A DNA stretch of 64,000 bases from Promethearchaeota archaeon (GTDB lineage Archaea > Asgardarchaeota > Lokiarchaeia > Sigyniarchaeales > SOKP01), in contig JAEOSU010000080.1 of NCBI GenBank assembly GCA_016840165.1, forward strand, positions 150,036 to 214,035, in the 5' to 3' direction. How positions within the stretch are numbered: position 1 is the stretch's first letter; each line of letters opens with the position of its first letter. This document shows, in pieces, positions 1 to 64,000 of the stretch. Both the position numbers and the translations under genes were made by a program. Below the pieces are notes generated by a model. It saw only the letters and a list, made by a program, of their open reading frames with translations. It was not told where the DNA came from and did no database searches.

Positions 1-1172
1 TCTACAATCGCCTTAAGCTGTTTAGGATTAATAAATAAATAAAAAGATGTATCATCTGAAATCTTGCTAAAGATAGAACCCCTTTCAAATTTAAAACTCT
101 TTTTAGAGATATTGATTAATCCCACACTCCTTAAATTTCGCAAAATGTCATTATATTGAGTTTTACTGGCAATATATTCTATTGATTCACATGAGATGAT
201 ATATAACTCTTTTAGCTTTTTATTAGATATGTAGTAATTAGAATTTCTTAAGAAAAAGTTTGCTAGATTATCCAGAAATATAATAATAAGGAGTTCTTCT
301 TCAGAAATATAGGAAAGCAACGAAAATTCGTCTGAAATTTGGATGGAGTCAAATTGATTTTGAATGAGTGAGATAAAATCTAAATGACTGATATATTTTG
401 GATCTTTAAGAAGAGGATATAATTCTTTAAATATTTCAATTCCTTTTCCAGGCACGGGTACATAATGTTCAAAAATTAAGTCTGTGATGTATTCAATCAA
501 TTCAATATCTATTTCGTGCATAAAAGTTAATGAAACTCTTTGTTTTAGAATATCTAATAATTCAGAATAAGAATAGAATTCTAATTTTTTTTTGTAATCA
601 AACTCATTTAAAAGATCAAAAGTCTCACTTCGATTTACTCTATTTACTGTAGAAATTATTGTTGTTTTCGTCTCTTTTCCATAATTCAAAAATTTTTTGA
701 AGTTTTGAGGTTTTAAATCTTCAATATTATTAAAAACCATAATCAACGGATTAGTAATTTTACTGGTTATCAGTTTAAATGTATTCCATAACTCAGATAC
801 ACTAGCCTTTAAAAATGAAGTTAAATTTAGCTCAAAATTGCACATAAACGAGAGATCTGAGATTAAACCGAAAAAAATTTCATGCAGATTTTTGTCTTTA
901 CAATCTACACTAACTTCATAGATTATTGAATCCAATTGATTTTGATAGATTAGGTCTTTAGTAACTTTATTTATTATAACTTTTTTACCTATTCCTTGCA
1001 GTCCTTGATATAGGACATTGCAACAGAAATTATCCGATAATGAATCGTTTAGAAGAGATTTAAGATAATTCTCTTCTTTAGCTCGATATAATATTTTTGG
1101 AGGGACATAATTAACATCAAATAATGCTTTAGGACCAATATAATCATTAAATGTTTCAGATTTTACTATCAT
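1..1172 (-). CDS. Cdc6/Orc1-family AAA+ protein, degenerate Walker motifs (3'-truncated by window edge)
   Basis: Missing from the ORF track; translated by hand from ATG 1172: MIVKSETFNDYIGPKALFDVNYVPPKILYRAKEENYL (Cdc6 'YxP..l..Re.E' start), GLQGIGKK, LIMVFNNIE. The same frame is open at the segments checked, including 1-60. Confidence 0.8.
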   Translation of the reverse strand, partial: MIVKSETFNDYIGPKALFDVNYVPPKILYRAKEENYLKSLLNDSLSDNFCCNVLYQGLQGIGKKVIINKVTKDLIYQNQLDSIIYEVSVDCKDKNLHEIFFGLISDLSFMCNFELNLTSFLKASVSELWNTFKLITSKITNPLIMVFNNIEDLKPQNFKKFLNYGKETKTTIISTVNRVNRSETFDLLNEFDYKKKLEFYSYSELLDILKQRVSLTFMHEIDIELIEYITDLIFEHYVPVPGKGIEIFKELYPLLKDPKYISHLDFISLIQNQFDSIQISDEFSLLSYISEEELLIIIFLDNLANFFLRNSNYYISNKKLKELYIISCESIEYIASKTQYNDILRNLRSVGLINISKKSFKFERGSIFSKISDDTSFYLFINPKQLKAIV

Positions 1173-1305
1173 TTTATCTAAATTTAATTTTTAGATATAA
1201 ATTTAATAATAACTATTTAAACCCCCCCAGAGAGTGGGAGGTGATTGGAAGTAAATTTAATTTTTTATAATTTAAAATTAGAATTATAGGGAAAAGAAAA
1301 CCTGT

Positions 1306-2124
1306 TTATAACGAGATAATATTTACCTTTATATCAGTTTTTTCTAGTTTTTCATCTAATCTCTGCTTCCTTAGCTTATTTGCAAACTTTATATCGATTT
1401 TATCATAAATATATCCATTTGAGCTATAAGGAGCTTCAATTACTCTTAAAAGCGAAGGAGAGTAATGTTCAGGAACAAAAGAAATGATTTTACTTTTACC
1501 TGAAAATTTTCTTTTAAAAAATTCTCCATAGGTATTAGAGGCTACAACGGGAATCCTATTTTCTAATGCTCGAGCTTTTAAATAAATATCCCAGTTATTT
1601 AACCCCATATCTCTTATCTGAGTAGGAGAGAACAAAATCTCAGCTTCTTTTTCAGAAGCTAACCTTGGGGTTTCAAAGAAAGCCATATCAAAACAGATTA
1701 ATATTGCAAAATTAAATGATTTCAATTTAAATATATTTAAAACCAATGAAGATTCAAACTTTTTACGTTCATAAGAATAAAGATGAATTTTATCTTGACG
1801 ACCAATCTCTTCACCATATTTATCGAAGAAATAGGAAGTAATAAATGGTTTTTTAGTTGTTGGGCGCTTTTCCCATATCCCTCCTGAAATAATATTAATA
1901 CTATAATCCGTCGCGAGTTTTTTTACAAATTCATAATCTTGACCTCTTTCTTTTTGAAAGTTTAGGGCTATATCTTTCGAATAAGGTACCCACCTCTCAG
2001 GTAAACAAGCAATTTCACAATCATTATGCTCTTCAAGTAAGTTACTTATTAATCCTTCAATCTCTAAATAGCATTTTTTTTTATTTGGATATATTTCTGG
2101 TTGAATAGAAGCAACATTTAACAT
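1306..2124 (-). CDS. Carbon-nitrogen hydrolase (nitrilase family)
   Basis: Catalytic triad motifs LPE, QDKIHL, ICFD; RALEN. Confidence 0.9.
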   Translation of the reverse strand: MLNVASIQPEIYPNKKKCYLEIEGLISNLLEEHNDCEIACLPERWVPYSKDIALNFQKERGQDYEFVKKLATDYSINIISGGIWEKRPTTKKPFITSYFFDKYGEEIGRQDKIHLYSYERKKFESSLVLNIFKLKSFNFAILICFDMAFFETPRLASEKEAEILFSPTQIRDMGLNNWDIYLKARALENRIPVVASNTYGEFFKRKFSGKSKIISFVPEHYSPSLLRVIEAPYSSNGYIYDKIDIKFANKLRKQRLDEKLEKTDIKVNIISL

Positions 2125-2135
2125 TTTGAATCTAT

Positions 2136-2879
2136 TTAGACTTTTTTTTTATTCAAGTTAGACACAATATCAAAAAGTTCATATAACTGATGGATTTCAT
2201 AATCTGGCATACTTTTATCATCTAAATTTTGTTCAGATAAAGAGAGATCATATTTCCCTCCTCGATGAATGTAAATTGTATATATGTTATTCAAATTTGC
2301 CGGAATAATATCTTTCTCTATATTATCTCCTACATATATAGTCTCATTCCCTTTAACACCAAATTTCTCTAAAAAATATTCAAAAAGTTTTGGATTCGGT
2401 TTCCGAATTCCAATCTCATCGGTGATTACTATTAAATCAACTAATTTGTCAATTTCAAGTCTTAAAATTTTTTCATATTGTTTGATTGGAATTCCATCAC
2501 TAATTATGGCAGATTTAATTCCCATATCTTTGATTTTTTTAAGAGTTGGTTTCACATCGTCATAAAGTTTTATAGAATCAATTTTTTCTTGATGATAAGC
2601 CATTACAGCTGCAGCAATGTATTTATATTGTTCATTAAAAGAGATGGAAAAATCTTCGATGGTGTTTAATCTTCTGATAAAATAATCATAATGTTTAGAA
2701 GAATTAGATCCATATTCGTTTACAATCTCATTTAATAGGTTGATAGCATTTTTACGGTCTAATTTTAATCCTAGTTTAATCATTGCATCAATTCCTTTAA
2801 TGCGAGCTCTTTCTGAAAGTCCAGTAGAATCAAAAAGGCAATCATCTAAATCAAATCCTATCAATTTTATTGGACACAT
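2136..2879 (-). CDS. HAD-superfamily hydrolase (TIGR02253-like)
   Basis: FDLDDCL, SDG, RKPNP, VGDNIEKD. Confidence 0.9.
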   Translation of the reverse strand: MCPIKLIGFDLDDCLFDSTGLSERARIKGIDAMIKLGLKLDRKNAINLLNEIVNEYGSNSSKHYDYFIRRLNTIEDFSISFNEQYKYIAAAVMAYHQEKIDSIKLYDDVKPTLKKIKDMGIKSAIISDGIPIKQYEKILRLEIDKLVDLIVITDEIGIRKPNPKLFEYFLEKFGVKGNETIYVGDNIEKDIIPANLNNIYTIYIHRGGKYDLSLSEQNLDDKSMPDYEIHQLYELFDIVSNLNKKKV

Positions 2880-3094
2880 TATCTTTAGTAAAGGAAAATC
2901 AAATTTATTGGATTTAAAATTATATTTGAATTTTTAGTGTATGAAATCTCTACTACGGCTTTTAGATATTTAGTTAAGTTAAATTTATTTATCTTTAAAT
3001 ATATATAATGTTTAAATATTAATTTATTATGCTTTAGAATTTAAATATTTAATTCGGTTTGCTGAACTTCATTACATTTGTGGGGATTTAATTC

Positions 3095-4216
3095 TTGAGA
3101 ACTATTACTGCATTGTGTTACTTTCATAGAAAAATTGGACCCATAGTTTTTTACTCTTATCCTGAAAACTTACTAGATGACCAATTATCTTTAAGACTTG
3201 CAAATATAATGGATCAAACAGTTAGTGAAGGTTTTTTTATTCATTCAATTGAAAATAGGAAATTTATGAATTTTTATTTTGAAATCCGTTCTGATTGGGC
3301 TCGTGGAAACAAGGAAATGCTAATGATTTCTATTGTTTTTGATCGTCAAATCTCTTCCGATTTAGAAATAAATGTGAAAACTTTATGTGCAGAATTTTCT
3401 GAGAAACTTTTAACAAATGAAAACATCTTTACAGCATTTTATATTAATGACATCGATAATTTTGATGAAAAAGATAAAGAACTGATTTTTAATAATAATT
3501 CTTTGATTAATTCGTGGGTAAAAGAATTATACTGGGCTGTTTTAGAAGAGACTCGTGAAAGAACTGAAGAGGAAAAAATCGCAACTTTGTTAAATAAAAA
3601 ACATATCTTTTCAACGCTTAGAAAACTATCAAAAGGACCTATTACTTTGGAAGGTCTGAGAGAATGGTTTGATGATGAATTCCCGAAATTAGATTTTAAA
3701 GAGCTTATTGACTCCTTAGCAGAAAAACAATTTATTTTTATCAACCAAATAGGGTTTGTTGAAAAATATGTACTTTTATTGAAAGAAGTAAATGCGGAAC
3801 GAATCCCTCCAGACAGCGTGATTGAATATATAGAAGGTGCACCTGAACAAGTTGAAAGGGAATTAATTGATCTTTTACTGCCAAAAGTGCAGGAATATTT
3901 TAGCAGTTATGAAAATAAATCGAAAATGGAATTAGAAAAAGATACGTATACGTTATTTCAAATTGTATCTGATCCAAAGAAATATAATGTACTTTCAGAA
4001 CTCAGGAATGGATTAATTTCAAAAGATAATCTACCTAAATTAGTCTCCAAAAGAACACTAGAATATTTAAACTCTTCATTAGATTTCCTTAAACAGCATG
4101 ATATTATTGAAGAGTTGAAGTTTAAAGGAAAACGATACGTGGTACTCAAAACTGATATACAAATTACCACTTCTTTCCCCGAATATTTAAGAAAGTTATT
4201 ACCGAAAGAAAGTTAA
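3095..4216 (+). CDS. Longin/uDENN-like N-terminal domain protein with probable C-terminal winged-helix domains
   Basis: N-term 'YFHRKIGPIVFYSYP' matches the uDENN/longin F(D/H)xxxGP signature; ARG motif (WARGNKE). Confidence 0.6.
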   Translation: MRTITALCYFHRKIGPIVFYSYPENLLDDQLSLRLANIMDQTVSEGFFIHSIENRKFMNFYFEIRSDWARGNKEMLMISIVFDRQISSDLEINVKTLCAEFSEKLLTNENIFTAFYINDIDNFDEKDKELIFNNNSLINSWVKELYWAVLEETRERTEEEKIATLLNKKHIFSTLRKLSKGPITLEGLREWFDDEFPKLDFKELIDSLAEKQFIFINQIGFVEKYVLLLKEVNAERIPPDSVIEYIEGAPEQVERELIDLLLPKVQEYFSSYENKSKMELEKDTYTLFQIVSDPKKYNVLSELRNGLISKDNLPKLVSKRTLEYLNSSLDFLKQHDIIEELKFKGKRYVVLKTDIQITTSFPEYLRKLLPKES

Positions 4217-4259
4217 GAAAACTTATAGAAATAGGGACTCAAACAATAATAGTTTTAAT

Positions 4260-4520
4260 ATGGCTGAAGATAACGAATCATTAGAAGATTTAAAATATCT
4301 ATTAGGAAATATGGGAATTGATATACTTTTAGCTATAGGGGAAGGCGCAAAAGATTTTGAAACTATTAAGATATTCTCAGGTTTACCTTTAATATGTGTT
4401 AAAGGCCGCATCCCTGTTCTGTTGGAGCTTAATCTTGCGAACAAGGATAATGATGAATATTATTTAACAGAAAAAGGTTTGCGCTTCAAAAAAGAAATGA
4501 ATTCAATAATAAAGAAATAA
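4260..4520 (+). CDS. Small winged-helix protein
   Basis: 86 aa; wing motif YYLTEKG. Confidence 0.7.
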   Translation: MAEDNESLEDLKYLLGNMGIDILLAIGEGAKDFETIKIFSGLPLICVKGRIPVLLELNLANKDNDEYYLTEKGLRFKKEMNSIIKK

Positions 4521-4523
4521 ATT

Positions 4524-4600
4524 AGATTTCAGATTGGGGCGACAACGTCCTTGCTACGAGCAATAGCTCTAATCATTTGTCATAAGTTCATCATCAATCT
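4524..4600 (-). ncRNA. Box C/D methylation-guide sRNA; D guide predicted to target 23S G2251 (E. coli numbering)
   Basis: Minus strand: AGATTg-ATGATGA(C)-acttatgacaa-ATGA(D')-...hairpin ttgct/agcaa...-gttgtcgccccaat-CTGA(D)-AATCT; 5-bp terminal stem. Confidence 0.8.
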
Positions 4601-5070
4601 AAATCATTATTATCTAAGTCATTGTGAGTTAAATATTTTTTGTAATATTTTTTTTGATAGTACCCAGGTTCTTTATAACCACCTATTTTATTAATAAGAT
4701 TGCTTAAACCATCTTCTTGTGAGAGCTCTGTTTTTATCAGATTATATAATTCAATTGAGAGTTCTTTTCTGTTTAATAAGTATTCTAATATCGCAAATGC
4801 ATCACTTAAATTATCACAGCGCCTTATGAAATCAAAAACACCAGGATTGGTTATATTTTCCTTATAATCTTCAAATGGATTTTTTTCTGATTCCTTTTTT
4901 ATACGGATAGCGTCAATTGAAAGTTGTTTCTTTTTTTGAACTATCTCTGAGGTTAAGTTCGGAAAATGTTTTTCTAAATCCTCTTTAGCATATATTATAT
5001 TTAATCCATTCTCTTGATTAATTTCAGAATTATTGACGATCTTTTTCTTTTCTTTGATTTTTTTTTCCAT
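4594..5070 (-). CDS. DUF2095-like archaeal protein
   Basis: FPNL..EI; PGVFDFIRRC; EYLLNRKELS; KEPGYY. Confidence 0.7.
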   Translation of the reverse strand: MEKKIKEKKKIVNNSEINQENGLNIIYAKEDLEKHFPNLTSEIVQKKKQLSIDAIRIKKESEKNPFEDYKENITNPGVFDFIRRCDNLSDAFAILEYLLNRKELSIELYNLIKTELSQEDGLSNLINKIGGYKEPGYYQKKYYKKYLTHNDLDNNDLD

Positions 5071-5251
5071 TTTAAAGTAATTTAAAGGTAAAAATGCTCA
5101 TTTGAGAGTTAATTAACATAATCCGTATAAAAATATATAATAATCTATTAAAATTATTCAAGAAAAACTTTAATTAAATCTAAATAAAAACAATAAAATT
5201 AATTAATTTCTCATTATTTAATATACCAAGATAGACACAGTTGTTTTTATT

Positions 5252-5836
5252 ATGAAGTCGGGATATGCCTATGTCAAGGAAACCTTTGAGAAACATGAAA
5301 AAGAATACCAATCTCCAAATTGGAAACGAGGAATAGAATATCGAAAAGGTAAGGCCATCCAAAGAGTTGAATATCCATTAAATATTAGCCGTGCCAGAAA
5401 TTTAGGATATAAAGCTAAACAAGGGTATGTAGTTGTTAGAGCGAAAATTAGAAAAGGTGGCATGCATAAAGTAAGACCAAAGCGAGGTAGAAAACCTCGG
5501 GCGTTAGGTGTCTCCAAATATACAACAGGTAAGAATCTACGCTGGATAGCTGAAGAACGCGTTCAAAGGAAATATCCAAATATGCAAGTACTCAATAGTT
5601 ATAAAGTATATTCTGATGGAAAAAGTTGGTATTATGAGGTAATTTTAGTCGATCCGAATCATCCTGTTATAAAAAATGACCCTAAAATTAACTGGATTTG
5701 TCAAGCACATCAAAAGAGAAGAGCCAATCGTGGTTTGACCTCTGCTGGTAAAAAGTCTCGTGGTTTACATAAAAAAGGATGGGGTTCAGAAAAGACTAGA
5801 CCCAGTATAAGAGCTAATAAAGGACGAGGTAAATAA
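5252..5836 (+). CDS. rpl15e: 50S ribosomal protein L15e
   Basis: ARNLGYKAKQG, IAEERVQRKYPN, YEVILVDPNHP, RGLTSAGKK. Confidence 0.98.
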   Translation: MKSGYAYVKETFEKHEKEYQSPNWKRGIEYRKGKAIQRVEYPLNISRARNLGYKAKQGYVVVRAKIRKGGMHKVRPKRGRKPRALGVSKYTTGKNLRWIAEERVQRKYPNMQVLNSYKVYSDGKSWYYEVILVDPNHPVIKNDPKINWICQAHQKRRANRGLTSAGKKSRGLHKKGWGSEKTRPSIRANKGRGK

Positions 5837-5881
5837 TTTCTCTTCCTATTATATTCTAATCCTTAATTTTTTAAAAAAAAT

Positions 5882-6691
5882 TTATAATTTGTTTATACTA
5901 CAAGTCATTCCGCCGTCTAATATTAGATTATGGCCTGTAATATAATCTGCTGCTGGAGAGGCTAAGAATAGGGCAACCCCGGCAACATCTGTAGTTTCTC
6001 CAACCCTATCAATGGGAAGAGATACTTTTCTTAATTTAATCCATTCCTTAATGAACTCTCGACTTTCATAAATTGGAGTAAAAAAGATTCCTGGACAAAT
6101 AGCATTTACAGTTATATTATTAGCTCCTAGCTCGAGAGCCCACAATTTAGTGAACATAATGAGTCCAGCTTTACTTACGCTGTATATACCAATAAGAGGA
6201 TTAGCACCACATTCCGTTCCGGCACATGAAGTAATATTAATAATTTTTCCCGCAATTGGTCTATAAGATTGGTTTTTCATTTTTTTATGGAATATTTTAG
6301 TCATATTCCACGCTCCTTTCAAATTTACATCCATAATTCTGTCGTATTCTGTTTCTTTGGCACTAAGTGAAAAAGAACTTGCCCTTTTTCCTACTCCTCT
6401 AACTCCTGCATTATTTACCAAAATAAAAACATTATCAAATCTACTAAAGGTTTGTTTACTCATCTCTTTAACTTCATCAACTTTAGAAATGTCTGCTTTC
6501 ACTAGTAGAATATCAGATTTAACCGATTTTAAAATTATCTCACGAGTTTCTTCGATTCCTTTCAAGTTGATGTCATTTAGTACCAGATCAGCTCCTTTTT
6601 GAGCGAATCCTTTTGCCATCTCACGGCCAAAACCACTTCCTGCACCAGTTATCAAAACTGTCCTATTTTCTAAAAATTTTTCATTATTCAT
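5882..6691 (-). CDS. Short-chain dehydrogenase/reductase
   Basis: TGAGSGFG, NNAG, YSVSK. Confidence 0.95.
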   Translation of the reverse strand: MNNEKFLENRTVLITGAGSGFGREMAKGFAQKGADLVLNDINLKGIEETREIILKSVKSDILLVKADISKVDEVKEMSKQTFSRFDNVFILVNNAGVRGVGKRASSFSLSAKETEYDRIMDVNLKGAWNMTKIFHKKMKNQSYRPIAGKIINITSCAGTECGANPLIGIYSVSKAGLIMFTKLWALELGANNITVNAICPGIFFTPIYESREFIKEWIKLRKVSLPIDRVGETTDVAGVALFLASPAADYITGHNLILDGGMTCSINKL

Positions 6692-6731
6692 ATTGACTCA
6701 ATTTATTTTTTCATTATAAAAATAAAAGAAA

Positions 6732-8477
6732 TTAATTTCCAAATAAACCTTTATTTTTCTTAAACAAGCCTAATAATTTCATTGCGGGTGGTGTTTCGAA
6801 TGCAATTTCAATATCTAAAACAGCAGGTTTTTTGGATTGGATTGCCCGCTCCAAAGCCGGTCTTATATCTTCTGGTTTGTTTAATGTTTCCCCATAGCAT
6901 CCAAAACTACGAGCAATTTCAGTATAATTAATTGGTGGAAAATCTACATCACAATATCTTTTACCAAAATTGAGTTTTTGATTAGACTTTATCATTCCCC
7001 ATGCACAATTATTCGCAATTACTATAATAATAGGTAAATTCAATCTGACTGCTGTCTCTAATTCTTGTACATTGAAAAGAAAGCTTCCATCTCCAGTTAA
7101 ACAGATTACTAGTTTATCTGGTTTAGCCATTTGTACACCAATAGCATAAGGAATTCCAGTACCCAAATGACCCATTGAGACCGATCTAAAAAAGCTTCTT
7201 GGAAGACGAGGTTTAAGAGAGATTAAATCGAGGGCAAATACATAAATATCACCACCATCAATGACTATTTGCGCATCATCAGGAAGAAAATCTAACATTT
7301 CATATATCAATCGGTGTGGTTTCATAGGTAATTTATCAAATTTCAACATTTTTTCTATCTGATTTTTATCTTGTTTTCTTACATCTTGTAGATAATCATT
7401 CCATTGCGACCATTCCGTTATAGTTCCTTTAGGGAAACTCTTTTCCATCTCTTCTAGGAGCTGGATTATAACTGATTTCGCATCTCCGATTATAGCAACA
7501 CTTACCGGCCTATTCTTTCCAATTTCAGAAGGATCAATATCAACTTGGATAAGTTTTTGATTTTGGTTCCAAATAGGTGATGATCCATAAATAATTGTAT
7601 GATCCCATTTGCACCCAAATGAAAGAATTACATCAGCTTCAGCAGCAGCTCTTCTATATGCTATAGCAGTTAATTTCCCTCCTACAAAGGTCTCATCCAT
7701 TGTAACCGCTCCGATACCACTTGAAGTTGTCCCAATAGGAATTTTATAAGTTTCAGATAATTTATTTATTTCATTAAAAGCTTCTGAAGCCAGAACACCC
7801 CCACCAGCAACAATTAAAGGTTTCTTAGCTGATTTTAACAATTCTACGGCTTTTTTTATTCCTTCAATATTACCAGCTGGTCTGAAGATCGGACGATATT
7901 GTTCTGGAGTTAAGATTTTTTTAAAATCTTCCTCTTTAGCTTCTCTTACTAAAGCAGTTTCTCTTAATTCTAAAAAGACAGGTCCTCTTCTTCCACACAT
8001 TGCTGCCTTCATACATCTTTGGACTGCGTATGGAATTTCATGAGGTTCTTCGACGGAAACTTGTAGTTTTGTGATTGGTTTCATTAGACTCATTTGATCC
8101 AAATCACCTTGTAACATCCCAATATTTTCAAACATTCTGCCAACTTGAGCACCAATTACTAGCATTGGTATGGAATCCGCATTTGCTGCCGCAACGGCAG
8201 GTATCAAATGAGATACACCGGGACCTGCTGTACCTAAACAAACACCAATTTCTCCCGTTGCTCTTGCCCAAGCATCTGCCATATGACCCCCTGCTTGTTC
8301 ATGTCTAACCATCACGGTGTCAATTCCCTCTTCACGACCCCACCGTTCAATAGCGTCATAAATTTTTAACAATTCTCCCCCAACAATGCCAAAAATCGTA
8401 GTTATTCCTTCATTTATAAGGCATTTGACTAGTAAATCTCCACCATTCTTCATCTGTTTTGACATATTAATAAACAT
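6732..8477 (-). CDS. Thiamine diphosphate-dependent enzyme (acetolactate synthase / 2-hydroxyacyl-CoA lyase-like)
   Basis: VRHEQ, TAGPG, GDGSFLF...NN. Confidence 0.92.
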   Translation of the reverse strand: MFINMSKQMKNGGDLLVKCLINEGITTIFGIVGGELLKIYDAIERWGREEGIDTVMVRHEQAGGHMADAWARATGEIGVCLGTAGPGVSHLIPAVAAANADSIPMLVIGAQVGRMFENIGMLQGDLDQMSLMKPITKLQVSVEEPHEIPYAVQRCMKAAMCGRRGPVFLELRETALVREAKEEDFKKILTPEQYRPIFRPAGNIEGIKKAVELLKSAKKPLIVAGGGVLASEAFNEINKLSETYKIPIGTTSSGIGAVTMDETFVGGKLTAIAYRRAAAEADVILSFGCKWDHTIIYGSSPIWNQNQKLIQVDIDPSEIGKNRPVSVAIIGDAKSVIIQLLEEMEKSFPKGTITEWSQWNDYLQDVRKQDKNQIEKMLKFDKLPMKPHRLIYEMLDFLPDDAQIVIDGGDIYVFALDLISLKPRLPRSFFRSVSMGHLGTGIPYAIGVQMAKPDKLVICLTGDGSFLFNVQELETAVRLNLPIIIVIANNCAWGMIKSNQKLNFGKRYCDVDFPPINYTEIARSFGCYGETLNKPEDIRPALERAIQSKKPAVLDIEIAFETPPAMKLLGLFKKNKGLFGN

Positions 8478-8559
8478 TAAAAATAAAAATTAAATTTTGG
8501 TAAAATCAAAATTTTTACATTAGTATCTAAAAAAACTAAGATCTGTTGAGGAAAATAAT

Positions 8560-9849
8560 TTAAAATACTTTTGGATAAAAATTAAGAGGTCCTGTAGGTT
8601 CCCTCAACTCAAATTTTCCTCTAAGTATTAAATTTTTAAGTTCAATAGCAAGTTTTATCGCATTATATCTATCAGATTGCCTTAGAACTACTGGGATTTC
8701 CTCCCCTTCGAATTTAATAGTTTTTAAATCACATTCAAAAGCATTTTCAGGGCAAAAGTAAACACATGTACCACAGTTAAAGCAACGTGTGCGATCAATC
8801 GAAGTAATTTTTCCTTTTTCTATTATAAATGCATTAGTGGGGCATTCTCCAATAATTTCGCAACTTCTACACTCTTTGCATACACTTGGATTAAAACTAA
8901 CGTAAAAATTGTTGTCCCATACATCTCCATATGAAATCTGCCCTATTTTATTTCTCCCTACCACATTAAGGATTACTAAAGGAACTTCATTATCACTCTT
9001 TATGATTTGATTTAACACATTTTCATTAAGAATTGGGATCGGTACAGCTATACTGCATATATTTTCTAATCCATAAGATGTTTTAAAAGCACCCATATAC
9101 TCAGGTTTCATTCCTTTAAAATCAGCAATAGTCTGCATATTAGGTTTAAGTTTATCATTACGAGTTCCGGGTCCAAATATAATCCCTTCACCTCCATTAA
9201 CAAGAATCTTAGTTCCAACACCTAATACATCCGCATCGGGGTCATTTTGAAAGGGATTTAACGCCCCACATCCAGAAAATGTGAGTTGTTTCTTATGACC
9301 AGCTAACGGTAAAACAGAAAATATTGTATCGACCGGATCTTGACTAGGATTCAACATTGCAAAATAATTTTTTATTGCTTGCCTTGTTCCCATCATCCTT
9401 GCGAACTGCATATCATCTAACGTTATTTCTCGTTCCAATCTTTCTCCATTCTCTCCCTCTGCGCATACTTTTATCGTTTTACCTTCAACCAAATCCCTAA
9501 AGAGCATCCCACCGGAATAATTTTTAATTGTAGTACTATGATTTGTACCATATAATATGAGATCTACTATCCCAAGAAATTCGTTTGGACAGGGTCCCGG
9601 GAAAGCGGTGATGCCATTTAGCGATACTTTTGTAAATTTTCTGATTTTTTTAGGAGGAGTTAGTCGAAAAGAAAAAATTCCTGCGATACCACTCATTAAA
9701 GCTTTAGTTGCAGTAGTGATCACATCAACATCCTCAAATCTAACCTTCTCTCCATCTTCTAATTTTTCAATAAGTTCTTGAACAGTTAAAATTACTGCTG
9801 TACCTTTAGAAATTTTCTGATTTATCTCACTATAAGTTCGTTTTTTCAT
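8560..9849 (-). CDS. DUF39 / methanogenesis marker 16-like metalloprotein with 4Fe-4S ferredoxin domain
   Basis: RTYSEINQKI, VDVITTAT, GPCPNE, SGCGALNP, CFNCGTCVYFCP. Confidence 0.85.
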   Translation of the reverse strand: MKKRTYSEINQKISKGTAVILTVQELIEKLEDGEKVRFEDVDVITTATKALMSGIAGIFSFRLTPPKKIRKFTKVSLNGITAFPGPCPNEFLGIVDLILYGTNHSTTIKNYSGGMLFRDLVEGKTIKVCAEGENGERLEREITLDDMQFARMMGTRQAIKNYFAMLNPSQDPVDTIFSVLPLAGHKKQLTFSGCGALNPFQNDPDADVLGVGTKILVNGGEGIIFGPGTRNDKLKPNMQTIADFKGMKPEYMGAFKTSYGLENICSIAVPIPILNENVLNQIIKSDNEVPLVILNVVGRNKIGQISYGDVWDNNFYVSFNPSVCKECRSCEIIGECPTNAFIIEKGKITSIDRTRCFNCGTCVYFCPENAFECDLKTIKFEGEEIPVVLRQSDRYNAIKLAIELKNLILRGKFELREPTGPLNFYPKVF

Positions 9850-9984
9850 AAACCATATCTCATCTCGAGAACAATAAAAAATTTAATCTTAAATTTATAA
9901 TAAAATTTTTTTATTATACAAATGCTTACATTTCTTAAAGAATTATTGCATGATCTGGTAGTTTAAATCGAGGTTTAACTTTTA

Positions 9985-10707
9985 TTGCCCTATTTTGAAT
10001 CGAGATTGCGAGTGAATTTCAATGACTTGGATGAAATTCATCGTGTATTAGAATTCTGTGAAAAATTGCAAATAAACAATTTGATTTTAGAACCTTTAAA
10101 TGATTCAAAGCATTTTCATGAAGATTTTTTATCGAAAATCAATAAAGACACAAAAATCAACATCTATATTCGATTTAATTTAACACCCAGAACTTTAAAT
10201 GAATTTAAAGAGGATTTGAAATTATATCGAAATCTTCCCTATATTCTTTCTTTGGAGACTAATGTGAAAGAGATTCAAATTCAAGCCGCTAAAGATTCAA
10301 GAATTCAACTTTTATCTTACTCAGATCCAGTTAATATGAAAACAGCAACACCTGGGGTAATCTCTCTGGCCAAACAAAATGGAACCTTTATAGAATGTTC
10401 CTTAGCACCTATAATGATAAAGAATAGAGCCTTGCAATCAAAAAATCTTCGATTAATATATCGTTTCTTACAATTAATACTGAGAATTAATCCTTACTTT
10501 ATTATTAGTGGGAATTTCGAAACTATATATGATTTAAGACATCCTAGGAACTTATGCAGTATTTGTAATACCTTGCTTGGAATGCCACTAGACAAGGCAA
10601 AAAATGCTTTTTCAAGAAACGTTGATATATTGTTAAAACAAGTAATAGAACGAAAAGAAAATAAGTTAGCCCAATCTGGTGTACGTTTAATTAAAGGGGA
10701 TAAATAA
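9985..10707 (+). CDS. rnp3: RNase P protein component 3 (Rpp30)
   Basis: PHP-like fold; ISG..YDLRHPR; adjacent to Pop5. Confidence 0.85.
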   Translation: MPYFESRLRVNFNDLDEIHRVLEFCEKLQINNLILEPLNDSKHFHEDFLSKINKDTKINIYIRFNLTPRTLNEFKEDLKLYRNLPYILSLETNVKEIQIQAAKDSRIQLLSYSDPVNMKTATPGVISLAKQNGTFIECSLAPIMIKNRALQSKNLRLIYRFLQLILRINPYFIISGNFETIYDLRHPRNLCSICNTLLGMPLDKAKNAFSRNVDILLKQVIERKENKLAQSGVRLIKGDK

Positions 10708-10710
10708 ATT

Positions 10711-11031
10711 ATGAAAGAGGAAAGACAAAGATATATTTTATTTAAAATTATAAAGGATGATCCAATATTTCTTAGCGATAAAATGCTATTGAATTCAATT
10801 TGGCATTCAATATGGAAATATTTTGGAATGGAGGGAGCTACGAAAATTGGTTTATGGTTAGTTGAGTATAATACAGATGAGGGCTATGGAATTATACGAT
10901 GCTCTCATATAACAAAAGAGATGATAATTTCTGCATTAACTATGATTCAGGAAATATCAGGGGTAAGAATAATTTTGTCTCCGATTAAAACATCAGGGAC
11001 TCTTAATAAAATTAAAAAGTATATTAAATAA
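10711..11031 (+). CDS. rnp2: RNase P protein component 2 (Pop5)
   Basis: RQRYI, GIIRC, TSGTL. Confidence 0.92.
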   Translation: MKEERQRYILFKIIKDDPIFLSDKMLLNSIWHSIWKYFGMEGATKIGLWLVEYNTDEGYGIIRCSHITKEMIISALTMIQEISGVRIILSPIKTSGTLNKIKKYIK

Positions 11032-11049
11032 AATAAATGAACCATTAGG

Positions 11050-11484
11050 ATGTCCAAAGAATTTTTAACAGATGCGATTATCGAAAAGAAGGTAAAAGTC
11101 GCTAATTATTTTCCTAATCTTTTTTTAAAATCGAAAGGAAAGTTTAAGGGCTATCCTAATATCCTTGTAGTTCGGTTATTAACAAAAAAGTTTGCTAAAT
11201 TATCAATTTATCCTTTAAAGAGCACCAAAATAGTTAAAATAATTCTCAGTGGTTTTGATTTTCAAAATGCAATGATTCAAAATACTATTAAAAAATTAAA
11301 AAATTATAATATAATTCACACTTCAGGACTCACATCCTTAGGGAAGAGAGCCTATTATGAATGCTATTTAGATTTAAGTTTTAGTGATAAAGATTATAAA
11401 TATTTAAAATCCGTATTAGATAATGTTAAAAATATATTTGAAGATATAAAGATTGTAGAAATTGGTTTGAATTTGAAGAGTTAA
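11050..11484 (+). CDS. Hypothetical protein, possible C-terminal ACT-like fold
   Basis: In operon; IIHTSG..YYECYL beta/alpha pattern. Confidence 0.5.
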   Translation: MSKEFLTDAIIEKKVKVANYFPNLFLKSKGKFKGYPNILVVRLLTKKFAKLSIYPLKSTKIVKIILSGFDFQNAMIQNTIKKLKNYNIIHTSGLTSLGKRAYYECYLDLSFSDKDYKYLKSVLDNVKNIFEDIKIVEIGLNLKS

Positions 11485-11488
11485 AAAG

Positions 11489-11941
11489 ATGAAGATATGG
11501 AATATTTCTCTAAGTTATGGTGAAAACGATACTAAAGAATTTGAGTTATTCGATACTTTTGAATTTTTCAATGGATATCTAAAAATAAAGCGTAGTTATT
11601 TTGAAAAACTGTTGAAAGCTGTTAATATGACTAAAAAATATAAAATTGAGAAAGCTATTTCAAAAGTAATCGATCCTGAAAAAAAGGATTGGACATTGAA
11701 TCCTTGGATGCTTTTTTTAGTAAAGGATAATGAAAAAGAGAACCCTTTTTGGCTCCTAATAAAGAGGGAAAAGGATTTATCAGGGACCCTTGTAGCTATC
11801 GGGCCTAAACAATTTAGAGATTACAATTCAAGTCTAAATAGTGAGGCAAAACGAGAATTGAAAAGATTGATAAATTTTATTATTGTTTATTTGAATAAGT
11901 TTAATTGTTTGATTCTTATTCCTAATTTTCTGAGAAAATAA
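11489..11941 (+). CDS. Hypothetical protein
   Basis: 150-aa ORF tightly spaced in operon. Confidence 0.6.
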   Translation: MKIWNISLSYGENDTKEFELFDTFEFFNGYLKIKRSYFEKLLKAVNMTKKYKIEKAISKVIDPEKKDWTLNPWMLFLVKDNEKENPFWLLIKREKDLSGTLVAIGPKQFRDYNSSLNSEAKRELKRLINFIIVYLNKFNCLILIPNFLRK

Positions 11942-11975
11942 CCTTCTCATAAAGAGAGTGAAGCAAATTTTTGCT

Positions 11976-12407
11976 TTATATTATTTTTTCACATTCCTCA
12001 TTAACAGCTTTCATAGTGCTATTAAAATCTTGCCACCAATCTTGTCCTTGTTGTGCTACTAAAATAGCATCTACTTTATTAGTGTCTAAGCACCTAATCT
12101 CTTCCTTTTGAGCTTTCACTTTATCTTGCCAAATTTGACTGAAAATATTTTGTAAATTAATTTTAACTTTTTTTACTAATTCCTCGTAAGTCACACTTAC
12201 ATCCTCTGTTTTTTGGAGCTTCTGGAGTTGATCAAACTTCACTTTTTCTTTAGCCTTATTTAAATCGCTACAATTAATTATAATTGTAAAAGGCTCATTT
12301 TTTCCATATTTACAATATTTTTGAATTTCACAAGGAGTACAATATTTTTCAAAGCTAATATTGAAATCCTCCAGACCAATTATCGAGTAATTTAAGATAT
12401 TTGACAT
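11976..12407 (-). CDS. Hypothetical Cys-containing protein
   Basis: CTPCEIQKYC...C motif; upstream TATA-like TTTAAA. Confidence 0.65.
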   Translation of the reverse strand: MSNILNYSIIGLEDFNISFEKYCTPCEIQKYCKYGKNEPFTIIINCSDLNKAKEKVKFDQLQKLQKTEDVSVTYEELVKKVKINLQNIFSQIWQDKVKAQKEEIRCLDTNKVDAILVAQQGQDWWQDFNSTMKAVNEECEKII

Positions 12408-12737
12408 GGAATGCTCTCTTAAAGGATGTTTAAATAATAAAAACCTTTAAAATATTAATATTTAAGGCAAAAGAAGACAAAAATTTTTTAACCATATTTT
12501 ATTAGATTATGATGTCTTTGCGTGTTCCTGCAACAGTACCTTCTTTTTTTAAGGTTTAATTTTAAAATAACAAGATTAATCTTTCAGAAACAGGATATAT
12601 TTGTTCAAACATTTCTTTAGTTAAATATGATTTTGTTTCTAACTAATTCGTCAATATATATAAAATTTCTATAATTACGAATAACCATATCCACATATTT
12701 AATTTTTCTTTAAATATATTCGGCTAGATTTACTACT

Positions 12738-14867
12738 ATGGCCTCTGATAATAAACAAAAATCCTTGCCACGACGATGCACCTATTGCAACGCTCGATTT
12801 AACGATGAACTCCGCCAACTTCTAGTGGAAGATGACGAACCCATTTATTGTGAATTATGTGGAACCGAAGTGAGAATTCACTCTACGCAAGAGTCTCAAA
12901 CTCATAAAAAAGGCTCTAAAAAAGGACGACCCTGCTCCAAAAAGAAACATAAAAAGAAAAGATCTAAAAAAAAGCGAAAACAAGAAACCCAGCACCTAAA
13001 TCCGATCACCCATATCGGCTTTGACCCCGAATTCCCCCTCATCTTCAAAGAAAACCTCATGCTCGTCCTCTCGCGAATCATATATCTCGCCATCAAAAAG
13101 GTCGACGATATTGAAGCTCTGAAAAATAGTAACCGCGACATTTCAAAAGAACTGATCGCCCAGCTTGAACACATCCTTGAACCAACCACGTGGGCGAAAA
13201 TTAAGGTCAATTTTCTTGGAAAGCTTTATAAGCTTACAATTGACCAGTTCTATGAGCACTTAAAACGACTCCAGAAAAAAATCCAGGAGAATGAGCAATA
13301 CCGCGAGCACTTTATCATCTTTCTGCGCTATATCATTAACAACACCTTTAGAATCATTTCAGAGATGTGGGAAGCCCCTGAAATCCCCAAATTCTTTCAT
13401 GTAATCCGGAAAGACCTCAAAAATTACGGGTTCGATGCGTATACTAAGGAAGATCACAGTGAAGAACAAGTAATTGAAAAAAATGTTGACAACACCTCCG
13501 AAAAATTTATAGTTATTGAAGAAAATGAGAATGTGGAAGCTCAAGAAGAATTCTTAGCTAACCCAATTGGTTTTAATCTCAACGAAGAAAAAAAAAGCAT
13601 CATTAGAAATTTTGTTATAAATTTATTCGGAAATGATCCAATAAACTGCTATAAAGATATCATCAATGATGAAAATTTTGGATCATTAAGATCCATTGCA
13701 GATCGCTTAGAAATATCAAGACCGACCCTTAAAAGTTATCTTTCGACCTGGTTCAAAATATTGTATAGGAAAAAAGCAGTAAATAATGTTTTTAAATTAT
13801 TCTGGAAAGAAAATTCTTCCAAACAAAAGGAAAAAATAATATTTAACGAGTTAATTGAAAAATATATCCGTTTATATCCAGATAGAATCTATTTAATTCC
13901 AACAAGAAATAGCTTATTAGCGAGTGAATTAAAGGGAATAATAAGCAAAAATACTTTTAGGCCTTGGGTAATAGATTACCTTGTTCAACTTAGGTTTAAA
14001 AGCCAAGATAAAGCAATTAAAATTTATAATGAAATATGGGGCAAAAATTGTGCTAGGAGAAGAAAGATTAAATATGTGGATATAAAAGATTTTATCCATC
14101 ATAGAAGTCATGGAAAAGCTTTTTTGCTAACATCTAAAGAAGATTTTGAACAAATACAGGGTTACCCTACAGAGAGAAACATTAGTATAGCATGTGGAGA
14201 GGAACATAAATTTTCTATCCAGGTTAGAAAGTTAATTTACGACTATAATTGGTGTCCATACTGTAATGAGTACCTTTGTGAAAAGTTCCTAGGGAGTTAT
14301 TTGGGATATCTATTTAAAACATCTTTCAAATCTCAAGTTTCTCTAAATGAGGCTTTTTGCATTGATAAAAAAGAGGAAATCGTAAAAACAGTAGAAATAG
14401 ATGGTATTAGGTATAAAATTTCTATTTTTCCTGGAAGATTGCGATATGATCATTATAGTGCTAGCGTTTATTTGACAGGAAAAAAGGAAGTCACTTATAG
14501 GTTTTTTGTTGCAGCAGAATACGATGGAATCCATCATGATGAGGAGAATATAATGCAAAATCCGTTTTGCGATAGTAATGAGGAATATGCTTCTATAGTA
14601 GCGAGGGACACTATTAAAAATGAAATCTCTTATGAAAAAAAAGTAATTCTGATAAGGCTAAAAGAGAAAGATGGTTTCAATCGGAGAAGACTGCAGTATA
14701 ACCAAAAAGAGACTATGAGAGAAATTATATCGCAATTTAAAAGACAAATCAAAGAATTATTTGATATTGAGGAGGTTGAGCTAAAATATGATCCATATAT
14801 TAGAATTGATCCTTTTGGAGAAAAAGAAATTTATCGACTACAAGGTTCTTTAGATAGATTCTTATAA
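12738..14867 (+). CDS. Multidomain protein: Zn ribbon, basic tract, HTH, second Zn ribbon, Vsr/PD-(D/E)XK-like nuclease, C-terminal PIP box
   Basis: CTYC/CELC; SLRSIADRLEISRPTL; CGEEH..WCPYC; LRYD..AEYDGIHH..RDTIKN; QGSLDRFL. Confidence 0.7.
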   Translation: MASDNKQKSLPRRCTYCNARFNDELRQLLVEDDEPIYCELCGTEVRIHSTQESQTHKKGSKKGRPCSKKKHKKKRSKKKRKQETQHLNPITHIGFDPEFPLIFKENLMLVLSRIIYLAIKKVDDIEALKNSNRDISKELIAQLEHILEPTTWAKIKVNFLGKLYKLTIDQFYEHLKRLQKKIQENEQYREHFIIFLRYIINNTFRIISEMWEAPEIPKFFHVIRKDLKNYGFDAYTKEDHSEEQVIEKNVDNTSEKFIVIEENENVEAQEEFLANPIGFNLNEEKKSIIRNFVINLFGNDPINCYKDIINDENFGSLRSIADRLEISRPTLKSYLSTWFKILYRKKAVNNVFKLFWKENSSKQKEKIIFNELIEKYIRLYPDRIYLIPTRNSLLASELKGIISKNTFRPWVIDYLVQLRFKSQDKAIKIYNEIWGKNCARRRKIKYVDIKDFIHHRSHGKAFLLTSKEDFEQIQGYPTERNISIACGEEHKFSIQVRKLIYDYNWCPYCNEYLCEKFLGSYLGYLFKTSFKSQVSLNEAFCIDKKEEIVKTVEIDGIRYKISIFPGRLRYDHYSASVYLTGKKEVTYRFFVAAEYDGIHHDEENIMQNPFCDSNEEYASIVARDTIKNEISYEKKVILIRLKEKDGFNRRRLQYNQKETMREIISQFKRQIKELFDIEEVELKYDPYIRIDPFGEKEIYRLQGSLDRFL

Positions 14868-14985
14868 TTTTTTTCCAAAAATTTTTTAGGCATTCACTAT
14901 AAAAATTAATTATTAAAGCAATAATTAATGATTATTACAAGCACTAAAAATTCAAGCTTCTAAAACATAAAATTATTCTTTTCGA

Positions 14986-15102
14986 GGGAAAGTGGCTTGG
15001 GAGAGATGATGTTTACTTGCGAGACGTCTCTTCATTGGCTTAGCCTGGTATAGCGCACGGCTGATAACCGTGAGGTCGGGGGTTCGAAGCCCCCCTTTCC
15101 CA
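14986..15102 (+). tRNA. tRNA-Ile(GAT) with 43-nt insertion at the start of the D-arm
   Basis: Acceptor GGGAAAG/CTTTCCC, anticodon arm CACGG-CTGATAA-CCGTG, T arm GGGGG-TTCGAAG-CCCCC. Confidence 0.92.
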
Positions 15103-15221
15103 TTCAATAAATTATACATATCTATAGAATTTTATCAATGTTATATATATAAATGATAATAACTCATTCTTTTAATTTTAAATATTGATTTAAACAATAA
15201 TACCTTATATTGGAGAGGTAA

Positions 15222-15815
15222 ATGAAATTTATTATAATTTCGGGAACACCGGGAACTGGAAAGACCACAATTTCTAATAATTTGCTTAAGTATATTAATG
15301 CAAAAGTCATTTCGTTGAATGAACTTGTTATTGAAAGAAATTTCGTCTTAGAATATGATCAGGAAAGAGAAACATCTATTATTGATGAGAAGAAGTTAAT
15401 TAAAAATTTGGATAAAATGATTAAAAATTATGTGAAAACGTCTATAGATTACCTAATCATTGAGGGGCATTTCTCGGATATTATTCCAGAAAAATATATG
15501 GATCTCATTATTATACTACGATGTCACCCAGATGAGTTATTTGTTAGATTGAAAAAACGAGGATATATGAATAAAAAGATTTTAGAAAATATCCAGTCAG
15601 AAATTTTAGGGAGTTGTGCTAATTATTTTATTTCAAAGGAAAGAGAATTACCTTTGTATGAAATCGATACCACTAATTCCAAAATAAAGGAGATTTCAAA
15701 AAAGATTCTTGATATTATAAACGGTAATGTGGATATAAATGATTATCTGATTGGTGAGATTGATTGGCTTGAAGAGATTTCAAATCAAGACCGATTAAAT
15801 GAATTTTTTAAATAA
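15222..15815 (+). CDS. Adenylate kinase, Fap7/AK6 type
   Basis: GTPGTGKT, EGH, RL..RGY...KI.ENI. Confidence 0.9.
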   Translation: MKFIIISGTPGTGKTTISNNLLKYINAKVISLNELVIERNFVLEYDQERETSIIDEKKLIKNLDKMIKNYVKTSIDYLIIEGHFSDIIPEKYMDLIIILRCHPDELFVRLKKRGYMNKKILENIQSEILGSCANYFISKERELPLYEIDTTNSKIKEISKKILDIINGNVDINDYLIGEIDWLEEISNQDRLNEFFK

Positions 15816-15846
15816 TTTTGAATAAGAGTATGAAAAGATTAGGTCT

Positions 15847-17487
15847 ATGATTTTTGAAGTAAATGATGTAGATGCAATGGGACGTATAGGAATAATCAAA
15901 GTCAATAATAAAGAAATGATTACTCCAAATTTATTTCCTGTTGTACATCCTATAAATAATTCTGTTCCAATAAGCGATTTAAAAAAAATGGGGGCAGATT
16001 GTCTTTTTACTAATTCATATATACTTTATCAAAATGAAAATATAAAAGAAAAAGTGCTTAAGAACGGAATTCATAAACATCTCAACTTCAATGGGATCAT
16101 TGCGACAGATAGCGGTGCATTTCAGCAGTATATGTACAATAATCATGGTTTTGAAATAAAGCCTGAAATTATTGAAAAGTTCCAAGAGGATATTGAATCT
16201 GATTTTCCCGTTATCTTAGATATTCCAGTGCAACCAGATGATGATTATAAGACTGCAAAAATTAAAGTCGAATTAACAATTAAGAGAGCTAAAGATAATA
16301 TTACAAGAAGAACAAGTCAAAAATCTCACTGGATTGCTCCTGTACATGGAGGAATTTATACTGACTTACTAAGGAAAAGTGCGGTTGAGATAAGTAAATT
16401 AGATTTTGCGATATTTGCGTTAGGTGGTCTGGTCAAGTTATTTTTAGATTATAGATTTAAGTTAGCAATTGAAATGCTCTTAAATGTTAAAGAAAACATT
16501 ATTCCAAATAAACCAATTCACATGTTTGGATTAGGTTTGCCGCAATTTTTCTCTCTTGCTGTTGCCTGTGGATGTGATCTTATGGATTCTGCTGCTTATA
16601 TCTTATTTGCTAAAGAAGAGAGATACTTTACACTTTCAACTGGTACAAAATCTTTAAATGATTTAGAAGAATTTCCATGCAATTGTCCAATATGTTCAAA
16701 ACATACACCACAGGAACTAAAAAATCTAAGTAAGGAATTAAGAATTAGAATGTTAGCAAAGCATAATCTTTATGTTTCATTTTCAGAACTAAATACAATT
16801 CGTCAATCTATTAGGGAAGGAAATTTATGGGAATTAGTTGAGCTAAGAGTACGAAATCATCCTAATTTAGTCAAAGCTTTGAAAGTAATAAGAGAGCATA
16901 AAACATTATTTGAGAGCCATGAAAAATTATATAAAAAACATGGAAGATTATATACTTCTAAAGAAAGTTTAGAGAGACCACTTATTTATAGATATCAAGA
17001 GAGAATTAAAAATAAATATAGGGTACCACAGGAGGCTAAATATCTTCTTATTTTACCTGAACTTGATGTAAAGGGGAAAAATTCACCTTCAATATTGAAC
17101 TGGTTAAATTGTTTAGATCAAAATGCAATGATTAATAGACGTGATGTTCACGTAGTTTTTAGTTCATTTATTTATGGAATTATTCCAATTGAGTTGACGG
17201 ATACGTTTCCAATGGGCCAATTTGAATCTATCGAATTTGAAAGTTCATTTTGTGAGAATTATATGGAAAAAGTCAAACAATTTTTCGAAAAACATGGTAA
17301 TCGATATCATAAATGTGCGATTTTGATTCCAGAATACTATATAGATCAATTTCATAATCAACAGAAGTTTTTAGAAAATAATGGTTTAAATTCACTGAAA
17401 TTACATCTTAAGTCTCAATATAAATCTAATTTCAAAGAGTTTAAAGATATTGATTCAATTATTAAATTTTTTACTGGTGATGACTAA
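15847..17487 (+). CDS. tgtA: tRNA-guanine(15) transglycosylase (archaeosine), no obvious C-terminal PUA
   Basis: TDSGAFQ, HMFG, DLMDSAAY, CNCPIC, HNL. Confidence 0.95.
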   Translation: MIFEVNDVDAMGRIGIIKVNNKEMITPNLFPVVHPINNSVPISDLKKMGADCLFTNSYILYQNENIKEKVLKNGIHKHLNFNGIIATDSGAFQQYMYNNHGFEIKPEIIEKFQEDIESDFPVILDIPVQPDDDYKTAKIKVELTIKRAKDNITRRTSQKSHWIAPVHGGIYTDLLRKSAVEISKLDFAIFALGGLVKLFLDYRFKLAIEMLLNVKENIIPNKPIHMFGLGLPQFFSLAVACGCDLMDSAAYILFAKEERYFTLSTGTKSLNDLEEFPCNCPICSKHTPQELKNLSKELRIRMLAKHNLYVSFSELNTIRQSIREGNLWELVELRVRNHPNLVKALKVIREHKTLFESHEKLYKKHGRLYTSKESLERPLIYRYQERIKNKYRVPQEAKYLLILPELDVKGKNSPSILNWLNCLDQNAMINRRDVHVVFSSFIYGIIPIELTDTFPMGQFESIEFESSFCENYMEKVKQFFEKHGNRYHKCAILIPEYYIDQFHNQQKFLENNGLNSLKLHLKSQYKSNFKEFKDIDSIIKFFTGDD

Positions 17488-17492
17488 ATTCT

Positions 17493-17915
17493 ATGATTTT
17501 AGAAGAAATATATGCTTATGGGCATGAAAATATTAGCTGCTCTCACTCTAGTACTATTGAACTAACAAAGGATTCATATGTTACGAAAAGAGGGACATGC
17601 ATTTTAGGGATTAAAGCTACAAAAGCCTGTAGTGATTTGAATGAAATTACAAAAGAAAAAATAAGACATGGAAAAAAGTTATCTATATTAATCAAAATCG
17701 ATGATAATTGTGAGGAATTTTATGGATTTGGGCATGCTAATTTAAAGTTGCTAAATAGAAAAGAAATGGTTTTTCGAAAGAGTAATTTTATATGCGATAG
17801 AACAGTTTTAATACGATGCTCTAAAGCTTCTAATGATTTAAATAAAGAGCTCATAAACAAAATAATGGACTCCAAAAAAAGATTCTTAATTATAATCTCA
17901 GATAATGACTCATAA
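17493..17915 (+). CDS. DUF371 family protein
   Basis: GHENI..SH..TIELTKD..T.RGTCILG; VFRKSNF. Confidence 0.9.
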   Translation: MILEEIYAYGHENISCSHSSTIELTKDSYVTKRGTCILGIKATKACSDLNEITKEKIRHGKKLSILIKIDDNCEEFYGFGHANLKLLNRKEMVFRKSNFICDRTVLIRCSKASNDLNKELINKIMDSKKRFLIIISDNDS

Positions 17916-19059
17916 AGCAGAAAATAATGAACAAGAAGGTTTATTTATAAGGCTAAATAAACATGACGTTCAATCTTTCATAGATTTAGTACAAAGACAA
18001 TTTAAATCTAAACCTACCATCGAATATAGATATAAATTTATTAAAGAAAGAGATTTTATACTAATTCCTTTAAATCGAAGTTCTATGGATGAGATACAGA
18101 ATTATATTGAAAGCAATAGGTCCTTGAAATATGAGATTGTTAGTAGAAAGGTTATTAAAAATCCAAAATTTAAATATAAGACTATAGAGGATCTTCTAAA
18201 AGAAGAAAGACCTGAATGGAATTATAAGTTAATTCCAAAATCTTATGATATTATTGGATCCATTGCAATAATCGAGTTTCCCAACTTAGATAACTTATCC
18301 CAGAAAGAAAAAAACCTCTTCAAAGAAGATGTAGCAAAAGCCGTAGTTAATGTAAATAAATCTGTTAAATCAGTCTACGAAAAAGTCAGCCAAGTAAAGG
18401 GTGAATATCGTTTAAGAAATCTTCAAATCTTATTTGGAAACGATGATCCTGAGACAGTTCATAAAGAAAATCATGCCATTTTTAAATTAAATGTAAAAAA
18501 GACTTATTTTACTCCCAGATTAGTAACTGAACGCAAAAGAATAGCTAATTCGAATATATGTAAAGGAGAATTAATTGTGGATATGTTTGCGGGAGTGGGA
18601 CCATTTTCAATCCAAATCGCAAAGAAAAGAGACGTACAAATTTATTCTTTTGATATAAATGTCGATGCCTATAAGTATCTAAAAGAAAATATCTTTTTAA
18701 ACAATGTAGAAAAAAAAATTTTTCCATATAATATTAATATTAAAACATTATTAGAATCTGAAAGCCAACTAAATATTTTATTGAGGGGGAAAATAAATAG
18801 AATTATCATGAATTTACCTGAAAAATCTTTAGAATTTCTCGATGTAGCTTGCTTTTTAATGAAAAAGAATGGTGGAATAATTCACAATTACCAATTTTGC
18901 AGTAAACCCAAACCAATTGAGCTAGGAATTAAAAAATTTTCTCATACTTTATCTAAATATCAATACCAAATCGAAAAGGTTATTCATGCAAATATAGTAA
19001 AATCTTATTCACCCCTTATGGATCTCATTTCTCTAGATGTAAAAATTATAGCAAAATAA
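17905..19059 (+). CDS. trm5: tRNA (guanine-37-N1) methyltransferase Trm5 family
   Basis: SYDIIG, GEYR, DMFAGVGPF, IMNLP. Confidence 0.92.
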   Translation: MTHKAENNEQEGLFIRLNKHDVQSFIDLVQRQFKSKPTIEYRYKFIKERDFILIPLNRSSMDEIQNYIESNRSLKYEIVSRKVIKNPKFKYKTIEDLLKEERPEWNYKLIPKSYDIIGSIAIIEFPNLDNLSQKEKNLFKEDVAKAVVNVNKSVKSVYEKVSQVKGEYRLRNLQILFGNDDPETVHKENHAIFKLNVKKTYFTPRLVTERKRIANSNICKGELIVDMFAGVGPFSIQIAKKRDVQIYSFDINVDAYKYLKENIFLNNVEKKIFPYNINIKTLLESESQLNILLRGKINRIIMNLPEKSLEFLDVACFLMKKNGGIIHNYQFCSKPKPIELGIKKFSHTLSKYQYQIEKVIHANIVKSYSPLMDLISLDVKIIAK

Positions 19060-19126
19060 TCGCTCTTAGATTCCCTCTTATAAAGAGATAAGGAGCTTAT
19101 TAATAAAATATAATCTGATTTGGGAG

Positions 19127-19201
19127 TGGACTTGGCAGGATTCGAACCTGCGATCTTCGGATTAGAAGTCCGACGCCATATCCAGGCTTGGCTACAAGTC
19201 C
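19127..19201 (-). tRNA. tRNA-Arg(TCT), intronless
   Basis: GGACTTG/CAAGTCC acceptor; TCGGA-CTTCTAA-TCCGA; GCAGG-TTCGAAT-CCTGC. Confidence 0.97.
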
Positions 19202-19380
19202 ATATTACGCTTAGTTATTTTTAAAAATTCAATTTTAGCTTTAAATTTTATTATTCTCTAACGAGCTATCTTGAATTAAGTGATTATTAATAAATAATTA
19301 ATAGATTTTTTTTAATAATTTGCTGCATGTTTACTTTTATAGGACATTATTTTAGATAGAGGTTTATATTCGATATTAAT

Positions 19381-20118
19381 ATGAAAATGCTGAAGACAAA
19401 GGTTTATATTCATAGAAAAATACCTTATGCTTTTAATTGGAATGAATATAACCATTCCCAAAAGTTCTCTCAATTATTTGGGAATCACCAAGAAATTAAA
19501 AGAATGAGCGCCTATTTGGAGAAAATTCACCATGGAGATATTCCAAATTATCTTTTTAATGAAGTAAATTCTCCAAGAGTTTCTCAATTTAAAGTAAAAG
19601 GGATTAGACATGCTTTCCTTAGTAGTTTTAGCAAAAAATTAATTCGACAAGGAGCTATTTCTTACTTAGATTCAAATTCTAAATTACCCTTATATGTCCA
19701 AAAAGTGTATAACACATACAGAAAGAATGGAATTACGAGGGTTCCTGGGCATGAACCAGTTCTCAAGAACATATTGATTAAAGATACGAATTCAATTGCT
19801 ATTGAAGTACCAATTTGGAAAAAATTTGGGGAGTATTTTATCACAGGTCATATCGATTTAATTCAAATTGTAAATGATACTGTTAAAGTTGTAGATTATA
19901 AGCCTGAGGGAAATTTTATTGTTTCTTTACCTCAGGTGGCTTCATATGGATTAATAATTAAATCAATACTTAATCTAAGTAAAATTACATGCGTCTCTTT
20001 CAATAAAAAAGAAGGTTGGGAATTCAATCCTGAGATATTGAACACGAAAGTCAGAGCTTTTTTGGAATTACATAGAATTAATGAAAGACCATGGGAAAAA
20101 TTCATAGAAAATTTATGA
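19381..20118 (+). CDS. PD-(D/E)XK nuclease (RecB/Cas4-like core)
   Basis: IEVP..GHID..VVDYK..QVASY. Confidence 0.85.
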   Translation: MKMLKTKVYIHRKIPYAFNWNEYNHSQKFSQLFGNHQEIKRMSAYLEKIHHGDIPNYLFNEVNSPRVSQFKVKGIRHAFLSSFSKKLIRQGAISYLDSNSKLPLYVQKVYNTYRKNGITRVPGHEPVLKNILIKDTNSIAIEVPIWKKFGEYFITGHIDLIQIVNDTVKVVDYKPEGNFIVSLPQVASYGLIIKSILNLSKITCVSFNKKEGWEFNPEILNTKVRAFLELHRINERPWEKFIENL

Positions 20119-20125
20119 AAAATAC

Positions 20126-20386
20126 CTATTTTACTCTTTTTTTTTGTTCTTTGGAGTCTTCTTCTTTCTCTGTAAAATATTTTCTTACTAAAAAATAGCT
20201 CGCAATAAGTGATATAAGCTCAACAACAAAACTAAGGAACGCAATGATCGTTCCATTCTGGTCTAAATAATTTAAGAGAATAGCAACTCCGAGTCCAGAA
20301 GAAACTAGTAGAAATAGTAAAAAACCTTTAGCAATTTGGGGTATAGAATCTTTAATATAATTCAATTCTTTCTTTATCCAAGACAT
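20126..20386 (-). CDS. Small 2-TM membrane protein
   Basis: Two hydrophobic segments, basic tail. Confidence 0.65.
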   Translation of the reverse strand: MSWIKKELNYIKDSIPQIAKGFLLFLLVSSGLGVAILLNYLDQNGTIIAFLSFVVELISLIASYFLVRKYFTEKEEDSKEQKKRVK

Positions 20387-20473
20387 ACATAAATACCTAC
20401 TCTAGCTATAGAAGAGAATAATCTATTTAATTAAAAATATGATGATTTTAATATTTTTGTTTAAAATCTCTCC

Positions 20474-22876
20474 TTATTTATTTTTAAATTTATAATATAA
20501 GGCATTATCTAAAATTTTACCAATTTTTGTTGCTATTATTTTGGATATCAAATATCGTTCACCATCAAGCATTTGAGCAATATCATTAGAAGTAGGTATG
20601 TGATCCAGTCTTTTTCCTAAAACCTCATTAAGGATTGATTGAATATCCAGATCAATTTTGCTAGATTCTAATAAGAGTTCATCTGGTATAAATTGCTTGA
20701 GTTTTTCTATAGTAAAGCGATAATAATCAACGAATCCATTAAGATAGTCATTATTTTTTTCACTATGTAGTTTAATGTTGTCTGCACAAGTTTTTGTATC
20801 TTTTTCTTGCCAGTAAAACCGATTAGGATTAATTCCTTTGCGAGTGATTCCCATTAAAGCGGAAGTGATTCTCCTTTCAATCCAATTTAAAGTACTTTCT
20901 TGTTGAATCTCAATTATTTCATTTCTTTTTAGTTCTTTCTTCTTTTGCTCTTCTTTAATTACTTGTTTTACAGAAGATCTTCTTGACTCTTCAAATATTT
21001 CTAATCTTTTTATAAGATCGAATGCAATACAGTATGAGATGGGAGATATCAAATCTGCTTTTAAAGTTAAAGGTTTTATACCATCATATATGAAACTAGG
21101 ATTATTTCTTAATTCGTTTATACAATTTTTTAAAGATCCAGATATAAATCTTGACATAATAAATCCATTGACTAAAAATATTTGATTTTTGGCATTAAAG
21201 ACCGTAACTAATTCCTTTTGTCTCTTCATAATACGTTTAATAATTAGCTCTTCTAACTTTACATTTACCCAATCTTCATTCTCTAGAGTGCCCTCCATTT
21301 TTTTAATGGCTTCATTGATAAGACTCTTATCATTTGTAATTTTGTGGTATAATTCAATAATTCTGCTAAGTTGCCTAAAGATTTTTGAGAAATTATAAAA
21401 ATAGATATCTTTTACAATGTTATCAATGATTTCATCAAAATTTAAAATAAATATGATTTGAGAGTAGTTGTTTAAATTTAGTTCATGAAAAAAAATCTTA
21501 TCAATAATTTGTTTTTTTCGTGCAAACTCTCTTATATCATTTATAGAGCACCCTATTTTCTCCTCTAGAATCATCCATAATTTTGCTAACTGTGGCTCAT
21601 CCCTATATATTAACTTATTTAGTCCATATTCCAAGAAATTTTTATTATTTTCGATAAAATTTTTTATCTCAGGAATTTGTATATTACACAGTACTTGCTT
21701 TGCTGAGTATAATAAGTCTTTATTCTTATCATTTAAGTATAAAAGATCCTGTTTTTTAATATTATAACGAAGCATTTTTTTCTTTACATCTTCAACTAAA
21801 GTCTCATCAACATTAAAAGTTTGTAAGATGTCATGAATGCCCCTTTTGTTCATATTAAAAATGATTTCATCAAAACTAGATTCACTTATGCATTCCAAAT
21901 AATACAAAAAATCATTAGGATGCGTTTTTAATTGTTTGATTAACTCCTTTCTAATTAATAGCTTAATTTCTTGCTCAAATAAATCAAATTCAATTTTTTC
22001 ATGCATCTTATTTCGGATATACTCAATAATATCATGTTTGAGTTTATTAGCTTCTTGAAAAACGATTAAACCCTCAACAGAAATTGGAAATTTGTTGAAT
22101 TCATAATTATAGACCCTCTTTTTTATCATTCTTACTGGCATTGCTTCAATTTGAAGTTCCTTATACGAGTTAAATTCAAATTCTTGTTGAACTTTTTGAA
22201 TAAGTCGGTTCAATGTTGATATTTCTAAAAATAAGTCTTCCTTTTCTTCTATTTCTAACTTTTTTTCTAAACTAACGGATATTGCTTTAAATGCTGAACT
22301 TTCTTCCAATATCTCTTCTCTCAGATTATTATTATATCCCATTAGATCTCCAACAAAATCATAAAAGTAAAAGGGAGGATTGTTTGAAATAATATGAATC
22401 ATTTTTTCTTCGATATTATTTTCAATTTCTCTTAACTTTTTTGATTGCTCATCCTCTTGAAGTTTAGCAATTCTTTCTTCTATTAATAAAGCTATAAATA
22501 AATTTTCTATGTTAATCAATTGAAATAACATATCAATTTCTTGTTGGAAAGAATCTTTTAATAGCATTTCAATCTCTTCCATTAAAATCCTTTTTTCCTT
22601 CAATTCTAACTCTCTAGCAGCCTCATAAGAAAATTTATTCTTTTCATAAACATCAGAAACCTTGATACCTATATTATGGTAAAGATGAACTGCTGCAGTT
22701 GCGATAAGTAGCTTATCTAAAGTATTAGTGTTATCTACAAGTTCAAAAACCTTCTGTTTGTCTTTTTCTCGGTTCAAATGAGAGATTATAGCATTCGTTG
22801 TTTTAAAGTATCTTTTAGCGCTTTCAATTGCCGTTTTCTTACGTTTAATTCCACTTATCATACTTCTTTTAACCAC
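20474..22876 (-). CDS. Large hypothetical alpha-helical protein
   Basis: 800-aa ORF overlapping the upstream gene. Confidence 0.8.
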   Translation of the reverse strand: MVKRSMISGIKRKKTAIESAKRYFKTTNAIISHLNREKDKQKVFELVDNTNTLDKLLIATAAVHLYHNIGIKVSDVYEKNKFSYEAARELELKEKRILMEEIEMLLKDSFQQEIDMLFQLINIENLFIALLIEERIAKLQEDEQSKKLREIENNIEEKMIHIISNNPPFYFYDFVGDLMGYNNNLREEILEESSAFKAISVSLEKKLEIEEKEDLFLEISTLNRLIQKVQQEFEFNSYKELQIEAMPVRMIKKRVYNYEFNKFPISVEGLIVFQEANKLKHDIIEYIRNKMHEKIEFDLFEQEIKLLIRKELIKQLKTHPNDFLYYLECISESSFDEIIFNMNKRGIHDILQTFNVDETLVEDVKKKMLRYNIKKQDLLYLNDKNKDLLYSAKQVLCNIQIPEIKNFIENNKNFLEYGLNKLIYRDEPQLAKLWMILEEKIGCSINDIREFARKKQIIDKIFFHELNLNNYSQIIFILNFDEIIDNIVKDIYFYNFSKIFRQLSRIIELYHKITNDKSLINEAIKKMEGTLENEDWVNVKLEELIIKRIMKRQKELVTVFNAKNQIFLVNGFIMSRFISGSLKNCINELRNNPSFIYDGIKPLTLKADLISPISYCIAFDLIKRLEIFEESRRSSVKQVIKEEQKKKELKRNEIIEIQQESTLNWIERRITSALMGITRKGINPNRFYWQEKDTKTCADNIKLHSEKNNDYLNGFVDYYRFTIEKLKQFIPDELLLESSKIDLDIQSILNEVLGKRLDHIPTSNDIAQMLDGERYLISKIIATKIGKILDNALYYKFKNK

Positions 22877-25197
22877 TCTCTATAAACTTCTTTAAAATTA
22901 TCTAATATTTCAATGTTCACTTTATTATGCCAATATTTGAAATTTAAAACATGAAATAGATCAGCAATGAATAAGTCATTCTCATCATTAGTAAGGTTAT
23001 GTTGCAATATGAGTGTTTTAGGGCGAGGAATTAATGAAGAGAAAAACTTTAGACTTTTTTCATCAATATAAGTGAGGAATGAAACCTCATCATCAATATG
23101 AAAAAAATCTAGTGGCGTTATTGAATCATTCTCTATTACAATTAAATTTAGTTGTTGTATAATTTTATCACGCATATATTTAGGAAATTCCGTTCTGATA
23201 CTAATACAATATTTATATAATTCATAAAATTCTAAAAGTAGGGTCTTTTCTTCGGAATCTGGTACTTTCCCGATATAATCATCTAAGAATAATATAAAGT
23301 TCTCAATTTTTTGTTCTTTCTTCTCTCTTGATTCAAAATAATTAATAAAATCGATATAGATATCTTTTAATGACCAAACTTTTTGTTCTTCTATTTTAAA
23401 AAACTTTTTTGCATAATCTCTAACCCAACTTAAAATATAGTCTTTCCATACTAAAGTTATACCCCCTATTCTCCTTTGCAAAAACCTATGAAACTTATTG
23501 GCAAAAGTAACTGGATCAGCTAATTCTTTTTCATTCTCTTCTTTTAAAAATCGATTTATAGTCGAATATCTTAGAATATAATTTAATAAGTATTTCAATT
23601 CAAAAGAAAATTTTTCAAATTTATCCAAATGAGGTTTAATCTTACTGGAGTTTGACTCCATCTGAATTTCAACAAATGAAACTAACTCTCCAATATTTAA
23701 TTCAATTTTCTCAAAAAATAATTTTAAATTCTCACCAATTATATTCTTAAATACCCTTATTATATTATCCTCATTATATTGTTGAGTTTTTGAAACTTGT
23801 TCTGATTTTATTTCTATTTTATTTAAAAAATATGATTCAAATTTGTCTAGAATTGTATTTCCAAGAACTTTTGCTGGTTTCTTTTCTGTGGCTAAACTTT
23901 CTCTCACCCTATAAATTAAATTTTGAGCTATCAAATATAACTTTCTATAAGAGAGAAATGCTGGTAATTCTTTTTTAATTAAGTTGAGGTTCGAGTTAAA
24001 AAGTTCAGAAAAATAATTAATAGCGGATTGCAACTCAATTGCTATTAATGTTTCCTTTTTTTGGATTTTATTTGATATAGAAAATAATGCCAAATCAATA
24101 TACTCTCCAAAGTTCTCTCCTTGTTTGGTATCAAAACCACTTGTAATTGAAGATTTATACTTTTGTAAAATCTCATTAAGGTTTCCTCGCTCGCCTGAAC
24201 TTAAAAATGAATGAGATTCTTTTAGAAAAGAATTAAGTTCAATTTCTATCTCATTTAAGTAAATATCAACTTTTTTAATCAAATCGTTTCCATTTTGTAT
24301 ATCATTTTTTTGGTTTAGTTTCTTTTCAAGTGATTTTATAATAAATTTCGCAATTCTTTCTTGAGATTCATCAACTGTTCCTGTATTTGCCAGCATTAAT
24401 AAATTAGAACCTAATTTTAAAGTGTTATCTATGATAAAGTTTATACTCGGTTCGGAAAGAGTAAATTTTAAATGCTCATTTGCAATATGTTCCTCGTATG
24501 GTGTTTCTATTTTTTTAAATACCGGATTTTTAAATATTATCTCTTTTGGTTTTTTATTCCAAAAGATATCTACCTCATTAATGAGAGATGCATAAGCTGT
24601 TAGCATTTCCTTTTCAGTTGGTAAAGATTTACTTATTCCAACAAGTTTTTTATTCCACTTATCCTCAATTAAATCTCCAAAAAGTTTCTTAATGAACCTG
24701 TTTATGAATTTGTTTAAAACCTGTGATTTTTGATCTAGATTTAATTCAGGGCGTTCGGTAAATTCTTCAATTTCATAAAATAACTCATTAATTTTATCAA
24801 CAGAATTTTTTGATTTATGGATATCAATATGCCCCGTATCTGGCTTTAAAGTAATAAGTAGACTTTCACAATCTTTATACTTACCTGGTATCATTAACAT
24901 TGATTTTGGATAAATTTTAGTTCTTGAACTCTGATCCCCTACATTAAACAATTCATATTCAATACTAAATACCTCAGACCCTGTATAATCCCTCAATATA
25001 GCATTGTACATTCTAAGAAACTGAATTACTTTTTGGGTCAACTGATTTACTTTCGCACGGGTTAATTTTCCAGGACCTATAATATCTCCAACAATTATTT
25101 CCTTTGGTGAGGAATAGCCAAATATCAATGAAAATTGATAATTAATCAGTTCTCTGGTTGTTATCATAATTTCAAACAATCTCAAATAAAAGGTCAA
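22858..25197 (-). CDS. Large hypothetical alpha-helical protein (start probably ATG 25167)
   Basis: ~770-aa ORF. Confidence 0.8.
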   Translation of the reverse strand: MTFYLRLFEIMITTRELINYQFSLIFGYSSPKEIIVGDIIGPGKLTRAKVNQLTQKVIQFLRMYNAILRDYTGSEVFSIEYELFNVGDQSSRTKIYPKSMLMIPGKYKDCESLLITLKPDTGHIDIHKSKNSVDKINELFYEIEEFTERPELNLDQKSQVLNKFINRFIKKLFGDLIEDKWNKKLVGISKSLPTEKEMLTAYASLINEVDIFWNKKPKEIIFKNPVFKKIETPYEEHIANEHLKFTLSEPSINFIIDNTLKLGSNLLMLANTGTVDESQERIAKFIIKSLEKKLNQKNDIQNGNDLIKKVDIYLNEIEIELNSFLKESHSFLSSGERGNLNEILQKYKSSITSGFDTKQGENFGEYIDLALFSISNKIQKKETLIAIELQSAINYFSELFNSNLNLIKKELPAFLSYRKLYLIAQNLIYRVRESLATEKKPAKVLGNTILDKFESYFLNKIEIKSEQVSKTQQYNEDNIIRVFKNIIGENLKLFFEKIELNIGELVSFVEIQMESNSSKIKPHLDKFEKFSFELKYLLNYILRYSTINRFLKEENEKELADPVTFANKFHRFLQRRIGGITLVWKDYILSWVRDYAKKFFKIEEQKVWSLKDIYIDFINYFESREKKEQKIENFILFLDDYIGKVPDSEEKTLLLEFYELYKYCISIRTEFPKYMRDKIIQQLNLIVIENDSITPLDFFHIDDEVSFLTYIDEKSLKFFSSLIPRPKTLILQHNLTNDENDLFIADLFHVLNFKYWHNKVNIEILDNFKEVYREWLKEV

Positions 25198-25442
25198 AAA
25201 TTTTTTTTTTAGACCTTTCTAAAATTAAATAACTTATAGTAGAAGTAGTATTAAAATTTATTTTGGATAAAAATTCTAAACTTTTTTCTCCTAATGGTGC
25301 TGTCATTATTTAATAACATTTTCTGGAATTATTTCTATGTATTGAATTAGAATTTCAAAATAAATAAATAATAAGATTTTATTTAATTCTATATTAGAGA
25401 AATAATTTTAATTAATAACTAAGGAAGAAGGTTTTTTAAAAA

Positions 25443-25847
25443 TTGCAATTTGGTTCAGATCTCGGGATTCGTGATGATGATATTGAAAAAATTAGCCCTC
25501 AAGTTACATTTATTACTTCAAATGCAGATATTGAAGCAATAGCGTTAGTATCCCAAGAGGGATACCAAATAGCATTTTCAGCGCTTCCTCAATATCAAGT
25601 TGATGGTGATCAATTTTGTGGTTTAGCAAGCGCATTATTAATGACGGGAAGCTCAACAATTCAAACGTTATTTCAAGAAGATTTGAGCGAAATAATTGTA
25701 AGGGCAGAAAATGGATATATAGTCATTAGCAACGCGGGAAGATTAGTGATTGTCTGTGCTGGAACAATTATTGACACCTTAATGAAAACAGTTAAAGTAA
25801 TGAGGATAGCATCTAAGAATTTAAGTAAAATATTTGAAAATAGATAA
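25443..25847 (+). CDS. Roadblock/LC7 (MglB-like) protein
   Basis: IEAIALVSQEGY..; EIIVRAENGYIVI. Confidence 0.9.
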   Translation: MQFGSDLGIRDDDIEKISPQVTFITSNADIEAIALVSQEGYQIAFSALPQYQVDGDQFCGLASALLMTGSSTIQTLFQEDLSEIIVRAENGYIVISNAGRLVIVCAGTIIDTLMKTVKVMRIASKNLSKIFENR

Positions 25848-25909
25848 GAGAAAATATTTATAAGTATGCTAATCTTTTTAGAATCTAAATAAACCCATGG
25901 TTCAATTTA

Positions 25910-25963
25910 ATGCTGATTTTTTTTATTAATGATAGGACTTGGCATTGTTTTTGGCATCCTTAG
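25910..25963 (+). promoter_or_regulatory. Putative Trp leader peptide ORF (MLIFFINDRTWHCFWHP) with overlapping hairpin upstream of trpB2
   Basis: Two in-frame TGG codons; stems AATGAT/ATCATT and GGCATTG/TAATGCC; downstream U-rich tract. Confidence 0.5.
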
Positions 25964-26113
25964 TAATGCCTAATCATTGGTTTAAAATCTTATTTATCTT
26001 GTTTTTAAGTTTTGAAACACTTGCTTAATCCAAAATATTGCATTTAGCAATATTGCCTATATTTTTTTGAATTCCAATTAAATTATGAAACAATTTATAT
26101 TATTATACAAAAA

Positions 26114-27538
26114 TTGTTAATGATAAGTGAAAGAAAAATGAATAATTTTCTTAATTCGAGGGTTATATTAAAACCAGACGAAACACCAAAAGAATGGGTA
26201 AATATTTTACCATATCTTCCCATTCCAATGACGCCTTTAGTAAATCCAATGGATGGAAAACCCGCCTCTTTTGAACTAGCTACTATGATTTTTCCAAAAA
26301 GTTGCGTTTTACAGGATACTTCTATGGAGGAAAATATTCCTATTCCAAAGGAACTGAGGGATCTTTACGTAAGAACCTACAGGCCATCCCCGCTACATCG
26401 AGCATATGGTTTAGAAACATTTATTGGAGTAAAAGGAGAGGATATTAAAATTTTTTATAAAAATGAATCTCTATCTCCTACGGGGTCTCATAAACCTAAT
26501 ACTGCTTTAGCACAAGCATATTATGCTCAAAAAGAAGGGGTAAAAGAACTAGTTACTGAAACGGGTGCAGGTCAATGGGGTTCCGGACTGTCATTTGGAT
26601 GCAGTTTATTTAATATTAAGTGCACAGTCTATATGGTTAGAGCAAGTTTTTTGCAGAAACCAGGTAGAAAAATCCTTATGCAAGCTTTCAATGCAGAAGT
26701 CCATGCTAGCCCATCAAATCTTACCGAATCCGGGAAATTATACTATGATAAAGACCAGAATCATCCTGGTAGTTTAGGAATTGCCATTTCAGAAGCAGTT
26801 GAACATAGTTTATCAGATGCGAATATAAAATATTCATTAGGAAGCGTAGTTAATTTTGTTTTATTACACCAAACGATAGTAGGTCAAGAACTTAAGATAC
26901 AATTTAACAAGATAAAGTTAATACCTGATATTTTAATAGGTTGTATGGGAGGAGGTTCTAATTTTGGTGGGTTTATAATACCCTATATCAAAGATAAAAT
27001 CAATGGAGATATGCCCGATTTAGAAGTGATTGGTGTTGAACCTAGAGCATGTCCAAGTGTTTGCAAAGGAAAATATATTTGGGATTATGGTGATTCTGCA
27101 AAAAAAGCACCAATTTTAAAAATGTATACATTAGGCCACAATTTTATTCCAAGCCCCATTCATGCGGGAGGGCTAAGATACCACGGAATGGCACCAATAA
27201 TCTCGATTTTAAACAAAAAGAAAGTAATACGTTCAGTGATGCATCATCAAACGGAAGTTATTGAGGCGGGGTTGATATTTGCAAAATCAGAAGGGATAAT
27301 CCCTGCTCCTGAAGCATGTCACGCTGTAAAAGAAGCAATTGATCAAGCATTAAAAGCAAAAGAAAATAATGAAAAGAAGGTAATAGCGTTTAATTTTAGT
27401 GGACATGGTTTCTTCGATTTATCTGCATATAATGAATATCTATCGAATAAATTGATCGATTATGAATTGCCCGGTTTCGAGATTCAATCATCACTGAGTT
27501 CGGATGATATGCCAAAGGTTAATGAAGCAGAATTTTAA
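26114..27538 (+). CDS. trpB2: Tryptophan synthase beta chain, TrpB2 type
   Basis: GSHKPN (PLP Lys), ETGAGQWG, GGGSN, HAGGLRYHG, SGHG. Confidence 0.95.
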   Translation: MLMISERKMNNFLNSRVILKPDETPKEWVNILPYLPIPMTPLVNPMDGKPASFELATMIFPKSCVLQDTSMEENIPIPKELRDLYVRTYRPSPLHRAYGLETFIGVKGEDIKIFYKNESLSPTGSHKPNTALAQAYYAQKEGVKELVTETGAGQWGSGLSFGCSLFNIKCTVYMVRASFLQKPGRKILMQAFNAEVHASPSNLTESGKLYYDKDQNHPGSLGIAISEAVEHSLSDANIKYSLGSVVNFVLLHQTIVGQELKIQFNKIKLIPDILIGCMGGGSNFGGFIIPYIKDKINGDMPDLEVIGVEPRACPSVCKGKYIWDYGDSAKKAPILKMYTLGHNFIPSPIHAGGLRYHGMAPIISILNKKKVIRSVMHHQTEVIEAGLIFAKSEGIIPAPEACHAVKEAIDQALKAKENNEKKVIAFNFSGHGFFDLSAYNEYLSNKLIDYELPGFEIQSSLSSDDMPKVNEAEF

Positions 27539-27615
27539 ATTTTTTTTTTTTTTTATAATAATTTTAAAATTTAACAGAAAATTTCTTAGTTATAATACAA
27601 ATAGAGAATAAAGAT

Positions 27616-28698
27616 TTGAATATTCTTTCATTAGTCATTGTTAGCATTTTATATGTTTTTGGAGTGTTTTTATTATACATTTCATATTTGTCTAAAAAAA
27701 AGGGGGACAAAGGAGCATATATTAATAATATTTTCAATTCCATTATTTTCTTAGTAAGTATTACCGTTAATCTAATTATTGTGAATCTCTTCCATTTTTC
27801 TAATATCGATTTCATAATTTTTCCTTTTGATGTTTTTATAATTGTATTTATTTTGTTTTTTTTCCCTATTTTCTATTTATCTGTTTATCGAGAAAAAAAG
27901 AATATAACCACACGTTTACCTTATAATTCAAAAAATCATTATCCTTTATTTAAAGAATTACCATTGAAATATGAGCTATATCGTAAATTAACGCATCTGA
28001 TTGTATTAGGAATTATATTTTTTTATTTTACTTTAGGGTTTTGGGTTCAAAATTTTTTTTTAAACATTTTAGATTTTTTTCCTGAAATAATTTCTGATTT
28101 ATTTTTATCATTTTATAATATTGAAGGTGATAAGATGATTTTTACTCAGTATTTGGTCGTATTTTTAGTCAGCATAACACTAATAAGCTTTTTTACAGCA
28201 GATTTTACGAGAATTTTAAAACCAGAATTGTACCCGTTAAAACCCATAAATAAAATACTTAGAAAAAAAGAGCTAGGGCTAAGATTCGGACCACATATCT
28301 CAATGGCAATTGGTTGTTTCTCCATAATTATACTTTATGGATTATTTCAACCAATTGGACCAATTGTTATTTGCAGCTCAATGACAATGGCAATATTCGG
28401 TGATATTACAGCAAATTTAATTGGTAGAACAATAGGCAAAAAAACAATAAGAGATACAAAAAAGACTTATGAGGGTTTAATCGCTGGTATAATAGCGGCA
28501 TTTATTTCTGGAATTATTAGTTTACTTTTCTTAAATGAATTTTATTCAATTTCTCTCATATTCTTAATTATTGGTCCTTCTATTGGTTCTTTAATAGTTG
28601 GTATAATAGATTATTTAAGCTTAGAAATTGATGATAATCTAACCAATAACTTCTTTCTATCAACAATATTGTTTTTTATTTCACTTTTAATTTTATAG
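27616..28698 (+). CDS. CTP-dependent polyprenol/diacylglycerol kinase (dolichol kinase/Dgk1-like) membrane protein
   Basis: ELYRKLTH; GD..A.LIGR..GK; KKTYEG; DDN. Confidence 0.85.
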   Translation: MNILSLVIVSILYVFGVFLLYISYLSKKKGDKGAYINNIFNSIIFLVSITVNLIIVNLFHFSNIDFIIFPFDVFIIVFILFFFPIFYLSVYREKKNITTRLPYNSKNHYPLFKELPLKYELYRKLTHLIVLGIIFFYFTLGFWVQNFFLNILDFFPEIISDLFLSFYNIEGDKMIFTQYLVVFLVSITLISFFTADFTRILKPELYPLKPINKILRKKELGLRFGPHISMAIGCFSIIILYGLFQPIGPIVICSSMTMAIFGDITANLIGRTIGKKTIRDTKKTYEGLIAGIIAAFISGIISLLFLNEFYSISLIFLIIGPSIGSLIVGIIDYLSLEIDDNLTNNFFLSTILFFISLLIL

Positions 28699-28756
28699 GA
28701 TTTTTTTTTCTCAATATACCCAAATTTTTTCAATAAAAATAATTTTATTTCAAAAG

Positions 28757-29263
28757 ATGTTAGAAGAAAAATTAAAAATAGATAAAATAAAAAAGGGCAC
28801 TGTTATAGATCACATTGATGCCGGTTATGCGCTTACAATTCTTAATCTTACAGGTTTGGATGAAACTACAAACCTCATGACTATTGGTGTGAACGTGTCT
28901 TCAAAAAAGTACTCTAAAAAAGATATAATAAAAATTGAAGGTGTTTTCCTAAATGAAATACAAATGCAGCAGATTTCAATATTATCTCCTAATAATTCTA
29001 TCTCTTTAATTGATAATTATAAGGTAATTGAAAAAAAGAAAGTAAAAATCCCTAAAGTTATAAAAAGATTGATCGTGTGTGTTAATAAAACCTGTATTTC
29101 AAATTCTAATAAGGAACCTATTGATTCGGAATTTATAGTTTTAGAAGAGAAACCATTGAAGATTCAATGTTCCTATTGCAATCGGATATATAAGCTAAAT
29201 GAGATAAGGTTTAGCTCAAAGGGAAAAACTGAGAAGAAAGTTAAACAAAAATTTCAATTGTAA
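28757..29263 (+). CDS. pyrI: Aspartate carbamoyltransferase regulatory chain
   Basis: GTVIDHI, KDIIKIE, CVNKTCISN, CSYC. Confidence 0.96.
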   Translation: MLEEKLKIDKIKKGTVIDHIDAGYALTILNLTGLDETTNLMTIGVNVSSKKYSKKDIIKIEGVFLNEIQMQQISILSPNNSISLIDNYKVIEKKKVKIPKVIKRLIVCVNKTCISNSNKEPIDSEFIVLEEKPLKIQCSYCNRIYKLNEIRFSSKGKTEKKVKQKFQL

Positions 29264-29268
29264 TCATA

Positions 29269-29685
29269 TTATAGAAAAGCCAAAAGAGTATGAGTGATTA
29301 CACCTACAATCATGAATAGAAGGAAGAAGATTCCAATTCCTGGTTTAATTATATTTTTCCAATTCCACTCCTCTTTATCATAATTGTACCGTAATACTAT
29401 AAAATTAAATAAGAAGGGTGACAAAAACCAAAAACATAACATCCAGATTAACATTGGCCAACCAATAAATCCGATTAATCGCCCTATTACGGCACTTAAT
29501 GCCCCAGTAGCAGCTCTTACCCAATATAGTTTAGTCTCTTTTTCTAACCTTATGTCTAAATTAGTCTTATGCTTTTTTTCCTCTTGTTGTTCTTGCTTAC
29601 TTGATAATTTTCGTTTTTCTTTAATTAATTTTTTTCTTTCTTTCTTAATGTTAATTCTCTTAGGACGATTATCTTTTTTTACCAT
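29269..29685 (-). CDS. EMC6/Rab5ip-like 3-TM membrane protein
   Basis: LYWVRAATGALSAVIG; three TM helices; G...F pattern in last helix. Confidence 0.6.
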   Translation of the reverse strand: MVKKDNRPKRINIKKERKKLIKEKRKLSSKQEQQEEKKHKTNLDIRLEKETKLYWVRAATGALSAVIGRLIGFIGWPMLIWMLCFWFLSPFLFNFIVLRYNYDKEEWNWKNIIKPGIGIFFLLFMIVGVITHTLLAFL

Positions 29686-29780
29686 AATGATAATTATAAA
29701 TATTATTTATTATAAAAATCATTATCTATCTTGAATTATGTGGTTGTAATAATTTTGGAAGGAGATTAACTAAAATAACT

Positions 29781-31820
29781 ATGAAATTTTCTAATTTTGA
29801 TGTATACGCCATTAGTAAAGAACTGGATTCTATTCTCTCTGAAGCAAGAATTACTAATATCTATGAAGTTGAAGACCTTTTAATCTTAAAAATTCACACC
29901 AGAACATTTGGGAAAATGAATTTAATAATAAAAGATGATTCCCGAATTAATATCACAGAATATGAGTATCCTATACCAAAATATCCTACGCAATTTACAC
30001 GGTCTCTCAGAAAGTTTCTTAAAAATAGGAAAATAATATCTGTTTCTCAATATAAATTTGATCGAATTATTATAATCGAACTAAGTAGTTTTAATTCGGA
30101 CTCTTGGAAATTTGTTATAGAGCTTTTTAATAAAGGTAATTACATCCTATTGAATGAGTATAATGTCATAAAAATTGCTAAAAGTTATAAAAAATTTAGG
30201 GATAGAGATATTTTAGCTAACAGAGAATATTCATTTCCTTTATCAAGAGGGGAAAGTTTCTTATTATTAAAGGAGGAGGATTTTTTAGATCTGATATCGA
30301 ATGCTGAAGGTGAAATTGTACGAGTGTTAGCAAACTTAATCTCATTTTCTGGTTTATATAGTGAAGAAATATGCTTTCGAGCCAACGTCGAAAAAAGTAA
30401 AAACGTCAAAGATCTTAATATGAATGAAAAAAAAGAGCTATTTAATAATTTTAAAATCTTGAGAAATGAAATTCTATTTGGAGAAATAAAAGCTCATATA
30501 GTATATGATGAAGAGAGAAATCCAATTCACGTATTTCCCATTGAATTAGAGTTGTTTAAAGATTTTGAAAAAGAATATTTTGATTCTTTTAATAAAGCAG
30601 TTGATAAATTCTATTCTAGATTAGACTCACAAGATTTAAAACAACCTTATGATGCAAAAATTAACCAGAAACTAGTTGAACAAGAGAAAATTTTGAAAAG
30701 ACAAAGTGAATATTTGAAGGAGTTAAAGGAAGAGAAGATTAAATATTATGAGTATGGAGATTTTATTTATACTAACCTAAACGCCTTAGAGAGATTATTT
30801 GGAGTAATAAAAGGAGCTAGAAATAAAGGTTACAATTATTACGAGATAAGTGATATATTAAAAGAGGCAAAGGAAAATAATATAGACGATCTTGAATTAT
30901 TCCTAAAAATTAACCCCAGAACTAAAAAGATATTTGTTAATGTTAATAAAACTGAAGTTAAGTTAGATTTAATGAAAAGTGTGGGAGAAAACGCGAACAT
31001 TTTCTATAATAGGGGGAAAAAAATAGAGAAAAAAATTATTGGTACTTTAAAAGCTATTTCTGAGACTGAAGAACAAATAGAAAACCTGAAGGATGAAAAA
31101 CTACAATTGGATGAAAAAGTAGAGGTTTTAATTAAACCTCCAAAAAAGAAATGGTTTGAAAAATATAGGTGGTTTATATCTTCAGAGCAATTTTTAGTGA
31201 TCGGAGGGAAAGATGCAAGTTCAAACGAAGCTATTTTTAAAAAACATTTAGATACGCACGATATCGTTCTTCATACGAATTTCCCTGGATCTCCTTTATT
31301 GATTATTAAAAACCTAAAAAATGATATTATCCCTGAAAATACAATAAAGGAAGCAGCAGAATTTGTTGCTAGTTATTCACGAGCTTGGAAGGAGAACTGG
31401 GGAGTAATCGATGTTTTTTATGTTAAACCAGAGCAAGTTTCTAAATCGCCCCCATCTGGTGAATTTTTACCGAAAGGCTCTTTTATGATTTCAGGAAAAA
31501 AGAATTTTATTAAAAACACCAAAACTCAATTAGCAATTGCATTAAAATTTATCAGAAGAACTGAAGGGAGTGGTAATGGTGAGGAGATTTATTATCCAAA
31601 AATCATAATTGGTCCAATTTCTGCTATTAAAACCAGATATGATTCCTATTTAATGATTAAACCTTCCAAATCAGGTTATAATAAAGGAAAGATTGCTAGC
31701 GAAATTAAAACTATTTTTCTTAACATCTCTAGCAAGGAGAAAAAGAAATGGGTGGATCTTCTCTCGTTAGATGATATTGTCAATATTCTCCCAGCTGGAT
31801 TATCAGAGATCGAGAAGTAG
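29781..31820 (+). CDS. rqcH: Ribosome quality control factor Rqc2/NEMF (NFACT family)
   Basis: LRKFL, FDRI, ELF..GN, WFEKYRWF, GGKDA..NE, SKSPPSGEFLPKGSFMI. Confidence 0.93.
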   Translation: MKFSNFDVYAISKELDSILSEARITNIYEVEDLLILKIHTRTFGKMNLIIKDDSRINITEYEYPIPKYPTQFTRSLRKFLKNRKIISVSQYKFDRIIIIELSSFNSDSWKFVIELFNKGNYILLNEYNVIKIAKSYKKFRDRDILANREYSFPLSRGESFLLLKEEDFLDLISNAEGEIVRVLANLISFSGLYSEEICFRANVEKSKNVKDLNMNEKKELFNNFKILRNEILFGEIKAHIVYDEERNPIHVFPIELELFKDFEKEYFDSFNKAVDKFYSRLDSQDLKQPYDAKINQKLVEQEKILKRQSEYLKELKEEKIKYYEYGDFIYTNLNALERLFGVIKGARNKGYNYYEISDILKEAKENNIDDLELFLKINPRTKKIFVNVNKTEVKLDLMKSVGENANIFYNRGKKIEKKIIGTLKAISETEEQIENLKDEKLQLDEKVEVLIKPPKKKWFEKYRWFISSEQFLVIGGKDASSNEAIFKKHLDTHDIVLHTNFPGSPLLIIKNLKNDIIPENTIKEAAEFVASYSRAWKENWGVIDVFYVKPEQVSKSPPSGEFLPKGSFMISGKKNFIKNTKTQLAIALKFIRRTEGSGNGEEIYYPKIIIGPISAIKTRYDSYLMIKPSKSGYNKGKIASEIKTIFLNISSKEKKKWVDLLSLDDIVNILPAGLSEIEK

Positions 31821-31894
31821 AATTATAGAAAATAAAAATCTTCTTAAAGTTTATTTTTATCAACCATTCTTAACTACTTTAAAAATTTACTTTA

Positions 31895-32305
31895 TTATTG
31901 AACAAAGTAAAAATAAGCAATGATAACTATCAAGCCAAAAAATGTGAAACCAAAGACCCATGAATTTCTGTAAGCTTGGATTAAGGATAAAATAAATAAT
32001 AGAAGCACTATCTTAAAATCTAAAGGTTTACCAGACAGTTCTTTGTAATTTCCAATACTAATCATGCCAAAAAGAAAGAAAAGTAAAATTACCAAGGTTT
32101 TGATAATGATATCGATATAAAACCAAATTGTATTTTCAATCATAAAGATAGTTATTATCTGAGTATTGAATAAAAGAGAAATGACTAATAATATACCACT
32201 GATAATTGCGGTCAAAAGTACACTCTTATATGCAAATTCTTCATCCAGTTTTGATTTCACAATACTTTTTTTTGATCTAGTATCGTTCTTCTTAAATTTA
32301 GACAT
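31895..32305 (-). CDS. Hypothetical 4-TM membrane protein
   Basis: Hydrophobic segments. Confidence 0.65.
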   Translation of the reverse strand: MSKFKKNDTRSKKSIVKSKLDEEFAYKSVLLTAIISGILLVISLLFNTQIITIFMIENTIWFYIDIIIKTLVILLFFLFGMISIGNYKELSGKPLDFKIVLLLFILSLIQAYRNSWVFGFTFFGLIVIIAYFYFVQ

Positions 32306-32307
32306 TG

Positions 32308-33123
32308 TTAACTTCTTATTTTTTCAATTTTACCTTTCAATTTAATAATTTGGAATATATAATATCCATACAGAGATCCTATCACGGTAAAGATTATTGA
32401 TGCTAAAGTTATATAGATGAGCTCTTCTGCGGAAATAATGGGATTATAAGCATAAAATTGAACGAATAATGAAACTACGTTCATTAATATAATCCCCTCA
32501 TCATAATTTTGCGACTCTCCGAAAATAATCATAAAGGGTGAGTAAATTCCAGCTTCAATCCTGATATCCTGATCCCCTCCTTCTGAACTTTCTACAGGAA
32601 GTTGAAATTCATAAACAATACTTTCTCCATCTGAATCTAGTTGAGCAGCACCTACTCCATTAATTTCTGAATCTTCATAAAAGCTTGATTCATTGATATA
32701 ATAATCCCGGTATTCAAAATCTCCTTTACTTAAGTTTAAAAATTGAATTATTTTTGCATCTTCATAATCTAAAGGATCTAAAGATTCATCTTCAGAGGTT
32801 AATATTCCAATAAACTCATTAGTTTGATGTTCTGTTAATTCAAATAAAATCGCTAAATACAGAAAGAGTTCATGCTGAACAATCCAAAGATCAATTTCTA
32901 GTCCATCTTCTGTATTAGAAAGATTCTGATAGAGAAAGATTTTAGTTTTTATGGCATCATTCCATTCATCAACTTCTTTATCAATGTGTCCATCAATTAT
33001 TGGTTGTGTTCCAAATTCTAAAATGATCTCTGTATCTGCTCCAAGAGCACTCATTACTGAGGAAAATGAAATTAATAATATAATGAAAAATGAAAAAATT
33101 TTATTAATGTTATTATTCTTCAA
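32308..33123 (-). CDS. Secreted, membrane-anchored protein with CBM9/DOMON-like domain
   Basis: Signal peptide; PIIDG....EW; YEFQLP; C-terminal TM. Confidence 0.65.
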   Translation of the reverse strand: MKNNNINKIFSFFIILLISFSSVMSALGADTEIILEFGTQPIIDGHIDKEVDEWNDAIKTKIFLYQNLSNTEDGLEIDLWIVQHELFLYLAILFELTEHQTNEFIGILTSEDESLDPLDYEDAKIIQFLNLSKGDFEYRDYYINESSFYEDSEINGVGAAQLDSDGESIVYEFQLPVESSEGGDQDIRIEAGIYSPFMIIFGESQNYDEGIILMNVVSLFVQFYAYNPIISAEELIYITLASIIFTVIGSLYGYYIFQIIKLKGKIEKIRS

Positions 33124-33448
33124 TTTACAGAGCCACTGTAGTTGAGATTTATTAGTTAGAATATTTTAAATCTTAAAATTGATAATTAAATTTGGTTTTT
33201 TAATTTTCTTATACCTTCATAAATTCAAACAGTATTTTTAAAATTTCATGAAAAAATAAGAAATTATGCAATATCATGATAATAATTGAAGCTATGATCA
33301 TAATCAAAGAGCGATGGATTCTTTGATAATTTATTAATAGATATCCCTAATAATTATTAAGTTGTTAAAAATACAAGCACTAAGAAGATTTCTTATCAAA
33401 ATATTAAAAAATATTAGCTTTTTATAGATAGATTTAGAATTACTCTAA

Positions 33449-34000
33449 ATGTTAATAGATATTGTTTCTGATTTATATCAATTACTCGACATTATCTCTA
33501 TGCACTTTTTCCCACTTTTATTTTTAGTATTAAAATACTTTATTTCTTTTATTTTACTCTCTATAGGGATTTTATATTTACTGAGCCTTAAAGGAATTTT
33601 CTTGAAGAAGAAATTATATAATAAATATAATGACAATGATTTCAATAACCTGAGAATTATAATAGGAGTTACATTCATAATATTAGCTTTTGGCATCCTT
33701 TTTAATTACTTAATCTATTTTTTTATTTGGCTTTTTCAATATTTTGATGGATTTCTTCTTGTTATAATAAACTTTTTTCTTGGGAGTTCTTTTTTGAATA
33801 CTCTTAAACTTAATAACCTCATAAGCCAAGGAATAGCATTAGGTTCGTTTGTCGCGATATTACAATTTATCCTCGCAATTTTTTATTTCCTTAATGATAG
33901 AATTGTTTTGATGAGCTCTAAGAATGCCTCATCTTTATTTATAACCTCCGTTATCAGTATTTTATTATTTGGATTTGAATGTTTACCTTATTTGCTATAG
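33449..34000 (+). CDS. Hypothetical multi-TM protein
   Basis: About 4-5 hydrophobic helices. Confidence 0.6.
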   Translation: MLIDIVSDLYQLLDIISMHFFPLLFLVLKYFISFILLSIGILYLLSLKGIFLKKKLYNKYNDNDFNNLRIIIGVTFIILAFGILFNYLIYFFIWLFQYFDGFLLVIINFFLGSSFLNTLKLNNLISQGIALGSFVAILQFILAIFYFLNDRIVLMSSKNASSLFITSVISILLFGFECLPYLL

Positions 34001-34260
34001 TTTCATAAATTAAGAAAAAGTCAGTTGTAAAAAGCCTAAAAACTATAAATGAATATTTTAGTATTACAAAATAAAGAGCGAAAGATTTATATAACTAATG
34101 TACATATAATTATGTTGCATTCAGTCTTTTCAGTCACGAATCAGTAGTAATAGAATTAAAATCAGTTTTCAATTAATTTATACGGGTTATAATTGAGATA
34201 CTTGGTTTAGTTTATTTAGATTAGGTTAAAGTATTATATAAAATATTTGAGGTTTTAAGT

Positions 34261-35148
34261 ATGGAAGTTAAATCAGAAATTAGTAATTTATCAAATTTAT
34301 GCCCAGAATGTGGAGGAAAAACTATTCCCATTCAAGAAAAGGGTGAGATTGTATGTAGTCAATGCGGTTTAGTAGTTAACGAGAGAGTTATGGATGTCTC
34401 CCATAGTGGAAAAAGAGCTTTTACAAAACAAGAAAAAGAGCAGAGAGAGAGAACGGGATCTCCTATTTCTATTCTATTGCCTGATATGGGATTAAGTACA
34501 ATTATAGATAAATCTAACATAAAGAGTCCCGATTTAAAAAGAGCCGCAAAGTGGAATTCTCGAATGACATGGGATAAAAGAAACATGTTAATTGCCACGA
34601 CTGAATTGAAGAGAATTGGGAGTAATCTTAATTTACCAAATCATATAAAAAAAACAGCAATCAGATTATATATTGAAGCATTTAAAAAGAAATTACTAAG
34701 AGGACGTTCTATTAATGGTATGGTCGCTGCTTGTCTATATTTTGCCTGTAGGGAAAGCAAAATTCCAAGGACACTTCAAGAGATCTTAGAAGAAACGTCT
34801 GTAGATGCAAAAAGTGTGAGAAGGTGTTATAGAACCATTATTCGTGAATTAAATTTAAAAGCGCCTTCTACAGATCCGATTTCCTTGATACCACGATTTA
34901 TTGCTGAGTTAAATTTAGATGCTGTAGCTGAAAAAGCTACGATTAGAGTATTAACATCCTTTATTAAGAAGTTTTCCACAAGTGGCAAAGACCCTAAAGG
35001 GTTATGCGCTGGAGCGCTATATTTGGTTTGCAAATTTAAAGATAAGAGAATATCTCAAAAAGAAATAGCAAATATAGTTGGAGTGACAGAAGTTACTCTT
35101 CGTTCAAGGTACAAGGAATTAGTCACTAAGTTAAATCTGAAGTTTTAA
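34261..35148 (+). CDS. tfb: Transcription initiation factor TFB
   Basis: CPECG..CSQCG ribbon; LRGRS; GKDPKG; VTEVTLR.RYKEL. Confidence 0.96.
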   Translation: MEVKSEISNLSNLCPECGGKTIPIQEKGEIVCSQCGLVVNERVMDVSHSGKRAFTKQEKEQRERTGSPISILLPDMGLSTIIDKSNIKSPDLKRAAKWNSRMTWDKRNMLIATTELKRIGSNLNLPNHIKKTAIRLYIEAFKKKLLRGRSINGMVAACLYFACRESKIPRTLQEILEETSVDAKSVRRCYRTIIRELNLKAPSTDPISLIPRFIAELNLDAVAEKATIRVLTSFIKKFSTSGKDPKGLCAGALYLVCKFKDKRISQKEIANIVGVTEVTLRSRYKELVTKLNLKF

Positions 35149-35735
35149 GTCTCTTGATTTTTTTTTTGTAATAATATTTTTAGAAAATCTGGATATGTTA
35201 GTAAATAACTCTGAGCATTAGGCAATTGTTGCTTTATTTTAATAAATAACTGAGAATAATGCTCTGCTCTATCTTTTTGTTTAAGCATTTCATTTCTAGT
35301 TTGTTCTCTAATTGGTTCTACCGGTATTCCTTTTAACACAGATCTGGCAGGTATAGTTAAACCGGGAGGGACTTCACTTTTATTAAGAATTATTGAACCC
35401 TCACCTATAGAAGTTTCTTCATATATTAGACTTCCTTCCATTACTTGAACATAATCTTCCATGAAGCATCCTAAAATGGTAACACCTGATTCAATAATGC
35501 AATATCGCCCTATATGAATTGAGCTCTTCTGCAATCTTGTAAACAGCATTACTCCATTAAATATTGTAGAATACTCCCCTATATTAATTTGGGAACTTTC
35601 GCCTCGAATTATAGATCCTGGCCAAATTACGGCATTATCATTTACTTTGACGTTTCCAATTAAAGTTGAAAGTGGTGAAACATAAGCATTACTACTAATC
35701 TCAGGTTTTTTTCCATTATACTCTAATAGTACCAT
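35145..35735 (-). CDS. Gamma-carbonic anhydrase-like left-handed beta-helix protein lacking Zn-ligand histidines
   Basis: Hexapeptide repeats; IWPGSIIRG; KGIP. Confidence 0.85.
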   Translation of the reverse strand: MVLLEYNGKKPEISSNAYVSPLSTLIGNVKVNDNAVIWPGSIIRGESSQINIGEYSTIFNGVMLFTRLQKSSIHIGRYCIIESGVTILGCFMEDYVQVMEGSLIYEETSIGEGSIILNKSEVPPGLTIPARSVLKGIPVEPIREQTRNEMLKQKDRAEHYSQLFIKIKQQLPNAQSYLLTYPDFLKILLQKKNQET

Positions 35736-35862
35736 TATTATCTACTTCTGATATTACAATATATTCTGAATAACAATAAGATAATTTTAATAAATTTAAA
35801 TTTATTTATTTAAATAAGATTTCTGATAAAAATAGTAATTATGGGTCTTAAAACTTAAAAAA

Positions 35863-36684
35863 TTAGAGAGTAGTATATTTTTTTAGTGGATTTCTTGAAT
35901 TATAAACGTAAAATTCATCATAGGGAAACTTCAAACTTAGAAAATTGCATAGTTTACTCAAAGCTAATAATTCACAATTAAAAAATGAAAACTCAATAAG
36001 ATTTATACCTAAATCAAATGCATAACTAATTGTAGATTTATTTGTTTTTTCAGTGATATAACAATCACATCCTTCACTCAAAAGTTCATGAAAATTCCTA
36101 ATGAAAAGATCCTCACCACTTACAATACAAATACTATTTATTTCTTTTTTTAATTCTCCAAGGTAAAGAATGGATTTAATATTTAAATTTGAATCTATCC
36201 TATGAATTAATTTTTCTAAAGTAAATCTTTCATTTGAATCAGGATAAAGATTTGGAATGCATATTCTACCAATTGGAATATGAAAACCTTTATAGTTCTT
36301 AATTTCAAATGGATGATCTAATTTTAAGTATAAAGCATCCATTATTGTATTACTAATCCCCCCTTCAGCAATGTAAAAGGGGTAACCCAAAACAAAAATT
36401 GAGATAGGATATTTTGAGAGTATCGATAATTTATTTATTAAATTTGGTTTAAAATTCTTAATCGATTCACTAACTAACCCATTGAGTGAAATAATGAGAT
36501 TTATTTTATTTTTAACTGCAAAATATAAAGCTTTTAAACTCAAATCAACTGTAAGCATTACTCGTTTTATTGATTTCTCATTATTGTAATCGCCATAATG
36601 AAAGCCATATATTTCTGAATCTATTTGAAACTGCTCAGGAGCTACCTCCTTTTTAATAAATGAGCTTAATTCTTTTAAATACAT
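35863..36684 (-). CDS. Nif3/YbgI-like protein, degenerate metal sites
   Basis: IKRVMLTVDL, NLII, IGRI, CDCYIT; His motifs absent. Confidence 0.75.
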   Translation of the reverse strand: MYLKELSSFIKKEVAPEQFQIDSEIYGFHYGDYNNEKSIKRVMLTVDLSLKALYFAVKNKINLIISLNGLVSESIKNFKPNLINKLSILSKYPISIFVLGYPFYIAEGGISNTIMDALYLKLDHPFEIKNYKGFHIPIGRICIPNLYPDSNERFTLEKLIHRIDSNLNIKSILYLGELKKEINSICIVSGEDLFIRNFHELLSEGCDCYITEKTNKSTISYAFDLGINLIEFSFFNCELLALSKLCNFLSLKFPYDEFYVYNSRNPLKKYTTL

Positions 36685-36820
36685 TAAAATCCAATTTTTT
36701 ATTAAACATAATGAGGAACTATAAAAAAAAAGAAACTCTGTAATGATTTTTAATATTAAATATTGTTAATATTTAATATATTTCAATATAATATTATGAA
36801 AAAAATCAAGTGAACTTTAA

Positions 36821-37234
36821 ATGGAAGAAAAGAATTGTATTTTCTGTCAAATCGTCAATAAAGAAGTTGCCTCAAAAATTATATATGAAAATGAATATAA
36901 TATTGCTTTTCTGGATATTTTTCCTATTGGAGAAGGCCATACTATAGTAATACCAAAAAAACATTACAATAATATTGAAGTCATTCCTGAGAAAGATTTG
37001 ATTGAAATTATAAAAACCATTAAATACTTGTCAAAGTTGCTTCATGATAAATTAAATTTCGATGGATATAATATTCTTCAAAATAATTTCAAAGCTGCGG
37101 GTCAAGTTGTGCAACATTTTCATTTTCATATAATTCCTAGAAATTTTAATGATTCTAGATTCAGATTAGCTATTCCACGAGAAAAAGCAAGTGATAACGA
37201 TTTAAATCAAATTATGAAGAAGATTAAGGCTTAA
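36821..37234 (+). CDS. HIT family nucleotide hydrolase
   Basis: CIFC, AFLDI.P..GH, GQVVQHFHFHIIP. Confidence 0.95.
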   Translation: MEEKNCIFCQIVNKEVASKIIYENEYNIAFLDIFPIGEGHTIVIPKKHYNNIEVIPEKDLIEIIKTIKYLSKLLHDKLNFDGYNILQNNFKAAGQVVQHFHFHIIPRNFNDSRFRLAIPREKASDNDLNQIMKKIKA

Positions 37235-37318
37235 ATGCTTACTAGTTATAAATACATGGGATTTAAAAATATTGATTTATAACTTTGATTAGTATAGCTT
37301 TAATATTGAGGTTCAATA

Positions 37319-37513
37319 ATGAAAAGTTTATTTAATAACCTAAAAAAAAAGATACATAATTTTCTCAAGGATGATTTCGGGGGGAATCTAATTGAATATG
37401 CTCTTCTTATAGGTTTTGCTCTATTTCTATTTTTTTTAATTGTAGGAATTGTTACTAATCTCTTAGATTGGACTCTGGGACTCAAAGACGACTTTTTTAA
37501 TCTTTTTGGTTAG
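37319..37513 (+). CDS. Flp/Fap-type prepilin
   Basis: Basic leader ..FLKDDFG|GNLIEYALL + hydrophobic helix; E5-Y6 Flp motif; 64 aa. Confidence 0.85.
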   Translation: MKSLFNNLKKKIHNFLKDDFGGNLIEYALLIGFALFLFFLIVGIVTNLLDWTLGLKDDFFNLFG

Positions 37514-37892
37514 TTACTTTCTTTTCTACAAAATTTTCTATGATTTTAAGATTAAATTTATCAGTCCAAATATGTAGATTATTTAAAACAAACATTTTAT
37601 CAACATTAATGTATTCAATAAAATCATCCAAAGGTATTCTATTAGCACCTTTAAATAAATTAATAATTTTTTTATTAATTTCAGAATCTTCAGGTGGAAA
37701 TAAACTTCTCTTTTTAGCTTTCAATCTTTCTAGAATATCATCAAACCTGCCATAATCAAAAAAATGTTCCACTATTCGACTGATTACTGCAGCTGGGCTA
37801 TTTCCAAATACACCTACAAGTTCTTCCACTTGATTCATACTACTTTTACTCAATGTAACAGTTGTTCTTAATGTTTCTATCATAAAGTACAA
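37497..37892 (-). CDS. Ribbon-helix-helix-like DNA-binding protein
   Basis: RTTVTL....VEELVG.FG.S.A.VI. Confidence 0.6.
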   Translation of the reverse strand: MYFMIETLRTTVTLSKSSMNQVEELVGVFGNSPAAVISRIVEHFFDYGRFDDILERLKAKKRSLFPPEDSEINKKIINLFKGANRIPLDDFIEYINVDKMFVLNNLHIWTDKFNLKIIENFVEKKVTNQKD

Positions 37893-38083
37893 TTTTTATT
37901 AATTTAAGTTCAATAATACGAATATTTTTGTCGCTTATAAACTTATGCTAAATGATGATAATAATGCATAAATAAGCATCTTTTTATATTTAATGATTCT
38001 ATATTATATTAAAGAACATGTTTTAGAGATTTTAGCTAAAATGTCGAAAATATGTCGAATTCTTTATTGAATAAAAGATCAAT

Positions 38084-38350
38084 GTGGAGGAAAAAAATAT
38101 GGCTAATAAAGTAATAATGAGCAATTTTGAAAAAAAGGACTTTGTTACTCCATTGCAAAATAATTTAATAAAAGTTCTTGAGAAAGATGGTCCTATTACA
38201 CGAAGAGAGTTGGTTAAAGTTTTGAAAATTCCAAGAACAACGATTTATGATAATCTTTTAAAGTTACAGAGAAGAAAGTTAATTGAAAAATTCTCAAGAA
38301 ATAATGGAAGAAGAGGTAGACCTTTGGTTTTCTGGAGAATTAAAGAATAA
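38084..38350 (+). CDS. Winged HTH transcriptional regulator (TrmB-like)
   Basis: IPRTTIYDNL..L; GRRGRP. Confidence 0.85.
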   Translation: MEEKNMANKVIMSNFEKKDFVTPLQNNLIKVLEKDGPITRRELVKVLKIPRTTIYDNLLKLQRRKLIEKFSRNNGRRGRPLVFWRIKE

Positions 38351-38601
38351 TAAAATTCATTTTTTTCATTATATTTTTTTATTTAAGATACTGCATTATT
38401 TCGACTGCAAATTTTATAATTAAATAATAAAAAAATGTATTAGATAATAATATAATGAAATGGATCCCAGTTTAGAATTATTTTATAATATTTAAATATC
38501 GTTATTAACATTTTAACTATCTTTTAGGCTTTAAAAGCATTTAATTTTTCCATGGGAAATTTTGCAGACAGACTTAAACTATAGATCGCATAAAAGTTGG
38601 T

Positions 38602-40392
38602 TTATTTAGGTATATAATAGTATTCATTTATTCTTTTTTGATAATCATCCTTGTTACTTCCGATTTTATTTACCCGTGGTCTTTTAGTAACCGAATCTCG
38701 TCTAAAAGTGATATCCATAATTTTCAGAAATGCATTAAAACCATCTCTTAGATTTTGTGGTACCCCTGCTATTCCATTTAGTCCAGGATTTCCTTTAAAG
38801 ACAAGAATAGAATCAGCAATGAAATCTTGAGTAATTATATCATGTTCAACTACGAAAGCTGCTTTTTTTAATTCTTCTATCGACTTTCTTAATAATTGAG
38901 CAACTTGCAATCTCATTTCAACATCTAAAAATGCTGATGGTTCATCAAATAAGTAAAGATCTGCTTCTGTCATCAAACATTTTGCTATGGCGACCCTCTG
39001 CAATTCACCACCGCTCAATTCAGAGATCATTCGCTCTTTTATATTTTCCAAATTTAAGTTATTAATTAATCTTTTTTTATATGACTGACTCAAATGTGAG
39101 CTAAGCTTAATACTTTTAATAACTTGACTAATACTTTCTTCATTTTCCATCTTTATATATTGAGGTTTAACGGATACCTTTAGGTTTTCTCCTTTATTTT
39201 CTTTGATATTATTTGATATGATATTAATAAATGTTGTCTTTCCGATTCCATTAGGCCCTAATATACCAATAATCTCACCTAAATGTATTTCACTACCTTT
39301 TACTTCTAGCTGAAAATCTCCTTGAGAGACTTCTAAATCATCATAAGAAAATAAGATATCTCCTGAGCCAAATAATGAATCTAACGGAGGACGTGCATGA
39401 AATTTAATTGGTTCTTCACGAAATCTTAAATTTTCATCTTTAATATATCCATTAAGGTATATATTAATTCCCACGCGTACTCCTTGGGGGTGAGATAAAA
39501 TACCATATACTCCAGGAATCCCATAAAATAATGAAACATAATCGCTTAAATAATCTAATATCGCAAGATCATGTTCAACCACTATTACAATCTTATCGTT
39601 GTCAGTTAACGATCTAATTAATTTTGCCATATTAATCCTTTCACTGACGTCTAAGTAGGAGCTAGGTTCGTCTATAAGATATACATCCCCATCTTTTAGA
39701 TAAGCTGCAGCAGTAGCAACTCTCTGCAATTCACCACCTGAGAGAACTTCAATTTCTCTTTCTAAGATCTCGTTTAAGTTTAAATCATCAACAATTTTAT
39801 CAAGCTTATCATCAAAATCGTTTTTCTTAAGTAAATCATATACTTTACCCGATACGTATTTAGGAATATTAGTAATATCTTGGGGTTTGTGTATAATTTT
39901 TAAGTTTTCTTTTTGTAAATCAACAAAATATTGTTGGAGTTCAGAACCTTTAAAAAAATCAATAATTTCATCATCTTTCGGGACATCACCATTAAACCTA
40001 CCAAAGTTTATCCTTATATCTCCTGACAATATTTTAAGCATTGTACTCTTTCCAATGCCATTTTGCCCAATCAAACCTAACACTTTCCCTTTTTTTGGAA
40101 TTGCCATTCGAAATAAAGTGAATTGATCTGGACCATAACGGTAAGTAATCTGATTCTTGAGGGGATCAGGTAAATTAACAATACTTATTGCATTAAAAGG
40201 ACATTTCTTTATACAAATACCACATCCAGTACATAGATTTTCAATAATTTCTACATTTTTTCCGTCTGGACTTAACACTATGGTGTTATCTCCTGTTCTT
40301 ACTCTTGGACAATATTTTATACATGGTTTCTCTCCAAATGGACTGCATTTTTCTGGTTTACATCGATCTTTATTAAGAACGGCTATTCTCAT
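38602..40392 (-). CDS. rli1: Ribosome recycling ATPase ABCE1/Rli1
   Basis: N-terminal Fe-S cysteines; two NBDs with LSGGELQ; TFRRD..RPRVNK. Confidence 0.98.
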   Translation of the reverse strand: MRIAVLNKDRCKPEKCSPFGEKPCIKYCPRVRTGDNTIVLSPDGKNVEIIENLCTGCGICIKKCPFNAISIVNLPDPLKNQITYRYGPDQFTLFRMAIPKKGKVLGLIGQNGIGKSTMLKILSGDIRINFGRFNGDVPKDDEIIDFFKGSELQQYFVDLQKENLKIIHKPQDITNIPKYVSGKVYDLLKKNDFDDKLDKIVDDLNLNEILEREIEVLSGGELQRVATAAAYLKDGDVYLIDEPSSYLDVSERINMAKLIRSLTDNDKIVIVVEHDLAILDYLSDYVSLFYGIPGVYGILSHPQGVRVGINIYLNGYIKDENLRFREEPIKFHARPPLDSLFGSGDILFSYDDLEVSQGDFQLEVKGSEIHLGEIIGILGPNGIGKTTFINIISNNIKENKGENLKVSVKPQYIKMENEESISQVIKSIKLSSHLSQSYKKRLINNLNLENIKERMISELSGGELQRVAIAKCLMTEADLYLFDEPSAFLDVEMRLQVAQLLRKSIEELKKAAFVVEHDIITQDFIADSILVFKGNPGLNGIAGVPQNLRDGFNAFLKIMDITFRRDSVTKRPRVNKIGSNKDDYQKRINEYYYIPK

Positions 40393-40479
40393 TATTGATC
40401 ACTAAAATTTGAAATGAAAAATGATAAATAATTTTTATCATTTAATTATTAAAGAGTTTCGCTTATTTTGGTGTAGAAT

Positions 40480-42195
40480 ATGAATATAAAGTTTTCCATT
40501 CACTGGTTAGAAGATATTATCAATGAGATTATGGATAGAAAAGTTTCTAGAATTACTTTATCTACAGGAAAAACACCTTCAGGCCATGTTCACATAGGAA
40601 TATTAAGAGAGATTCTTATTTGTGATGCTTTAAGAAGATTATTAGAAAAGAAAGATAAAATTGTAAGATCATTACTTTTTTTAGATTCTCTTGATGCAGC
40701 AAAGAGATTTCCTGATTATATTAAAAAAGGCTTTCAAGATGAACATTTAGGAAAACCATTCTCATATATTCCTTGTCCATATAAAGAATGTGGTTGTGAG
40801 AGCTACGCTCATCATTTTGGTCAAGAATTAATATCCACTTTTGATGATTTTGGAATAAAAAATCAGATAATATGGTCTCATGAATTATATTCTAAAAAAG
40901 AGATGCAAGATAAAATTAAAACAGCATTAGAAAAAACTGAACAAATTAAAGACATTTTAAAAAAATATATACTCCCTACACTCGATGATCAAAGAAAAAA
41001 AGAATTTCTAAAATCGCAAGAAACTTGGATGCCTGCTATGGTAATATGTGAAAAATGTAACAGAATTCAGTTTAAATCAAGAGATGGGTCAATTTTACCG
41101 AATAGGGTTTTAGAATATATAAAAAAGGAGGAAAGTGTCAAATATGAATGCCAATCATGTAATTTCAAGTCAAAAATCTCAATTTATAGTGGAAGACTTA
41201 AACTAAATTGGCGCGTTGATTGGCCTGCAAAATGGGCCTTGTTTAAAACAACTTGCGAACCAGCAGGAAAGGATCATGCTGTAAAAGGTGGTGCTTATGA
41301 CACCGGATTAGAATTATGTCAGAAAATATATGACTATAAGGGCCCCATAAGAGTAGCTTATGAATGGTTACGATTAGGAGAACGCGATATGAAAACATCC
41401 AAGGGAATTGTATTTACACCGAAAAGATATTTAGAGTTAGCAGATCCGAATATCTATAGAATGTTAATTTTAAGGACAAATCCTATGAAGCATATCGCGT
41501 TAAGAATTGAAGAACTACCTCAATATCATGACCAATATGACAAATTAGAGAACATTTATTATGGTTATGAATCTACTGATACAGAAGAAGAAATTGCATT
41601 TTCAAAATATTTGTATCCATTAACAAAAGGAGAAAATGTCACAGAGGAAAAACCCTTAAAAATCCCTTTTAATTTATTAATTTTTTTATCCCAAATTCAA
41701 AATATTTTACCTCTTGAGAAACTATATCAAAAGGCAAATCTAGTTATTAATGATGAAAGATTTGAAAATGTTTACACGTTAAATGATTTCAAGTGGCTTT
41801 TAGATAGAACATTAAACTGGGTTAATTATGTTAAAACCATTATAAAAGAGGAAAAAGATCCAAAAGTAAAAAAAAATATTATGAATAAAGTTACACTTTT
41901 TAATATTCCCGAAGTAATAGATACATCTATTCTAGAAAAGTTGAATTATACTCAAATTAATGGATTAAATATGCTAAGAAATTATCTAATCAATATTGAA
42001 AAATACTCAGCAGATGAGATACAAAATAAAATCTTCCAAATTGCCAAAGAAAAGTTAAAAATAAAGCCAAAAAATCTTTTTGAAGCAATTTATTTAATCA
42101 TTCTGGGTAAGAAGTTTGGACCACGTTTAGGACCATTCTTATCGATATTGGATAGAGATTGGTTATTAGATCGTTTGGATTTAAAAAAGAATTAA
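40480..42195 (+). CDS. lysS: Lysine--tRNA ligase, class I
   Basis: PSGHVHIG, WRVDWP, GKDH, MKTSKG, GPRLG. Confidence 0.97.
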   Translation: MNIKFSIHWLEDIINEIMDRKVSRITLSTGKTPSGHVHIGILREILICDALRRLLEKKDKIVRSLLFLDSLDAAKRFPDYIKKGFQDEHLGKPFSYIPCPYKECGCESYAHHFGQELISTFDDFGIKNQIIWSHELYSKKEMQDKIKTALEKTEQIKDILKKYILPTLDDQRKKEFLKSQETWMPAMVICEKCNRIQFKSRDGSILPNRVLEYIKKEESVKYECQSCNFKSKISIYSGRLKLNWRVDWPAKWALFKTTCEPAGKDHAVKGGAYDTGLELCQKIYDYKGPIRVAYEWLRLGERDMKTSKGIVFTPKRYLELADPNIYRMLILRTNPMKHIALRIEELPQYHDQYDKLENIYYGYESTDTEEEIAFSKYLYPLTKGENVTEEKPLKIPFNLLIFLSQIQNILPLEKLYQKANLVINDERFENVYTLNDFKWLLDRTLNWVNYVKTIIKEEKDPKVKKNIMNKVTLFNIPEVIDTSILEKLNYTQINGLNMLRNYLINIEKYSADEIQNKIFQIAKEKLKIKPKNLFEAIYLIILGKKFGPRLGPFLSILDRDWLLDRLDLKKN

Positions 42196-42220
42196 AAGAC
42201 TTTTTATAATTTATTCTTCA

Positions 42221-42415
42221 TTAAGAATCTACTTGGGGTTTTTTTGATTTTCTAAATCTTCGATACCATTTTCTATCTTTTTTATCTTTTATTTTTTCAT
42301 AGCAATTTGAACAGTAGTTATATGCTTCCTCAATCATTTCACCACATCGTTTACAATGCTTATGAGGATAAATGTCTTCCTCTGCGATTTTTTTATATCT
42401 TTCAAATTTGCTCAA
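42221..42415 (-). CDS. DUF2116-like Zn-ribbon protein
   Basis: PHKHCKRCG...YCSNC. Confidence 0.75.
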   Translation of the reverse strand: MSKFERYKKIAEEDIYPHKHCKRCGEMIEEAYNYCSNCYEKIKDKKDRKWYRRFRKSKKPQVDS

Positions 42416-42461
42416 AATTATTTGCTCTTTCTAATTTTATGATAATTAAGTCTTTGATTAG

Positions 42462-43754
42462 TTATAACTTTTTCACTCCATATGAATCAATTACAACCTT
42501 GAAAAATTGAGCATTCTTTAGCTCTTCTCTTAATATTAAAGGATAATTAGGAAATTTTGATTTAAAGGTATTCTTATCCTTAATTACGTCATTCAATTTT
42601 TTCTGCCATATCTTATGAACATCATTAATTTTCTTTGGATTAACAAGAGCGAAAACAGATCCACCTCCACCTGCTCCAGTTAATTTTACAGCATAGACTT
42701 CAGGCTCATTAATTATTAACTCTATTAAGAAATTATTAGCTAATCCTATTCCATGTTTAAATCCCGCATGATACATAACATTATTCATAATATCTGTATT
42801 TTTTTGAAATAAGTCACCTAATAATTTCCAATCATGATTCATTAAAGCGAATCGAGATTTCCATGATATATCTGCTAGTTCTGAATATCTTTTAATGATT
42901 AATTTTTCCTTTTCCAAATATAATTTTCTTAATTTCTCATGAACTGATCCGCTATCATGCGATATCCCAGAATAGCATATTATTACAGGTAATTGTTTTA
43001 TTTTATATATTCTATCAATCCTATCGCATACTGCAAGAGGTTCAGATCCAATTTTCCGCTGATTCAGCTTTCCCACATAGGATATGAAACAAAGTCCCCC
43101 CCTACTGATTATATATCGATCAGAATATCCTGCTACGATTTTTAAGTCTATTTGTTCTACTTTTGCTGCAATTTCAGCAAGGGTGTCCTTATTAATAGGA
43201 AAATTATTTTCTCTCAAGTCGGAATTTTTTTGTATTAAATCAAAAAATTGAGTAAAAGCATAAAGAAAAGCTATAATGATTGAAGCACTCCCTCCTAATC
43301 CACTCTGTTTTGGAATTGTAGTTATAATACCGATTTCAATATTCTGAGCTAGGAGAGCATCTTTATAATATATATTAGTCTGAAATAAGCGATAGACAGT
43401 AGCATAAAATAATAAAAATTCAGAATTTCTATGATTAGATAAGTTGTCAATTTGCTTTACGAGATCTTCTTCACATTCTAATATAAATTTGTATTTATTT
43501 TGAATTACTTTTACATTATATTTTGATATTTTACTCTTTGAATGGGTTTTTTTAATGTAAACAAACGTAGATAAAGGATTCACGATGCCATTAATTGCAA
43601 CAGAAGGCATCCAAAAATCCGCTTCAACAGCATCTAAGGGGTTAATTAAGTTTATCCTTGATGGTGATTGAACAATAATATCTGGCTTTAATCCTTTAAT
43701 AAAATCTTTTATTGCATCTAACAAATTAACCATGTTTAATTTTGAGTAAGTCAC
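42462..43754 (-). CDS. GHMP-family sugar kinase
   Basis: PKQSGLGGS; KLTGAGGGG. Confidence 0.9.
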   Translation of the reverse strand: MTYSKLNMVNLLDAIKDFIKGLKPDIIVQSPSRINLINPLDAVEADFWMPSVAINGIVNPLSTFVYIKKTHSKSKISKYNVKVIQNKYKFILECEEDLVKQIDNLSNHRNSEFLLFYATVYRLFQTNIYYKDALLAQNIEIGIITTIPKQSGLGGSASIIIAFLYAFTQFFDLIQKNSDLRENNFPINKDTLAEIAAKVEQIDLKIVAGYSDRYIISRGGLCFISYVGKLNQRKIGSEPLAVCDRIDRIYKIKQLPVIICYSGISHDSGSVHEKLRKLYLEKEKLIIKRYSELADISWKSRFALMNHDWKLLGDLFQKNTDIMNNVMYHAGFKHGIGLANNFLIELIINEPEVYAVKLTGAGGGGSVFALVNPKKINDVHKIWQKKLNDVIKDKNTFKSKFPNYPLILREELKNAQFFKVVIDSYGVKKL

Positions 43755-43898
43755 ATAAAATTATTGGCAATAAAAATTTTATTTCAATTTTAAATCAAGA
43801 TTTACTAATTCTTTTGTAATAATTAATCCAGGATCTCATTTGTTCTAATATCTTTTAAAAATATATAAGTTTTTAAAGCTGTCATAAGAAATATTGAG

Positions 43899-45020
43899 GT
43901 GGTAAATAAAAAGGGAAAGTTTAGATTGTTATCATATTTAGTAGACTCTAATTTAATTTATTACAAGAGTGTGAATAAGAAAAAGAAAATTCTAGGATTT
44001 GCTTTATTTGAACTCTCAGGTGATTTTTATATTGATAAGATTCTTCAAAACTTTGTAAAAAGAGGTTTAATATTATTTTATTCAATTGAAATTAACATTA
44101 TTACTCCTGATAAAGTAATTTACATTTTGTGTATAAATCATAATAATAAAAGTGAGATTTTTAAAATTTTTAATTTAATCTCCTATAAACTTCATCAAGT
44201 GGACCCATCAATATTAATTCTTAAAGATAATAAATTAGAAAAGGAATTTCTGAAAATAATATCTTTAGATACTAATAAAAATTACTTAATGAGCGATATT
44301 ATCGGATCAATAAGAGTGAAAAATGAGTCTTCGATAATAACCTTGGATTTTTATCTGATGAATTTAGATAAAGTGCCTGAACCTAATGAAATTATATTTC
44401 AGTTTATGGATTATATTAAAAGTATAAAGAGGTTTGGATATTTGATCTTCAATTTTCAACTAATTAATAATAACATTTCTGCTAATATTTATTATATTGA
44501 TTTTATCAATGAAAATGATATTCAAAACTCCAATTTAGAGTCTAATGTTAATGATTTTTTTGGTTTTGAGTTAATCAATAAAGTCAAACTTAAAATGAAA
44601 AACATTTTTTATCCTCTTTGGCGTTTTAGATTAACTAAAACCAACTCTAACTTCCAATATATTTCTAAAATCCTTAACCGTACACAATATTATAACCAAA
44701 AAAATTTATCAAAATTTATTTTGGAATTTAAACAATTAATGGAGGTTAATGGAATAGAATTTAATCAATTCAGTCAAAATTTATTTTTTGTTGAGCAATC
44801 TACCCTAGTCATTATTTTAGTTAATAGACATTTCAAGTATCTAATGAATATCATAAAAAAGTTCCGCTCAAAATATCAGCTTTTAGTAATATTACTAAAT
44901 AATAAGGATTACGATGATCTCATTAAATTGGATAAAATTAACTCCATACCTAATCTGAAAATAATTAACTATGAGAAGTTTTGCCAATTTGATATAAAAA
45001 ATCTAAAAATAAACGAATAA
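43899..45020 (+). CDS. Hypothetical protein
   Basis: 373-aa ORF, no motif recognised. Confidence 0.65.
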   Translation: MVNKKGKFRLLSYLVDSNLIYYKSVNKKKKILGFALFELSGDFYIDKILQNFVKRGLILFYSIEINIITPDKVIYILCINHNNKSEIFKIFNLISYKLHQVDPSILILKDNKLEKEFLKIISLDTNKNYLMSDIIGSIRVKNESSIITLDFYLMNLDKVPEPNEIIFQFMDYIKSIKRFGYLIFNFQLINNNISANIYYIDFINENDIQNSNLESNVNDFFGFELINKVKLKMKNIFYPLWRFRLTKTNSNFQYISKILNRTQYYNQKNLSKFILEFKQLMEVNGIEFNQFSQNLFFVEQSTLVIILVNRHFKYLMNIIKKFRSKYQLLVILLNNKDYDDLIKLDKINSIPNLKIINYEKFCQFDIKNLKINE

Positions 45021-45284
45021 TTAAAAAATACCTAAATCTATGGCAATATCTTGAGCAGAATAATCCGGATGTAATTTTATAAAAGCTTTTTTCTCCCCCT
45101 TAGGTGTAATGAGAGAATTAACTTTTATTACTTTAACATTATGAATTTTTTCTATAGCTCGTTTAATTTCCCTTTTATTCGCCGATTTGTCAACTATGAA
45201 TACTAGTTTGTTTTGTTGCTCAATTAAATCAAAAGTCTTTTCAGTAATAAGAGGTCTTTTAATAATTTTATAAAAGCTTTCCAT
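45021..45284 (-). CDS. rpl23: 50S ribosomal protein L23
   Basis: [18 protein letters not shown]. Confidence 0.97.
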
Positions 45285-46073
45285 CTACATGCTCACCTCT
45301 ATATTATTTAATTCATCAAATGCAGATTGGCTCCATAGAATTAATCTGCCAATTGAACCACCTGGTGCTAGCATATTAATGGATATATTATTGTATTTGA
45401 TGATATCGATTCCAGGTATATTCCTTACTGCTTTAGTGATCCCAAAATCTTCTTTGATTACAAATAGTACTCCTTTTTTCTTCTTGTACTTGCGCCCTCT
45501 TCTTTTGCCCTTTCCTGCTCTAATCTTTTTTGAGTCTTTACATTTTTTTATTTCAGGAGTTAATCCTAAATCAGAGAAAATTTTAAATGCCGCAGAGGTT
45601 TTTTTTACGGTTTGTATTTTATCATCAACAACAAGCGGAATCTCTGGTATGTTATCAATCATGTGACCTCGAGACTTAACCCAGGCAATATCTCCCGATG
45701 CAGAAATTGCAGATAATAAAGAATAATTATAAGATTTTTTATTAATTTTTTTCTTTAACACTTTTTCTGTCTTTATTGGATGTGAACGACGCCCTCCAAC
45801 TGCGAATGGTACTCTTCCAACATTTCGGGCAGTTGAGAAACCTGCTCCTTTAATTCTCGGGGCACGTGACATTCCATGTCCAGTTCCCCAGCTAGCTGCA
45901 GTGTTTCTTAAACCCGCTCTTTTATCTCTACCTTGAAGTTGTTTATTTCGACTTTCAAAGACTTCATTTGCTTTTTGAACAAGATCCTTACGAGGCTTTA
46001 TTTTAAAAACATTTGGTCTATCAAGTGTTCCTTTTTTTTTTCCATCCAGACTATAAACATTTACTTTTTCCAT
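45285..46073 (-). CDS. rpl4: 50S ribosomal protein L4
   Basis: SWGTG, GGRR.HP, RAGKGK.RGR, LAPGG. Confidence 0.98.
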   Translation of the reverse strand: MEKVNVYSLDGKKKGTLDRPNVFKIKPRKDLVQKANEVFESRNKQLQGRDKRAGLRNTAASWGTGHGMSRAPRIKGAGFSTARNVGRVPFAVGGRRSHPIKTEKVLKKKINKKSYNYSLLSAISASGDIAWVKSRGHMIDNIPEIPLVVDDKIQTVKKTSAAFKIFSDLGLTPEIKKCKDSKKIRAGKGKRRGRKYKKKKGVLFVIKEDFGITKAVRNIPGIDIIKYNNISINMLAPGGSIGRLILWSQSAFDELNNIEVSM

Positions 46074-46092
46074 TTAAAATACCTTTTGTTTA

Positions 46093-47118
46093 TTATTTCC
46101 TTTGTTGGCTTTCTCGACTGATAAATGTTATTTCTGGAGCAGAGGCGATAAAAGATTTAACTGGACGAATGGTTTTTCTAATTCTTATCAATCTCTTTTT
46201 AGGTCCGGGAAGTGATCCTAGAATAAGTAAATAATCCCCTTTAATCATACCATAACGTATAAATCCGCCTTTTGGATTTATTTCCTCTTCATTCTCACCT
46301 ATTAACATGATTCTTTTATGATATTCTGTTCTTTGGTGGTATCCAAGTTGTCCAGGTCTTGGAACTGTATATAATACTCTAGCTGGATGCCAAGGACCTA
46401 TACATGCAACTGCTCTTCGTATTTTACTATTTTTTCTTGGAAGAATTTTAATTCCAAATCTTTTCACTGGTCCTTGAAAGCCCTTTCCCTTACTAACAGC
46501 AATAATATCAATTAGTTCTCCCTGTGTCAAGACATCACGGGCTCTTATTTCTTTCCCTAATCGTTCTAATGCATAGCTGAGTGTATCAAAAGGATCTCCC
46601 GAAGAATTCAGCTTTATTTCAATGATATCTGGTTTTTTTCTAGCAATTGATATCAAATAAGGTTGTGTTTGGAAAATTCCTCGTATTTCACTTTTTTTAT
46701 TTAAGGAACCTGTAATTGATTCTTTTATCTCATCAAAATTATAATTTTCAGGGTTGGGTGTTGAAATCTTACGTTTTAAGTTATTGTTAAATTCATTTGC
46801 ATAGAGTTCTCCTTGTACATATCGACCATATTCATCCTTATTATAAACACGGATTCCGATAAGAATTAATGGTGGTACCTCAACGATAGTGACAGGTTTC
46901 ATTAATTCTTTTCCATAGTAAGGACTATTTTTTTGATCTTCGATATATGTGATATGAGTCATACCTGCTTTAAAACCAGCAAAGCCTAAAAAGTTAATAT
47001 CTTCAGTGCTGTCTTTCCAATGTCTTATTCGACCTTTTTCTGATAGTGCTCTCTTTCTAGGTAGATATGCTAAGGAACCATGCCTTGGAGCATGCTTTTT
47101 GCGATGACCCATATCCAA
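46093..47118 (-). CDS. rpl3: 50S ribosomal protein L3
   Basis: PRHGSL, KAGMTH, KGKGFQG, GPWHP. Confidence 0.98.
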   Translation of the reverse strand: MDMGHRKKHAPRHGSLAYLPRKRALSEKGRIRHWKDSTEDINFLGFAGFKAGMTHITYIEDQKNSPYYGKELMKPVTIVEVPPLILIGIRVYNKDEYGRYVQGELYANEFNNNLKRKISTPNPENYNFDEIKESITGSLNKKSEIRGIFQTQPYLISIARKKPDIIEIKLNSSGDPFDTLSYALERLGKEIRARDVLTQGELIDIIAVSKGKGFQGPVKRFGIKILPRKNSKIRRAVACIGPWHPARVLYTVPRPGQLGYHQRTEYHKRIMLIGENEEEINPKGGFIRYGMIKGDYLLILGSLPGPKKRLIRIRKTIRPVKSFIASAPEITFISRESQQRK

Positions 47119-47243
47119 TCACTTATAATTTAAAAATTTAAATTATTCAAATTAAAAAAAGTTTTGTATTCATTCTTTAAATGATGGTTTGAATGGATAT
47201 TAAAAATTCGTTCTTTTTATCATTTAATTAAAATTAAAATAAT

Positions 47244-49430
47244 ATGTCGTTGAATTTAAAAAATCTCTACTATTTTGAAGAGAAAGAAAACTTTGAAGGA
47301 AAAAAGGAGAAAACCTTAATCCTTAATTGTAATAATTGTCCTGACAAAAATAACTCCTTTTCAGAGTATGAAAAATGTTTTGAATGCATCTTACAGAATT
47401 TCTATAAGAAAAGACACGATAAACTATCAAGTATATTCATTAAAAAATTCAAAATTACGATTAATGAACTAGCTTTAAAAAAATATCTGCAATATTTTAA
47501 GATTATAAATAAATTAAAAAAATATTGGAGAAAAATAGAATCTTTCAAAGATAAGTATTGTATCTATGAAGATTTCAATTGTAAATTATATAATAAGGAT
47601 GCCCCACTCCTTTCATTAACACCAAATGATTTTTTTAATCCTGTGTTTATTTTTAATTCAATTAAAGAAAAATATGAAAGAATTAAAAATATCGATATTA
47701 TTGATCCTACCTGTAAAAGATGTGTTTACAAAATTAAAAATATCTTAAATTTCATTATAAAAGATTTAATTAATTTAGATTTAATCAAGCAATTTAAGAA
47801 TACATTAAAAGGAGATATAGATTCAAATAAATTAAATAATATCTATCAAAAATTATTAGGAATTAATGAACAAGAATTCAATAATAGTGACAATGCTCCA
47901 TTAATAAAAAATCTTGAACCAAAAAAACTAATTGAAATTTACAAGATAGGAGATTATGGAATATTTGATGTTCACATTTATAAAATACCATTTGAATATG
48001 AAAAAAGATATTCTTTAAGATTCGCGATCGAAAGTGATACTCAGGATAGTTACATAAATAAACTCCTGAGAGACATTTCATCTAATATCCACATATTAGA
48101 ATTAAAGCAAACAATCTCATTAGAAAAATTGCTACAAATTTATGAAGCTAAAGCAACAGCATACATTAATACTAAATATAACTTTGATCAATTAATCTCA
48201 AAGAAAATAGCATTTCTAGCGAGTCTTCAAAAACTTAATCTATTGAAGATTTTTCCGTTATTAATTGATGATAATATCGAGGAGGTATTTTTAGATTCTC
48301 CCATCGATAGAATATATATAAATCATCAAAAATATGGAAGATGTAGAACTGATATTAATTTATCTTTTGATGAAATTGAAAGGATAAAAACTTTTTTAAG
48401 GCTATATAGTGGTAAAAGACTCGATTATTCAAATCCCTCATTGAAATATGTTTTAAAGAATAAATATTTTTATTGTAGATTCGCTGTTGATATAGATCCC
48501 ATCCATTCAAATAAATTTGGATTAGATATAAGGAAACTGAATAAAAATATATATACAATTCAAGACTTAATAAAAAAAGAATCTTTAAACCCTTTAATGG
48601 CAGCATTTTTATATTTTTGCATTTTACGTAGAATAAATCTTACAGTGACTGGTCAAACAGACACGGGTAAAACTACATTGATTAATGCATTAGATTTAAT
48701 AGCACCAAAAGAATATAGGAAAGTTTATGTTGAAGATATAACAGAATCTTTAAACGAATCAGAATTTGGAAGACATCAGATAAAATTTAAAGTAGATTCA
48801 ATCGAAAGTATGATTGAGAAAAAATTTTCAAAGCAAAATCAAATTAAAAATTTACTTCACCGTACTCCTGATATAATTTATTTAGGAGAGATACTTACTA
48901 AAGAAGAAGCGGAAGCAATGTTCCATTGTTTAGCTGCAGGTTTGAGTGGTTTTCAAACAATACATTCGAAGGATTTAAACTCATTAGTAAATCGTTTTCT
49001 GTATCATTTTAATATCAATGAATCCTGTTTGAATGACTTGGATTTGATAATATTTATGAAAAAATATCGTGAAGGGCGAAAAATTATCTCAATATCAGAA
49101 ATCTCTGATTATGCTCCAAATTCAAATAATATCAATAATATTTTATTTCTTTTTAATCCAAAAACTTCCAAATGGGATTTAAAATCAGATTTGTTTAAAA
49201 CGAGAACCATTAATCAATTAAAGATGGTAGAAGATCTGTCAGTTAATAGTTTTAATAATTATCTTTCAATTTATCAAGATATTTTTCAATTTCTTCTTAA
49301 TTCTGAGAAATTAGATAATCAAGAATTAGTTGCATTATTTGATAAAATAAATTATTTCTCTTTCAAATCATATACTGCTTTATATGATTATTGGCAAAAA
49401 TGGAAAAAGTATAGAGGTTTAAATCATTAA
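47244..49430 (+). CDS. Type II/IV secretion (CpaF/TadA/ArlI-like) ATPase with Cys-rich N-terminal extension
   Basis: LIDDNIEEV, DIRK, GQTDTGKT, VED, PDIIYLGEI, TIHS. Confidence 0.93.
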   Translation: MSLNLKNLYYFEEKENFEGKKEKTLILNCNNCPDKNNSFSEYEKCFECILQNFYKKRHDKLSSIFIKKFKITINELALKKYLQYFKIINKLKKYWRKIESFKDKYCIYEDFNCKLYNKDAPLLSLTPNDFFNPVFIFNSIKEKYERIKNIDIIDPTCKRCVYKIKNILNFIIKDLINLDLIKQFKNTLKGDIDSNKLNNIYQKLLGINEQEFNNSDNAPLIKNLEPKKLIEIYKIGDYGIFDVHIYKIPFEYEKRYSLRFAIESDTQDSYINKLLRDISSNIHILELKQTISLEKLLQIYEAKATAYINTKYNFDQLISKKIAFLASLQKLNLLKIFPLLIDDNIEEVFLDSPIDRIYINHQKYGRCRTDINLSFDEIERIKTFLRLYSGKRLDYSNPSLKYVLKNKYFYCRFAVDIDPIHSNKFGLDIRKLNKNIYTIQDLIKKESLNPLMAAFLYFCILRRINLTVTGQTDTGKTTLINALDLIAPKEYRKVYVEDITESLNESEFGRHQIKFKVDSIESMIEKKFSKQNQIKNLLHRTPDIIYLGEILTKEEAEAMFHCLAAGLSGFQTIHSKDLNSLVNRFLYHFNINESCLNDLDLIIFMKKYREGRKIISISEISDYAPNSNNINNILFLFNPKTSKWDLKSDLFKTRTINQLKMVEDLSVNSFNNYLSIYQDIFQFLLNSEKLDNQELVALFDKINYFSFKSYTALYDYWQKWKKYRGLNH

Positions 49431-49446
49431 CTCAAAAATTTAAAAT

Positions 49447-49860
49447 ATGACAAACTTAATTGAGAAGACATTATTAATTGGATTTGGAATCTTTATCGCT
49501 TCTATCTTTCTTACATTTTCAATCCCATTTTTTGGTCATATCTTTAATTATTATAATATTATTGAGGATGATTTGAATGATTATCTTAAAGTAATCAATG
49601 AAATTGATGACGGTATTCTGTACATCATTGATAATCCAAATCAAATTTATCAGAAGGAAATTCATTATCCTGATAATTTGAATATAACTCTTGATCATCA
49701 ATATATAAATTTTGAATATTATTTTCAAGGAGAGGTTTTTGATATTACTCTTAAGTATAATACTACCTTAAAATCTTGTAAATATTGTGAAATTGTAGCC
49801 CAATCTTATCTTTATCGAGTTTTTTTTGATGAAAATTTAATTAAAATTGAAATTATTTAG
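49447..49860 (+). CDS. Minor pilin-like protein lacking a class III leader
   Basis: TNLIEKTLLIGF parallels mature Flp GNLIEYALLIGF; lies between ATPase and platform genes. Confidence 0.65.
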   Translation: MTNLIEKTLLIGFGIFIASIFLTFSIPFFGHIFNYYNIIEDDLNDYLKVINEIDDGILYIIDNPNQIYQKEIHYPDNLNITLDHQYINFEYYFQGEVFDITLKYNTTLKSCKYCEIVAQSYLYRVFFDENLIKIEII

Positions 49861-51400
49861 TAATTTAAGCGATCTCATGAACCTTTTACCTAAATATCTC
49901 TGGATATGTAATAAAATTCATAATCTCTCTTTACCAAAAATTAAATTTAGAACTCTAAATACTCATTATAAAAAAATCTATCAAAAACATTACAATATTC
50001 ACGAGGAGGATATAAATAAGACAACTTTTTTAATCTTCTCGAGTGTATGGATAACTTCTATTCTAGTGGCTTTCTTATTCAATCTCAATTTTGCGATCAT
50101 TAGCTTAGGTTCTTTCATTTTTGCTCTTGCTTTATCATATGCATTCAATAGTTATCTCTTTAAAAAAATACTTAAAAATGAAATAAGAATGAATGCAATC
50201 CTTTATTTTATTAAGATTAATTTTTCAATCTTAAAGGAATCTTTAAGTAAGGATTCTGATTTTATTTTATCATTCATAAGCTTAATAAAAAACTATAAAA
50301 TACCAATTTCAAAAATATTTAATTCAGTTTTAATAAAGATTCACCAAGGATATAATCCAGAAAGGGAATTAAGTAAAATTATTACTCCTTCCGATGAATT
50401 TAACAATTATATAAAAAATTTCGTTCTTGGACCCACTTTAAATGATAGTCGCGTTCTTGAATTAGATTCTAACATGTTGGAGCATAGATTTAAGGTATAT
50501 TTACATCAGCTTGAAACTAGAATGAGTCTTATATTCTTTATTGGAGTATTCTTTCCTTTAGGCTTTTGCTTTTTGATTTTGTTTTATAAATCATTCATAA
50601 TTTTTTCCATCTTTTTTCTTCCTCTCTTTTTCTTTTTAATAAATGCTTTATTCAAGAAGCTTATAAGAAATGATGCTTTTCTTTTTGGTTTATTAGGCAG
50701 CTACAATAAATTTGAAAAAAGAAAATTTAATGAGTTTATTTATTTCCTTAAAAATTTCGCCATCCAACTTCAGGAAAATCTGTCACCTGAATCTGCTTTT
50801 ATCAATGCCTGCTTTAATACTAATATTGAATTAGATTTATTATCCACCCCTTTTAAAAATCAAATTTCTAATCTTTTAACTTTATCCACTACATTCGCAG
50901 AAATGATAGATCTGTTGAAACATCATATGAAATCTGTTCGTTATTATTTAATATTAGATATCATCAAAGAAATAGTAAGTAACAATGCTTTAAATTCATC
51001 TAAAAAAATTTTTGGTATTTTAAACATCATCTCTAATCATCAAAAACTTGAAAGGAAATTAGAGACCGTGATGAAAGGTGAAAAATTCAAAGTTTTTATG
51101 TTCCTTTTTTTATTACCTACTATTATTGGAGCAATCGGTGGAATGTTTCCTATTTTTACATTATTAATTGAAAATTTAAATTTAAAGGAAATGATGAATC
51201 CTCAAAATTTATTTGAAATAATTCTTTCATTTGATTTTATTATAATTTACCTAACATTATTCGCTTGCATTTTAATATCTTCATACTTTTTACTTAAAAC
51301 GATTAAATCTTCAAGAATTAATGCGTTTTTAACAGTAATTTTTATAGTTTATTCACTCCTATTCTTCTTATCATTTTACAGCGCCATAACCTTCTTATAA
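49847..51400 (+). CDS. TadB/TadC (T2SSF)-like membrane platform protein, duplicated domain
   Basis: Two repeats of TM + 'GYNPE' / 'NLSPE' cytoplasmic domain; follows ATPase. Confidence 0.7.
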   Translation: MKLFSNLSDLMNLLPKYLWICNKIHNLSLPKIKFRTLNTHYKKIYQKHYNIHEEDINKTTFLIFSSVWITSILVAFLFNLNFAIISLGSFIFALALSYAFNSYLFKKILKNEIRMNAILYFIKINFSILKESLSKDSDFILSFISLIKNYKIPISKIFNSVLIKIHQGYNPERELSKIITPSDEFNNYIKNFVLGPTLNDSRVLELDSNMLEHRFKVYLHQLETRMSLIFFIGVFFPLGFCFLILFYKSFIIFSIFFLPLFFFLINALFKKLIRNDAFLFGLLGSYNKFEKRKFNEFIYFLKNFAIQLQENLSPESAFINACFNTNIELDLLSTPFKNQISNLLTLSTTFAEMIDLLKHHMKSVRYYLILDIIKEIVSNNALNSSKKIFGILNIISNHQKLERKLETVMKGEKFKVFMFLFLLPTIIGAIGGMFPIFTLLIENLNLKEMMNPQNLFEIILSFDFIIIYLTLFACILISSYFLLKTIKSSRINAFLTVIFIVYSLLFFLSFYSAITFL

Positions 51401-51404
51401 ACTC

Positions 51405-51704
51405 TTAATTGAAAAGAAATACATAAATTAGCTCAATGAATAAAAATATACCTATAAAAGTGATTATCAATTTGCAGGAATATAAAATGTAACTGAACAT
51501 CAATCCATCTGAAAAAGGTAATATGTTTATTGAATTATTTAAGCTTTCAATTATGACAGAAAACGGAATTAACAGAAATAAAAACGCCAGAAACCCTATT
51601 AAAATAACCAATAAATCACTTGAAATAGTAGAATAAATAAAAATAAATAAGATACACATCATAATTGAAATTAATTCTATCAAAATGAGATTAAAATGAT
51701 ACAT
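51405..51704 (-). CDS. Small 3-TM protein
   Basis: Hydrophobic ORF. Confidence 0.5.
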   Translation of the reverse strand: MYHFNLILIELISIMMCILFIFIYSTISSDLLVILIGFLAFLFLLIPFSVIIESLNNSINILPFSDGLMFSYILYSCKLIITFIGIFLFIELIYVFLFN

Positions 51705-51859
51705 TGCTCTGAAGAGAATATGAAAGCATATATTTAAAGCTCGAAAATTTATAAGTTATAAAAGTTGCTTATTAATTAGTTAAGGATTTAATTGATTTTT
51801 GAAAATAGGTACCAATTATAAATAAATAGGAATTAATATTAATATTTTAAAAAAAAAGA

Positions 51860-52360
51860 TTGATAATTATGAGAAATTTAAAATTAAAAGGATTGAAGTA
51901 TAGTAAGGGAAAATATGAATTATACAATAATCGATTTATTTTTTTCCCTCCACAGATTATTGATATCCTTTCCTCAATTTATGGCGAGGGTGTTAAATCT
52001 TTATTAGTTTGGCTTGGTAAAAAGGCAGGCTGGGCATTGATTCAAAATTGGGATGAGAATCTAAAGTCTAAAACATTAAATGATATAGTAAATCATTTTT
52101 GTAGCATTATAAGCAATCATGGTTGGGGTAAATTTGTTCCGAAGCAGATATCTGAAGACTTAGTTATAATTGAAGTATATCATAATGTCTCTACTGAATT
52201 AGAGGGAAAGTCTAAGAATATTTGTTATTTCTTAACTGGTCTTTTAACAGGTTTTGGAGAGTACGCACTCTATAGAGTGAACATTTCAGAATCTAATTGT
52301 AGTATAAGTAATCCTAATTTAGAATCTTGTGAATTTAAGATTGAAAAAGTAAAACCGTAA
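51860..52360 (+). CDS. V4R domain protein (Bet3/TRAPP-related fold)
   Basis: LGKKAG, GWG, C.F..G...G, E..C......C.F. Confidence 0.85.
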   Translation: MIIMRNLKLKGLKYSKGKYELYNNRFIFFPPQIIDILSSIYGEGVKSLLVWLGKKAGWALIQNWDENLKSKTLNDIVNHFCSIISNHGWGKFVPKQISEDLVIIEVYHNVSTELEGKSKNICYFLTGLLTGFGEYALYRVNISESNCSISNPNLESCEFKIEKVKP

Positions 52361-52366
52361 TTAATA

Positions 52367-52756
52367 TCACCAAGGATCCCACTCTTCGGGATTTAATTTC
52401 TCATCGGAAATTTTTTTTTCTAACATATTTGAAGATTCCGACTCTGTTGAATACAAATCTGCTTTAAAATCTTCTTGTTCCTTGGTATTTTCTTGTATAT
52501 TTGTATCAATTAAAGTTTGTTCTGATAAAAATGAATCTTCTCCAATTACCACATCTTTAAAAGCAGATATCAAGGATAAGAAGTTAAAAAACTCCTCTTT
52601 ATTCATTTCACTCATAAGTGAATTATCTTCCTTAAATAAAGTCAGCTTAATCGCCCTAACTTCACCACTAATTTCAACAGATGTTAATTCAATACTCTCA
52701 TTTTTTCTTTTTAATTGTATTTTCCATGAAGTTTCTCTAGTTTTTTCAATTTCCAT
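52367..52756 (-). CDS. Hypothetical protein with acidic tail ending EEWDPW
   Basis: 129-aa ORF. Confidence 0.65.
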   Translation of the reverse strand: MEIEKTRETSWKIQLKRKNESIELTSVEISGEVRAIKLTLFKEDNSLMSEMNKEEFFNFLSLISAFKDVVIGEDSFLSEQTLIDTNIQENTKEQEDFKADLYSTESESSNMLEKKISDEKLNPEEWDPW

Positions 52757-52956
52757 TATTAATAAATCCCATTAAGATAATTCTGAAGTCATTAATGTAA
52801 TAAAAATTAACAAATATAAAATTTTATTTCTTGGGGTAAGTTCTATGGGTTAAGGAGCTTGCATTAATAATAAATCTCGCTCAAAAATGAATAAATAAGA
52901 AGAAAAAAGGCTTATTTAATAAAGAGAATTATATAAACTATCATTCTACTTGAAGT

Positions 52957-53643
52957 TCATACTACAAACAAAAAGTAATAGCTTACAATTATTAATATAA
53001 TAAGAGGAGGTCTAGATTGAGTTAAAACCTCTAAGGCCTTAGTTTTAAAATTAAAATATAACTTATTGTTTTTTATTATAAATTTATTTTTGTTTAATGA
53101 ATCCAGATGTGAATAAATTCTAAATCTACAAAATGAAGTAAAATAAATCCGCTTAGACTTCGAATTAATACCATTTGTCATGAAAAATTGAATAAATGAT
53201 AACTTTTTGTTAAAGAAATTATTATAAATTAAATTTTTCCATATAAAGAGTGATTGGAATATTAAAAAATATATCATATACTTGAAAATTAGTGAAAAAC
53301 TAAAAATCTTAATAGGAATCATAAGGAATAAAATTATAATTAATTTACCGTCTGCACCTCCAATAATTTTGAGATTATATAAGAAGAAAGCAATTGAAAA
53401 AGTTAAAACAACAATAACTGCTTTAATAGTTAAAAAAAATGCGATAATATACGAATTAAATATTAATTCAATGGCATTAACAGCTAAAATGATTAAAAAT
53501 GTATATTTGAAAAAAGAAATTGGGATCCTCCGATATTTTATATCAAAATATAAACTATAGAACATAATGGAATTATTAATAATGAACATAAAACCGTAAA
53601 ATAAATAATTGGCCATTCTTCTTTTATTTCTCCCAGATTTCAA
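52957..53643 (-). CDS. Prepilin peptidase (A24 family); start may be MANYLF
   Basis: D(IKY)RRIP and GGADGK catalytic aspartates; multi-TM. Confidence 0.9.
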   Translation of the reverse strand: MKSGRNKRRMANYLFYGFMFIINNSIMFYSLYFDIKYRRIPISFFKYTFLIILAVNAIELIFNSYIIAFFLTIKAVIVVLTFSIAFFLYNLKIIGGADGKLIIILFLMIPIKIFSFSLIFKYMIYFLIFQSLFIWKNLIYNNFFNKKLSFIQFFMTNGINSKSKRIYFTSFCRFRIYSHLDSLNKNKFIIKNNKLYFNFKTKALEVLTQSRPPLIILIIVSYYFLFVV

Positions 53644-53911
53644 TAAAATGTTTCAAACTTTTTGCTTTTATATTTTCAATTTTAAATCTAAATATTTTAA
53701 TTCTTCCAAAATTCTTTTCTTGTACAATATTCATTGATTTCAAGAAATCCAAATGCTTCCTAACACATGAATGATTTAAATTTGTGCTTTTGATAATTTG
53801 CGATATTGAGAGTTCAAGATCTAAAGCCAATATCTTTAAAATTTTTATCCTTGCTTTTGATCCAAAGCATTTTTCAAATTTAAAACAATCTTCTCTATTA
53901 TTTATGCTCAA
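53624..53911 (-). CDS. ArsR-like winged HTH protein
   Basis: FGSKARIKIL; LNH..V.KHL..L; FGRIKI. Confidence 0.85.
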   Translation of the reverse strand: MSINNREDCFKFEKCFGSKARIKILKILALDLELSISQIIKSTNLNHSCVRKHLDFLKSMNIVQEKNFGRIKIFRFKIENIKAKSLKHFIEIWEK

Positions 53912-55113
53912 AGGTTAATCCCTTTGCTTTTTAACGTTGTATTTATTATACTTTCGAAATTTACTAAAGGAATATCTTGGATTTCAATAAATGCTTTTCT
54001 ACCCTTTATAGCCTCACTTTTAATATTCAATGAAATGATATCTTCTTTTTCAAATTCATTTAAATAATTCCATAATTGTGAATATGATCTGGGATTCAAT
54101 CCTAAATTTTCGCATAATATCTTATAAAGATTCAATATTTCGGAAATTGAAATTTCAGAATTTTCAGATTTCTTTAAATTTTTAATTATACTTAATAAAA
54201 AAATTAATTTCTGAATCGATAGATATTTTATAGCATCCTGAGTTGAAAATGACATTAAATCTTGATTTCCAAACCTTATACATTCAGAATTAAGGTATTT
54301 TAAATTTCTACTTTCAGCATATTTACTTGCTTTCCATAATAAATTTAAACCATATCGAATATCTCCCACTTTAAAAACTATTTTAGCGATCATTTCAAGA
54401 ATTTCATCAGAGTATGCATTTTCTTTTATGCTAATCCCTGCTCGATATTTCATAATATCAAATATCTGTTTTTTTGTGTAGTTTTCAAACTTTAAAATAT
54501 TTCTTTGAAGAGTACTCATAGTACTGACATCTAGATTGTTAATACAAGAGATATCTCTTACGATTCCTATAATAGATATCCGTTGTTTTGCGTTCAGCAT
54601 ATCATCATTGATCCTAGTTAAAGAATAAATTAAATCACCTCCATTTTGGATAAGATAGCTCAATTCATCTAGTACAATTAAAAGATGTAGATCATGAGTG
54701 TTGAGATATTCAGTAAGAACTTCTAAAAGATCTTGAGGAGAATATCCTCTTTTAGGAAAAGATTTATTCAATGAATGGATTATTTTAATTAATACTTTAT
54801 AATTTGTTCGTTCTTTTCTACAGTTTATATGTACATAATCTATTTGAATCTCTCTTTTATTTGAGGCCTTAACTAACATTTTTCCGAAAAGCTTAACTGT
54901 AGCTGTTTTCCCTATACCTGTTTTCCCTGTGATTAATACTTTCCTTGATATTGAATTTGGATAAGTAATAAGAGATAAGAATAATTGGGATAAGATAGTG
55001 AGTTCTTTCTCTCTGTGGGGTAAATTATCAGGAATAAAATTAATGTCTAATGTTTTTTCATCAATGAAAAGAGAGGGTTTTTTTAATAAATTTTCAAAAT
55101 AATCTGTACTCAT
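53908..55113 (-). CDS. cdc6: Cdc6/Orc1 replication initiator
   Basis: LPHRE, GKTGIGKT, HINC, VLDE, GDIR, C-terminal WH with GR. Confidence 0.95.
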   Translation of the reverse strand: MSTDYFENLLKKPSLFIDEKTLDINFIPDNLPHREKELTILSQLFLSLITYPNSISRKVLITGKTGIGKTATVKLFGKMLVKASNKREIQIDYVHINCRKERTNYKVLIKIIHSLNKSFPKRGYSPQDLLEVLTEYLNTHDLHLLIVLDELSYLIQNGGDLIYSLTRINDDMLNAKQRISIIGIVRDISCINNLDVSTMSTLQRNILKFENYTKKQIFDIMKYRAGISIKENAYSDEILEMIAKIVFKVGDIRYGLNLLWKASKYAESRNLKYLNSECIRFGNQDLMSFSTQDAIKYLSIQKLIFLLSIIKNLKKSENSEISISEILNLYKILCENLGLNPRSYSQLWNYLNEFEKEDIISLNIKSEAIKGRKAFIEIQDIPLVNFESIINTTLKSKGINL

Positions 55114-55377
55114 TGAAAATTACCGATAAACTTAATATTAGAATTAAGATACTTATTGTTTTTAATAGAATACAGAGTAAGAAATTTTTATTATTATAAA
55201 AAAATGGTTTAAGTTAAAAAAACCCGTAAATCTTTTAAATATTCATATTAAAATATCTCTAAAAAAGCCCTAAAGCATTGTTGCCCAAGAAAAATATCAT
55301 TTAATGAATTTGTCGGACATACTAATGGAGAAGAATAATTCAAGGATGCTATTTAAATTATTAAAAATAAATTTCTC

Positions 55378-56586
55378 TCAAAATCTGAAACATATTTCAT
55401 TAATTCTTTTAAATTTTGGTTTTTTCTTTCTGGACATGTAAAGATAGTTTATTATTATTATCATACTGAAAATACTACAAATTATAACTAAAACAAGTGA
55501 AACAAAAGAATTATTGTTATTCAGTGTAACTGTTGATATTTCAAAATCTAAGACTAGATTTTTATTCTTTAATAAGAAACTACCATTATAAATTAAATCT
55601 ATGTAAAAATTATAATGAAGCTGGGTAATCTCATAAAAAGGTGAGGAAATGTTTAATTTTAGTATTCCAAACTTGTCAGTTTGAGAAAAAATATTATAAG
55701 ATATACTAAAATTATCATAAATTAGCACTTTTATAGTTTGATTTATTAGGGGTACAATAGAGTCATTGAGATAATAAAAAAAGAGTTCTAATTCAACATT
55801 TTCATTCCATCCCAATTCTCTTTCATACTTTATAATATCAATATATACAGGTATTTTTTCTACTAAAATTTCAAAATTGAAAATACTTTGATTGTATATA
55901 ACTCCATTTGTAATATTAAAGATAATATAATTAATTCCAATAAGCATATCATCAGTCGATGAAAGATTTAAAGAGATAATTCCTTGATAATTTGAGGTAT
56001 AGTTGCTTTCATATATTTTTAGATTATTTGAAAATATGTATAACATAATTTCTTGACCAGATAAACTAGTATTAGTATCTTCATGATAAAAGCGGGCGGA
56101 AAATGCTAAATTTTTGCCTAGGATTATAGTATCTCTAAAATTAGCTAATTGACAGTGAATATTTCTTTTAATGATAGTAATATCCAAAGTATCTAGAACT
56201 TCTGATAAAAGTATTCCCCCATTAATTCGATTATACATGATTGCTTTTATTGCAATAATATTAGAATAATTACTAATATTTAGGTTGAGATTTTCTATTT
56301 TTATGGTCCAATTTAGTTCGAAAAATCCTTTATCTTTATACGTTGACGAGTTCCATATCGATTTATCAGAGTCATCAAAAATTCTAATTTGAAAGTAAGG
56401 ATCATCTCCCTCCACATAATCCATCTCCCATGAAGCTTCGATTTCTATTGACTCATCGGCATAATATAATTCTTTATTGGTTCTAAAGTAAATTAATTCA
56501 TAAGTCAAAGCTAAAGTAGATTGTTCAATCAATAATATTGATAGAAATAGATAAATTAGGATCAATATTGTTTTTTTTTGTTTCAC
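55378..56586 (-). CDS. Secreted beta-rich surface protein with C-terminal TM anchor
   Basis: Signal peptide; Ig-like 'T...G.....L' repeats; many NxS/T sequons; TM + basic tail. Confidence 0.75.
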   Translation of the reverse strand: MKQKKTILILIYLFLSILLIEQSTLALTYELIYFRTNKELYYADESIEIEASWEMDYVEGDDPYFQIRIFDDSDKSIWNSSTYKDKGFFELNWTIKIENLNLNISNYSNIIAIKAIMYNRINGGILLSEVLDTLDITIIKRNIHCQLANFRDTIILGKNLAFSARFYHEDTNTSLSGQEIMLYIFSNNLKIYESNYTSNYQGIISLNLSSTDDMLIGINYIIFNITNGVIYNQSIFNFEILVEKIPVYIDIIKYERELGWNENVELELFFYYLNDSIVPLINQTIKVLIYDNFSISYNIFSQTDKFGILKLNISSPFYEITQLHYNFYIDLIYNGSFLLKNKNLVLDFEISTVTLNNNNSFVSLVLVIICSIFSMIIIINYLYMSRKKKPKFKRINEICFRF

Positions 56587-56689
56587 ATCATAATTTTTAA
56601 ATTATTTATAAAAACTCATAGATTTCCAAAAAATTTTAATCCATAAAAAATTATTATTCAAAAAGATTGCCGAAATTATTGAATAAAAA

Positions 56690-56884
56690 ATGGGAAAAGT
56701 AAGGCCAATTTTGATTAAAAATGTTTCAAAAGAATTAATTAGTAAATATCCAGATGTTTTCACAACAGATTTTGAGGAAAATAAGAAATTATTAGACAAA
56801 TACCTTGAGATTGATTCAAAACATTTAAGGAATAGAATATCCGGTTATATTGTTAATTTGTTAAAAATAAAAAATAAGGATTAA
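56690..56884 (+). CDS. rps17e: 30S ribosomal protein S17e
   Basis: MGKVRP, DFEENK, SKHLRNRISGY. Confidence 0.97.
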   Translation: MGKVRPILIKNVSKELISKYPDVFTTDFEENKKLLDKYLEIDSKHLRNRISGYIVNLLKIKNKD

Positions 56885-56940
56885 AAATTCAATAAAATCC
56901 AAGTTATAATATCAATTAAGATTAAAACTACTAATTTTTA

Positions 56941-57333
56941 GTGATTAATATTAAGGAAGATGTTAAAAAAATGGCAAATCTTCTAAAATCAGGTTATACA
57001 ATGCTAAATCTAGCATGTCCTGTTTGTAATAACCCGGTATTTAGAAATAAAAATGGAGATACTTTTTGTCCAATCTGTAATAGGAAAGTCTTACTCATTA
57101 ATCATGAGTTATCTGATGATGAAGATAAGAATCATATACCAATAATTCAAAATAAAGAAAGTAACAGAGAAGTAAATAATATTACTATTTATCAGGATTT
57201 GAAGCGTGTCGCGATTATGAAAGTAAAAAATTTCACTAATTTATTAGAAAATGAGAAAGATATTGATATTGTTGATAAATTAACTCGTTCTTTAATCCAA
57301 TTGATTACTTTAATTAACCAAATCAGGGAATAA
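56941..57333 (+). CDS. UPF0148 / SSSCA1-like Zn-ribbon protein
   Basis: MANLLKSGYTML..CPVC.NP....FCPIC. Confidence 0.88.
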   Translation: MINIKEDVKKMANLLKSGYTMLNLACPVCNNPVFRNKNGDTFCPICNRKVLLINHELSDDEDKNHIPIIQNKESNREVNNITIYQDLKRVAIMKVKNFTNLLENEKDIDIVDKLTRSLIQLITLINQIRE

Positions 57334-57433
57334 TATTAAATTGCAGATAATTTAGTATAATCTCTCTTGTTTTATTTACCTTGTATAATATCTTTCAAAT
57401 CTTTTTTATTATATGATTCCTGAATAAGATTAG

Positions 57434-57538
57434 TGCTTCTGCCGGGATTTGAACCCGGGTCGCGAGGGTGAGAGCCTCAAATGCTTGACCTTCTCTTATA
57501 AGCAAAGAGTTAAATTGGCCGGACTACACTACAGAAGC
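57434..57538 (-). tRNA. tRNA-Glu(CTC) with 30-nt BHB intron at D-loop position 21/22 (57485-57514)
   Basis: GCTTCTG/CAGAAGC; TGAGG-CTCTCAC-CCTCG; BHB helix GGCC/GGTC with bulges AAT and AAG. Confidence 0.95.
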
Positions 57539-57735
57539 ATTAGTGCACTTTTAAATAAATACTATAAAATTTAATCTTAATTAAAAAATCTCGTTTCTAA
57601 TTTAAAATAAAAGGCAACTATGAATAATTAAAATCGCTTAATAATTTAAATTTAATTAATCATATGCTTAAGATTGTAGGTATATAGACCCCTTCTTATT
57701 TTTAAAAAGAAAACTAATAAAAGTAAAATTGAAAT

Positions 57736-58752
57736 TTATTTAGAAATAAATAGCGGTTTCAATAAATTCACATAATGATCTCTGATTGAATATTCCGCAA
57801 TCTGAGTTGCTTCAGAAATTAGAGATTGAGTTAAAACTGATTTTTGATTATATTCTTGAGCAATTAGCTTATTGGCGAGATATATTATTGCCCCTGTTAA
57901 TATAAATGGATTACGACCTCCACGATGCCAAGCAGTAAGTTCTTTCAATACGTATCTGCATTTCTTAGAAAGTTCATTATGATATTCTTGTTTGGTCCAA
58001 TTCACTCCCTTTTTTATTAATCTGTTTTCTAAATCCTTATGATTAATTACTTCATTGAGTAATCGAATAATATAATCCTCACTTTTATGGGGTGTTGAAC
58101 TTCTACCTAAATGTTTCTTATATCTTATTCCATCTCTTAAGATAAGTCTAGGATTTACTCTATGCCCAAAATTTTGAAATGCTTTCGAAATTTCATTTAT
58201 TGTAATTGGAGCGTTATGAAATTCTTTCCTTGCGGCATAAAAGATACAAAAAGCAATCAATGAAATATTATTAATGACCTTACCTTCCTTTCGAAGTATC
58301 TTTTTATAAACATATGCGGCATTTTTTCTTATATTCCGGTTTAAATTTAAAAAGGTGGATATTTTATTTAGAATGTTAAAAACTCTATATTCAGTCTCAT
58401 GGTCCTTAATCCTCAGGAATTGAGCATAATTTTTCTTTAATCTTCCATATAATTTTTGTTCATTTGGAGATAATAGTTTACCTGATTTATCTTTAAGATA
58501 TTTTGTGTTTTCATAATCAATAAATGTACCTAATCCGCCAATAAAATCAGTTCTTTCTCCAAGAGAAACATATTGCTTACTCAAATTACCTTTTATATGA
58601 TATTTATTAAAGATATATGATGATTCTTTAAAATGGTTTTCATGAACCAAACCACAGTCTTTACAAATCAATTCGAAGCTAGTTTCTACGATATTTCCTC
58701 CACATTCTGGACATTTTTTTAATAAACCTTTAACTGATATGTCTTGTACCAT
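57736..58752 (-). CDS. tfb: Divergent TFB paralog
   Basis: CPECG..CKDCG; cyclin repeats; GRNP; IAEYSIRDHY. Confidence 0.85.
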   Translation of the reverse strand: MVQDISVKGLLKKCPECGGNIVETSFELICKDCGLVHENHFKESSYIFNKYHIKGNLSKQYVSLGERTDFIGGLGTFIDYENTKYLKDKSGKLLSPNEQKLYGRLKKNYAQFLRIKDHETEYRVFNILNKISTFLNLNRNIRKNAAYVYKKILRKEGKVINNISLIAFCIFYAARKEFHNAPITINEISKAFQNFGHRVNPRLILRDGIRYKKHLGRSSTPHKSEDYIIRLLNEVINHKDLENRLIKKGVNWTKQEYHNELSKKCRYVLKELTAWHRGGRNPFILTGAIIYLANKLIAQEYNQKSVLTQSLISEATQIAEYSIRDHYVNLLKPLFISK

Positions 58753-58954
58753 CTTATTTCATTTATTAAATAATTCTTATAATTAGATGTAGCAATTTGA
58801 CATTTATCTCGATTTTATGTAATTTTCATCTTAAACAAAAGCAAATCTTTACTCTTCAGATGATTTTGTATATATAGGCTAAGAGAGAGAGATAATTATA
58901 AGTAAAAATATTGGAATTTAAATGATTTTTTGACTATTAACATAAGACATTGAA

Positions 58955-59191
58955 ATGACTCAAATTTTAAGAAAATCTAAAGAGATTGAAGATTATTACC
59001 ATCGACATTTAGAAAAATTGCGGGAAATTCAAACCGAACTAAAAAAATTAATTAGAAATAAACGCCAAATCACTTATTCTGATATTATTAATTATCTTAT
59101 TAAACAAGATTATAAAGGAGAGATTTATACTCAGATTATACTTTGGTGTAATTATAAAATCCGCAAGGGGAACTTTTTTATTGAATTTTAA
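58955..59191 (+). CDS. Hypothetical protein
   Basis: 78-aa ORF. Confidence 0.5.
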   Translation: MTQILRKSKEIEDYYHRHLEKLREIQTELKKLIRNKRQITYSDIINYLIKQDYKGEIYTQIILWCNYKIRKGNFFIEF

Positions 59192-59443
59192 ATGATTTGT
59201 GTTTAATAATTCGAGCGCTACAATCTGATATATTTCGAAGTAGCAAAATTTGGATTTTTGTTATCTATCGTATGCGAATAAATAAAAATTAAAAAATTAT
59301 TATAAATATGTAATTATAATAATAGGTATAGTATAATTAAAATTAAGTTTAACATATTTTCGCAATAAAAAAAATAATCCACTTATATTATTGATAAATC
59401 TGATTAATCACTCTATTAACAATAAATCAAGAGAGAGTTATAA

Positions 59444-60124
59444 ATGGTAAGATGGACAGCAGATCATAATATATATATAAAAATTCTCTACTGGGGAATG
59501 GGGGGTTCTGGTAAAACAACAATTGTTGATACCTTATACAGATTAACTAAAGAGCAAAAGAAAGATATCGCGCCAAAAGGAAATTTGACTAAAATTTCAA
59601 TGGCTAGTGGTTCAACTCTTTATTTTGACCGGGGAATCTTTCAATCTACTAAGCAAAACAAGGTCTATTATCATGTTTATACGGTTGCTGGACAAAGTAG
59701 ATTCTCGCCTTTAAGAAAAAAGATTTTTAAAGGAACTGATGGCGTAATCTTTGTAGTCGACTCCCAAACACATTTTTTTGAAGATAATATTGAATCATTA
59801 AAAGAATTAAAAAATATAACTCGTGGCAAATTAATTAAAGAAATTCCAATGATCACAATGCTTAATAAACAAGATCTCAATGAGATTATAGGAGAAGAGG
59901 ATTTTAAACAAGTATTAAAAGAAGAAAAATTATGGTTTGAACCAGATCATGAATTATATATTTGGAATCCCATAATCTATAAAACTTGTGCTTTATGGGA
60001 TAAACATAAAGAAGTTTACAGGAGTTTTAGTGAGTGTGCAAGAAGAACAGGTTTATATCAAATATATGGGGATGGAAAAGCACCTGGGGGAGATACTTTT
60101 AGAAAAGATCCCCCCGAATTCTAA
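59444..60124 (+). CDS. MglA-like small GTPase
   Basis: YWGMGGSGKTT, TLYFD, TVAGQ, DGVIFVVDS, NKQD. Confidence 0.92.
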   Translation: MVRWTADHNIYIKILYWGMGGSGKTTIVDTLYRLTKEQKKDIAPKGNLTKISMASGSTLYFDRGIFQSTKQNKVYYHVYTVAGQSRFSPLRKKIFKGTDGVIFVVDSQTHFFEDNIESLKELKNITRGKLIKEIPMITMLNKQDLNEIIGEEDFKQVLKEEKLWFEPDHELYIWNPIIYKTCALWDKHKEVYRSFSECARRTGLYQIYGDGKAPGGDTFRKDPPEF

Positions 60125-60195
60125 TAAATTTGACTTAATTTAAATATTGTTTTATTCATGCATATCACACTAGATCAAAAAAAATAAATTATGGA

Positions 60196-60307
60196 ATAAT
60201 TTGATGATAAAAGGAATTCCCTGAGGTTGTAAAAATCAATGAAATCAAAATTAACAATGACCTAATTTAAATTAGGGATGAAATCTTATAGTTACATTGA
60301 TGATTAT
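60196..60307 (+). ncRNA. Box C/D-like sRNA with three putative guides; last guide antisense to 23S helix 69 loop
   Basis: ATAAT-TTGATGA-guide-CTGA-hairpin-ATGAAATC-guide-ATGA-16-bp palindrome-ATGAAATC-TTATAGTTACA-TTGA-tg-ATTAT. Confidence 0.65.
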
Positions 60308-60415
60308 ATAAACCTGCTCAACTCTCGAAACATTTTGTATCAAATTAATAATTTATTTATATTTTAATAAATTTAATAACAATATTCTTAACACTATAAA
60401 TGATGAAGATTTAAA

Positions 60416-60598
60416 TTGGGATTATACAATAATATTAAAGAAGATCTTCCCGAACAATTTTCTATATTTCAGATGATGGATGTTCTGGGGATAAACGCTT
60501 CAGAAGTGAGAAAAGTAAGAAATTTGCTGAAACAATTCAGTATTCAAGGATATATCACAAGAATTTCAAAAAATATGTATAAAAAATTAGAAAATTAA
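60416..60598 (+). CDS. Small winged-helix protein
   Basis: KVRNLLKQF...GYI.R. Confidence 0.6.
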   Translation: MGLYNNIKEDLPEQFSIFQMMDVLGINASEVRKVRNLLKQFSIQGYITRISKNMYKKLEN

Positions 60599-60601
60599 AG
60601 G

Positions 60602-61195
60602 TTAATTAGTTAAACTCATATTGATTGTTAGTTGGGGAAATATAAAACTAATTAACTTATTAAAAGCATCTAAAATTCCTTGACCTCTTAATGCTATGGT
60701 TTTATTTATTGAAATATATCTAAATCTATTTAAATCTATTAATCGAAGAAATTGATTGTCATTTAATCTCAAATCATTAACTAAGTCGTGCTTGTTAAAT
60801 GAAATAATAATCGGAATCTCTTGGATCTGATTCCCAAACATCGATTTTAATTCATTCCATGATCTTAGATTATGTTGCAGATATGATTGTCTTGAATCAA
60901 CAACAAATATTAAACCATCTACTCCATTCAAAGTCGCAGGACGAGTGCTAGCATAAAAATCTTGACCTGTTGCAGAATAGATCAAGAATTTTAAACTCCA
61001 ATCTGCTCCTTTAAAATTTAGAACTCCAAAATCAAAAAAAAGTGTTCGGCCAACGGAACTATCAATTGATTTTAACTTCTCGCCCTTATTAAAATAGGAA
61101 AATAGATACTTTATGGATGTAGTTTTTCCTGACATAGCAGGCCCATAATAAACCAATTTTACTTGTAATATTTTGTTTTTATAATCAAATATCAT
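60602..61195 (-). CDS. MglA-like small GTPase
   Basis: YYGPAMSGKTT, GRTLFFD, ATGQ, NKHD. Confidence 0.92.
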   Translation of the reverse strand: MIFDYKNKILQVKLVYYGPAMSGKTTSIKYLFSYFNKGEKLKSIDSSVGRTLFFDFGVLNFKGADWSLKFLIYSATGQDFYASTRPATLNGVDGLIFVVDSRQSYLQHNLRSWNELKSMFGNQIQEIPIIISFNKHDLVNDLRLNDNQFLRLIDLNRFRYISINKTIALRGQGILDAFNKLISFIFPQLTINMSLTN

Positions 61196-61202
61196 ATATT
61201 AT

Positions 61203-62099
61203 CTAACCCCACATTGACTGCATACTATCAAGAGCGTTAATTTTTTTACCATTTTCAATAACCAAGGAGAAATCTTCATTCCATTCTTTATTAATAAATG
61301 AAATGATACGCTCTAATGGAGCCTCTTCATAATCAATCGTTTCTAATAATGTTTTATTCCCAATCTTGGTATTAATCTCAATATTACGCAACAAATTTAA
61401 ACGAGAAAGGATAAAAAAGGCTCTTTTTGACGCAGAGAAGAATTTTTGCATTTCTGTTTTAATAATGTTTTTTTTCAATTCTTTTTTTTCAGTCTCAAAA
61501 TCTAAAAGAGTATTCATCAAATCTTTATCAATATTATCAAATTTTGTTTTTTCATTTAATACCCTCATCATTTTAGCTATAGCTTTCTCTGTGTCTTGAG
61601 AGATTTTTTGTAAGAAATTCTGTTCGAGTGTAAGGTCTATCTCTTTTAAATTTATTCCTTCTAATTCAATTTGACTTTTTTCTGAATTAAGTTTGATAAT
61701 CAAGAAAATTTTCATTTTTTTTTTTAAACTTTCTTTTATGTTAAAATGGCTATTTTTTTTTTGTAATATTTCAATTCCGATTATCCATGAATGAAATTTA
61801 TCAAATGTATTTAAGGCTTTTAAAGAAACGCTGCATGGGCATCTAATATGTGCTCTTTCAGAATTGTAATCAATATTTTCATTTTGGATCAGATTTTCAT
61901 ATTCTGATAGAGAAACAAAATCTGTATAAAAGACAAATTCTTTTCTAAAATGGATTAACTCAGATAGTTCAACTAGGAACTTATTAACATCCTCTGTGAA
62001 TTCTCCAGAGACTATAATAGGTATTCTGTTTAGAAGAGAGTAAAATATTAACGATGCGTCTTGAAGTTTCAATGTCTCGAGAATTTTGAAAAAATTCAT
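61203..62099 (-). CDS. Hypothetical protein, cDENN-like
   Basis: IFYSLLNRIPIIVSG....V..FL..L and WIIGI resemble core DENN motifs. Confidence 0.55.
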   Translation of the reverse strand: MNFFKILETLKLQDASLIFYSLLNRIPIIVSGEFTEDVNKFLVELSELIHFRKEFVFYTDFVSLSEYENLIQNENIDYNSERAHIRCPCSVSLKALNTFDKFHSWIIGIEILQKKNSHFNIKESLKKKMKIFLIIKLNSEKSQIELEGINLKEIDLTLEQNFLQKISQDTEKAIAKMMRVLNEKTKFDNIDKDLMNTLLDFETEKKELKKNIIKTEMQKFFSASKRAFFILSRLNLLRNIEINTKIGNKTLLETIDYEEAPLERIISFINKEWNEDFSLVIENGKKINALDSMQSMWG

Positions 62100-62112
62100 T
62101 TTCTCACCTTTT

Positions 62113-63114
62113 TTACTTAATTACAAGCTCTCCTAATAGCGTTTTGATATCAAAAGTTCTGTGATCCTGTAATTCCGAAGCTTCTTTTATCAATTTATTA
62201 ATTTTTTTAGAAAATTGAGGAAGAATAAGACGAATCAAACCTAATCGTTGTTTAGATTTTCCAATTTCAGTGCTAAATATTGATTTTCCCAAACCATATA
62301 TAAATTGAAAGGAATTATCACAATCAAGTAAAATACTATCAGCATTCATTTTTTTTAATAACCAAGCACATCTATTTGCTGTTTGAAAAAGTGAGTAACT
62401 CATAGCGGAAATATTGTCTAACTGATATTTTGGAAATTCATTAGTTTTGTGTATTTTTGATGCAATGAATCCACCTTCAATAGTTATATAAGCATATTTT
62501 AAGTCAGGAACAGCAGTGTTGAAGTTATTTAAAACTTTTCTCAATTCAATTGATATTCTCTCCGAGAAACTCAATGAAAAAGGAGAGAGTCTATATTCTA
62601 GATCATCATTTTCCTTTATGCTGAAACCTTGAATAATACTTTGGATTTTTTGTTGATCGAATTGAATAAGTGGTGGTTTAAAAGTCTCACCAGATGTAAT
62701 CAGAGATGTTTTGATATTTCTTAAGCACTCACCTGTTTGTAAAAATATCCCTCCGAGATTAGTGTCTGGCTGAGCAGTGATTGCTATGAAATATTCATGT
62801 CTATTATCTATTATTCCTTGTTCAATTAATAAATTATTAAGTGAATGGTGTATTGGACTATTGAGCGGAGCTATTAAAATTTTAGCTTTTTTACCCTCAA
62901 TCAAAATATATTTTAAGTCATTAGGATGGAGATGGATACCTACATTGAAAATAGCGCTAGTAGCAGAACTAACATTGAAGATTTCATCTTTAGAAAACCA
63001 TACGCCTGAGGATTGAATTGGGTTTCCATCTCTTTGAGTTAATACAGCATTTTCTACTCCCTTTAACTGTTTGATTTGATCTAAGTGAATTCCAATTTTT
63101 TCATTTAAATCCAT
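62113..63114 (-). CDS. Tandem double Roadblock/LC7 protein
   Basis: GVENAVLTQRDG.PI / AYITIEGG.I; SAMS; ILIEG; NLG, RLGLI. Confidence 0.88.
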   Translation of the reverse strand: MDLNEKIGIHLDQIKQLKGVENAVLTQRDGNPIQSSGVWFSKDEIFNVSSATSAIFNVGIHLHPNDLKYILIEGKKAKILIAPLNSPIHHSLNNLLIEQGIIDNRHEYFIAITAQPDTNLGGIFLQTGECLRNIKTSLITSGETFKPPLIQFDQQKIQSIIQGFSIKENDDLEYRLSPFSLSFSERISIELRKVLNNFNTAVPDLKYAYITIEGGFIASKIHKTNEFPKYQLDNISAMSYSLFQTANRCAWLLKKMNADSILLDCDNSFQFIYGLGKSIFSTEIGKSKQRLGLIRLILPQFSKKINKLIKEASELQDHRTFDIKTLLGELVIK

Positions 63115-63452
63115 AATACGACCTTTTCTCTCTTTTATGTATTTGTATCATTTCATTCAAAATTAGATTTTTAAACTACGAAAATTTATAGAAATAACCT
63201 TCAATTAGAAAATAAAAAAATTTAAAATTCATAGTGCGTTTATATTTACTTAGTAATCGCATCTTTTCCGGTGTGAGCTTGGATTACGGTAAAAACCCGT
63301 TAGATGAAGAGTTGCTTCTTAGATGCGGTATAAAAAATGTAGTTATAATTTAATTAATTATAACTGAAAAAAGAAAAGTTAAGAACTCCAATGAAATTTA
63401 ATTCCAATTTTAAGTGAATTATCTTTCCTTGCGAAAAATTCCAAATAATTTT

Positions 63453-64000
<548 letters not shown>

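Follow-up and report, generated by a model that had tools for sequence, protein, structure and literature searches.

A conserved tryptophan-codon leader upstream of trpB2 in Asgard archaea, a candidate ribosome-mediated attenuator

Leader-peptide attenuation is a textbook bacterial mechanism, which needs ribosomes close behind the polymerase. In enterobacterial trpL, a short ORF upstream of tryptophan biosynthesis genes carries Trp codons a few codons before its stop (the E. coli peptide ends GWWRTS), these codons form part of the 5' arm of a hairpin, the RNA forms tandem 1:2 and 3:4 pairs, and a U-rich tract follows. In the translational attenuation of ermC and cat, a drug stalls the ribosome on the leader peptide and downstream pairing is remodelled. 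TnaC is a Trp-containing arrest peptide that responds to free Trp and has key residues near the stop (W12, D16 and P24 are conserved and required for arrest); it induces a catabolic operon at high Trp, with the stalled ribosome shielding the RNA from Rho. In the leader of the Bacillus subtilis anti-TRAP operon, rtpLP, three Trp codons report uncharged tRNA-Trp and set the next gene; the rtpLP stop is beside the next ribosome-binding site and a T-box is upstream.

The known archaeal mode of trp control is a protein repressor acting at the promoter, TrpY of Methanothermobacter. Archaeal polymerase terminates at oligo-U, and a hairpin is not required. In eukaryotes, small uORFs in a long 5' leader tune amino-acid-related genes through scanning, reinitiation or peptide arrest, as with GCN4 and the arginine attenuator peptide. 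No known group is closer to eukaryotes than the Asgard archaea. A full-text literature search, of incomplete coverage, found no published leader-peptide attenuator in archaea, which does not prove novelty.

Here we analyse a leader upstream of trpB2 in a Promethearchaeota archaeon (GenBank: GCA_016840165.1). It lies in a 64,000-nucleotide stretch of contig JAEOSU010000080.1, called the window below, and positions count from the first letter of that stretch. A sequence-only reading had proposed that a small upstream ORF (uORF) with Trp codons senses tryptophan through the ribosome. That proposal is now supported by all 22 trpB2 loci of the genus, by uORFs in other Asgard families and by the way the leader tracks tryptophan genes. 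On balance we favour a genuine ribosome-mediated amino-acid attenuator in Asgard archaea, one with a nested architecture and an oligo-U end that moves between loci.

Like trpL, the Asgard leader has a short ORF with Trp codons a few codons before the stop (the window peptide ends TWHCFWHP, those of relatives WQWPWRS), has these codons in the 5' arm of a hairpin, has a U-rich tract after it, and is upstream of tryptophan biosynthesis genes. Unlike trpL, it has no sequence or model match (RF00513), its helices are nested with an outer helix round the whole ORF, it has no conserved antiterminator, and its U tract is not attached to a GC-rich hairpin. In addition, the host is an archaeon and a further 100 nt of conserved sequence lie between the U tract and the gene. 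As in ermC and cat, a stall on the leader peptide would remodel downstream pairing, and the ribosome-binding site is partly sequestered in many relatives. However, the stall would come from scarce charged tRNA rather than a drug, the regulated start is much farther away, and no consistent switch emerged from modelling. As in tna, a stalled ribosome could shield the RNA from a termination factor, possibly FttA/aCPSF1 in archaea, whereas the N-terminus of the Asgard peptide is free and its target is biosynthetic. Trp codons that report uncharged tRNA-Trp and set the next gene are shared with rtpLP; the Asgard leader differs in its gap of ~175 nt and in having no T-box. TrpY and this leader both concern archaeal tryptophan genes, and palindromes near trpB2 could be sites for such a regulator, but the element is a leader RNA with a uORF and not a protein repressor. 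With the eukaryotic leaders it has in common small uORFs in a long 5' leader; unlike them it would work by hungry codons in alternative RNA folds, and there is no homology.

If this reading is true, the closest prokaryotic relatives of eukaryotes use functional transcription–translation coupling as a means of regulation. A conserved Asgard Trp-codon leader would serve as a direct and testable read-out of that coupling, and would show how the ribosome governs an oligo-U-terminating, eukaryote-like polymerase. It would also explain how indole salvage by TrpB2 is tuned where de novo pathway genes are not found. As an annotation marker, it points to an unannotated small ORF before Asgard tryptophan genes.

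The leader in the window and in the genus

The features of the locus are collected in Table 1. The gene downstream of the leader had been read as trpB2, and the NCBIfam matches of its product confirm this; its start was set through alignment with relatives. The leader TATA box begins ten bases past the stop of a Roadblock/LC7 gene (25443–25847; Pfam). The TTTATAA of the sequence-only reading is there, one base 5' of the position 25858 first given to it. From the usual archaeal TATA-to-start spacing, the leader transcript is predicted to start ~25 nt past the box, near 25886.

Table 1. Features of the trpB2 leader and of the region up to the gene (window positions)
Feature	Position	Strand	Remarks
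Leader TATA box TTTATAAG	25857–25864	+	TTTATAA at 25857–25863
Outer helix, 5' arm UAAACC-C-AUGGUU	25890–25902	+	Just 5' of uORF start; pairs with 25972–25984, 12 bp
Inner helix, start region UAAUGCUGA (contains AUG) with first Trp-His codons UUGGCAUUG	25908–25947	+	Minimum-energy fold
Leader uORF MLIFFINDRTWHCFWHP	25910–25963	+	17 codons and TAG; two Trp codons
Stop-codon hairpin, GGCAU (second Trp and His codon) with AUGCC	25953–25970	+	TAG in loop; -5.8 kcal/mol
Outer helix, 3' arm AAUCAU-U-GGUUUA	25972–25984	+	Overlaps conserved CAUnGG block
U-rich tract	25989–26013	+	Candidate archaeal termination site; T5 at 26002–06, T4 at 26010–13
Perfect inverted repeat AATATTGC-ATTTA-GCAATATT	26034–26054	+	RNA hairpin or DNA operator; then T7 at 26062–68
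Conserved block TTGAATTCCAAT	26067–26078	+	Palindromic ATTGGAnTCCAAT in relatives; possible operator or ribosome-binding-site partner
Hairpin AACAAUUU / AAAUUGUU	26089–26118	+	Just 5' of trpB2 ribosome-binding site
trpB2, stand-alone TrpB-like PLP enzyme	26138–27538	+	NCBIfam NF009057 E 1e-185; TIGR01415 E 2.5e-176

The uORF is present as first described, with its two TGG codons (25940–42 and 25952–54) each followed by CAT in a repeated TGGCAT (25940–45 and 25952–57). It contains a run of eight T (T8, 25917–24). An independent study yielded a contig across this region with the same T8 run and both TGG, the sole change in the uORF being one SNP (D8N). It had been suggested that an upstream ATG at 25897, which opens the frame MVQFNADFFY, joins the Trp frame by a +1 shift in the T8 run. 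This is not borne out by the relatives: the run is T5 in one (L031) and missing from another (G007). The ATG itself is part of the covarying 5' arm of the outer helix, and in most relatives it opens a frame of just 2–7 codons.

Taken alone, the window uORF is weak evidence and within chance. Of the 3519 ATG-started intergenic small ORFs in this genome, 13 carry at least two Trp within their last 10 codons, and the fold of the window leader has a modest z-score of -1.1 to -1.75 against shuffles as a single sequence. The significance of the leader therefore rests on its relatives. None of the genome's other two-Trp small ORFs, for instance MIIYNNLNFWW upstream of a cytidylyltransferase-like gene, is beside tryptophan genes. 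When a covariance model of the leaders was run on the genome, the sole significant match was the trpB2 locus (E 6e-8; next E 6.6).

For comparison, trpB2 loci were taken from 40 related genomes, 22 of these loci being from the same genus. A homologous uORF is found in the same place, ~210–240 nt before trpB2, in 22/22. Most of these uORFs contain 3–4 Trp codons just before the stop (WxWxW, with WQWPWRS-like tails), and the range across relatives is 2–5 TGG per uORF; typical peptides are MVTENFDFCWQWPWRS, MATDKNSFWRWQWPWRF and MLTEKMTFWRWQWQWRS. Trp makes up 12–25% of residues in the genus leader peptides, against 1.0% in the long ORFs of this genome. The N-terminal residues vary freely, and what is constant is the Trp codons and their nearness to the stop.

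The reading frame of the uORF is likewise conserved. The aligned start is ATG in 18 of the 22 loci, GTG in 3 and ATT in 1, the last with TTG in frame at the preceding codon. The conserved TGG lies 36, 39, 42 or 51 nt from the start, every time a multiple of 3, and the frame is preserved through indels of 3, 6 and 15 nt. All of TGA, TAA and TAG occur as stops, 3–4 codons past the last Trp in 18/22 loci. In most of the loci a TTTATAAGT-like TATA box is present 50–57 nt before the uORF start.

The window belongs to a diverged sublineage with two Trp codons, together with G007 and the metagenome-assembled genome AMARA_5S. The Trp positions differ within it (VWPWHCYR in G007, TWHCFWH in the window and AMARA_5S) while the count stays at two. 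Frame, both TGG and stop are kept in the three genomes and in strain variants from other studies.

Folding of the leader RNA and the region before trpB2

Three helices make up the leader fold. The outer helix, which in relatives joins AUGGUUU 5' of the uORF start to AAACCAU 3' of the uORF, covaries: 6/7 pairs show compensatory, both-sided change, and one pair is GC in 16, AU in 13 and GU in 5. The stop-codon hairpin of the relatives (GGCGUU/AACGC) is 89% paired, also with compensatory changes. The third helix joins the start region to the first Trp codons, as GGUUACUG/CAGUGGCC in the folds of relatives. Its columns are 73% paired, against 33–48% in five of six slid registers and 63.5% at the -3 register, and this helix is plausible, not proven. 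The window has all three helices despite altered sequences, with a fold of -21.4 kcal/mol.

The helices were defined by hand and with a covariance model, which was built from 22 leaders and then used to align 36 family leaders. Over the whole model 82.5% of cells are paired, compared with 33–51% when the partner is slid, in a model-fitted alignment that is biased towards the modelled helices. Both-sided changes are seen in 39 cells, against 13.4 +/- 4.9 in shuffles (0/500 reach it), a count that overstates support since kin among the sequences are not independent. In a MAFFT alignment the figures are 84% paired against 36–48%. Single-sequence folds recovered the outer helix in 10/12 leaders, with z from -1.5 to -3.3. 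RNAalifold on the whole leader alignment (326 columns) predicted zero pairs. An Rfam cmscan of 25000–27000, with E up to 10, found no Trp_leader (RF00513), riboswitch or T-box, and gave one snoRNA-family hit at E 9.9.

These helices are not the ones that had been proposed from the window sequence. The two GGCAT copies were said to be alternative partners of ATGCC (25966–25970). Both can pair with it, copy 2 at -5.8 and copy 1 at -5.2 kcal/mol, but this choice is confined to the three-genome sublineage. The proposed closing pair of AATGAT (25928–33) and ATCATT (25973–78) exists as well, but closure adds just 0.3–1.2 kcal/mol and is marginal. The conservation across the genus supports the view that the Trp codons sit in helices, the stop-codon hairpin and the start-region helix, that a stalled ribosome would disrupt.

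Other pairings are available to the same sequences. The Trp-codon region has a choice between the uORF start region and the conserved CAUnGG block. For the 3' arm of the window there are three possible partners. Across the genus, no 'antiterminator' alternative is conserved. The pairing of CAUnGG with CCAU (AUGG with CCAU) is limited to a few species, and that of CAUUGG with a distant CCAAU block amounts to just 5 bp.

The U-rich tracts that had been described after the hairpins are present, and T runs are enriched after the folded domain. In 26/36 leaders the 50 nt that follow the outer helix include a run of at least five T, compared with 29% of intergenic background windows, and the T fraction after the domain is 0.51 against 0.37 in the background.

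Between this tract and trpB2 is a second conserved module, the 3' module: the inverted repeat, a TATA-like element, the TTGAATTCCAAT block, a hairpin with a species-specific stem, and the ribosome-binding site. Relatives keep a TTGCA..TGCAA palindrome at the position of the inverted repeat. Its spacer is often just 2 nt, which makes it look more like a DNA site than an RNA hairpin. The TTGAATTCCAAT block is nearly invariant in the genus. The one further exact copy of it in the genome falls within a coding frame and is in line with chance. The stems of the last hairpin in relatives are CAUCAU/AUGAUG, CACAUC/GAUGUG, CAUUUUUA/UAAAAAUG and CAUAAUU/AAUUAUG. The part at ~26055–26090 is conserved and promoter-like, with the TATA-like element between the palindromes. 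The TTTATATT at 26094 was rejected as a conserved proximal TATA: it shows no conservation and forms part of the last hairpin's variable loop. The 3' module could be the expression platform of one long leader or a separate trpB2 promoter with operators.

Tryptophan genes and the spread of the leader

TrpA, IGPS (TrpC) and TrpE were not detected in this 99.7%-complete genome, which leaves TrpB2 as the only tryptophan-forming enzyme detected. In two genera of the same family, g13 and g16, there is no uORF before trpB2, and 5/5 of the genomes tested have IGPS and a trpDCFBAEG operon. Before that operon a Trp-containing uORF with a stop-loop hairpin is found in all five (MHAYKFKLGWQWPWRFE, MFRKNLNLKVPSSTWFWVWCWHA and others), ~175 nt before the first gene, which is the spacing seen at trpB2. 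The trpB2-leader model recognises the operon leader in 3/5 genomes (E 5e-11 to 2e-6), and the TTGATTTCC...ACACATC module also follows the operon leaders so recognised. The TTGAATTCCAAT block, too, is found in the trp-operon leaders. Conversely, IGPS, the sole operon marker tested in genomes with the leader at trpB2, was not found in five genomes carrying it there.

The leader is thus at trpB2 where no IGPS was found and at the trp operon where it is present, which suggests that it tracks the entry point of tryptophan synthesis, trpB2 or trp operon, although the relocation pattern reflects few independent events (two genera against two). The distribution is what would be predicted of a tryptophan regulator.

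Decay of the leader is also seen. In G172 the TATA box and the 3' arm are kept and the Trp codons are lost, and in the operon leader of G167 a TGG has changed to TGT. The g13 operons contain an 80-aa ORF that has no relative in the window's genome.

Is the leader confined to the genus? The sequence-only reading had named a lack of Trp uORFs in relatives as a refutation, and homologous or analogous ones occur both in the genus and in many families. At least 9 Asgard families besides this one have W-rich uORFs before trpB2. Within the order, those of the other families end in WAWPRRE, FWPWQ, SWAWH, PWAWRP or TWPWH, often with WxW, and further afield there are Thorarchaeota-type (MVSRVYHYQWHWGPRGPV) and Borrarchaeum-type (SWHPWHSWRWQ) peptides. 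Although the sequences of the distant families are unalignable, their last codons or stop are overlapped by a hairpin or have one immediately after them. Between the TGG codons the nucleotides vary among these families (GCN, CAG, CCN, CAU), whereas the TGG and the following stop persist. By sequence, the covariance model did not reach the other families of the order or genus g16, where leaders were identified via Trp-rich ORFs. Several families in the Asgard phylum sample have no W-rich uORF before trpB2, and among non-Asgard archaeal trpB2 loci the count is 0/21. Three bacterial trpB2 loci in the same search have classical WWW(W) leader peptides, so Trp-leader logic is used on trpB2 elsewhere.

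Proposed output of the leader and alternative explanations

We propose that the leader acts in cis, uses the ribosome to sense how much tryptophan is available and has conditional termination as its output, and we regard this as probable as a whole. Transcription would start at the conserved TATA box, and ribosomes would translate the 17-codon uORF, whose two Trp codons are in RNA that would otherwise be folded compactly. The folded domain would consist of the outer helix round the whole uORF, the helix of the start region with the first Trp codon, and the hairpin that takes up the last Trp codon and has the stop in the loop. With ample charged tRNA-Trp, the ribosome would run to the stop and leave, the domain would fold, and most transcripts would end in the U-rich tract, perhaps also at the T7 run. 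When it is scarce, the ribosome would stall on the Trp codons and hold the domain open. The polymerase would then read into trpB2, giving more of the enzyme that converts indole to tryptophan.

The two parts of this proposal differ in strength. That the Trp-codon uORF in its helices reports tryptophan is very likely. For termination as the output we would put the chance slightly short of even. Termination is favoured because the leader has its own promoter box, because its U-rich end is conserved and because archaeal polymerases stop at oligo-U. That argument is weakened by the frequency of T runs in a genome of 32% GC, where 29% of background windows have one. The AU-rich outer helix and a T run that lies 8–25 nt after it indicate that this would not be a bacterial-type terminator. 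Also against the proposal are that no antiterminator pairing is conserved, that a conserved promoter-like module lies near trpB2 and that the window has just two Trp codons. By analogy with Rho in TnaC, a factor-dependent version is possible in which the stalled ribosome shields the RNA from FttA/aCPSF1.

The same sensor might instead act on translation, with stalling refolding the leader to free the trpB2 ribosome-binding site or start codon as in ermC. We consider this unlikely. The UUCC of the conserved block pairs with the GGAA ribosome-binding site in 9/22 minimum-energy folds of the genus, with the covarying hairpin nested inside, and the base beside UUCC varies together with its partner (U:A, A:U, G:U). 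The last hairpin covers the start codon in L020 and part of the ribosome-binding site in L016–L019. In family f5 the ribosome-binding site, 66 nt past the uORF, is masked by a CCUCU...GGAGG pairing. However, about half of the genus, including the window, fails to form the UUCC/GGAA pairing, the UUCC block is itself a DNA-type palindrome, and the start codon is 160–180 nt past the stop of the uORF. In equilibrium folds with a ribosome footprint masked, either on the Trp codons or at the stop, exposure of the trpB2 ribosome-binding site did not shift consistently, the mean accessibility being 0.42 free, 0.45 and 0.40 stalled, and 0.41 at the stop.

It is also conceivable, and distinctly unlikely in our judgement, that the locus consists of two units. 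The uORF RNA would be a separate transcript, ended by the U tract and acting in trans, as RNA or as a Trp-rich peptide, or by interference with the next promoter, and trpB2 would be transcribed from the proximal promoter under a DNA-binding regulator bound to the palindromes. At every locus, however, the uORF is directly upstream of a tryptophan gene, on the same strand and at a nearly constant ~150–180 nt from it, for two different target genes; both kinds of locus carry the 5' module along with the 3' module; and the leader model has no other match in the genome. What speaks for two units is that the leader has both its own TATA box and its own U-rich end, that in many relatives the spacers of the 26034–26054 and ATTGGAnTCCAAT repeats are too short for RNA hairpins, and that a TATA-like element lies between the palindromes. 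In addition, the 3' module persists before trpB2 without a uORF in the sister genus g16 (L157). There is also a precedent in Sinorhizobium, where attenuator-derived RNAs and leader peptides are reported to have trans roles (PMC6614838, PMC7298713).

A further question is whether the window leader still regulates. With 3–4 Trp codons reduced to two and its helices rearranged, it could be a decaying relic. Its single-sequence statistics are weak, the G007 copy has TTG or ATT in place of an ATG start, and true decay has taken place nearby, in G172 and in the operon leader of G167. Nevertheless a relic is improbable, as frame, both TGG and stop persist in three genomes and in strain variants, all three helices are kept via changed sequences at -21.4 kcal/mol, and two Trp codons suffice in E. 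coli trpL.

Finally, a structured non-coding sensor of riboswitch or T-box type, in which UGG is a structural or binding motif and the frame is incidental, would fit the conserved, covarying RNA and the UGG every 6 nt in most relatives, but it is highly improbable given that Rfam has no significant match (the snoRNA-family hit is sub-threshold), that start codon, frame and nearby stop survive the indels of 3, 6 and 15 nt, and that in distant families the nucleotides between the TGG differ while the TGG and the stop persist.

A decayed leader, two leaders in one genome and an ATT start

In one genome (G172) the trpB2 leader has decayed: deletion has removed the start codon and every Trp codon, but a TATA box is still present, as is the 3' arm (AACGC...CATTGG). 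G172 also has a Trp leader upstream of its trp operon, and that one is intact. Within the genus, one genome carries two copies of trpB2 about 15 kb apart on a single contig (G151:C50; L161 and L166), and a separate Trp-rich leader precedes each copy, MIIWFNFMATGNYYFWQWPWSWL at one and MILSMATEKNTFWRWQWPWRF at the other. The aligned uORF start is ATG or GTG at all loci except L002 (G007:C57), which has ATT, with a TTG one codon 5' of it. L002 comes from the closest sequenced species to the window.

Bacterial leaders and the g13 operon

In three bacterial trpB2 loci, from an uncultured bacterium, Smithella and a Bacteroidales MAG (L045, L061 and L077), the leader ORF contains a run of three or four Trp codons. 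These are leaders of the classical attenuator type, on stand-alone trpB2. The trp operon of genus g13 begins with an extra conserved ORF of 80–83 aa, which lies between the leader and trpD, overlaps the trpD start and contains ...IIFGPEKSKTAKFIAEN... It may be a small regulator; tblastn found no relative of it in the window's genome.

Surroundings of trpB2 and a small ORF elsewhere in the genome

Divergent from the Roadblock/LC7 gene are an 800-aa and a 779-aa ORF, which overlap each other; neither matched anything in Pfam. The membrane protein 3' of trpB2 has a sub-threshold match to CTP_transf_1, and PyrI is the aspartate carbamoyltransferase regulatory chain. Elsewhere in this genome, the cytidylyltransferase-like gene that follows a Trp-ended small ORF begins MGGTFDHLHQGH...; this ORF is probably due to chance, and it has no connection with tryptophan.

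Locations of the features described
Feature	Location	Strand	Context
g13 80–83 aa ORF	L175:8449-8688		trp operon start
g13 80–83 aa ORF	L176:11597-11845	-	trp operon start
g13 80–83 aa ORF	L177:8557-8802		trp operon start
Decayed trpB2 leader	L155 (G172:C11:31506-31871)		upstream of trpB2
800-aa and 779-aa ORFs	window 20474-25197	-	
Roadblock/LC7 gene	window 25443-25847		
360-aa multi-pass membrane protein and PyrI gene	window 27616-29263		downstream of trpB2
Small ORF MIIYNNLNFWW*	G000:C62:4994-5029		stop 24 nt 5' of cytidylyltransferase-like gene

Follow-up and report, generated by a model that had tools for sequence, protein, structure and literature searches.

Scattered genes in a Lokiarchaeia genome are parts of an Asgard type IV pilus machine with a Flp-like prepilin

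Asgard archaea in culture live closely associated with partner microbes and carry thin surface fibres and pili. In Asgard genomes, ordered type IV filament (T4F) loci were found to be rare and most systems unassignable by a recent survey (PLoS Genet 2026, PMC13705601), and published surveys list the relative of the module described here as a pilin-less 'subsystem 4D' or as scattered leftovers. We analysed a 64,000-nucleotide stretch (the window) of contig JAEOSU010000080.1 from a Promethearchaeota archaeon of the Lokiarchaeia (assembly GCA_016840165.1), in which a first-pass annotation had noticed pilus-like genes lying apart from one another among core genes. The locus raises the question of whether these genes form one machine and, if so, of which kind. 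In contrast to the surveys, we find one conserved, linked set made up of pilin, peptidase, ATPase and a platform, the last of which escapes standard models.

Five dispersed parts and their linkage across Asgard genomes

Five parts had been named in the first-pass annotation: a short prepilin, a secretion ATPase, a minor pilin, a duplicated platform and an A24 peptidase. All five are present, as a 64-aa prepilin, the ATPase, a pilin-like protein, a two-domain platform and the peptidase, and, as had been proposed, nothing in the minimal set for a type IV filament is lacking, the pilin being short, Flp-like and of the E5-Y6 type. Together with conserved neighbours, their positions in the window are as follows.

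37319..37513, + strand: Flp-like 'headless' prepilin, 64 aa (sequence; sub-threshold Pfam Flp_Fap)
43899..45020, + strand: conserved 373-aa protein (present in 79 of 95 loci)
47244..49430, + strand: type IV filament assembly ATPase, 728 aa (Pfam T2SSE, 3.2e-15)
49447..49860, + strand: leaderless pilin-like protein, 137 aa (hhalign to Flp family; AlphaFold model)
49847..51400, + strand: fused two-domain platform of TadB/TadC or ArlJ type, 517 aa (predicted fold and transitive T2SSF homology)
51405..51704, - strand: small polytopic membrane protein, 99 aa (conserved neighbour)
52957..53643, - strand: A24 aspartyl prepilin (class III signal) peptidase (Pfam PF01478, 31.4 bits, cut-off 26.5)
53624..53911, - strand: ArsR-type winged-helix (wHTH) regulator (Pfam HTH_5, 2.7e-8)
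53908..55113, - strand: Orc1/Cdc6 paralogue (synteny with the module; one of three paralogues in the genome)
57736..58752, - strand: module-specific TFB (TFIIB) paralogue, 338 aa (Zn ribbon and one detectable cyclin repeat)

The annotation had also called the system dispersed. This is true of the present genome, in which the genes are scattered, but it is not a trait of the system, since the scatter reflects genus-level rearrangement of an ancestrally compact cluster. In the sister family f2, which includes the cultured P. syntrophicum MK-D1, the genes form a compact cluster in the order flp-cdc6-wHTH-peptidase-ATPase-small pilin-platform. Outside family f1, the pilin gene lies no more than 2.5 kb from the ATPase gene in 36 of 64 genomes and no more than 11 kb from it in 48. 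Because the two genes are usually within 2.5 kb of each other elsewhere, the 10-kb gap between them in this genus is best read as a secondary rearrangement. The ATPase, small pilin-like and platform genes show signs of an operon: 16 nt separate the ATPase gene from the small pilin-like gene, which is kept directly 3' of the ATPase in 81 of 95 loci, and the small pilin-like and platform genes overlap by 14 nt.

Throughout the Asgard phylum the module genes are syntenic or adjacent. An orthologue of the ATPase occurs in 77 of 81 sampled Asgard genomes, and the mini-pilin and an A24 peptidase in 73 each; components whose co-occurrence the first-pass annotation had left to be checked are thus found together, and linked, across genomes. 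The present genome has a single T4F-type ATPase, a single A24 peptidase and a single convincing Flp-type ORF, and these parts are therefore without other partners. One could suppose instead that the five genes are unrelated neighbours and that the small ORFs arose by chance in AT-rich DNA, given that the pilin ORF is short and 10 kb from the other parts and that neither it nor the 137-aa ORF has an above-threshold family match. However, each of the two small ORFs is kept at the protein level in dozens to hundreds of genomes, and family f2 and most Asgard families have the pilin gene next to the ATPase cluster. The supposition, to which we attach almost no credence, is already contradicted by these observations. 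Together, the scattered genes make up a single, conserved type IV pilus machine, present in most sampled Asgard archaea.

A Flp-like prepilin, a leaderless pilin-like protein and a fused platform

In the prepilin, a basic leader precedes FG|GNLIEY; a hydrophobic helix of 22 residues and a short tail follow. Cleavage is predicted after Gly21 (DDFG|GNLIEY) and would yield a 43-aa mature pilin with Glu at +5, and the features of a class III signal peptide are present (basic leader, small residue at -1, hydrophobic helix and Glu+5). Among 45 family members, position -1 is always G or A and Glu+5 is invariant; the mini-pilin family comprises 565 proteins and is strongly conserved, with invariant Glu+5, Phe and Trp. 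The sole Pfam match of the window's prepilin is Flp_Fap, below threshold (E 0.081, 13.2 bits against a cut-off of 32.2), and this family (PF04964) is also the best for 20 of the 45 members, every one of them below the cut-off (best E 0.0027). The MK-D1 homologue is named 'Flp family type IVb pilin' by NCBI, and other homologues are named 'Flp pilus assembly pilin Flp' by JGI. Judged by its sequence, the pilin is Flp-like and carries the Flp-type motif G|xxxxEY.

The 137-aa protein encoded next to the ATPase has no family match. It begins M-TNLIEK, so that its start takes the position matching -1 of the prepilin, and a leader is excluded because an in-frame TAA lies at 49441-49443. By hhalign (probability 87%, E 4.1e-6), residues 2-33 correspond to the mature N-terminus of Flp-family pilins, with Glu6 paired with Glu+5. 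The AF2 model of the protein (pLDDT 89) has a helix at residues 2-62 followed by a five-stranded sheet.

For the platform, Pfam gave no direct match and a Foldseek search returned none. In its AlphaFold model (AF2; pLDDT 78), residues 285-410 match SpoIIIAB (Z 10.7), the N-domain of PilC (Z 10.1, 103/103 residues, 2.7 A), EpsF (Z 9.3) and TcpE (Z 8.1), a VIA Z of about 10 for helical bundles being within the range that common arrangements can give. The family profile finds only 211 proteins, and the sequence is highly diverged. Distant matches to this profile, of about 220-290 aa, align to one half each, and 14 of 30 such one-half relatives carry Pfam T2SSF (best E 2.9e-11). Where other Asgard families encode the platform in split genes, the profile also matches these (1e-9 to 1e-21), with one of them exceeding the T2SSF cut-off. 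The duplicated TadB/C-like platform suggested earlier is thereby borne out: two T2SSF-like halves are fused in one protein here, and other Asgard families encode them in a pair of genes, of about 240-300 aa. The split relatives and the predicted fold support, indirectly, its assignment as a polytopic T2SSF-family (GspF/PilC/TadB-C/ArlJ) protein.

ATPase phylogeny and the genes around the machine

The ATPase is of the T2SSE/VirB11 type; its Walker A, Walker B, Asp box and His box are intact, and they are invariant in 13 aligned orthologues. Its N-terminal extension of about 290 residues bears conserved CxxC...CxxC cysteines (C29, C32, C45 and C48), of which C45 and C48 are invariant and C32 nearly so. 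The family spans about 20 Asgard families. In a tree whose references were CpaF and FlaI-like ATPases, it forms a separate, Asgard-wide clade (support 100/100), whose stem is very long, at 1.86 substitutions per site. The FlaI-like ATPases are its sister group in the best tree, set apart by a branch with 100/100 support, and CpaF branches outside the two. On the NCBIfam FlaI model, Asgard FlaI-like ATPases score 405-459 bits, versus 98 for the module ATPase. In the ESM Atlas, the nearest clusters to the ATPase have Thermoproteota as their commonest phylum, which we take as a lead only.

The Flp motif G|xxxxEY could also mean that a bacterial Tad (type IVc) locus was gained by horizontal transfer and then broken up. 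In keeping with this, the best ATPase matches among bacterial plasmids are all CpaF, and a tree constrained to unite the module ATPase with CpaF is not rejected (AU p 0.233). The idea is at odds with the presence of the ATPase, as one clade, in nearly all sampled Asgard genomes and with the outside position of CpaF in the best tree; PDB sequence matches likewise favour archaeal ATPases (afGspE, 2oap, 101 bits; FlaI, 4ii7, 80) over CpaF (42), and G+C is even along the region at about 25-29%. Secretin (RcpA/CpaC), CpaB/RcpC, TadD, TadG and TadZ/CpaE are all missing from the region's ORFs; the outer-membrane and periplasmic parts of Tad are not expected in a monoderm archaeon. We regard such a transfer as very improbable. 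As a statement of membership in the bacterial Tad lineage, the Tad label of the first-pass annotation is not supported, though the joint tree is likewise unrejected.

The peptidase is the only Peptidase_A24 match in the genome. It has the A24 domain without a methyltransferase domain, and its translation contains two catalytic-type Asp motifs, YFD34IKYRRIP and GGAD98GK. In family f2, an A24 gene encoding 163-210 aa sits between the wHTH gene and the ATPase; linkage of the peptidase to the module is seen in Lokiarchaeia only. Here the gene for the wHTH protein, a putative regulator of the module, overlaps both the cdc6 and the peptidase genes, and the Orc1/Cdc6 paralogue heads the resulting cdc6-wHTH-peptidase string. 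The cdc6-wHTH pair adjoins the module in families f1 and f2 and lies no more than 10 kb away in several other families, and the Orc1/Cdc6 paralogue might conceivably have a regulatory role for the module.

The TFB paralogue has Pfam matches to TFIIB (3.2e-6) and Zn_Ribbon_TF (5.6e-6). It is the orthologue of TFB-like genes found on either side of the ATPase in other Asgard families, scoring 427.6 bits on a profile made from them, versus at most 74 for the other TFBs of the genome. TFB-like genes adjoin the ATPase in loci L153, L157, L163, L164, L168 and L169; in the window the paralogue lies about 8.3 kb from the ATPase, outside the operon. The first-pass annotation did not count it as part of the system and made no link to the published 'subclade 4D'.

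Two further neighbours are conserved. The 99-aa membrane protein, for which no family match was found, is kept beside the platform in 43 of 95 loci, and a relative of about 100 aa directly adjoins paralogous ATPase copies; it likely has a part in the machine. The gene for the 373-aa protein, which has no Pfam match, also directly adjoins paralogous ATPase copies (loci L038, L087 and L095), and the protein is a possible accessory part whose membership in the module is uncertain. As a TFB-like protein it was ruled out (hhalign probability 0.3%). In one other Asgard family (locus L156), a ParA/MinD-type ATPase adjoins the module ATPase.

The putative regulators bear on what the pilus might be for. 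The genes could encode a damage- or stress-induced pilus for aggregation and DNA exchange, an Asgard counterpart of the Sulfolobales Ups/Ced systems with the Orc1/Cdc6 and TFB paralogues as regulators. This reading concerns function and is compatible with a headless pilus. It draws on the module's possession of its own TFB paralogue, on the cdc6, wHTH and peptidase genes being a conserved co-oriented string, and on the nearness of the cdc6-wHTH pair to the module in several Asgard families. A Cdc6 gene beside core genes may, however, merely mark a replication origin, the window shows no DNA-translocation component of the Ced or VirB4-like kind, and the peptidase linkage is confined to Lokiarchaeia, so we consider a stress-induced pilus rather unlikely.

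Proposed assembly and comparison with known systems

We put at roughly three in four the probability that the module is the Lokiarchaeia version of a T4F machine, most likely assembling a thin 'headless' pilus in the style of Flp or Epd. In such a machine, the 64-aa prepilin would enter the membrane, where the single A24 aspartyl peptidase would cut off the basic 21-residue leader after Gly21 and leave a 43-residue helix with Glu+5. The ATPase, presumably as a hexamer, would dock on the platform, at the cytoplasmic domains of this fused two-domain protein, and spend ATP to raise pilins from the membrane onto the base of the filament. The pilin-like helix of the 137-aa protein starts at the mature position, so this protein would not need the peptidase and may be a minor or priming pilin, or an anchor. 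The TFB paralogue specific to the module probably controls its expression, together with the wHTH protein and the Orc1/Cdc6 paralogue nearby. The data establish what the genes are, their catalytic motifs, their conservation and their linkage. We infer prepilin cleavage, filament formation, what the 137-aa protein and the regulators do, and a part in surface or cell-to-cell adhesion; adhesion to partners or DNA uptake is a plausible candidate role.

Thin surface fibres or pili have been reported on cultured Asgard cells (bioRxiv 10.1101/2025.07.22.663070; bioRxiv 10.1101/2025.11.06.686947), but the authors who described 3-nm fibres on N. marumarumayae observed no basal machine, which counts against assembly by such a module (bioRxiv 10.1101/2025.07.22.663070). 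On gene content, the pilus machine is a genetic candidate for the thin fibres on these cultured relatives of eukaryotes. More tentatively, and with doubt about the whole, the module could represent, in Lokiarchaeia, an ancient T4F machine with a headless pilin that the sampled Asgard archaea, and perhaps TACK archaea, have in common. This machine would be functional and build the ~3-nm Lokiarchaeia fibres; its leaderless pilin would bypass the peptidase, removal of Met exposing a mature-type N-terminus, and it may be the archaeal stock of Epd and Tad. The module supplies targets for proteomics, cryo-ET and expression work in P. syntrophicum and other cultures, and its profiles could let T4F detection tools recognise the Asgard system. 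The leaderless pilin-like protein and the TFB and Cdc6 paralogues also suggest testable hypotheses for the priming and regulation of assembly.

The closest published description of the module is the archaeal T4P-like 'subclade 4D' or 'subsystem 4D' of Pyrobaculum and Thermoproteus. Its ATPase has an extra small N-terminal domain with conserved cysteines, its membrane proteins are highly diverged, short and TadC-like, and one of the genes in its neighbourhood encodes a TFIIB paralogue that combines a Zn finger with just one cyclin domain (Makarova, Koonin and Albers 2016, PMC4858521). Likened by this description, the module shares with 4D the cysteine-bearing N-domain of the ATPase, diverged TadC-like proteins and a Zn/single-cyclin TFB; the sequence families of 4D are arCOG05558 (ATPase), arCOG05557 or arCOG13890 (membrane protein) and arCOG05559 (TFIIB). 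Unlike 4D, which is pilin-less by description, the module has a conserved Flp-like prepilin and, besides a pilin-like protein that lacks a leader, a peptidase linked to it; its platform is a single fused two-domain protein.

Subclade 4D has been read as a possible non-functional remnant or repurposed machine (PMC4858521; PLoS Genet 2026, PMC13705601), and a transcription-linked function was proposed for it because the TFIIB gene lies in the operon (Makarova et al. 2016, PMC4858521; PMC13705601). By extension from both publications, the Asgard module might be a T4F-derived machine that makes no external pilus and serves as a secretion pseudopilus, in membrane or envelope remodelling, or in a transcription-linked function. 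The very long ATPase stem and novel Cys-rich N-domain, the highly diverged platform and the retention of TFB and Cdc6 paralogues are consistent with repurposing. Yet the argument for 4D relied on a missing pilin, whereas the Asgard module has a conserved prepilin, which carries a class III-type cleavage motif and is linked to the ATPase phylum-wide, as well as a peptidase and intact ATPase motifs. Archaeal T4P loci, moreover, commonly have a TFB paralogue next to the pilus genes, in line with regulation (PMC4858521). We therefore judge repurposing improbable and favour the headless pilus.

With the bacterial Tad/Flp (type IVc) system, the module shares a tiny headless pilin with Glu5-Tyr6 in its cleavage motif, a peptidase that, like TadV/CpaA, is an A24 domain only, and two T2SSF-type platform units, encoded separately in most Asgard families in the manner of tadB and tadC; among bacterial proteins, CpaF matches its ATPase best. 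It differs from Tad in that the ATPase, unlike TadA/CpaF, belongs to a separate Asgard clade and has a 290-residue Cys-rich N-extension, that a leaderless pilin-like protein stands in place of TadE/F-type pseudopilins, and that TFB and Cdc6 paralogues are attached to it. The Epd pilus of Methanococcus maripaludis has two platform genes and a dedicated peptidase. The parts of this system ('T4F system 1') are EpdL, EpdJ/K and a short Epd pilin (arCOG06620) processed by EppA. The published survey did not place Asgard systems in system 1 (PLoS Genet 2026, PMC13705601). As for the FlaI/ArlI-type ATPases of archaeal T4P and the archaellum, the module ATPase belongs to the same fold family and finds in them its best solved-structure matches, but its fully supported branch and low FlaI-model score set it apart from that type.

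Composition of the module and its pilin family

The first-pass annotation had placed a dispersed, five-part Tad/Flp-like pilus at 37319-53643 of the window, and we find all five parts where it put them.

37319-37513, + strand: prepilin of 64 residues, with FG|GNLIEY between a basic leader and a 22-residue hydrophobic stretch, ending in a short tail
47244-49430, + strand: ATPase of T2SSE type (Pfam 3.2e-15)
49447-49860, + strand: 137-residue pilin-like protein (p137)
49847-51400, + strand: platform protein
52957-53643, - strand: A24 peptidase, above the Pfam Peptidase_A24 cut-off, with both Asp motifs (D34 and D98) in the translation

The same stretch carries core genes for ABCE1, class I LysRS, a GHMP kinase, ribosomal proteins L3, L4 and L23, and Orc1/Cdc6. 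The source genome (3.6 Mb, G+C ~27%) has a single ATPase of the type IV filament (T4F) type and a single A24 peptidase, and three motif scans of it gave no second convincing prepilin. A second T2SSE match, of 554 residues (G000:C4:49977-51641, which is L002:718-2382), was rejected as a pilus ATPase: its surroundings are unrelated and include neither a platform nor a pilin gene. On visual inspection its N-terminus resembles a PIN domain.

The sole Pfam match of the prepilin is Flp_Fap, far under the cut-off (13.2 vs 32.2 bits). Across this mini-pilin family Flp_Fap recurs as the best Pfam family (20 of 45 members), always below the cut-off. A profile built from eight orthologues matched 565 proteins, and Asgard labels are attached to all 120 of the matches listed. 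The P. syntrophicum homologue is annotated by NCBI as 'Flp family type IVb pilin', and 'Flp pilus assembly pilin Flp' is the JGI name of many others; the mini-pilin of strain MK-D1 is the ORF L032:6566-6772 of Asgard genome G038, with which its sequence agrees, and its predicted mature form begins SSTIES. Invariant positions of the family are Glu+5, one Phe and one Trp, while the Gly at -1 is almost invariant. Our literature search of searchable texts found no paper linking a Flp-type pilin to Asgard archaea.

The platform and a leaderless pilin-like protein

Pfam and NCBIfam scans gave no match for the platform, and Pfam T2SSF had none in the source genome. Among 14 platform orthologues, T2SSF touched only one (E 0.0024); the platform profile had no relevant match among PDB sequences, and Foldseek with the whole model returned nothing. 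The link to T2SSF is drawn solely from structural alignment in VIA-align and from distant, split relatives. The AlphaFold model, built on an alignment of the 14 orthologues (pLDDT 78), has a repeated plan in which transmembrane helices alternate with two helical domains, the first of them cytoplasmic, and close the chain at both ends. In VIA-align, residues 285-410 matched SpoIIIAB (Z 10.7), the PilC N-domain (Z 10.1; 103/103 residues, 2.7 A), EpsF (Z 9.3) and TcpE (Z 8.1), scores that fall in the tool's warning range for helical bundles; one and the same domain, of GspF type, accounts for four of the five top domain-sized rows. The platform profile retrieved only 211 proteins from 1.8 billion representatives. 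Its distant relatives are ~220-290 residues long, each matching one half of the platform, N-terminal or C-terminal, and 14 of 30 carry Pfam T2SSF (best E 2.9e-11). Other Asgard families have two split platform genes after the ATPase, one of which clears the T2SSF cut-off. Taken together, the half-length T2SSF relatives and the GspF-type fold match argue that the 517-residue platform is a TadB-like unit fused to a TadC-like unit, as read from the predicted structure and the sequences. The earlier description of the platform as duplicated was right. The fused form is specific to Lokiarchaeia.

The p137 gene begins 16 nt past the ATPase stop codon, and its product has no family match in Pfam or NCBIfam. 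An in-frame TAA lies three bases ahead of its ATG, which excludes a leader. The family N-terminus reads M-T-N-L-x-E-K with Glu6 invariant, and residues 2-33 align with residues 22-53 of the Flp family (hhalign probability 87%, E 4.1e-6), a register in which Met1 corresponds to position -1. The AlphaFold model (pLDDT 89), a helix at residues 2-62 and a five-stranded sheet, resembles type IV pilins in overall shape. Foldseek returned noise only (all E above 0.1), and in VIA-align every Z was below 5, the top match, type 4 pilin subunit 8pfb_G (Z 4.7), being tied with many plain long helices. ATPase neighbours in two other Asgard families (loci L156 and L157) have a similar start pattern, M-x4-E-K/R and then a hydrophobic stretch. 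The leaderless pilin-like gene is conserved.

Linkage, gene order and neighbours

Gene order is kept within the genus: p373 (a 373-residue protein), ribosomal L4-L3, ATPase-p137-platform, tm99, p166, p129 and A24-wHTH-cdc6. Among 95 loci, many of which end at contig ends, the ATPase occurs in 93, p137 in 81, the platform in 77 and the A24 peptidase in 61. The sister family that includes MK-D1 has a contiguous cluster of flp, cdc6, wHTH, A24, ATPase, a small pilin-like gene and platform; its A24 peptidases have 163-210 residues (Pfam 1.4e-7 and 5.7e-9). A phylum-wide sample of 81 genomes contained an ATPase orthologue in 77, the mini-pilin in 73 and the A24 peptidase in 73, strong ATPase orthologues scoring 290-500 bits and FlaI-like paralogues 130-180. 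By coordinate comparison, the pilin gene lies <=2.5 kb from the ATPase gene in 36 of 64 genomes outside the window's own family and <=11 kb in 48, and the usual order in other families is TFB paralogue, ATPase, two platform genes, pilin. The two genes are still adjacent in G080, from one genus of the window's own family. Given contiguity in the sister family, closeness elsewhere and adjacency in G080, the 10-kb gap between pilin and ATPase in the window results from a local rearrangement. Linkage of the peptidase to the module is confined to Lokiarchaeia. Together the genes make up a single, genuine T4F machine of ancient inheritance, with a Flp-like pilin that lacks a head; the function of this machine is inferred. 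The cdc6-wHTH-peptidase string is among the features that the window contributes, beside the fused platform and the leaderless pilin-like gene.

The TFB paralogue at 57736-58752(-), absent from the earlier list of parts, scores 427.6 bits against a profile of the ATPase-flanking TFB-like genes of other families; the other TFBs of the source genome reach <=74 bits. It combines a Zn ribbon with a single detectable TFIIB repeat. We also considered p373 as a degenerate TFB and ruled this out (hhalign probability 0.3%). The source genome has three Orc1/Cdc6 paralogues, and the one adjacent to the peptidase shares only 25-28% identity with the other two (G000:C64:14653-15846 and G000:C36:22214-23353).

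Two further genes lie between platform and peptidase: a 166-residue protein (51860-52360, +) weakly matching the C-terminal part of MsvR (NCBIfam 1.5e-5), and an acidic 129-residue protein (52367-52756, -). Both are retained in most family loci, and the former occurs also in locus L031. Between cdc6 and the TFB paralogue, a 402-residue protein (55378-56586, -) begins with a signal-like segment, contains many N-x-S/T sites and ends in a transmembrane anchor and a Lys-rich tail, with no Pfam match; a surface or adhesin-type protein is one possibility. The 130-residue Zn-ribbon protein at 56941-57333(+) belongs to the 'Autoantigen p27' family (PF06677, 5.3e-16), found in eukaryotes too.

Some genomes of the genus have an additional ATPase copy, a paralogue with other gene neighbours (L090, L098, L104, L115 and L117, each at ~3900-10500; L038, L087 and L095, at ~6500-12500). 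One form comprises a 905-residue membrane protein, a Lys-rich protein of ~240 residues, a leaderless pilin-like protein of ~125 residues, the ATPase, a 100-residue membrane protein and a TrmB-type regulator; the 905-residue protein might replace the platform. The other comprises a 98-residue membrane protein, a p373 homologue and the ATPase. GTPases adjoin paralogous copies in other genomes (e.g. L038:8258-8836(-)), similar to the Arf-family small GTPase at 59444-60124(+), just past the TFB paralogue in the window. Since MglA-type GTPases steer type IV pili in Myxococcus, a link between these GTPases and the pilus module is conceivable by analogy.

ATPase lineage and comparison with known systems

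The best NCBIfam model for the window's ATPase is FlaI, at 98 bits vs a cut-off of 550. Against solved structures it scores 101 bits with afGspE and 80 with FlaI, both above CpaF (42); its best matches among bacterial plasmids are all CpaF. Our tree of 45 core domains included 29 of the module family (~20 Asgard families), 10 FlaI-like Asgard ATPases and 3 annotated CpaF, with TrbB/VirB11 as outgroup; it was built without named Epd, Aap, Ups or 4D sequences, and the single haloarchaeal plasmid match was fragmented. In the best tree, for which the tool flagged long branches and unequal composition, the module ATPases form one clade (support 100/100) on a long stem, with the FlaI-like group as sister and CpaF outside. 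Constraining module ATPases and CpaF together cost 9.7 log-likelihood units and was not rejected (AU p 0.233). The 'Tad-like' label of the first-pass annotation holds for the pilin and the doubled platform; descent of the ATPase from the Tad lineage is one possibility, with CpaF outside in the best tree and the joint grouping compatible with the AU test.

In the small-genome Asgard family of locus L156, a ParA/MinD-type ATPase (L156:11223-11888(-); Pfam ParA 2.2e-12) adjoins the pilus ATPase, an arrangement reminiscent of TadZ/CpaE in Tad loci and of FleN/MinD proteins in other archaeal type IV pilus loci. Thin fibres of 3 nm on N. marumarumayae (bioRxiv 10.1101/2025.07.22.663070) and pili on a Heimdallarchaeon (bioRxiv 10.1101/2025.11.06.686947) have been described without gene assignment, and a 2026 PLoS Genetics survey (PMC13705601) found ordered T4F loci rare in Asgard genomes and most systems ambiguous. 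The 4D subsystem of Pyrobaculum and Thermoproteus, as described by Makarova et al. 2016 (PMC4858521), lacks a pilin; its ATPase bears an additional domain with cysteines at the N-terminus, its short membrane protein is TadC-like but diverged, and its TFIIB paralogue has a single cyclin domain. These authors suggest a changed function for it, a view shared by the 2026 survey. Compared by published description, the features of 4D match those of the module except for the pilin, which is present here.

Follow-up and report, generated by a model that had tools for sequence, protein, structure and literature searches.

A Conserved, Structurally Expanded Box C/D RNA of Loki-Type Asgard Archaea, a Probable Methylation Guide for Helix 69 of 23S rRNA

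Genomic setting and distribution

The window analyzed here is a stretch of 64,000 nucleotides (nt). Near its 3' end, an A/T-rich intergenic gap of 290 nt, which contains the element described below, lies between an Arf-family GTPase gene (59444-60124, + strand) and a 60-codon open reading frame (ORF) with no Pfam family match. No ORF of at least 40 codons overlaps the element. The 16S rRNA gene begins at 63454, 3.1 kb 3' of the gap, and runs off the contig end. The element is located ~3.1 kb upstream of the 16S rRNA gene wherever the latter is assembled (this window and the same-genus genome G008), and many matches in the family lie 3.0 to 3.8 kb from a contig end. The 16S and 23S rRNA genes are ~50 kb apart on one contig in G008, and the 16S rRNA gene is apparently also not adjacent to the 23S rRNA gene here. 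Small-GTPase genes flank the element, the Arf-family gene on the 5' side facing an Arf/Ras-like GTPase gene on the opposite strand, which occupies 60602-63114 (- strand) with two unassigned partners. Contigs of three metatranscriptome runs (5 to 8% of sampled words shared) covered only 59400-60000, the Arf-like GTPase gene, and have no bearing on the small RNA.

In an alignment of same-genus sequences, the conserved block starts with AGGAATTCCC (60212) and stops with AAACC (60314). The unit was taken as 60212-60315 on the + strand, which would correspond to an RNA of ~105 nt with ends deduced from pairing (Table 1). The strings quoted in an earlier sequence-only reading of the locus are all present in the window at or near the positions given for them and are included in the table.

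BLAST searches of 60 relatives detected copies that were 74 to 87% identical in 15 same-genus genomes, two of which carry two copies. Of the 131 same-family genomes searched with a covariance model of a 108-position block, 89 gave full-length matches, mostly one per genome and spread over ten genera. Under stricter filters, the model matched none of 19 genomes belonging to three other families of this order. Searched against Rfam with a permissive threshold, the locus returned only subthreshold snoRNA look-alikes (E ~1). The small guide RNA encoded here by a Loki-type Asgard archaeon is real and conserved, and its gene, which was unannotated, occurs in at least 89 genomes within a single Asgard family.

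Two copies are also found in G011, G036, and G096, and locus L076 (G078:C77:38573-38764) contains two tandem copies, the second without its 5' half. With UUGG at the box D position and mutation in its guide, one of the two G096 copies (L074) is probably a pseudogene.

Table 1. Features of the element and of two further candidate RNAs (positions are those of the window unless a contig is named)
Feature	Positions	Strand	Observation
Stem arm ATAAT and "box C" TTGATGA of the sequence-only reading	60196-60211	+	Outside the conserved RNA; absent in relatives
TTGATGA (quoted string)	60201-60207	+	Present
5' hairpin AGGAAUUCCCU, stem AGG/CCU, 5-nt loop AAUUC	60212-60222	+	Stem covaries across genera
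CTGA (quoted string)	60221-60224	+	Present
Long imperfect terminal helix, 5' arm GGUUGUAAAAAUCA	60225-60238	+	Pairs with 60301-60314
Box C variant AUGAAAU	60239-60245	+	GA kept in 38 of 39 family sequences
ATGAAATC, two copies (quoted string)	60239-60246 and 60278-60285	+	Present
D' spacer CAAAAUUAACA, 11 nt	60246-60256	+	Decayed orphan guide in this genome
Box D' AUGA (quoted as ATGA; present)	60257-60260	+	Invariant in genus; AUGA in 32 of 38 family sequences and in compact Asgard forms
Internal hairpin, 6-bp stem CCUAAU/AUUAGG, loop UUAA	60261-60276	+	In minimum free energy (MFE) fold
Perfect 16-nt palindrome (quoted)	60261-60276		Present
Box C' AUGAAAU (60278-60284); bulge G60277-A-U, then GA, AAU	60277-60284	+	AUGA invariant in genus and family
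D guide CUUAUAGUUACA, 12 nt	60285-60296	+	Core 60286-60295 antisense to G1910-A1919
Box D variant UUGA	60297-60300	+	UUGA in 35 of 38 family sequences, CUGA in 2
TTATAGTTACA followed by TTGA (quoted string)	TTGA at 60297-60300	+	Present
Terminal helix, 3' arm UGAUUAUAUAAACC and U60315	60301-60315	+	Covaries with 60225-60238; U60315 pairs with A60224
Candidate C/D sRNA, stem UAGAUU/AAUCUA, UGAUGA, CUGA	4524-4600	-	D guide GUCGCCCCAAU
Candidate C/D sRNA, ~100 nt, stem AACUU/AGGUU	Contig C13:2409-2509	+	AUGAUGA, C' AUGAAAA, CUGA

Secondary structure

Covariation was assessed for 15 modeled pairs in an alignment of 40 sequences, with 500 column shuffles and controls in which the pairing partners were slid. 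In this alignment, which was fitted to the model and therefore favors the structure somewhat, standard pairs occupy 92.8% of the cells of the modeled pairs versus 33 to 56% with slid partners, 10 of the 15 pairs show compensatory changes, and none of the 500 shuffles reached any observed measure. A genus-level MAFFT alignment gave the same structural picture, although more weakly. The z-score of the single-sequence MFE (-1.26) is unremarkable, and the case for structure therefore rests on covariation rather than energy. Frequent U-G pairs, which would be A-C on the other strand, place the RNA on the + strand.

The terminal helix comprises ~13 bp, and helices 1 and 2 are paired in 89 to 96% of cases, with compensatory changes. 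In the internal hairpin, 94.7% of cells are paired and four of five pairs show compensatory changes. The stem of the 5' hairpin varies across genera as UAGG/CCUA, CUAGG/CCUAG, UUAG/CUAA, and AUUC/GAAU. In the largest sister genus, the 5' sequence GGAGU has no local partner and instead pairs with an ACUCC that immediately follows the terminal helix, with the compensatory variants GGGAG/CUCCC and GGAGU/AUUCC and a duplex energy of -8 to -12 kcal/mol, compared with about -3.5 kcal/mol for shuffles. This long-range pairing argues that the flanks are transcribed, the ends being placed by pairing; TATA-like tracts upstream do not fix the start site. A third K-turn considered in the outer internal loop of the sister genus was rejected, the nonbulged strand having UA rather than GA.

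The sequence-only reading had proposed a three-guide RNA of 112 nt (60196-60307) containing three K-turns, a model that was weighed here both as a gain confined to this species and as a new class. In its favor, this single sequence does have a canonical UGAUGA 13 nt upstream of a CUGA, and ATAAT (60196) is able to pair with ATTAT (60303). However, neither this terminal stem nor the TTGATGA assigned as box C is found in any relative, and the closest (87% identity) reads ATCATCA in place of the latter. The CUGA at 60221, assigned as a D' box and likewise absent from all relatives, is a chance product of the last bases of the 5' hairpin and the linker, and relatives other than the closest read CUAC, CUUA, CUAA, or CUCA. 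The first C/D' module is thus not conserved, and its spacer is the covarying 5' hairpin. Furthermore, the first D'/C' pair lacks a closing stem; instead, 60225-60238, previously drawn as a loop, pairs and covaries with 60301-60314, beyond the proposed 3' end at 60307; the conserved element extends 8 nt past that end. Guide 1 had been proposed as able to pair near U1939, but the site given for it, AAUUCCUU, is not in the 23S rRNA of this lineage, which reads AAAUGCCUU, and the longest rRNA match of this guide (8 nt) falls outside positions 1 to 5 and is reached by 25% of random 12-mers. A three-guide, three-K-turn class is contradicted by the comparative data, and the 112-nt model in either form is very improbable. 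Positions 60196-60211 are probably promoter-proximal A/T-rich DNA. The assignment to box C/D-type guide RNAs on the + strand is supported, with two guide positions instead of three.

Boxes and K-turns

The comparative evidence indicates that the element is a box C/D RNA of two-guide layout, with the 12-nt spacing of archaea. All 38 parsed sequences have a D spacer of 12 nt; the D' spacer measures 11 nt in this genome and 12 to 13 nt in most relatives. The GA cores of all four boxes are retained in 38 of 39 family sequences. In box C, A60239-U60240 form the bulge, and G60241-A60242 contribute the tandem sheared pairs of the terminal K-turn (G60241-A60300 and A60242-G60299), followed by pairing of A60243-A60244 with U60298-U60297. 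This bulge measures 2 nt here and would gain a third nucleotide on opening of the last A-U pair; most relatives have 3 nt. The C'/D' motif is closed by the internal hairpin, which makes it a K-turn rather than a K-loop. The same C' box is also found in Heimdall-type orthologues.

The features expected of archaeal C/D sRNAs are a terminal K-turn, an internal C'/D' motif, spacers of ~12 nt, a guide with ~10 bp of complementarity to rRNA or tRNA spanning the nucleotide five positions upstream of box D or D', and terminal RUGAUGA/CUGA boxes. All were found except the last, as the terminal boxes depart from this consensus throughout the family (AUGAAAU/UUGA). Positions 5 and 6 of box C are AA versus UG in the consensus, and box D starts with UU versus CU. 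In stem II, a U-U plus a G-C are thereby replaced by two A-U pairs, so that the UG-to-AA change in box C and the C-to-U change in box D constitute a compensated change. The identity of stem II matters for eukaryotic snoRNP assembly.

The fibrillarin-Nop5 operon and the L7Ae gene are intact in this genome, with open frames and no internal stops. A genome-wide regular-expression scan for other guides found no fully canonical four-box C/D sRNA. A half-module scan requiring a 10-nt rRNA complement did not discriminate (40 matches versus 33 to 39 in shuffled genomes), and a terminal-box scan yielded four candidates versus zero to two in shuffles. At least two other candidate C/D RNAs (Table 1) keep canonical terminal boxes, and the variant boxes are therefore a property of the RNA family rather than of the organism. 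The candidate at 4524-4600 had already been pointed out in the sequence-only reading; its proposed target, UUGGGGCGAC, or even UGGGGCGA, is not in the same-genus 23S rRNA of G008.

The D spacer of the candidate on contig C13 has a 10-nt complement to 16S rRNA near position 220 of the G008 gene. At two unrelated loci, C26:5110 (- strand) and C68:8300 (+ strand), box-flanked spacers have perfect complements of 12 and 11 nt, respectively, to the same A/T-rich segment of 23S rRNA, near 1706-1719 of the G008 gene; these matches may be due to chance in A/T-rich sequence or may represent further guides.

The D guide and helix 69

The 23S rRNA gene of this genome is not assembled, and targets were read from same-genus G008 and from two complete genomes of the order. 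The sequence-only reading had proposed that the last guide is antisense to the helix 69 (H69) loop GUAACUAUAA, and this complementarity was confirmed in the same-genus 23S rRNA, the loop being exact in all three genomes. The D spacer core forms 10 of 10 bp with G1910-A1919 through guide positions 2 to 11, and among random 12-mers taken from this window, only 1.2% match the 16S and 23S rRNA of the genus over at least 10 nt. A1913 is the partner of U60292, which lies five positions from UUGA, and the earlier assignment of A1913 by the +5 rule is thereby supported; A2256 of yeast, methylated as Am2256, is presumably the same position, given a constant numbering offset. The guide core is exact in 37 of 39 family sequences drawn from the 89 genomes, and one more differs at the last base, whereas the guide flanks vary. 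Complementarity and conservation together indicate that the RNA most likely directs 2'-O-methylation of A1913 in H69.

Loss of the D' guide and its helix 71 target

The D' spacer of this genome differs at several positions from that of the closest relative (three substitutions in the genus alignment). Its best same-genus rRNA match is 8 nt, a level reached by 25% of random 12-mers, and neither it nor guide 1 of the sequence-only reading has a convincing target in same-genus 16S or 23S rRNA or in 11 tRNAs (an incomplete set) predicted by aragorn. Most other genera of the family keep the D' spacer AACUAGACAAGG or close variants, such as AUUAGACAAGA in G127. AACUAGACAAGG pairs over 11 positions with the family 23S rRNA sequence CCUUGUCUGGU (G008, G101, and G127), and the +5 rule selects G1945. 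Among these three genomes, the guide is intact only in G127 and is decayed in G008 and G101. The target has stayed unchanged where the D' guide has decayed, which is the case for this species and most of its genus as well as for part of the sister genus (G101).

A Thor-labeled genome has the D' guide ACCUGACAAG and, in its own 23S rRNA, CCUUGUCAGGU. The family and Thor-labeled pairs differ together, such that guide and target covary at position 1948, and this covariation is the strongest evidence in favor of the family being a working guide. Judged as an H69/H71 double guide of the sR91 type, the element retains a D guide for A1913, whereas its D' guide is lost here and present in same-family and other Asgard orthologues. 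Descent from an H69/H71 double-guide family is supported, but a present-day double-guide function in this genome is not.

Helix 71 of family 23S rRNA (L022, L211, and L212; E. coli positions 1948 and about 1958) reads CCUUGUCUGGUAAGUUCAGAC. The Thor-labeled genome reads ...CAGG...CUGAC, and cultured-type Loki genomes and E. coli read ...CGGG...CCGAC. The change is a compensated base pair in a near-universal helix and is tracked by the sRNA guide. A helix 71 pattern that was too strict matched none of five Asgard records; with a less stringent pattern, the region was recovered from one genome.

Orthologues in other Asgard lineages

An exact-pattern scan for the C'-guide-D module (17 bases) across one genome per prokaryotic species matched at least 120 records. 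Among the 80 matches listed, 57 are archaeal and 23 are bacterial, the latter number lying, by our estimate, in the range that chance would give for a 17-base pattern. By record name, the archaeal matches listed are Promethearchaeota, Heimdall-, Hod-, Hermod-, Thor-, Jord-, Frey-, and Sifarchaeal metagenome-assembled genomes and "uncultured archaeon," and the module is thus found in many Asgard lineages. Both guides, together with canonical AUGAUGA/CUGA boxes, are found in Heimdall-, Hod-, Thor-, Jord-, Frey-, and Sif-labeled records. These compact orthologues share with the element a C' box (AUGAAAU/AUGAUAG), the D guide, an AUGA D' box, and the G1945 guide, but they are only ~60 to 70 nt, with terminal AUGAUGA/CUGA, a 5-bp terminal stem, and a C'/D' linker of 7 to 9 nt. 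In Loki-family copies outside this family, the long outer helix and the internal hairpin are already present.

In other Asgard lineages, the orthologues are surrounded by different genes, which argues against the element being a DNA-level regulatory element (promoter or operator) of its flanking genes and not an RNA gene. Its intergenic, A/T-rich position and its palindromes (60213-60220 and 60261-60276) would suit such a role. The long-range compensatory changes and strand-specific G-U pairs, however, indicate RNA structure, and a conserved 10-mer is exactly antisense to rRNA; we give the regulatory explanation almost no credence.

Proposed function

The observed sequence anatomy, family conservation, covariation, guide-target complementarity, and protein genes point to a structurally expanded box C/D methylation guide of ~105 nt in which the H69 guide is active and the D' guide is lost, an interpretation that we consider probable. 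Once transcribed, the RNA would form two K-turns, a terminal one from AUGAAAU/UUGA and an internal one from AUGA/AUGAAAU, closed by the hairpin. Each K-turn is predicted to bind L7Ae, recruiting a Nop5 dimer with fibrillarin, such that the RNP would assemble on nonconsensus boxes. The 12-nt spacer preceding box D would pair with the H69 loop (G1910-A1919), and A1913, five nt from box D, would be placed in the active site of fibrillarin for 2'-O-methylation. The other spacer would be the ancestral guide for G1945 in helix 71. As D' complementarity is lost in this species, we propose that the RNA now works as a single guide.

Alternatively, the RNA may be expressed and pair with H69 while its degenerate terminal boxes fail to recruit productive fibrillarin, making it a chaperone of 23S rRNA domain IV or a pseudogene in the making. 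The nonconsensus terminal boxes across the whole family, decay of the D' guide in this and several related species, and the clearly degenerate second copy (L074) in one genome are consistent with this explanation. Nevertheless, the retained GA cores, 12-nt spacing, and compensatory stem II fit selection for a working K-turn and Nop5 ruler, AUGAAAU/AUGA serve as C'/D' boxes in orthologues with canonical terminal boxes, and the guide core is nearly invariant (37 of 39 sequences). Loss of methylation activity is therefore unlikely, and the methylation guide is preferred.

As a methylation guide, the RNA belongs to an old archaeal family of H69/H71 double guides, within which it is derived, expanded, and now reduced to a single guide. 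Its novelty is modest, lying in the compensated nonconsensus boxes and the snoRNA-like expansion, as an H69/H71 guide is already known in other archaea. The family nevertheless provides a natural series, comprising a compensated box variant, a change from K-loop to K-turn, a longer terminal stem, and repeated loss of one guide while the other is fixed. This series could be used to test the requirements of archaeal L7Ae and Nop5 for boxes C and D.

Comparison with known systems

Helices 68, 69, and 71 are hotspots of archaeal methylation, and predicted sites are dense around A1912 (Dennis et al. 2015, PMC4644070). Ignicoccus hospitalis sR91 (IHOsR91) is a double guide of ~69 nt (Dennis et al. 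2015, PMC4644070, Additional files 1 and 3). Its D guide, AUCAGAGUUACG followed by CUGA, is antisense to the H69 loop GUAACUCUGA, and its D' guide, AACUCGGCAAG, is marked on the helix 71 segment CCUUGCCGGG (PMC4644070 supplement). The H69 register and both targets are as in the element and its sister genera, whereas sR91 has canonical AUGAUGA/CUGA boxes and a short C'/D' linker in its ~69 nt. The RNA in the window is longer (~105 nt), has AUGAAAU/UUGA as its terminal boxes, and carries a D' guide that is dead; its further differences are a 5' hairpin, an internal hairpin of 16 nt, and a terminal helix of 13 bp. In Sulfolobus acidocaldarius, the D guide of sR113, CUCAGAGUUACU followed by CUGA, pairs with the same crenarchaeal H69 loop (Dennis et al. 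2015, PMC4644070). This RNA shares the H69 register, which selects the A1913 equivalent, but has another D' guide, canonical boxes, and a compact length of ~59 nt. The sequence-only reading had described the H69 methylation as eukaryote type. As C/D sRNAs for the same nucleotide are catalogued in Sulfolobus and Ignicoccus, and the sites are thus also targeted in Crenarchaeota, the target is not specifically eukaryote type and does not represent an Asgard-eukaryote specialty.

The terminal K-turn (AAUGAAA/UUGA) resembles what we take to be the arrangement in the 5' stem-loop K-turn of U4 snRNA, namely, a bulge NAU, G-A/A-G pairs, and two Watson-Crick pairs. In U4 these are G-C pairs, and the RNA binds Prp31 rather than Nop5; the likeness to the RNA in the window is a structural analogy only. 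On a bolder view, the guide has been rebuilt in this Loki-type family as a snoRNA-like particle roughly double the size usual in archaea. It would have U4-like K-turns in which stem II is Watson-Crick paired, a closing helix of 13 bp, and, in addition, a 5' hairpin or an outer helix. Such rebuilding could reflect changed assembly or processing, through altered L7Ae/Nop5 recognition or an added protein, or a shift to chaperoning of 23S rRNA domain IV, a speculative proposal that we regard as rather improbable.

For the methylation guide preferred here, the eukaryotic parallel is one of target position. Yeast snR63 (Am2256) and snR75 (Gm2288) direct methylation at sites 32 nt apart, as are A1913 and G1945, but yeast uses two separate snoRNAs for them. 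Plants, human, and an alga likewise carry methylations at both sites. As the double guide spans Crenarchaeota and many Asgard lineages, yeast Am2256 and Gm2288 are most simply derived from an old archaeal guide rather than from an Asgard innovation.
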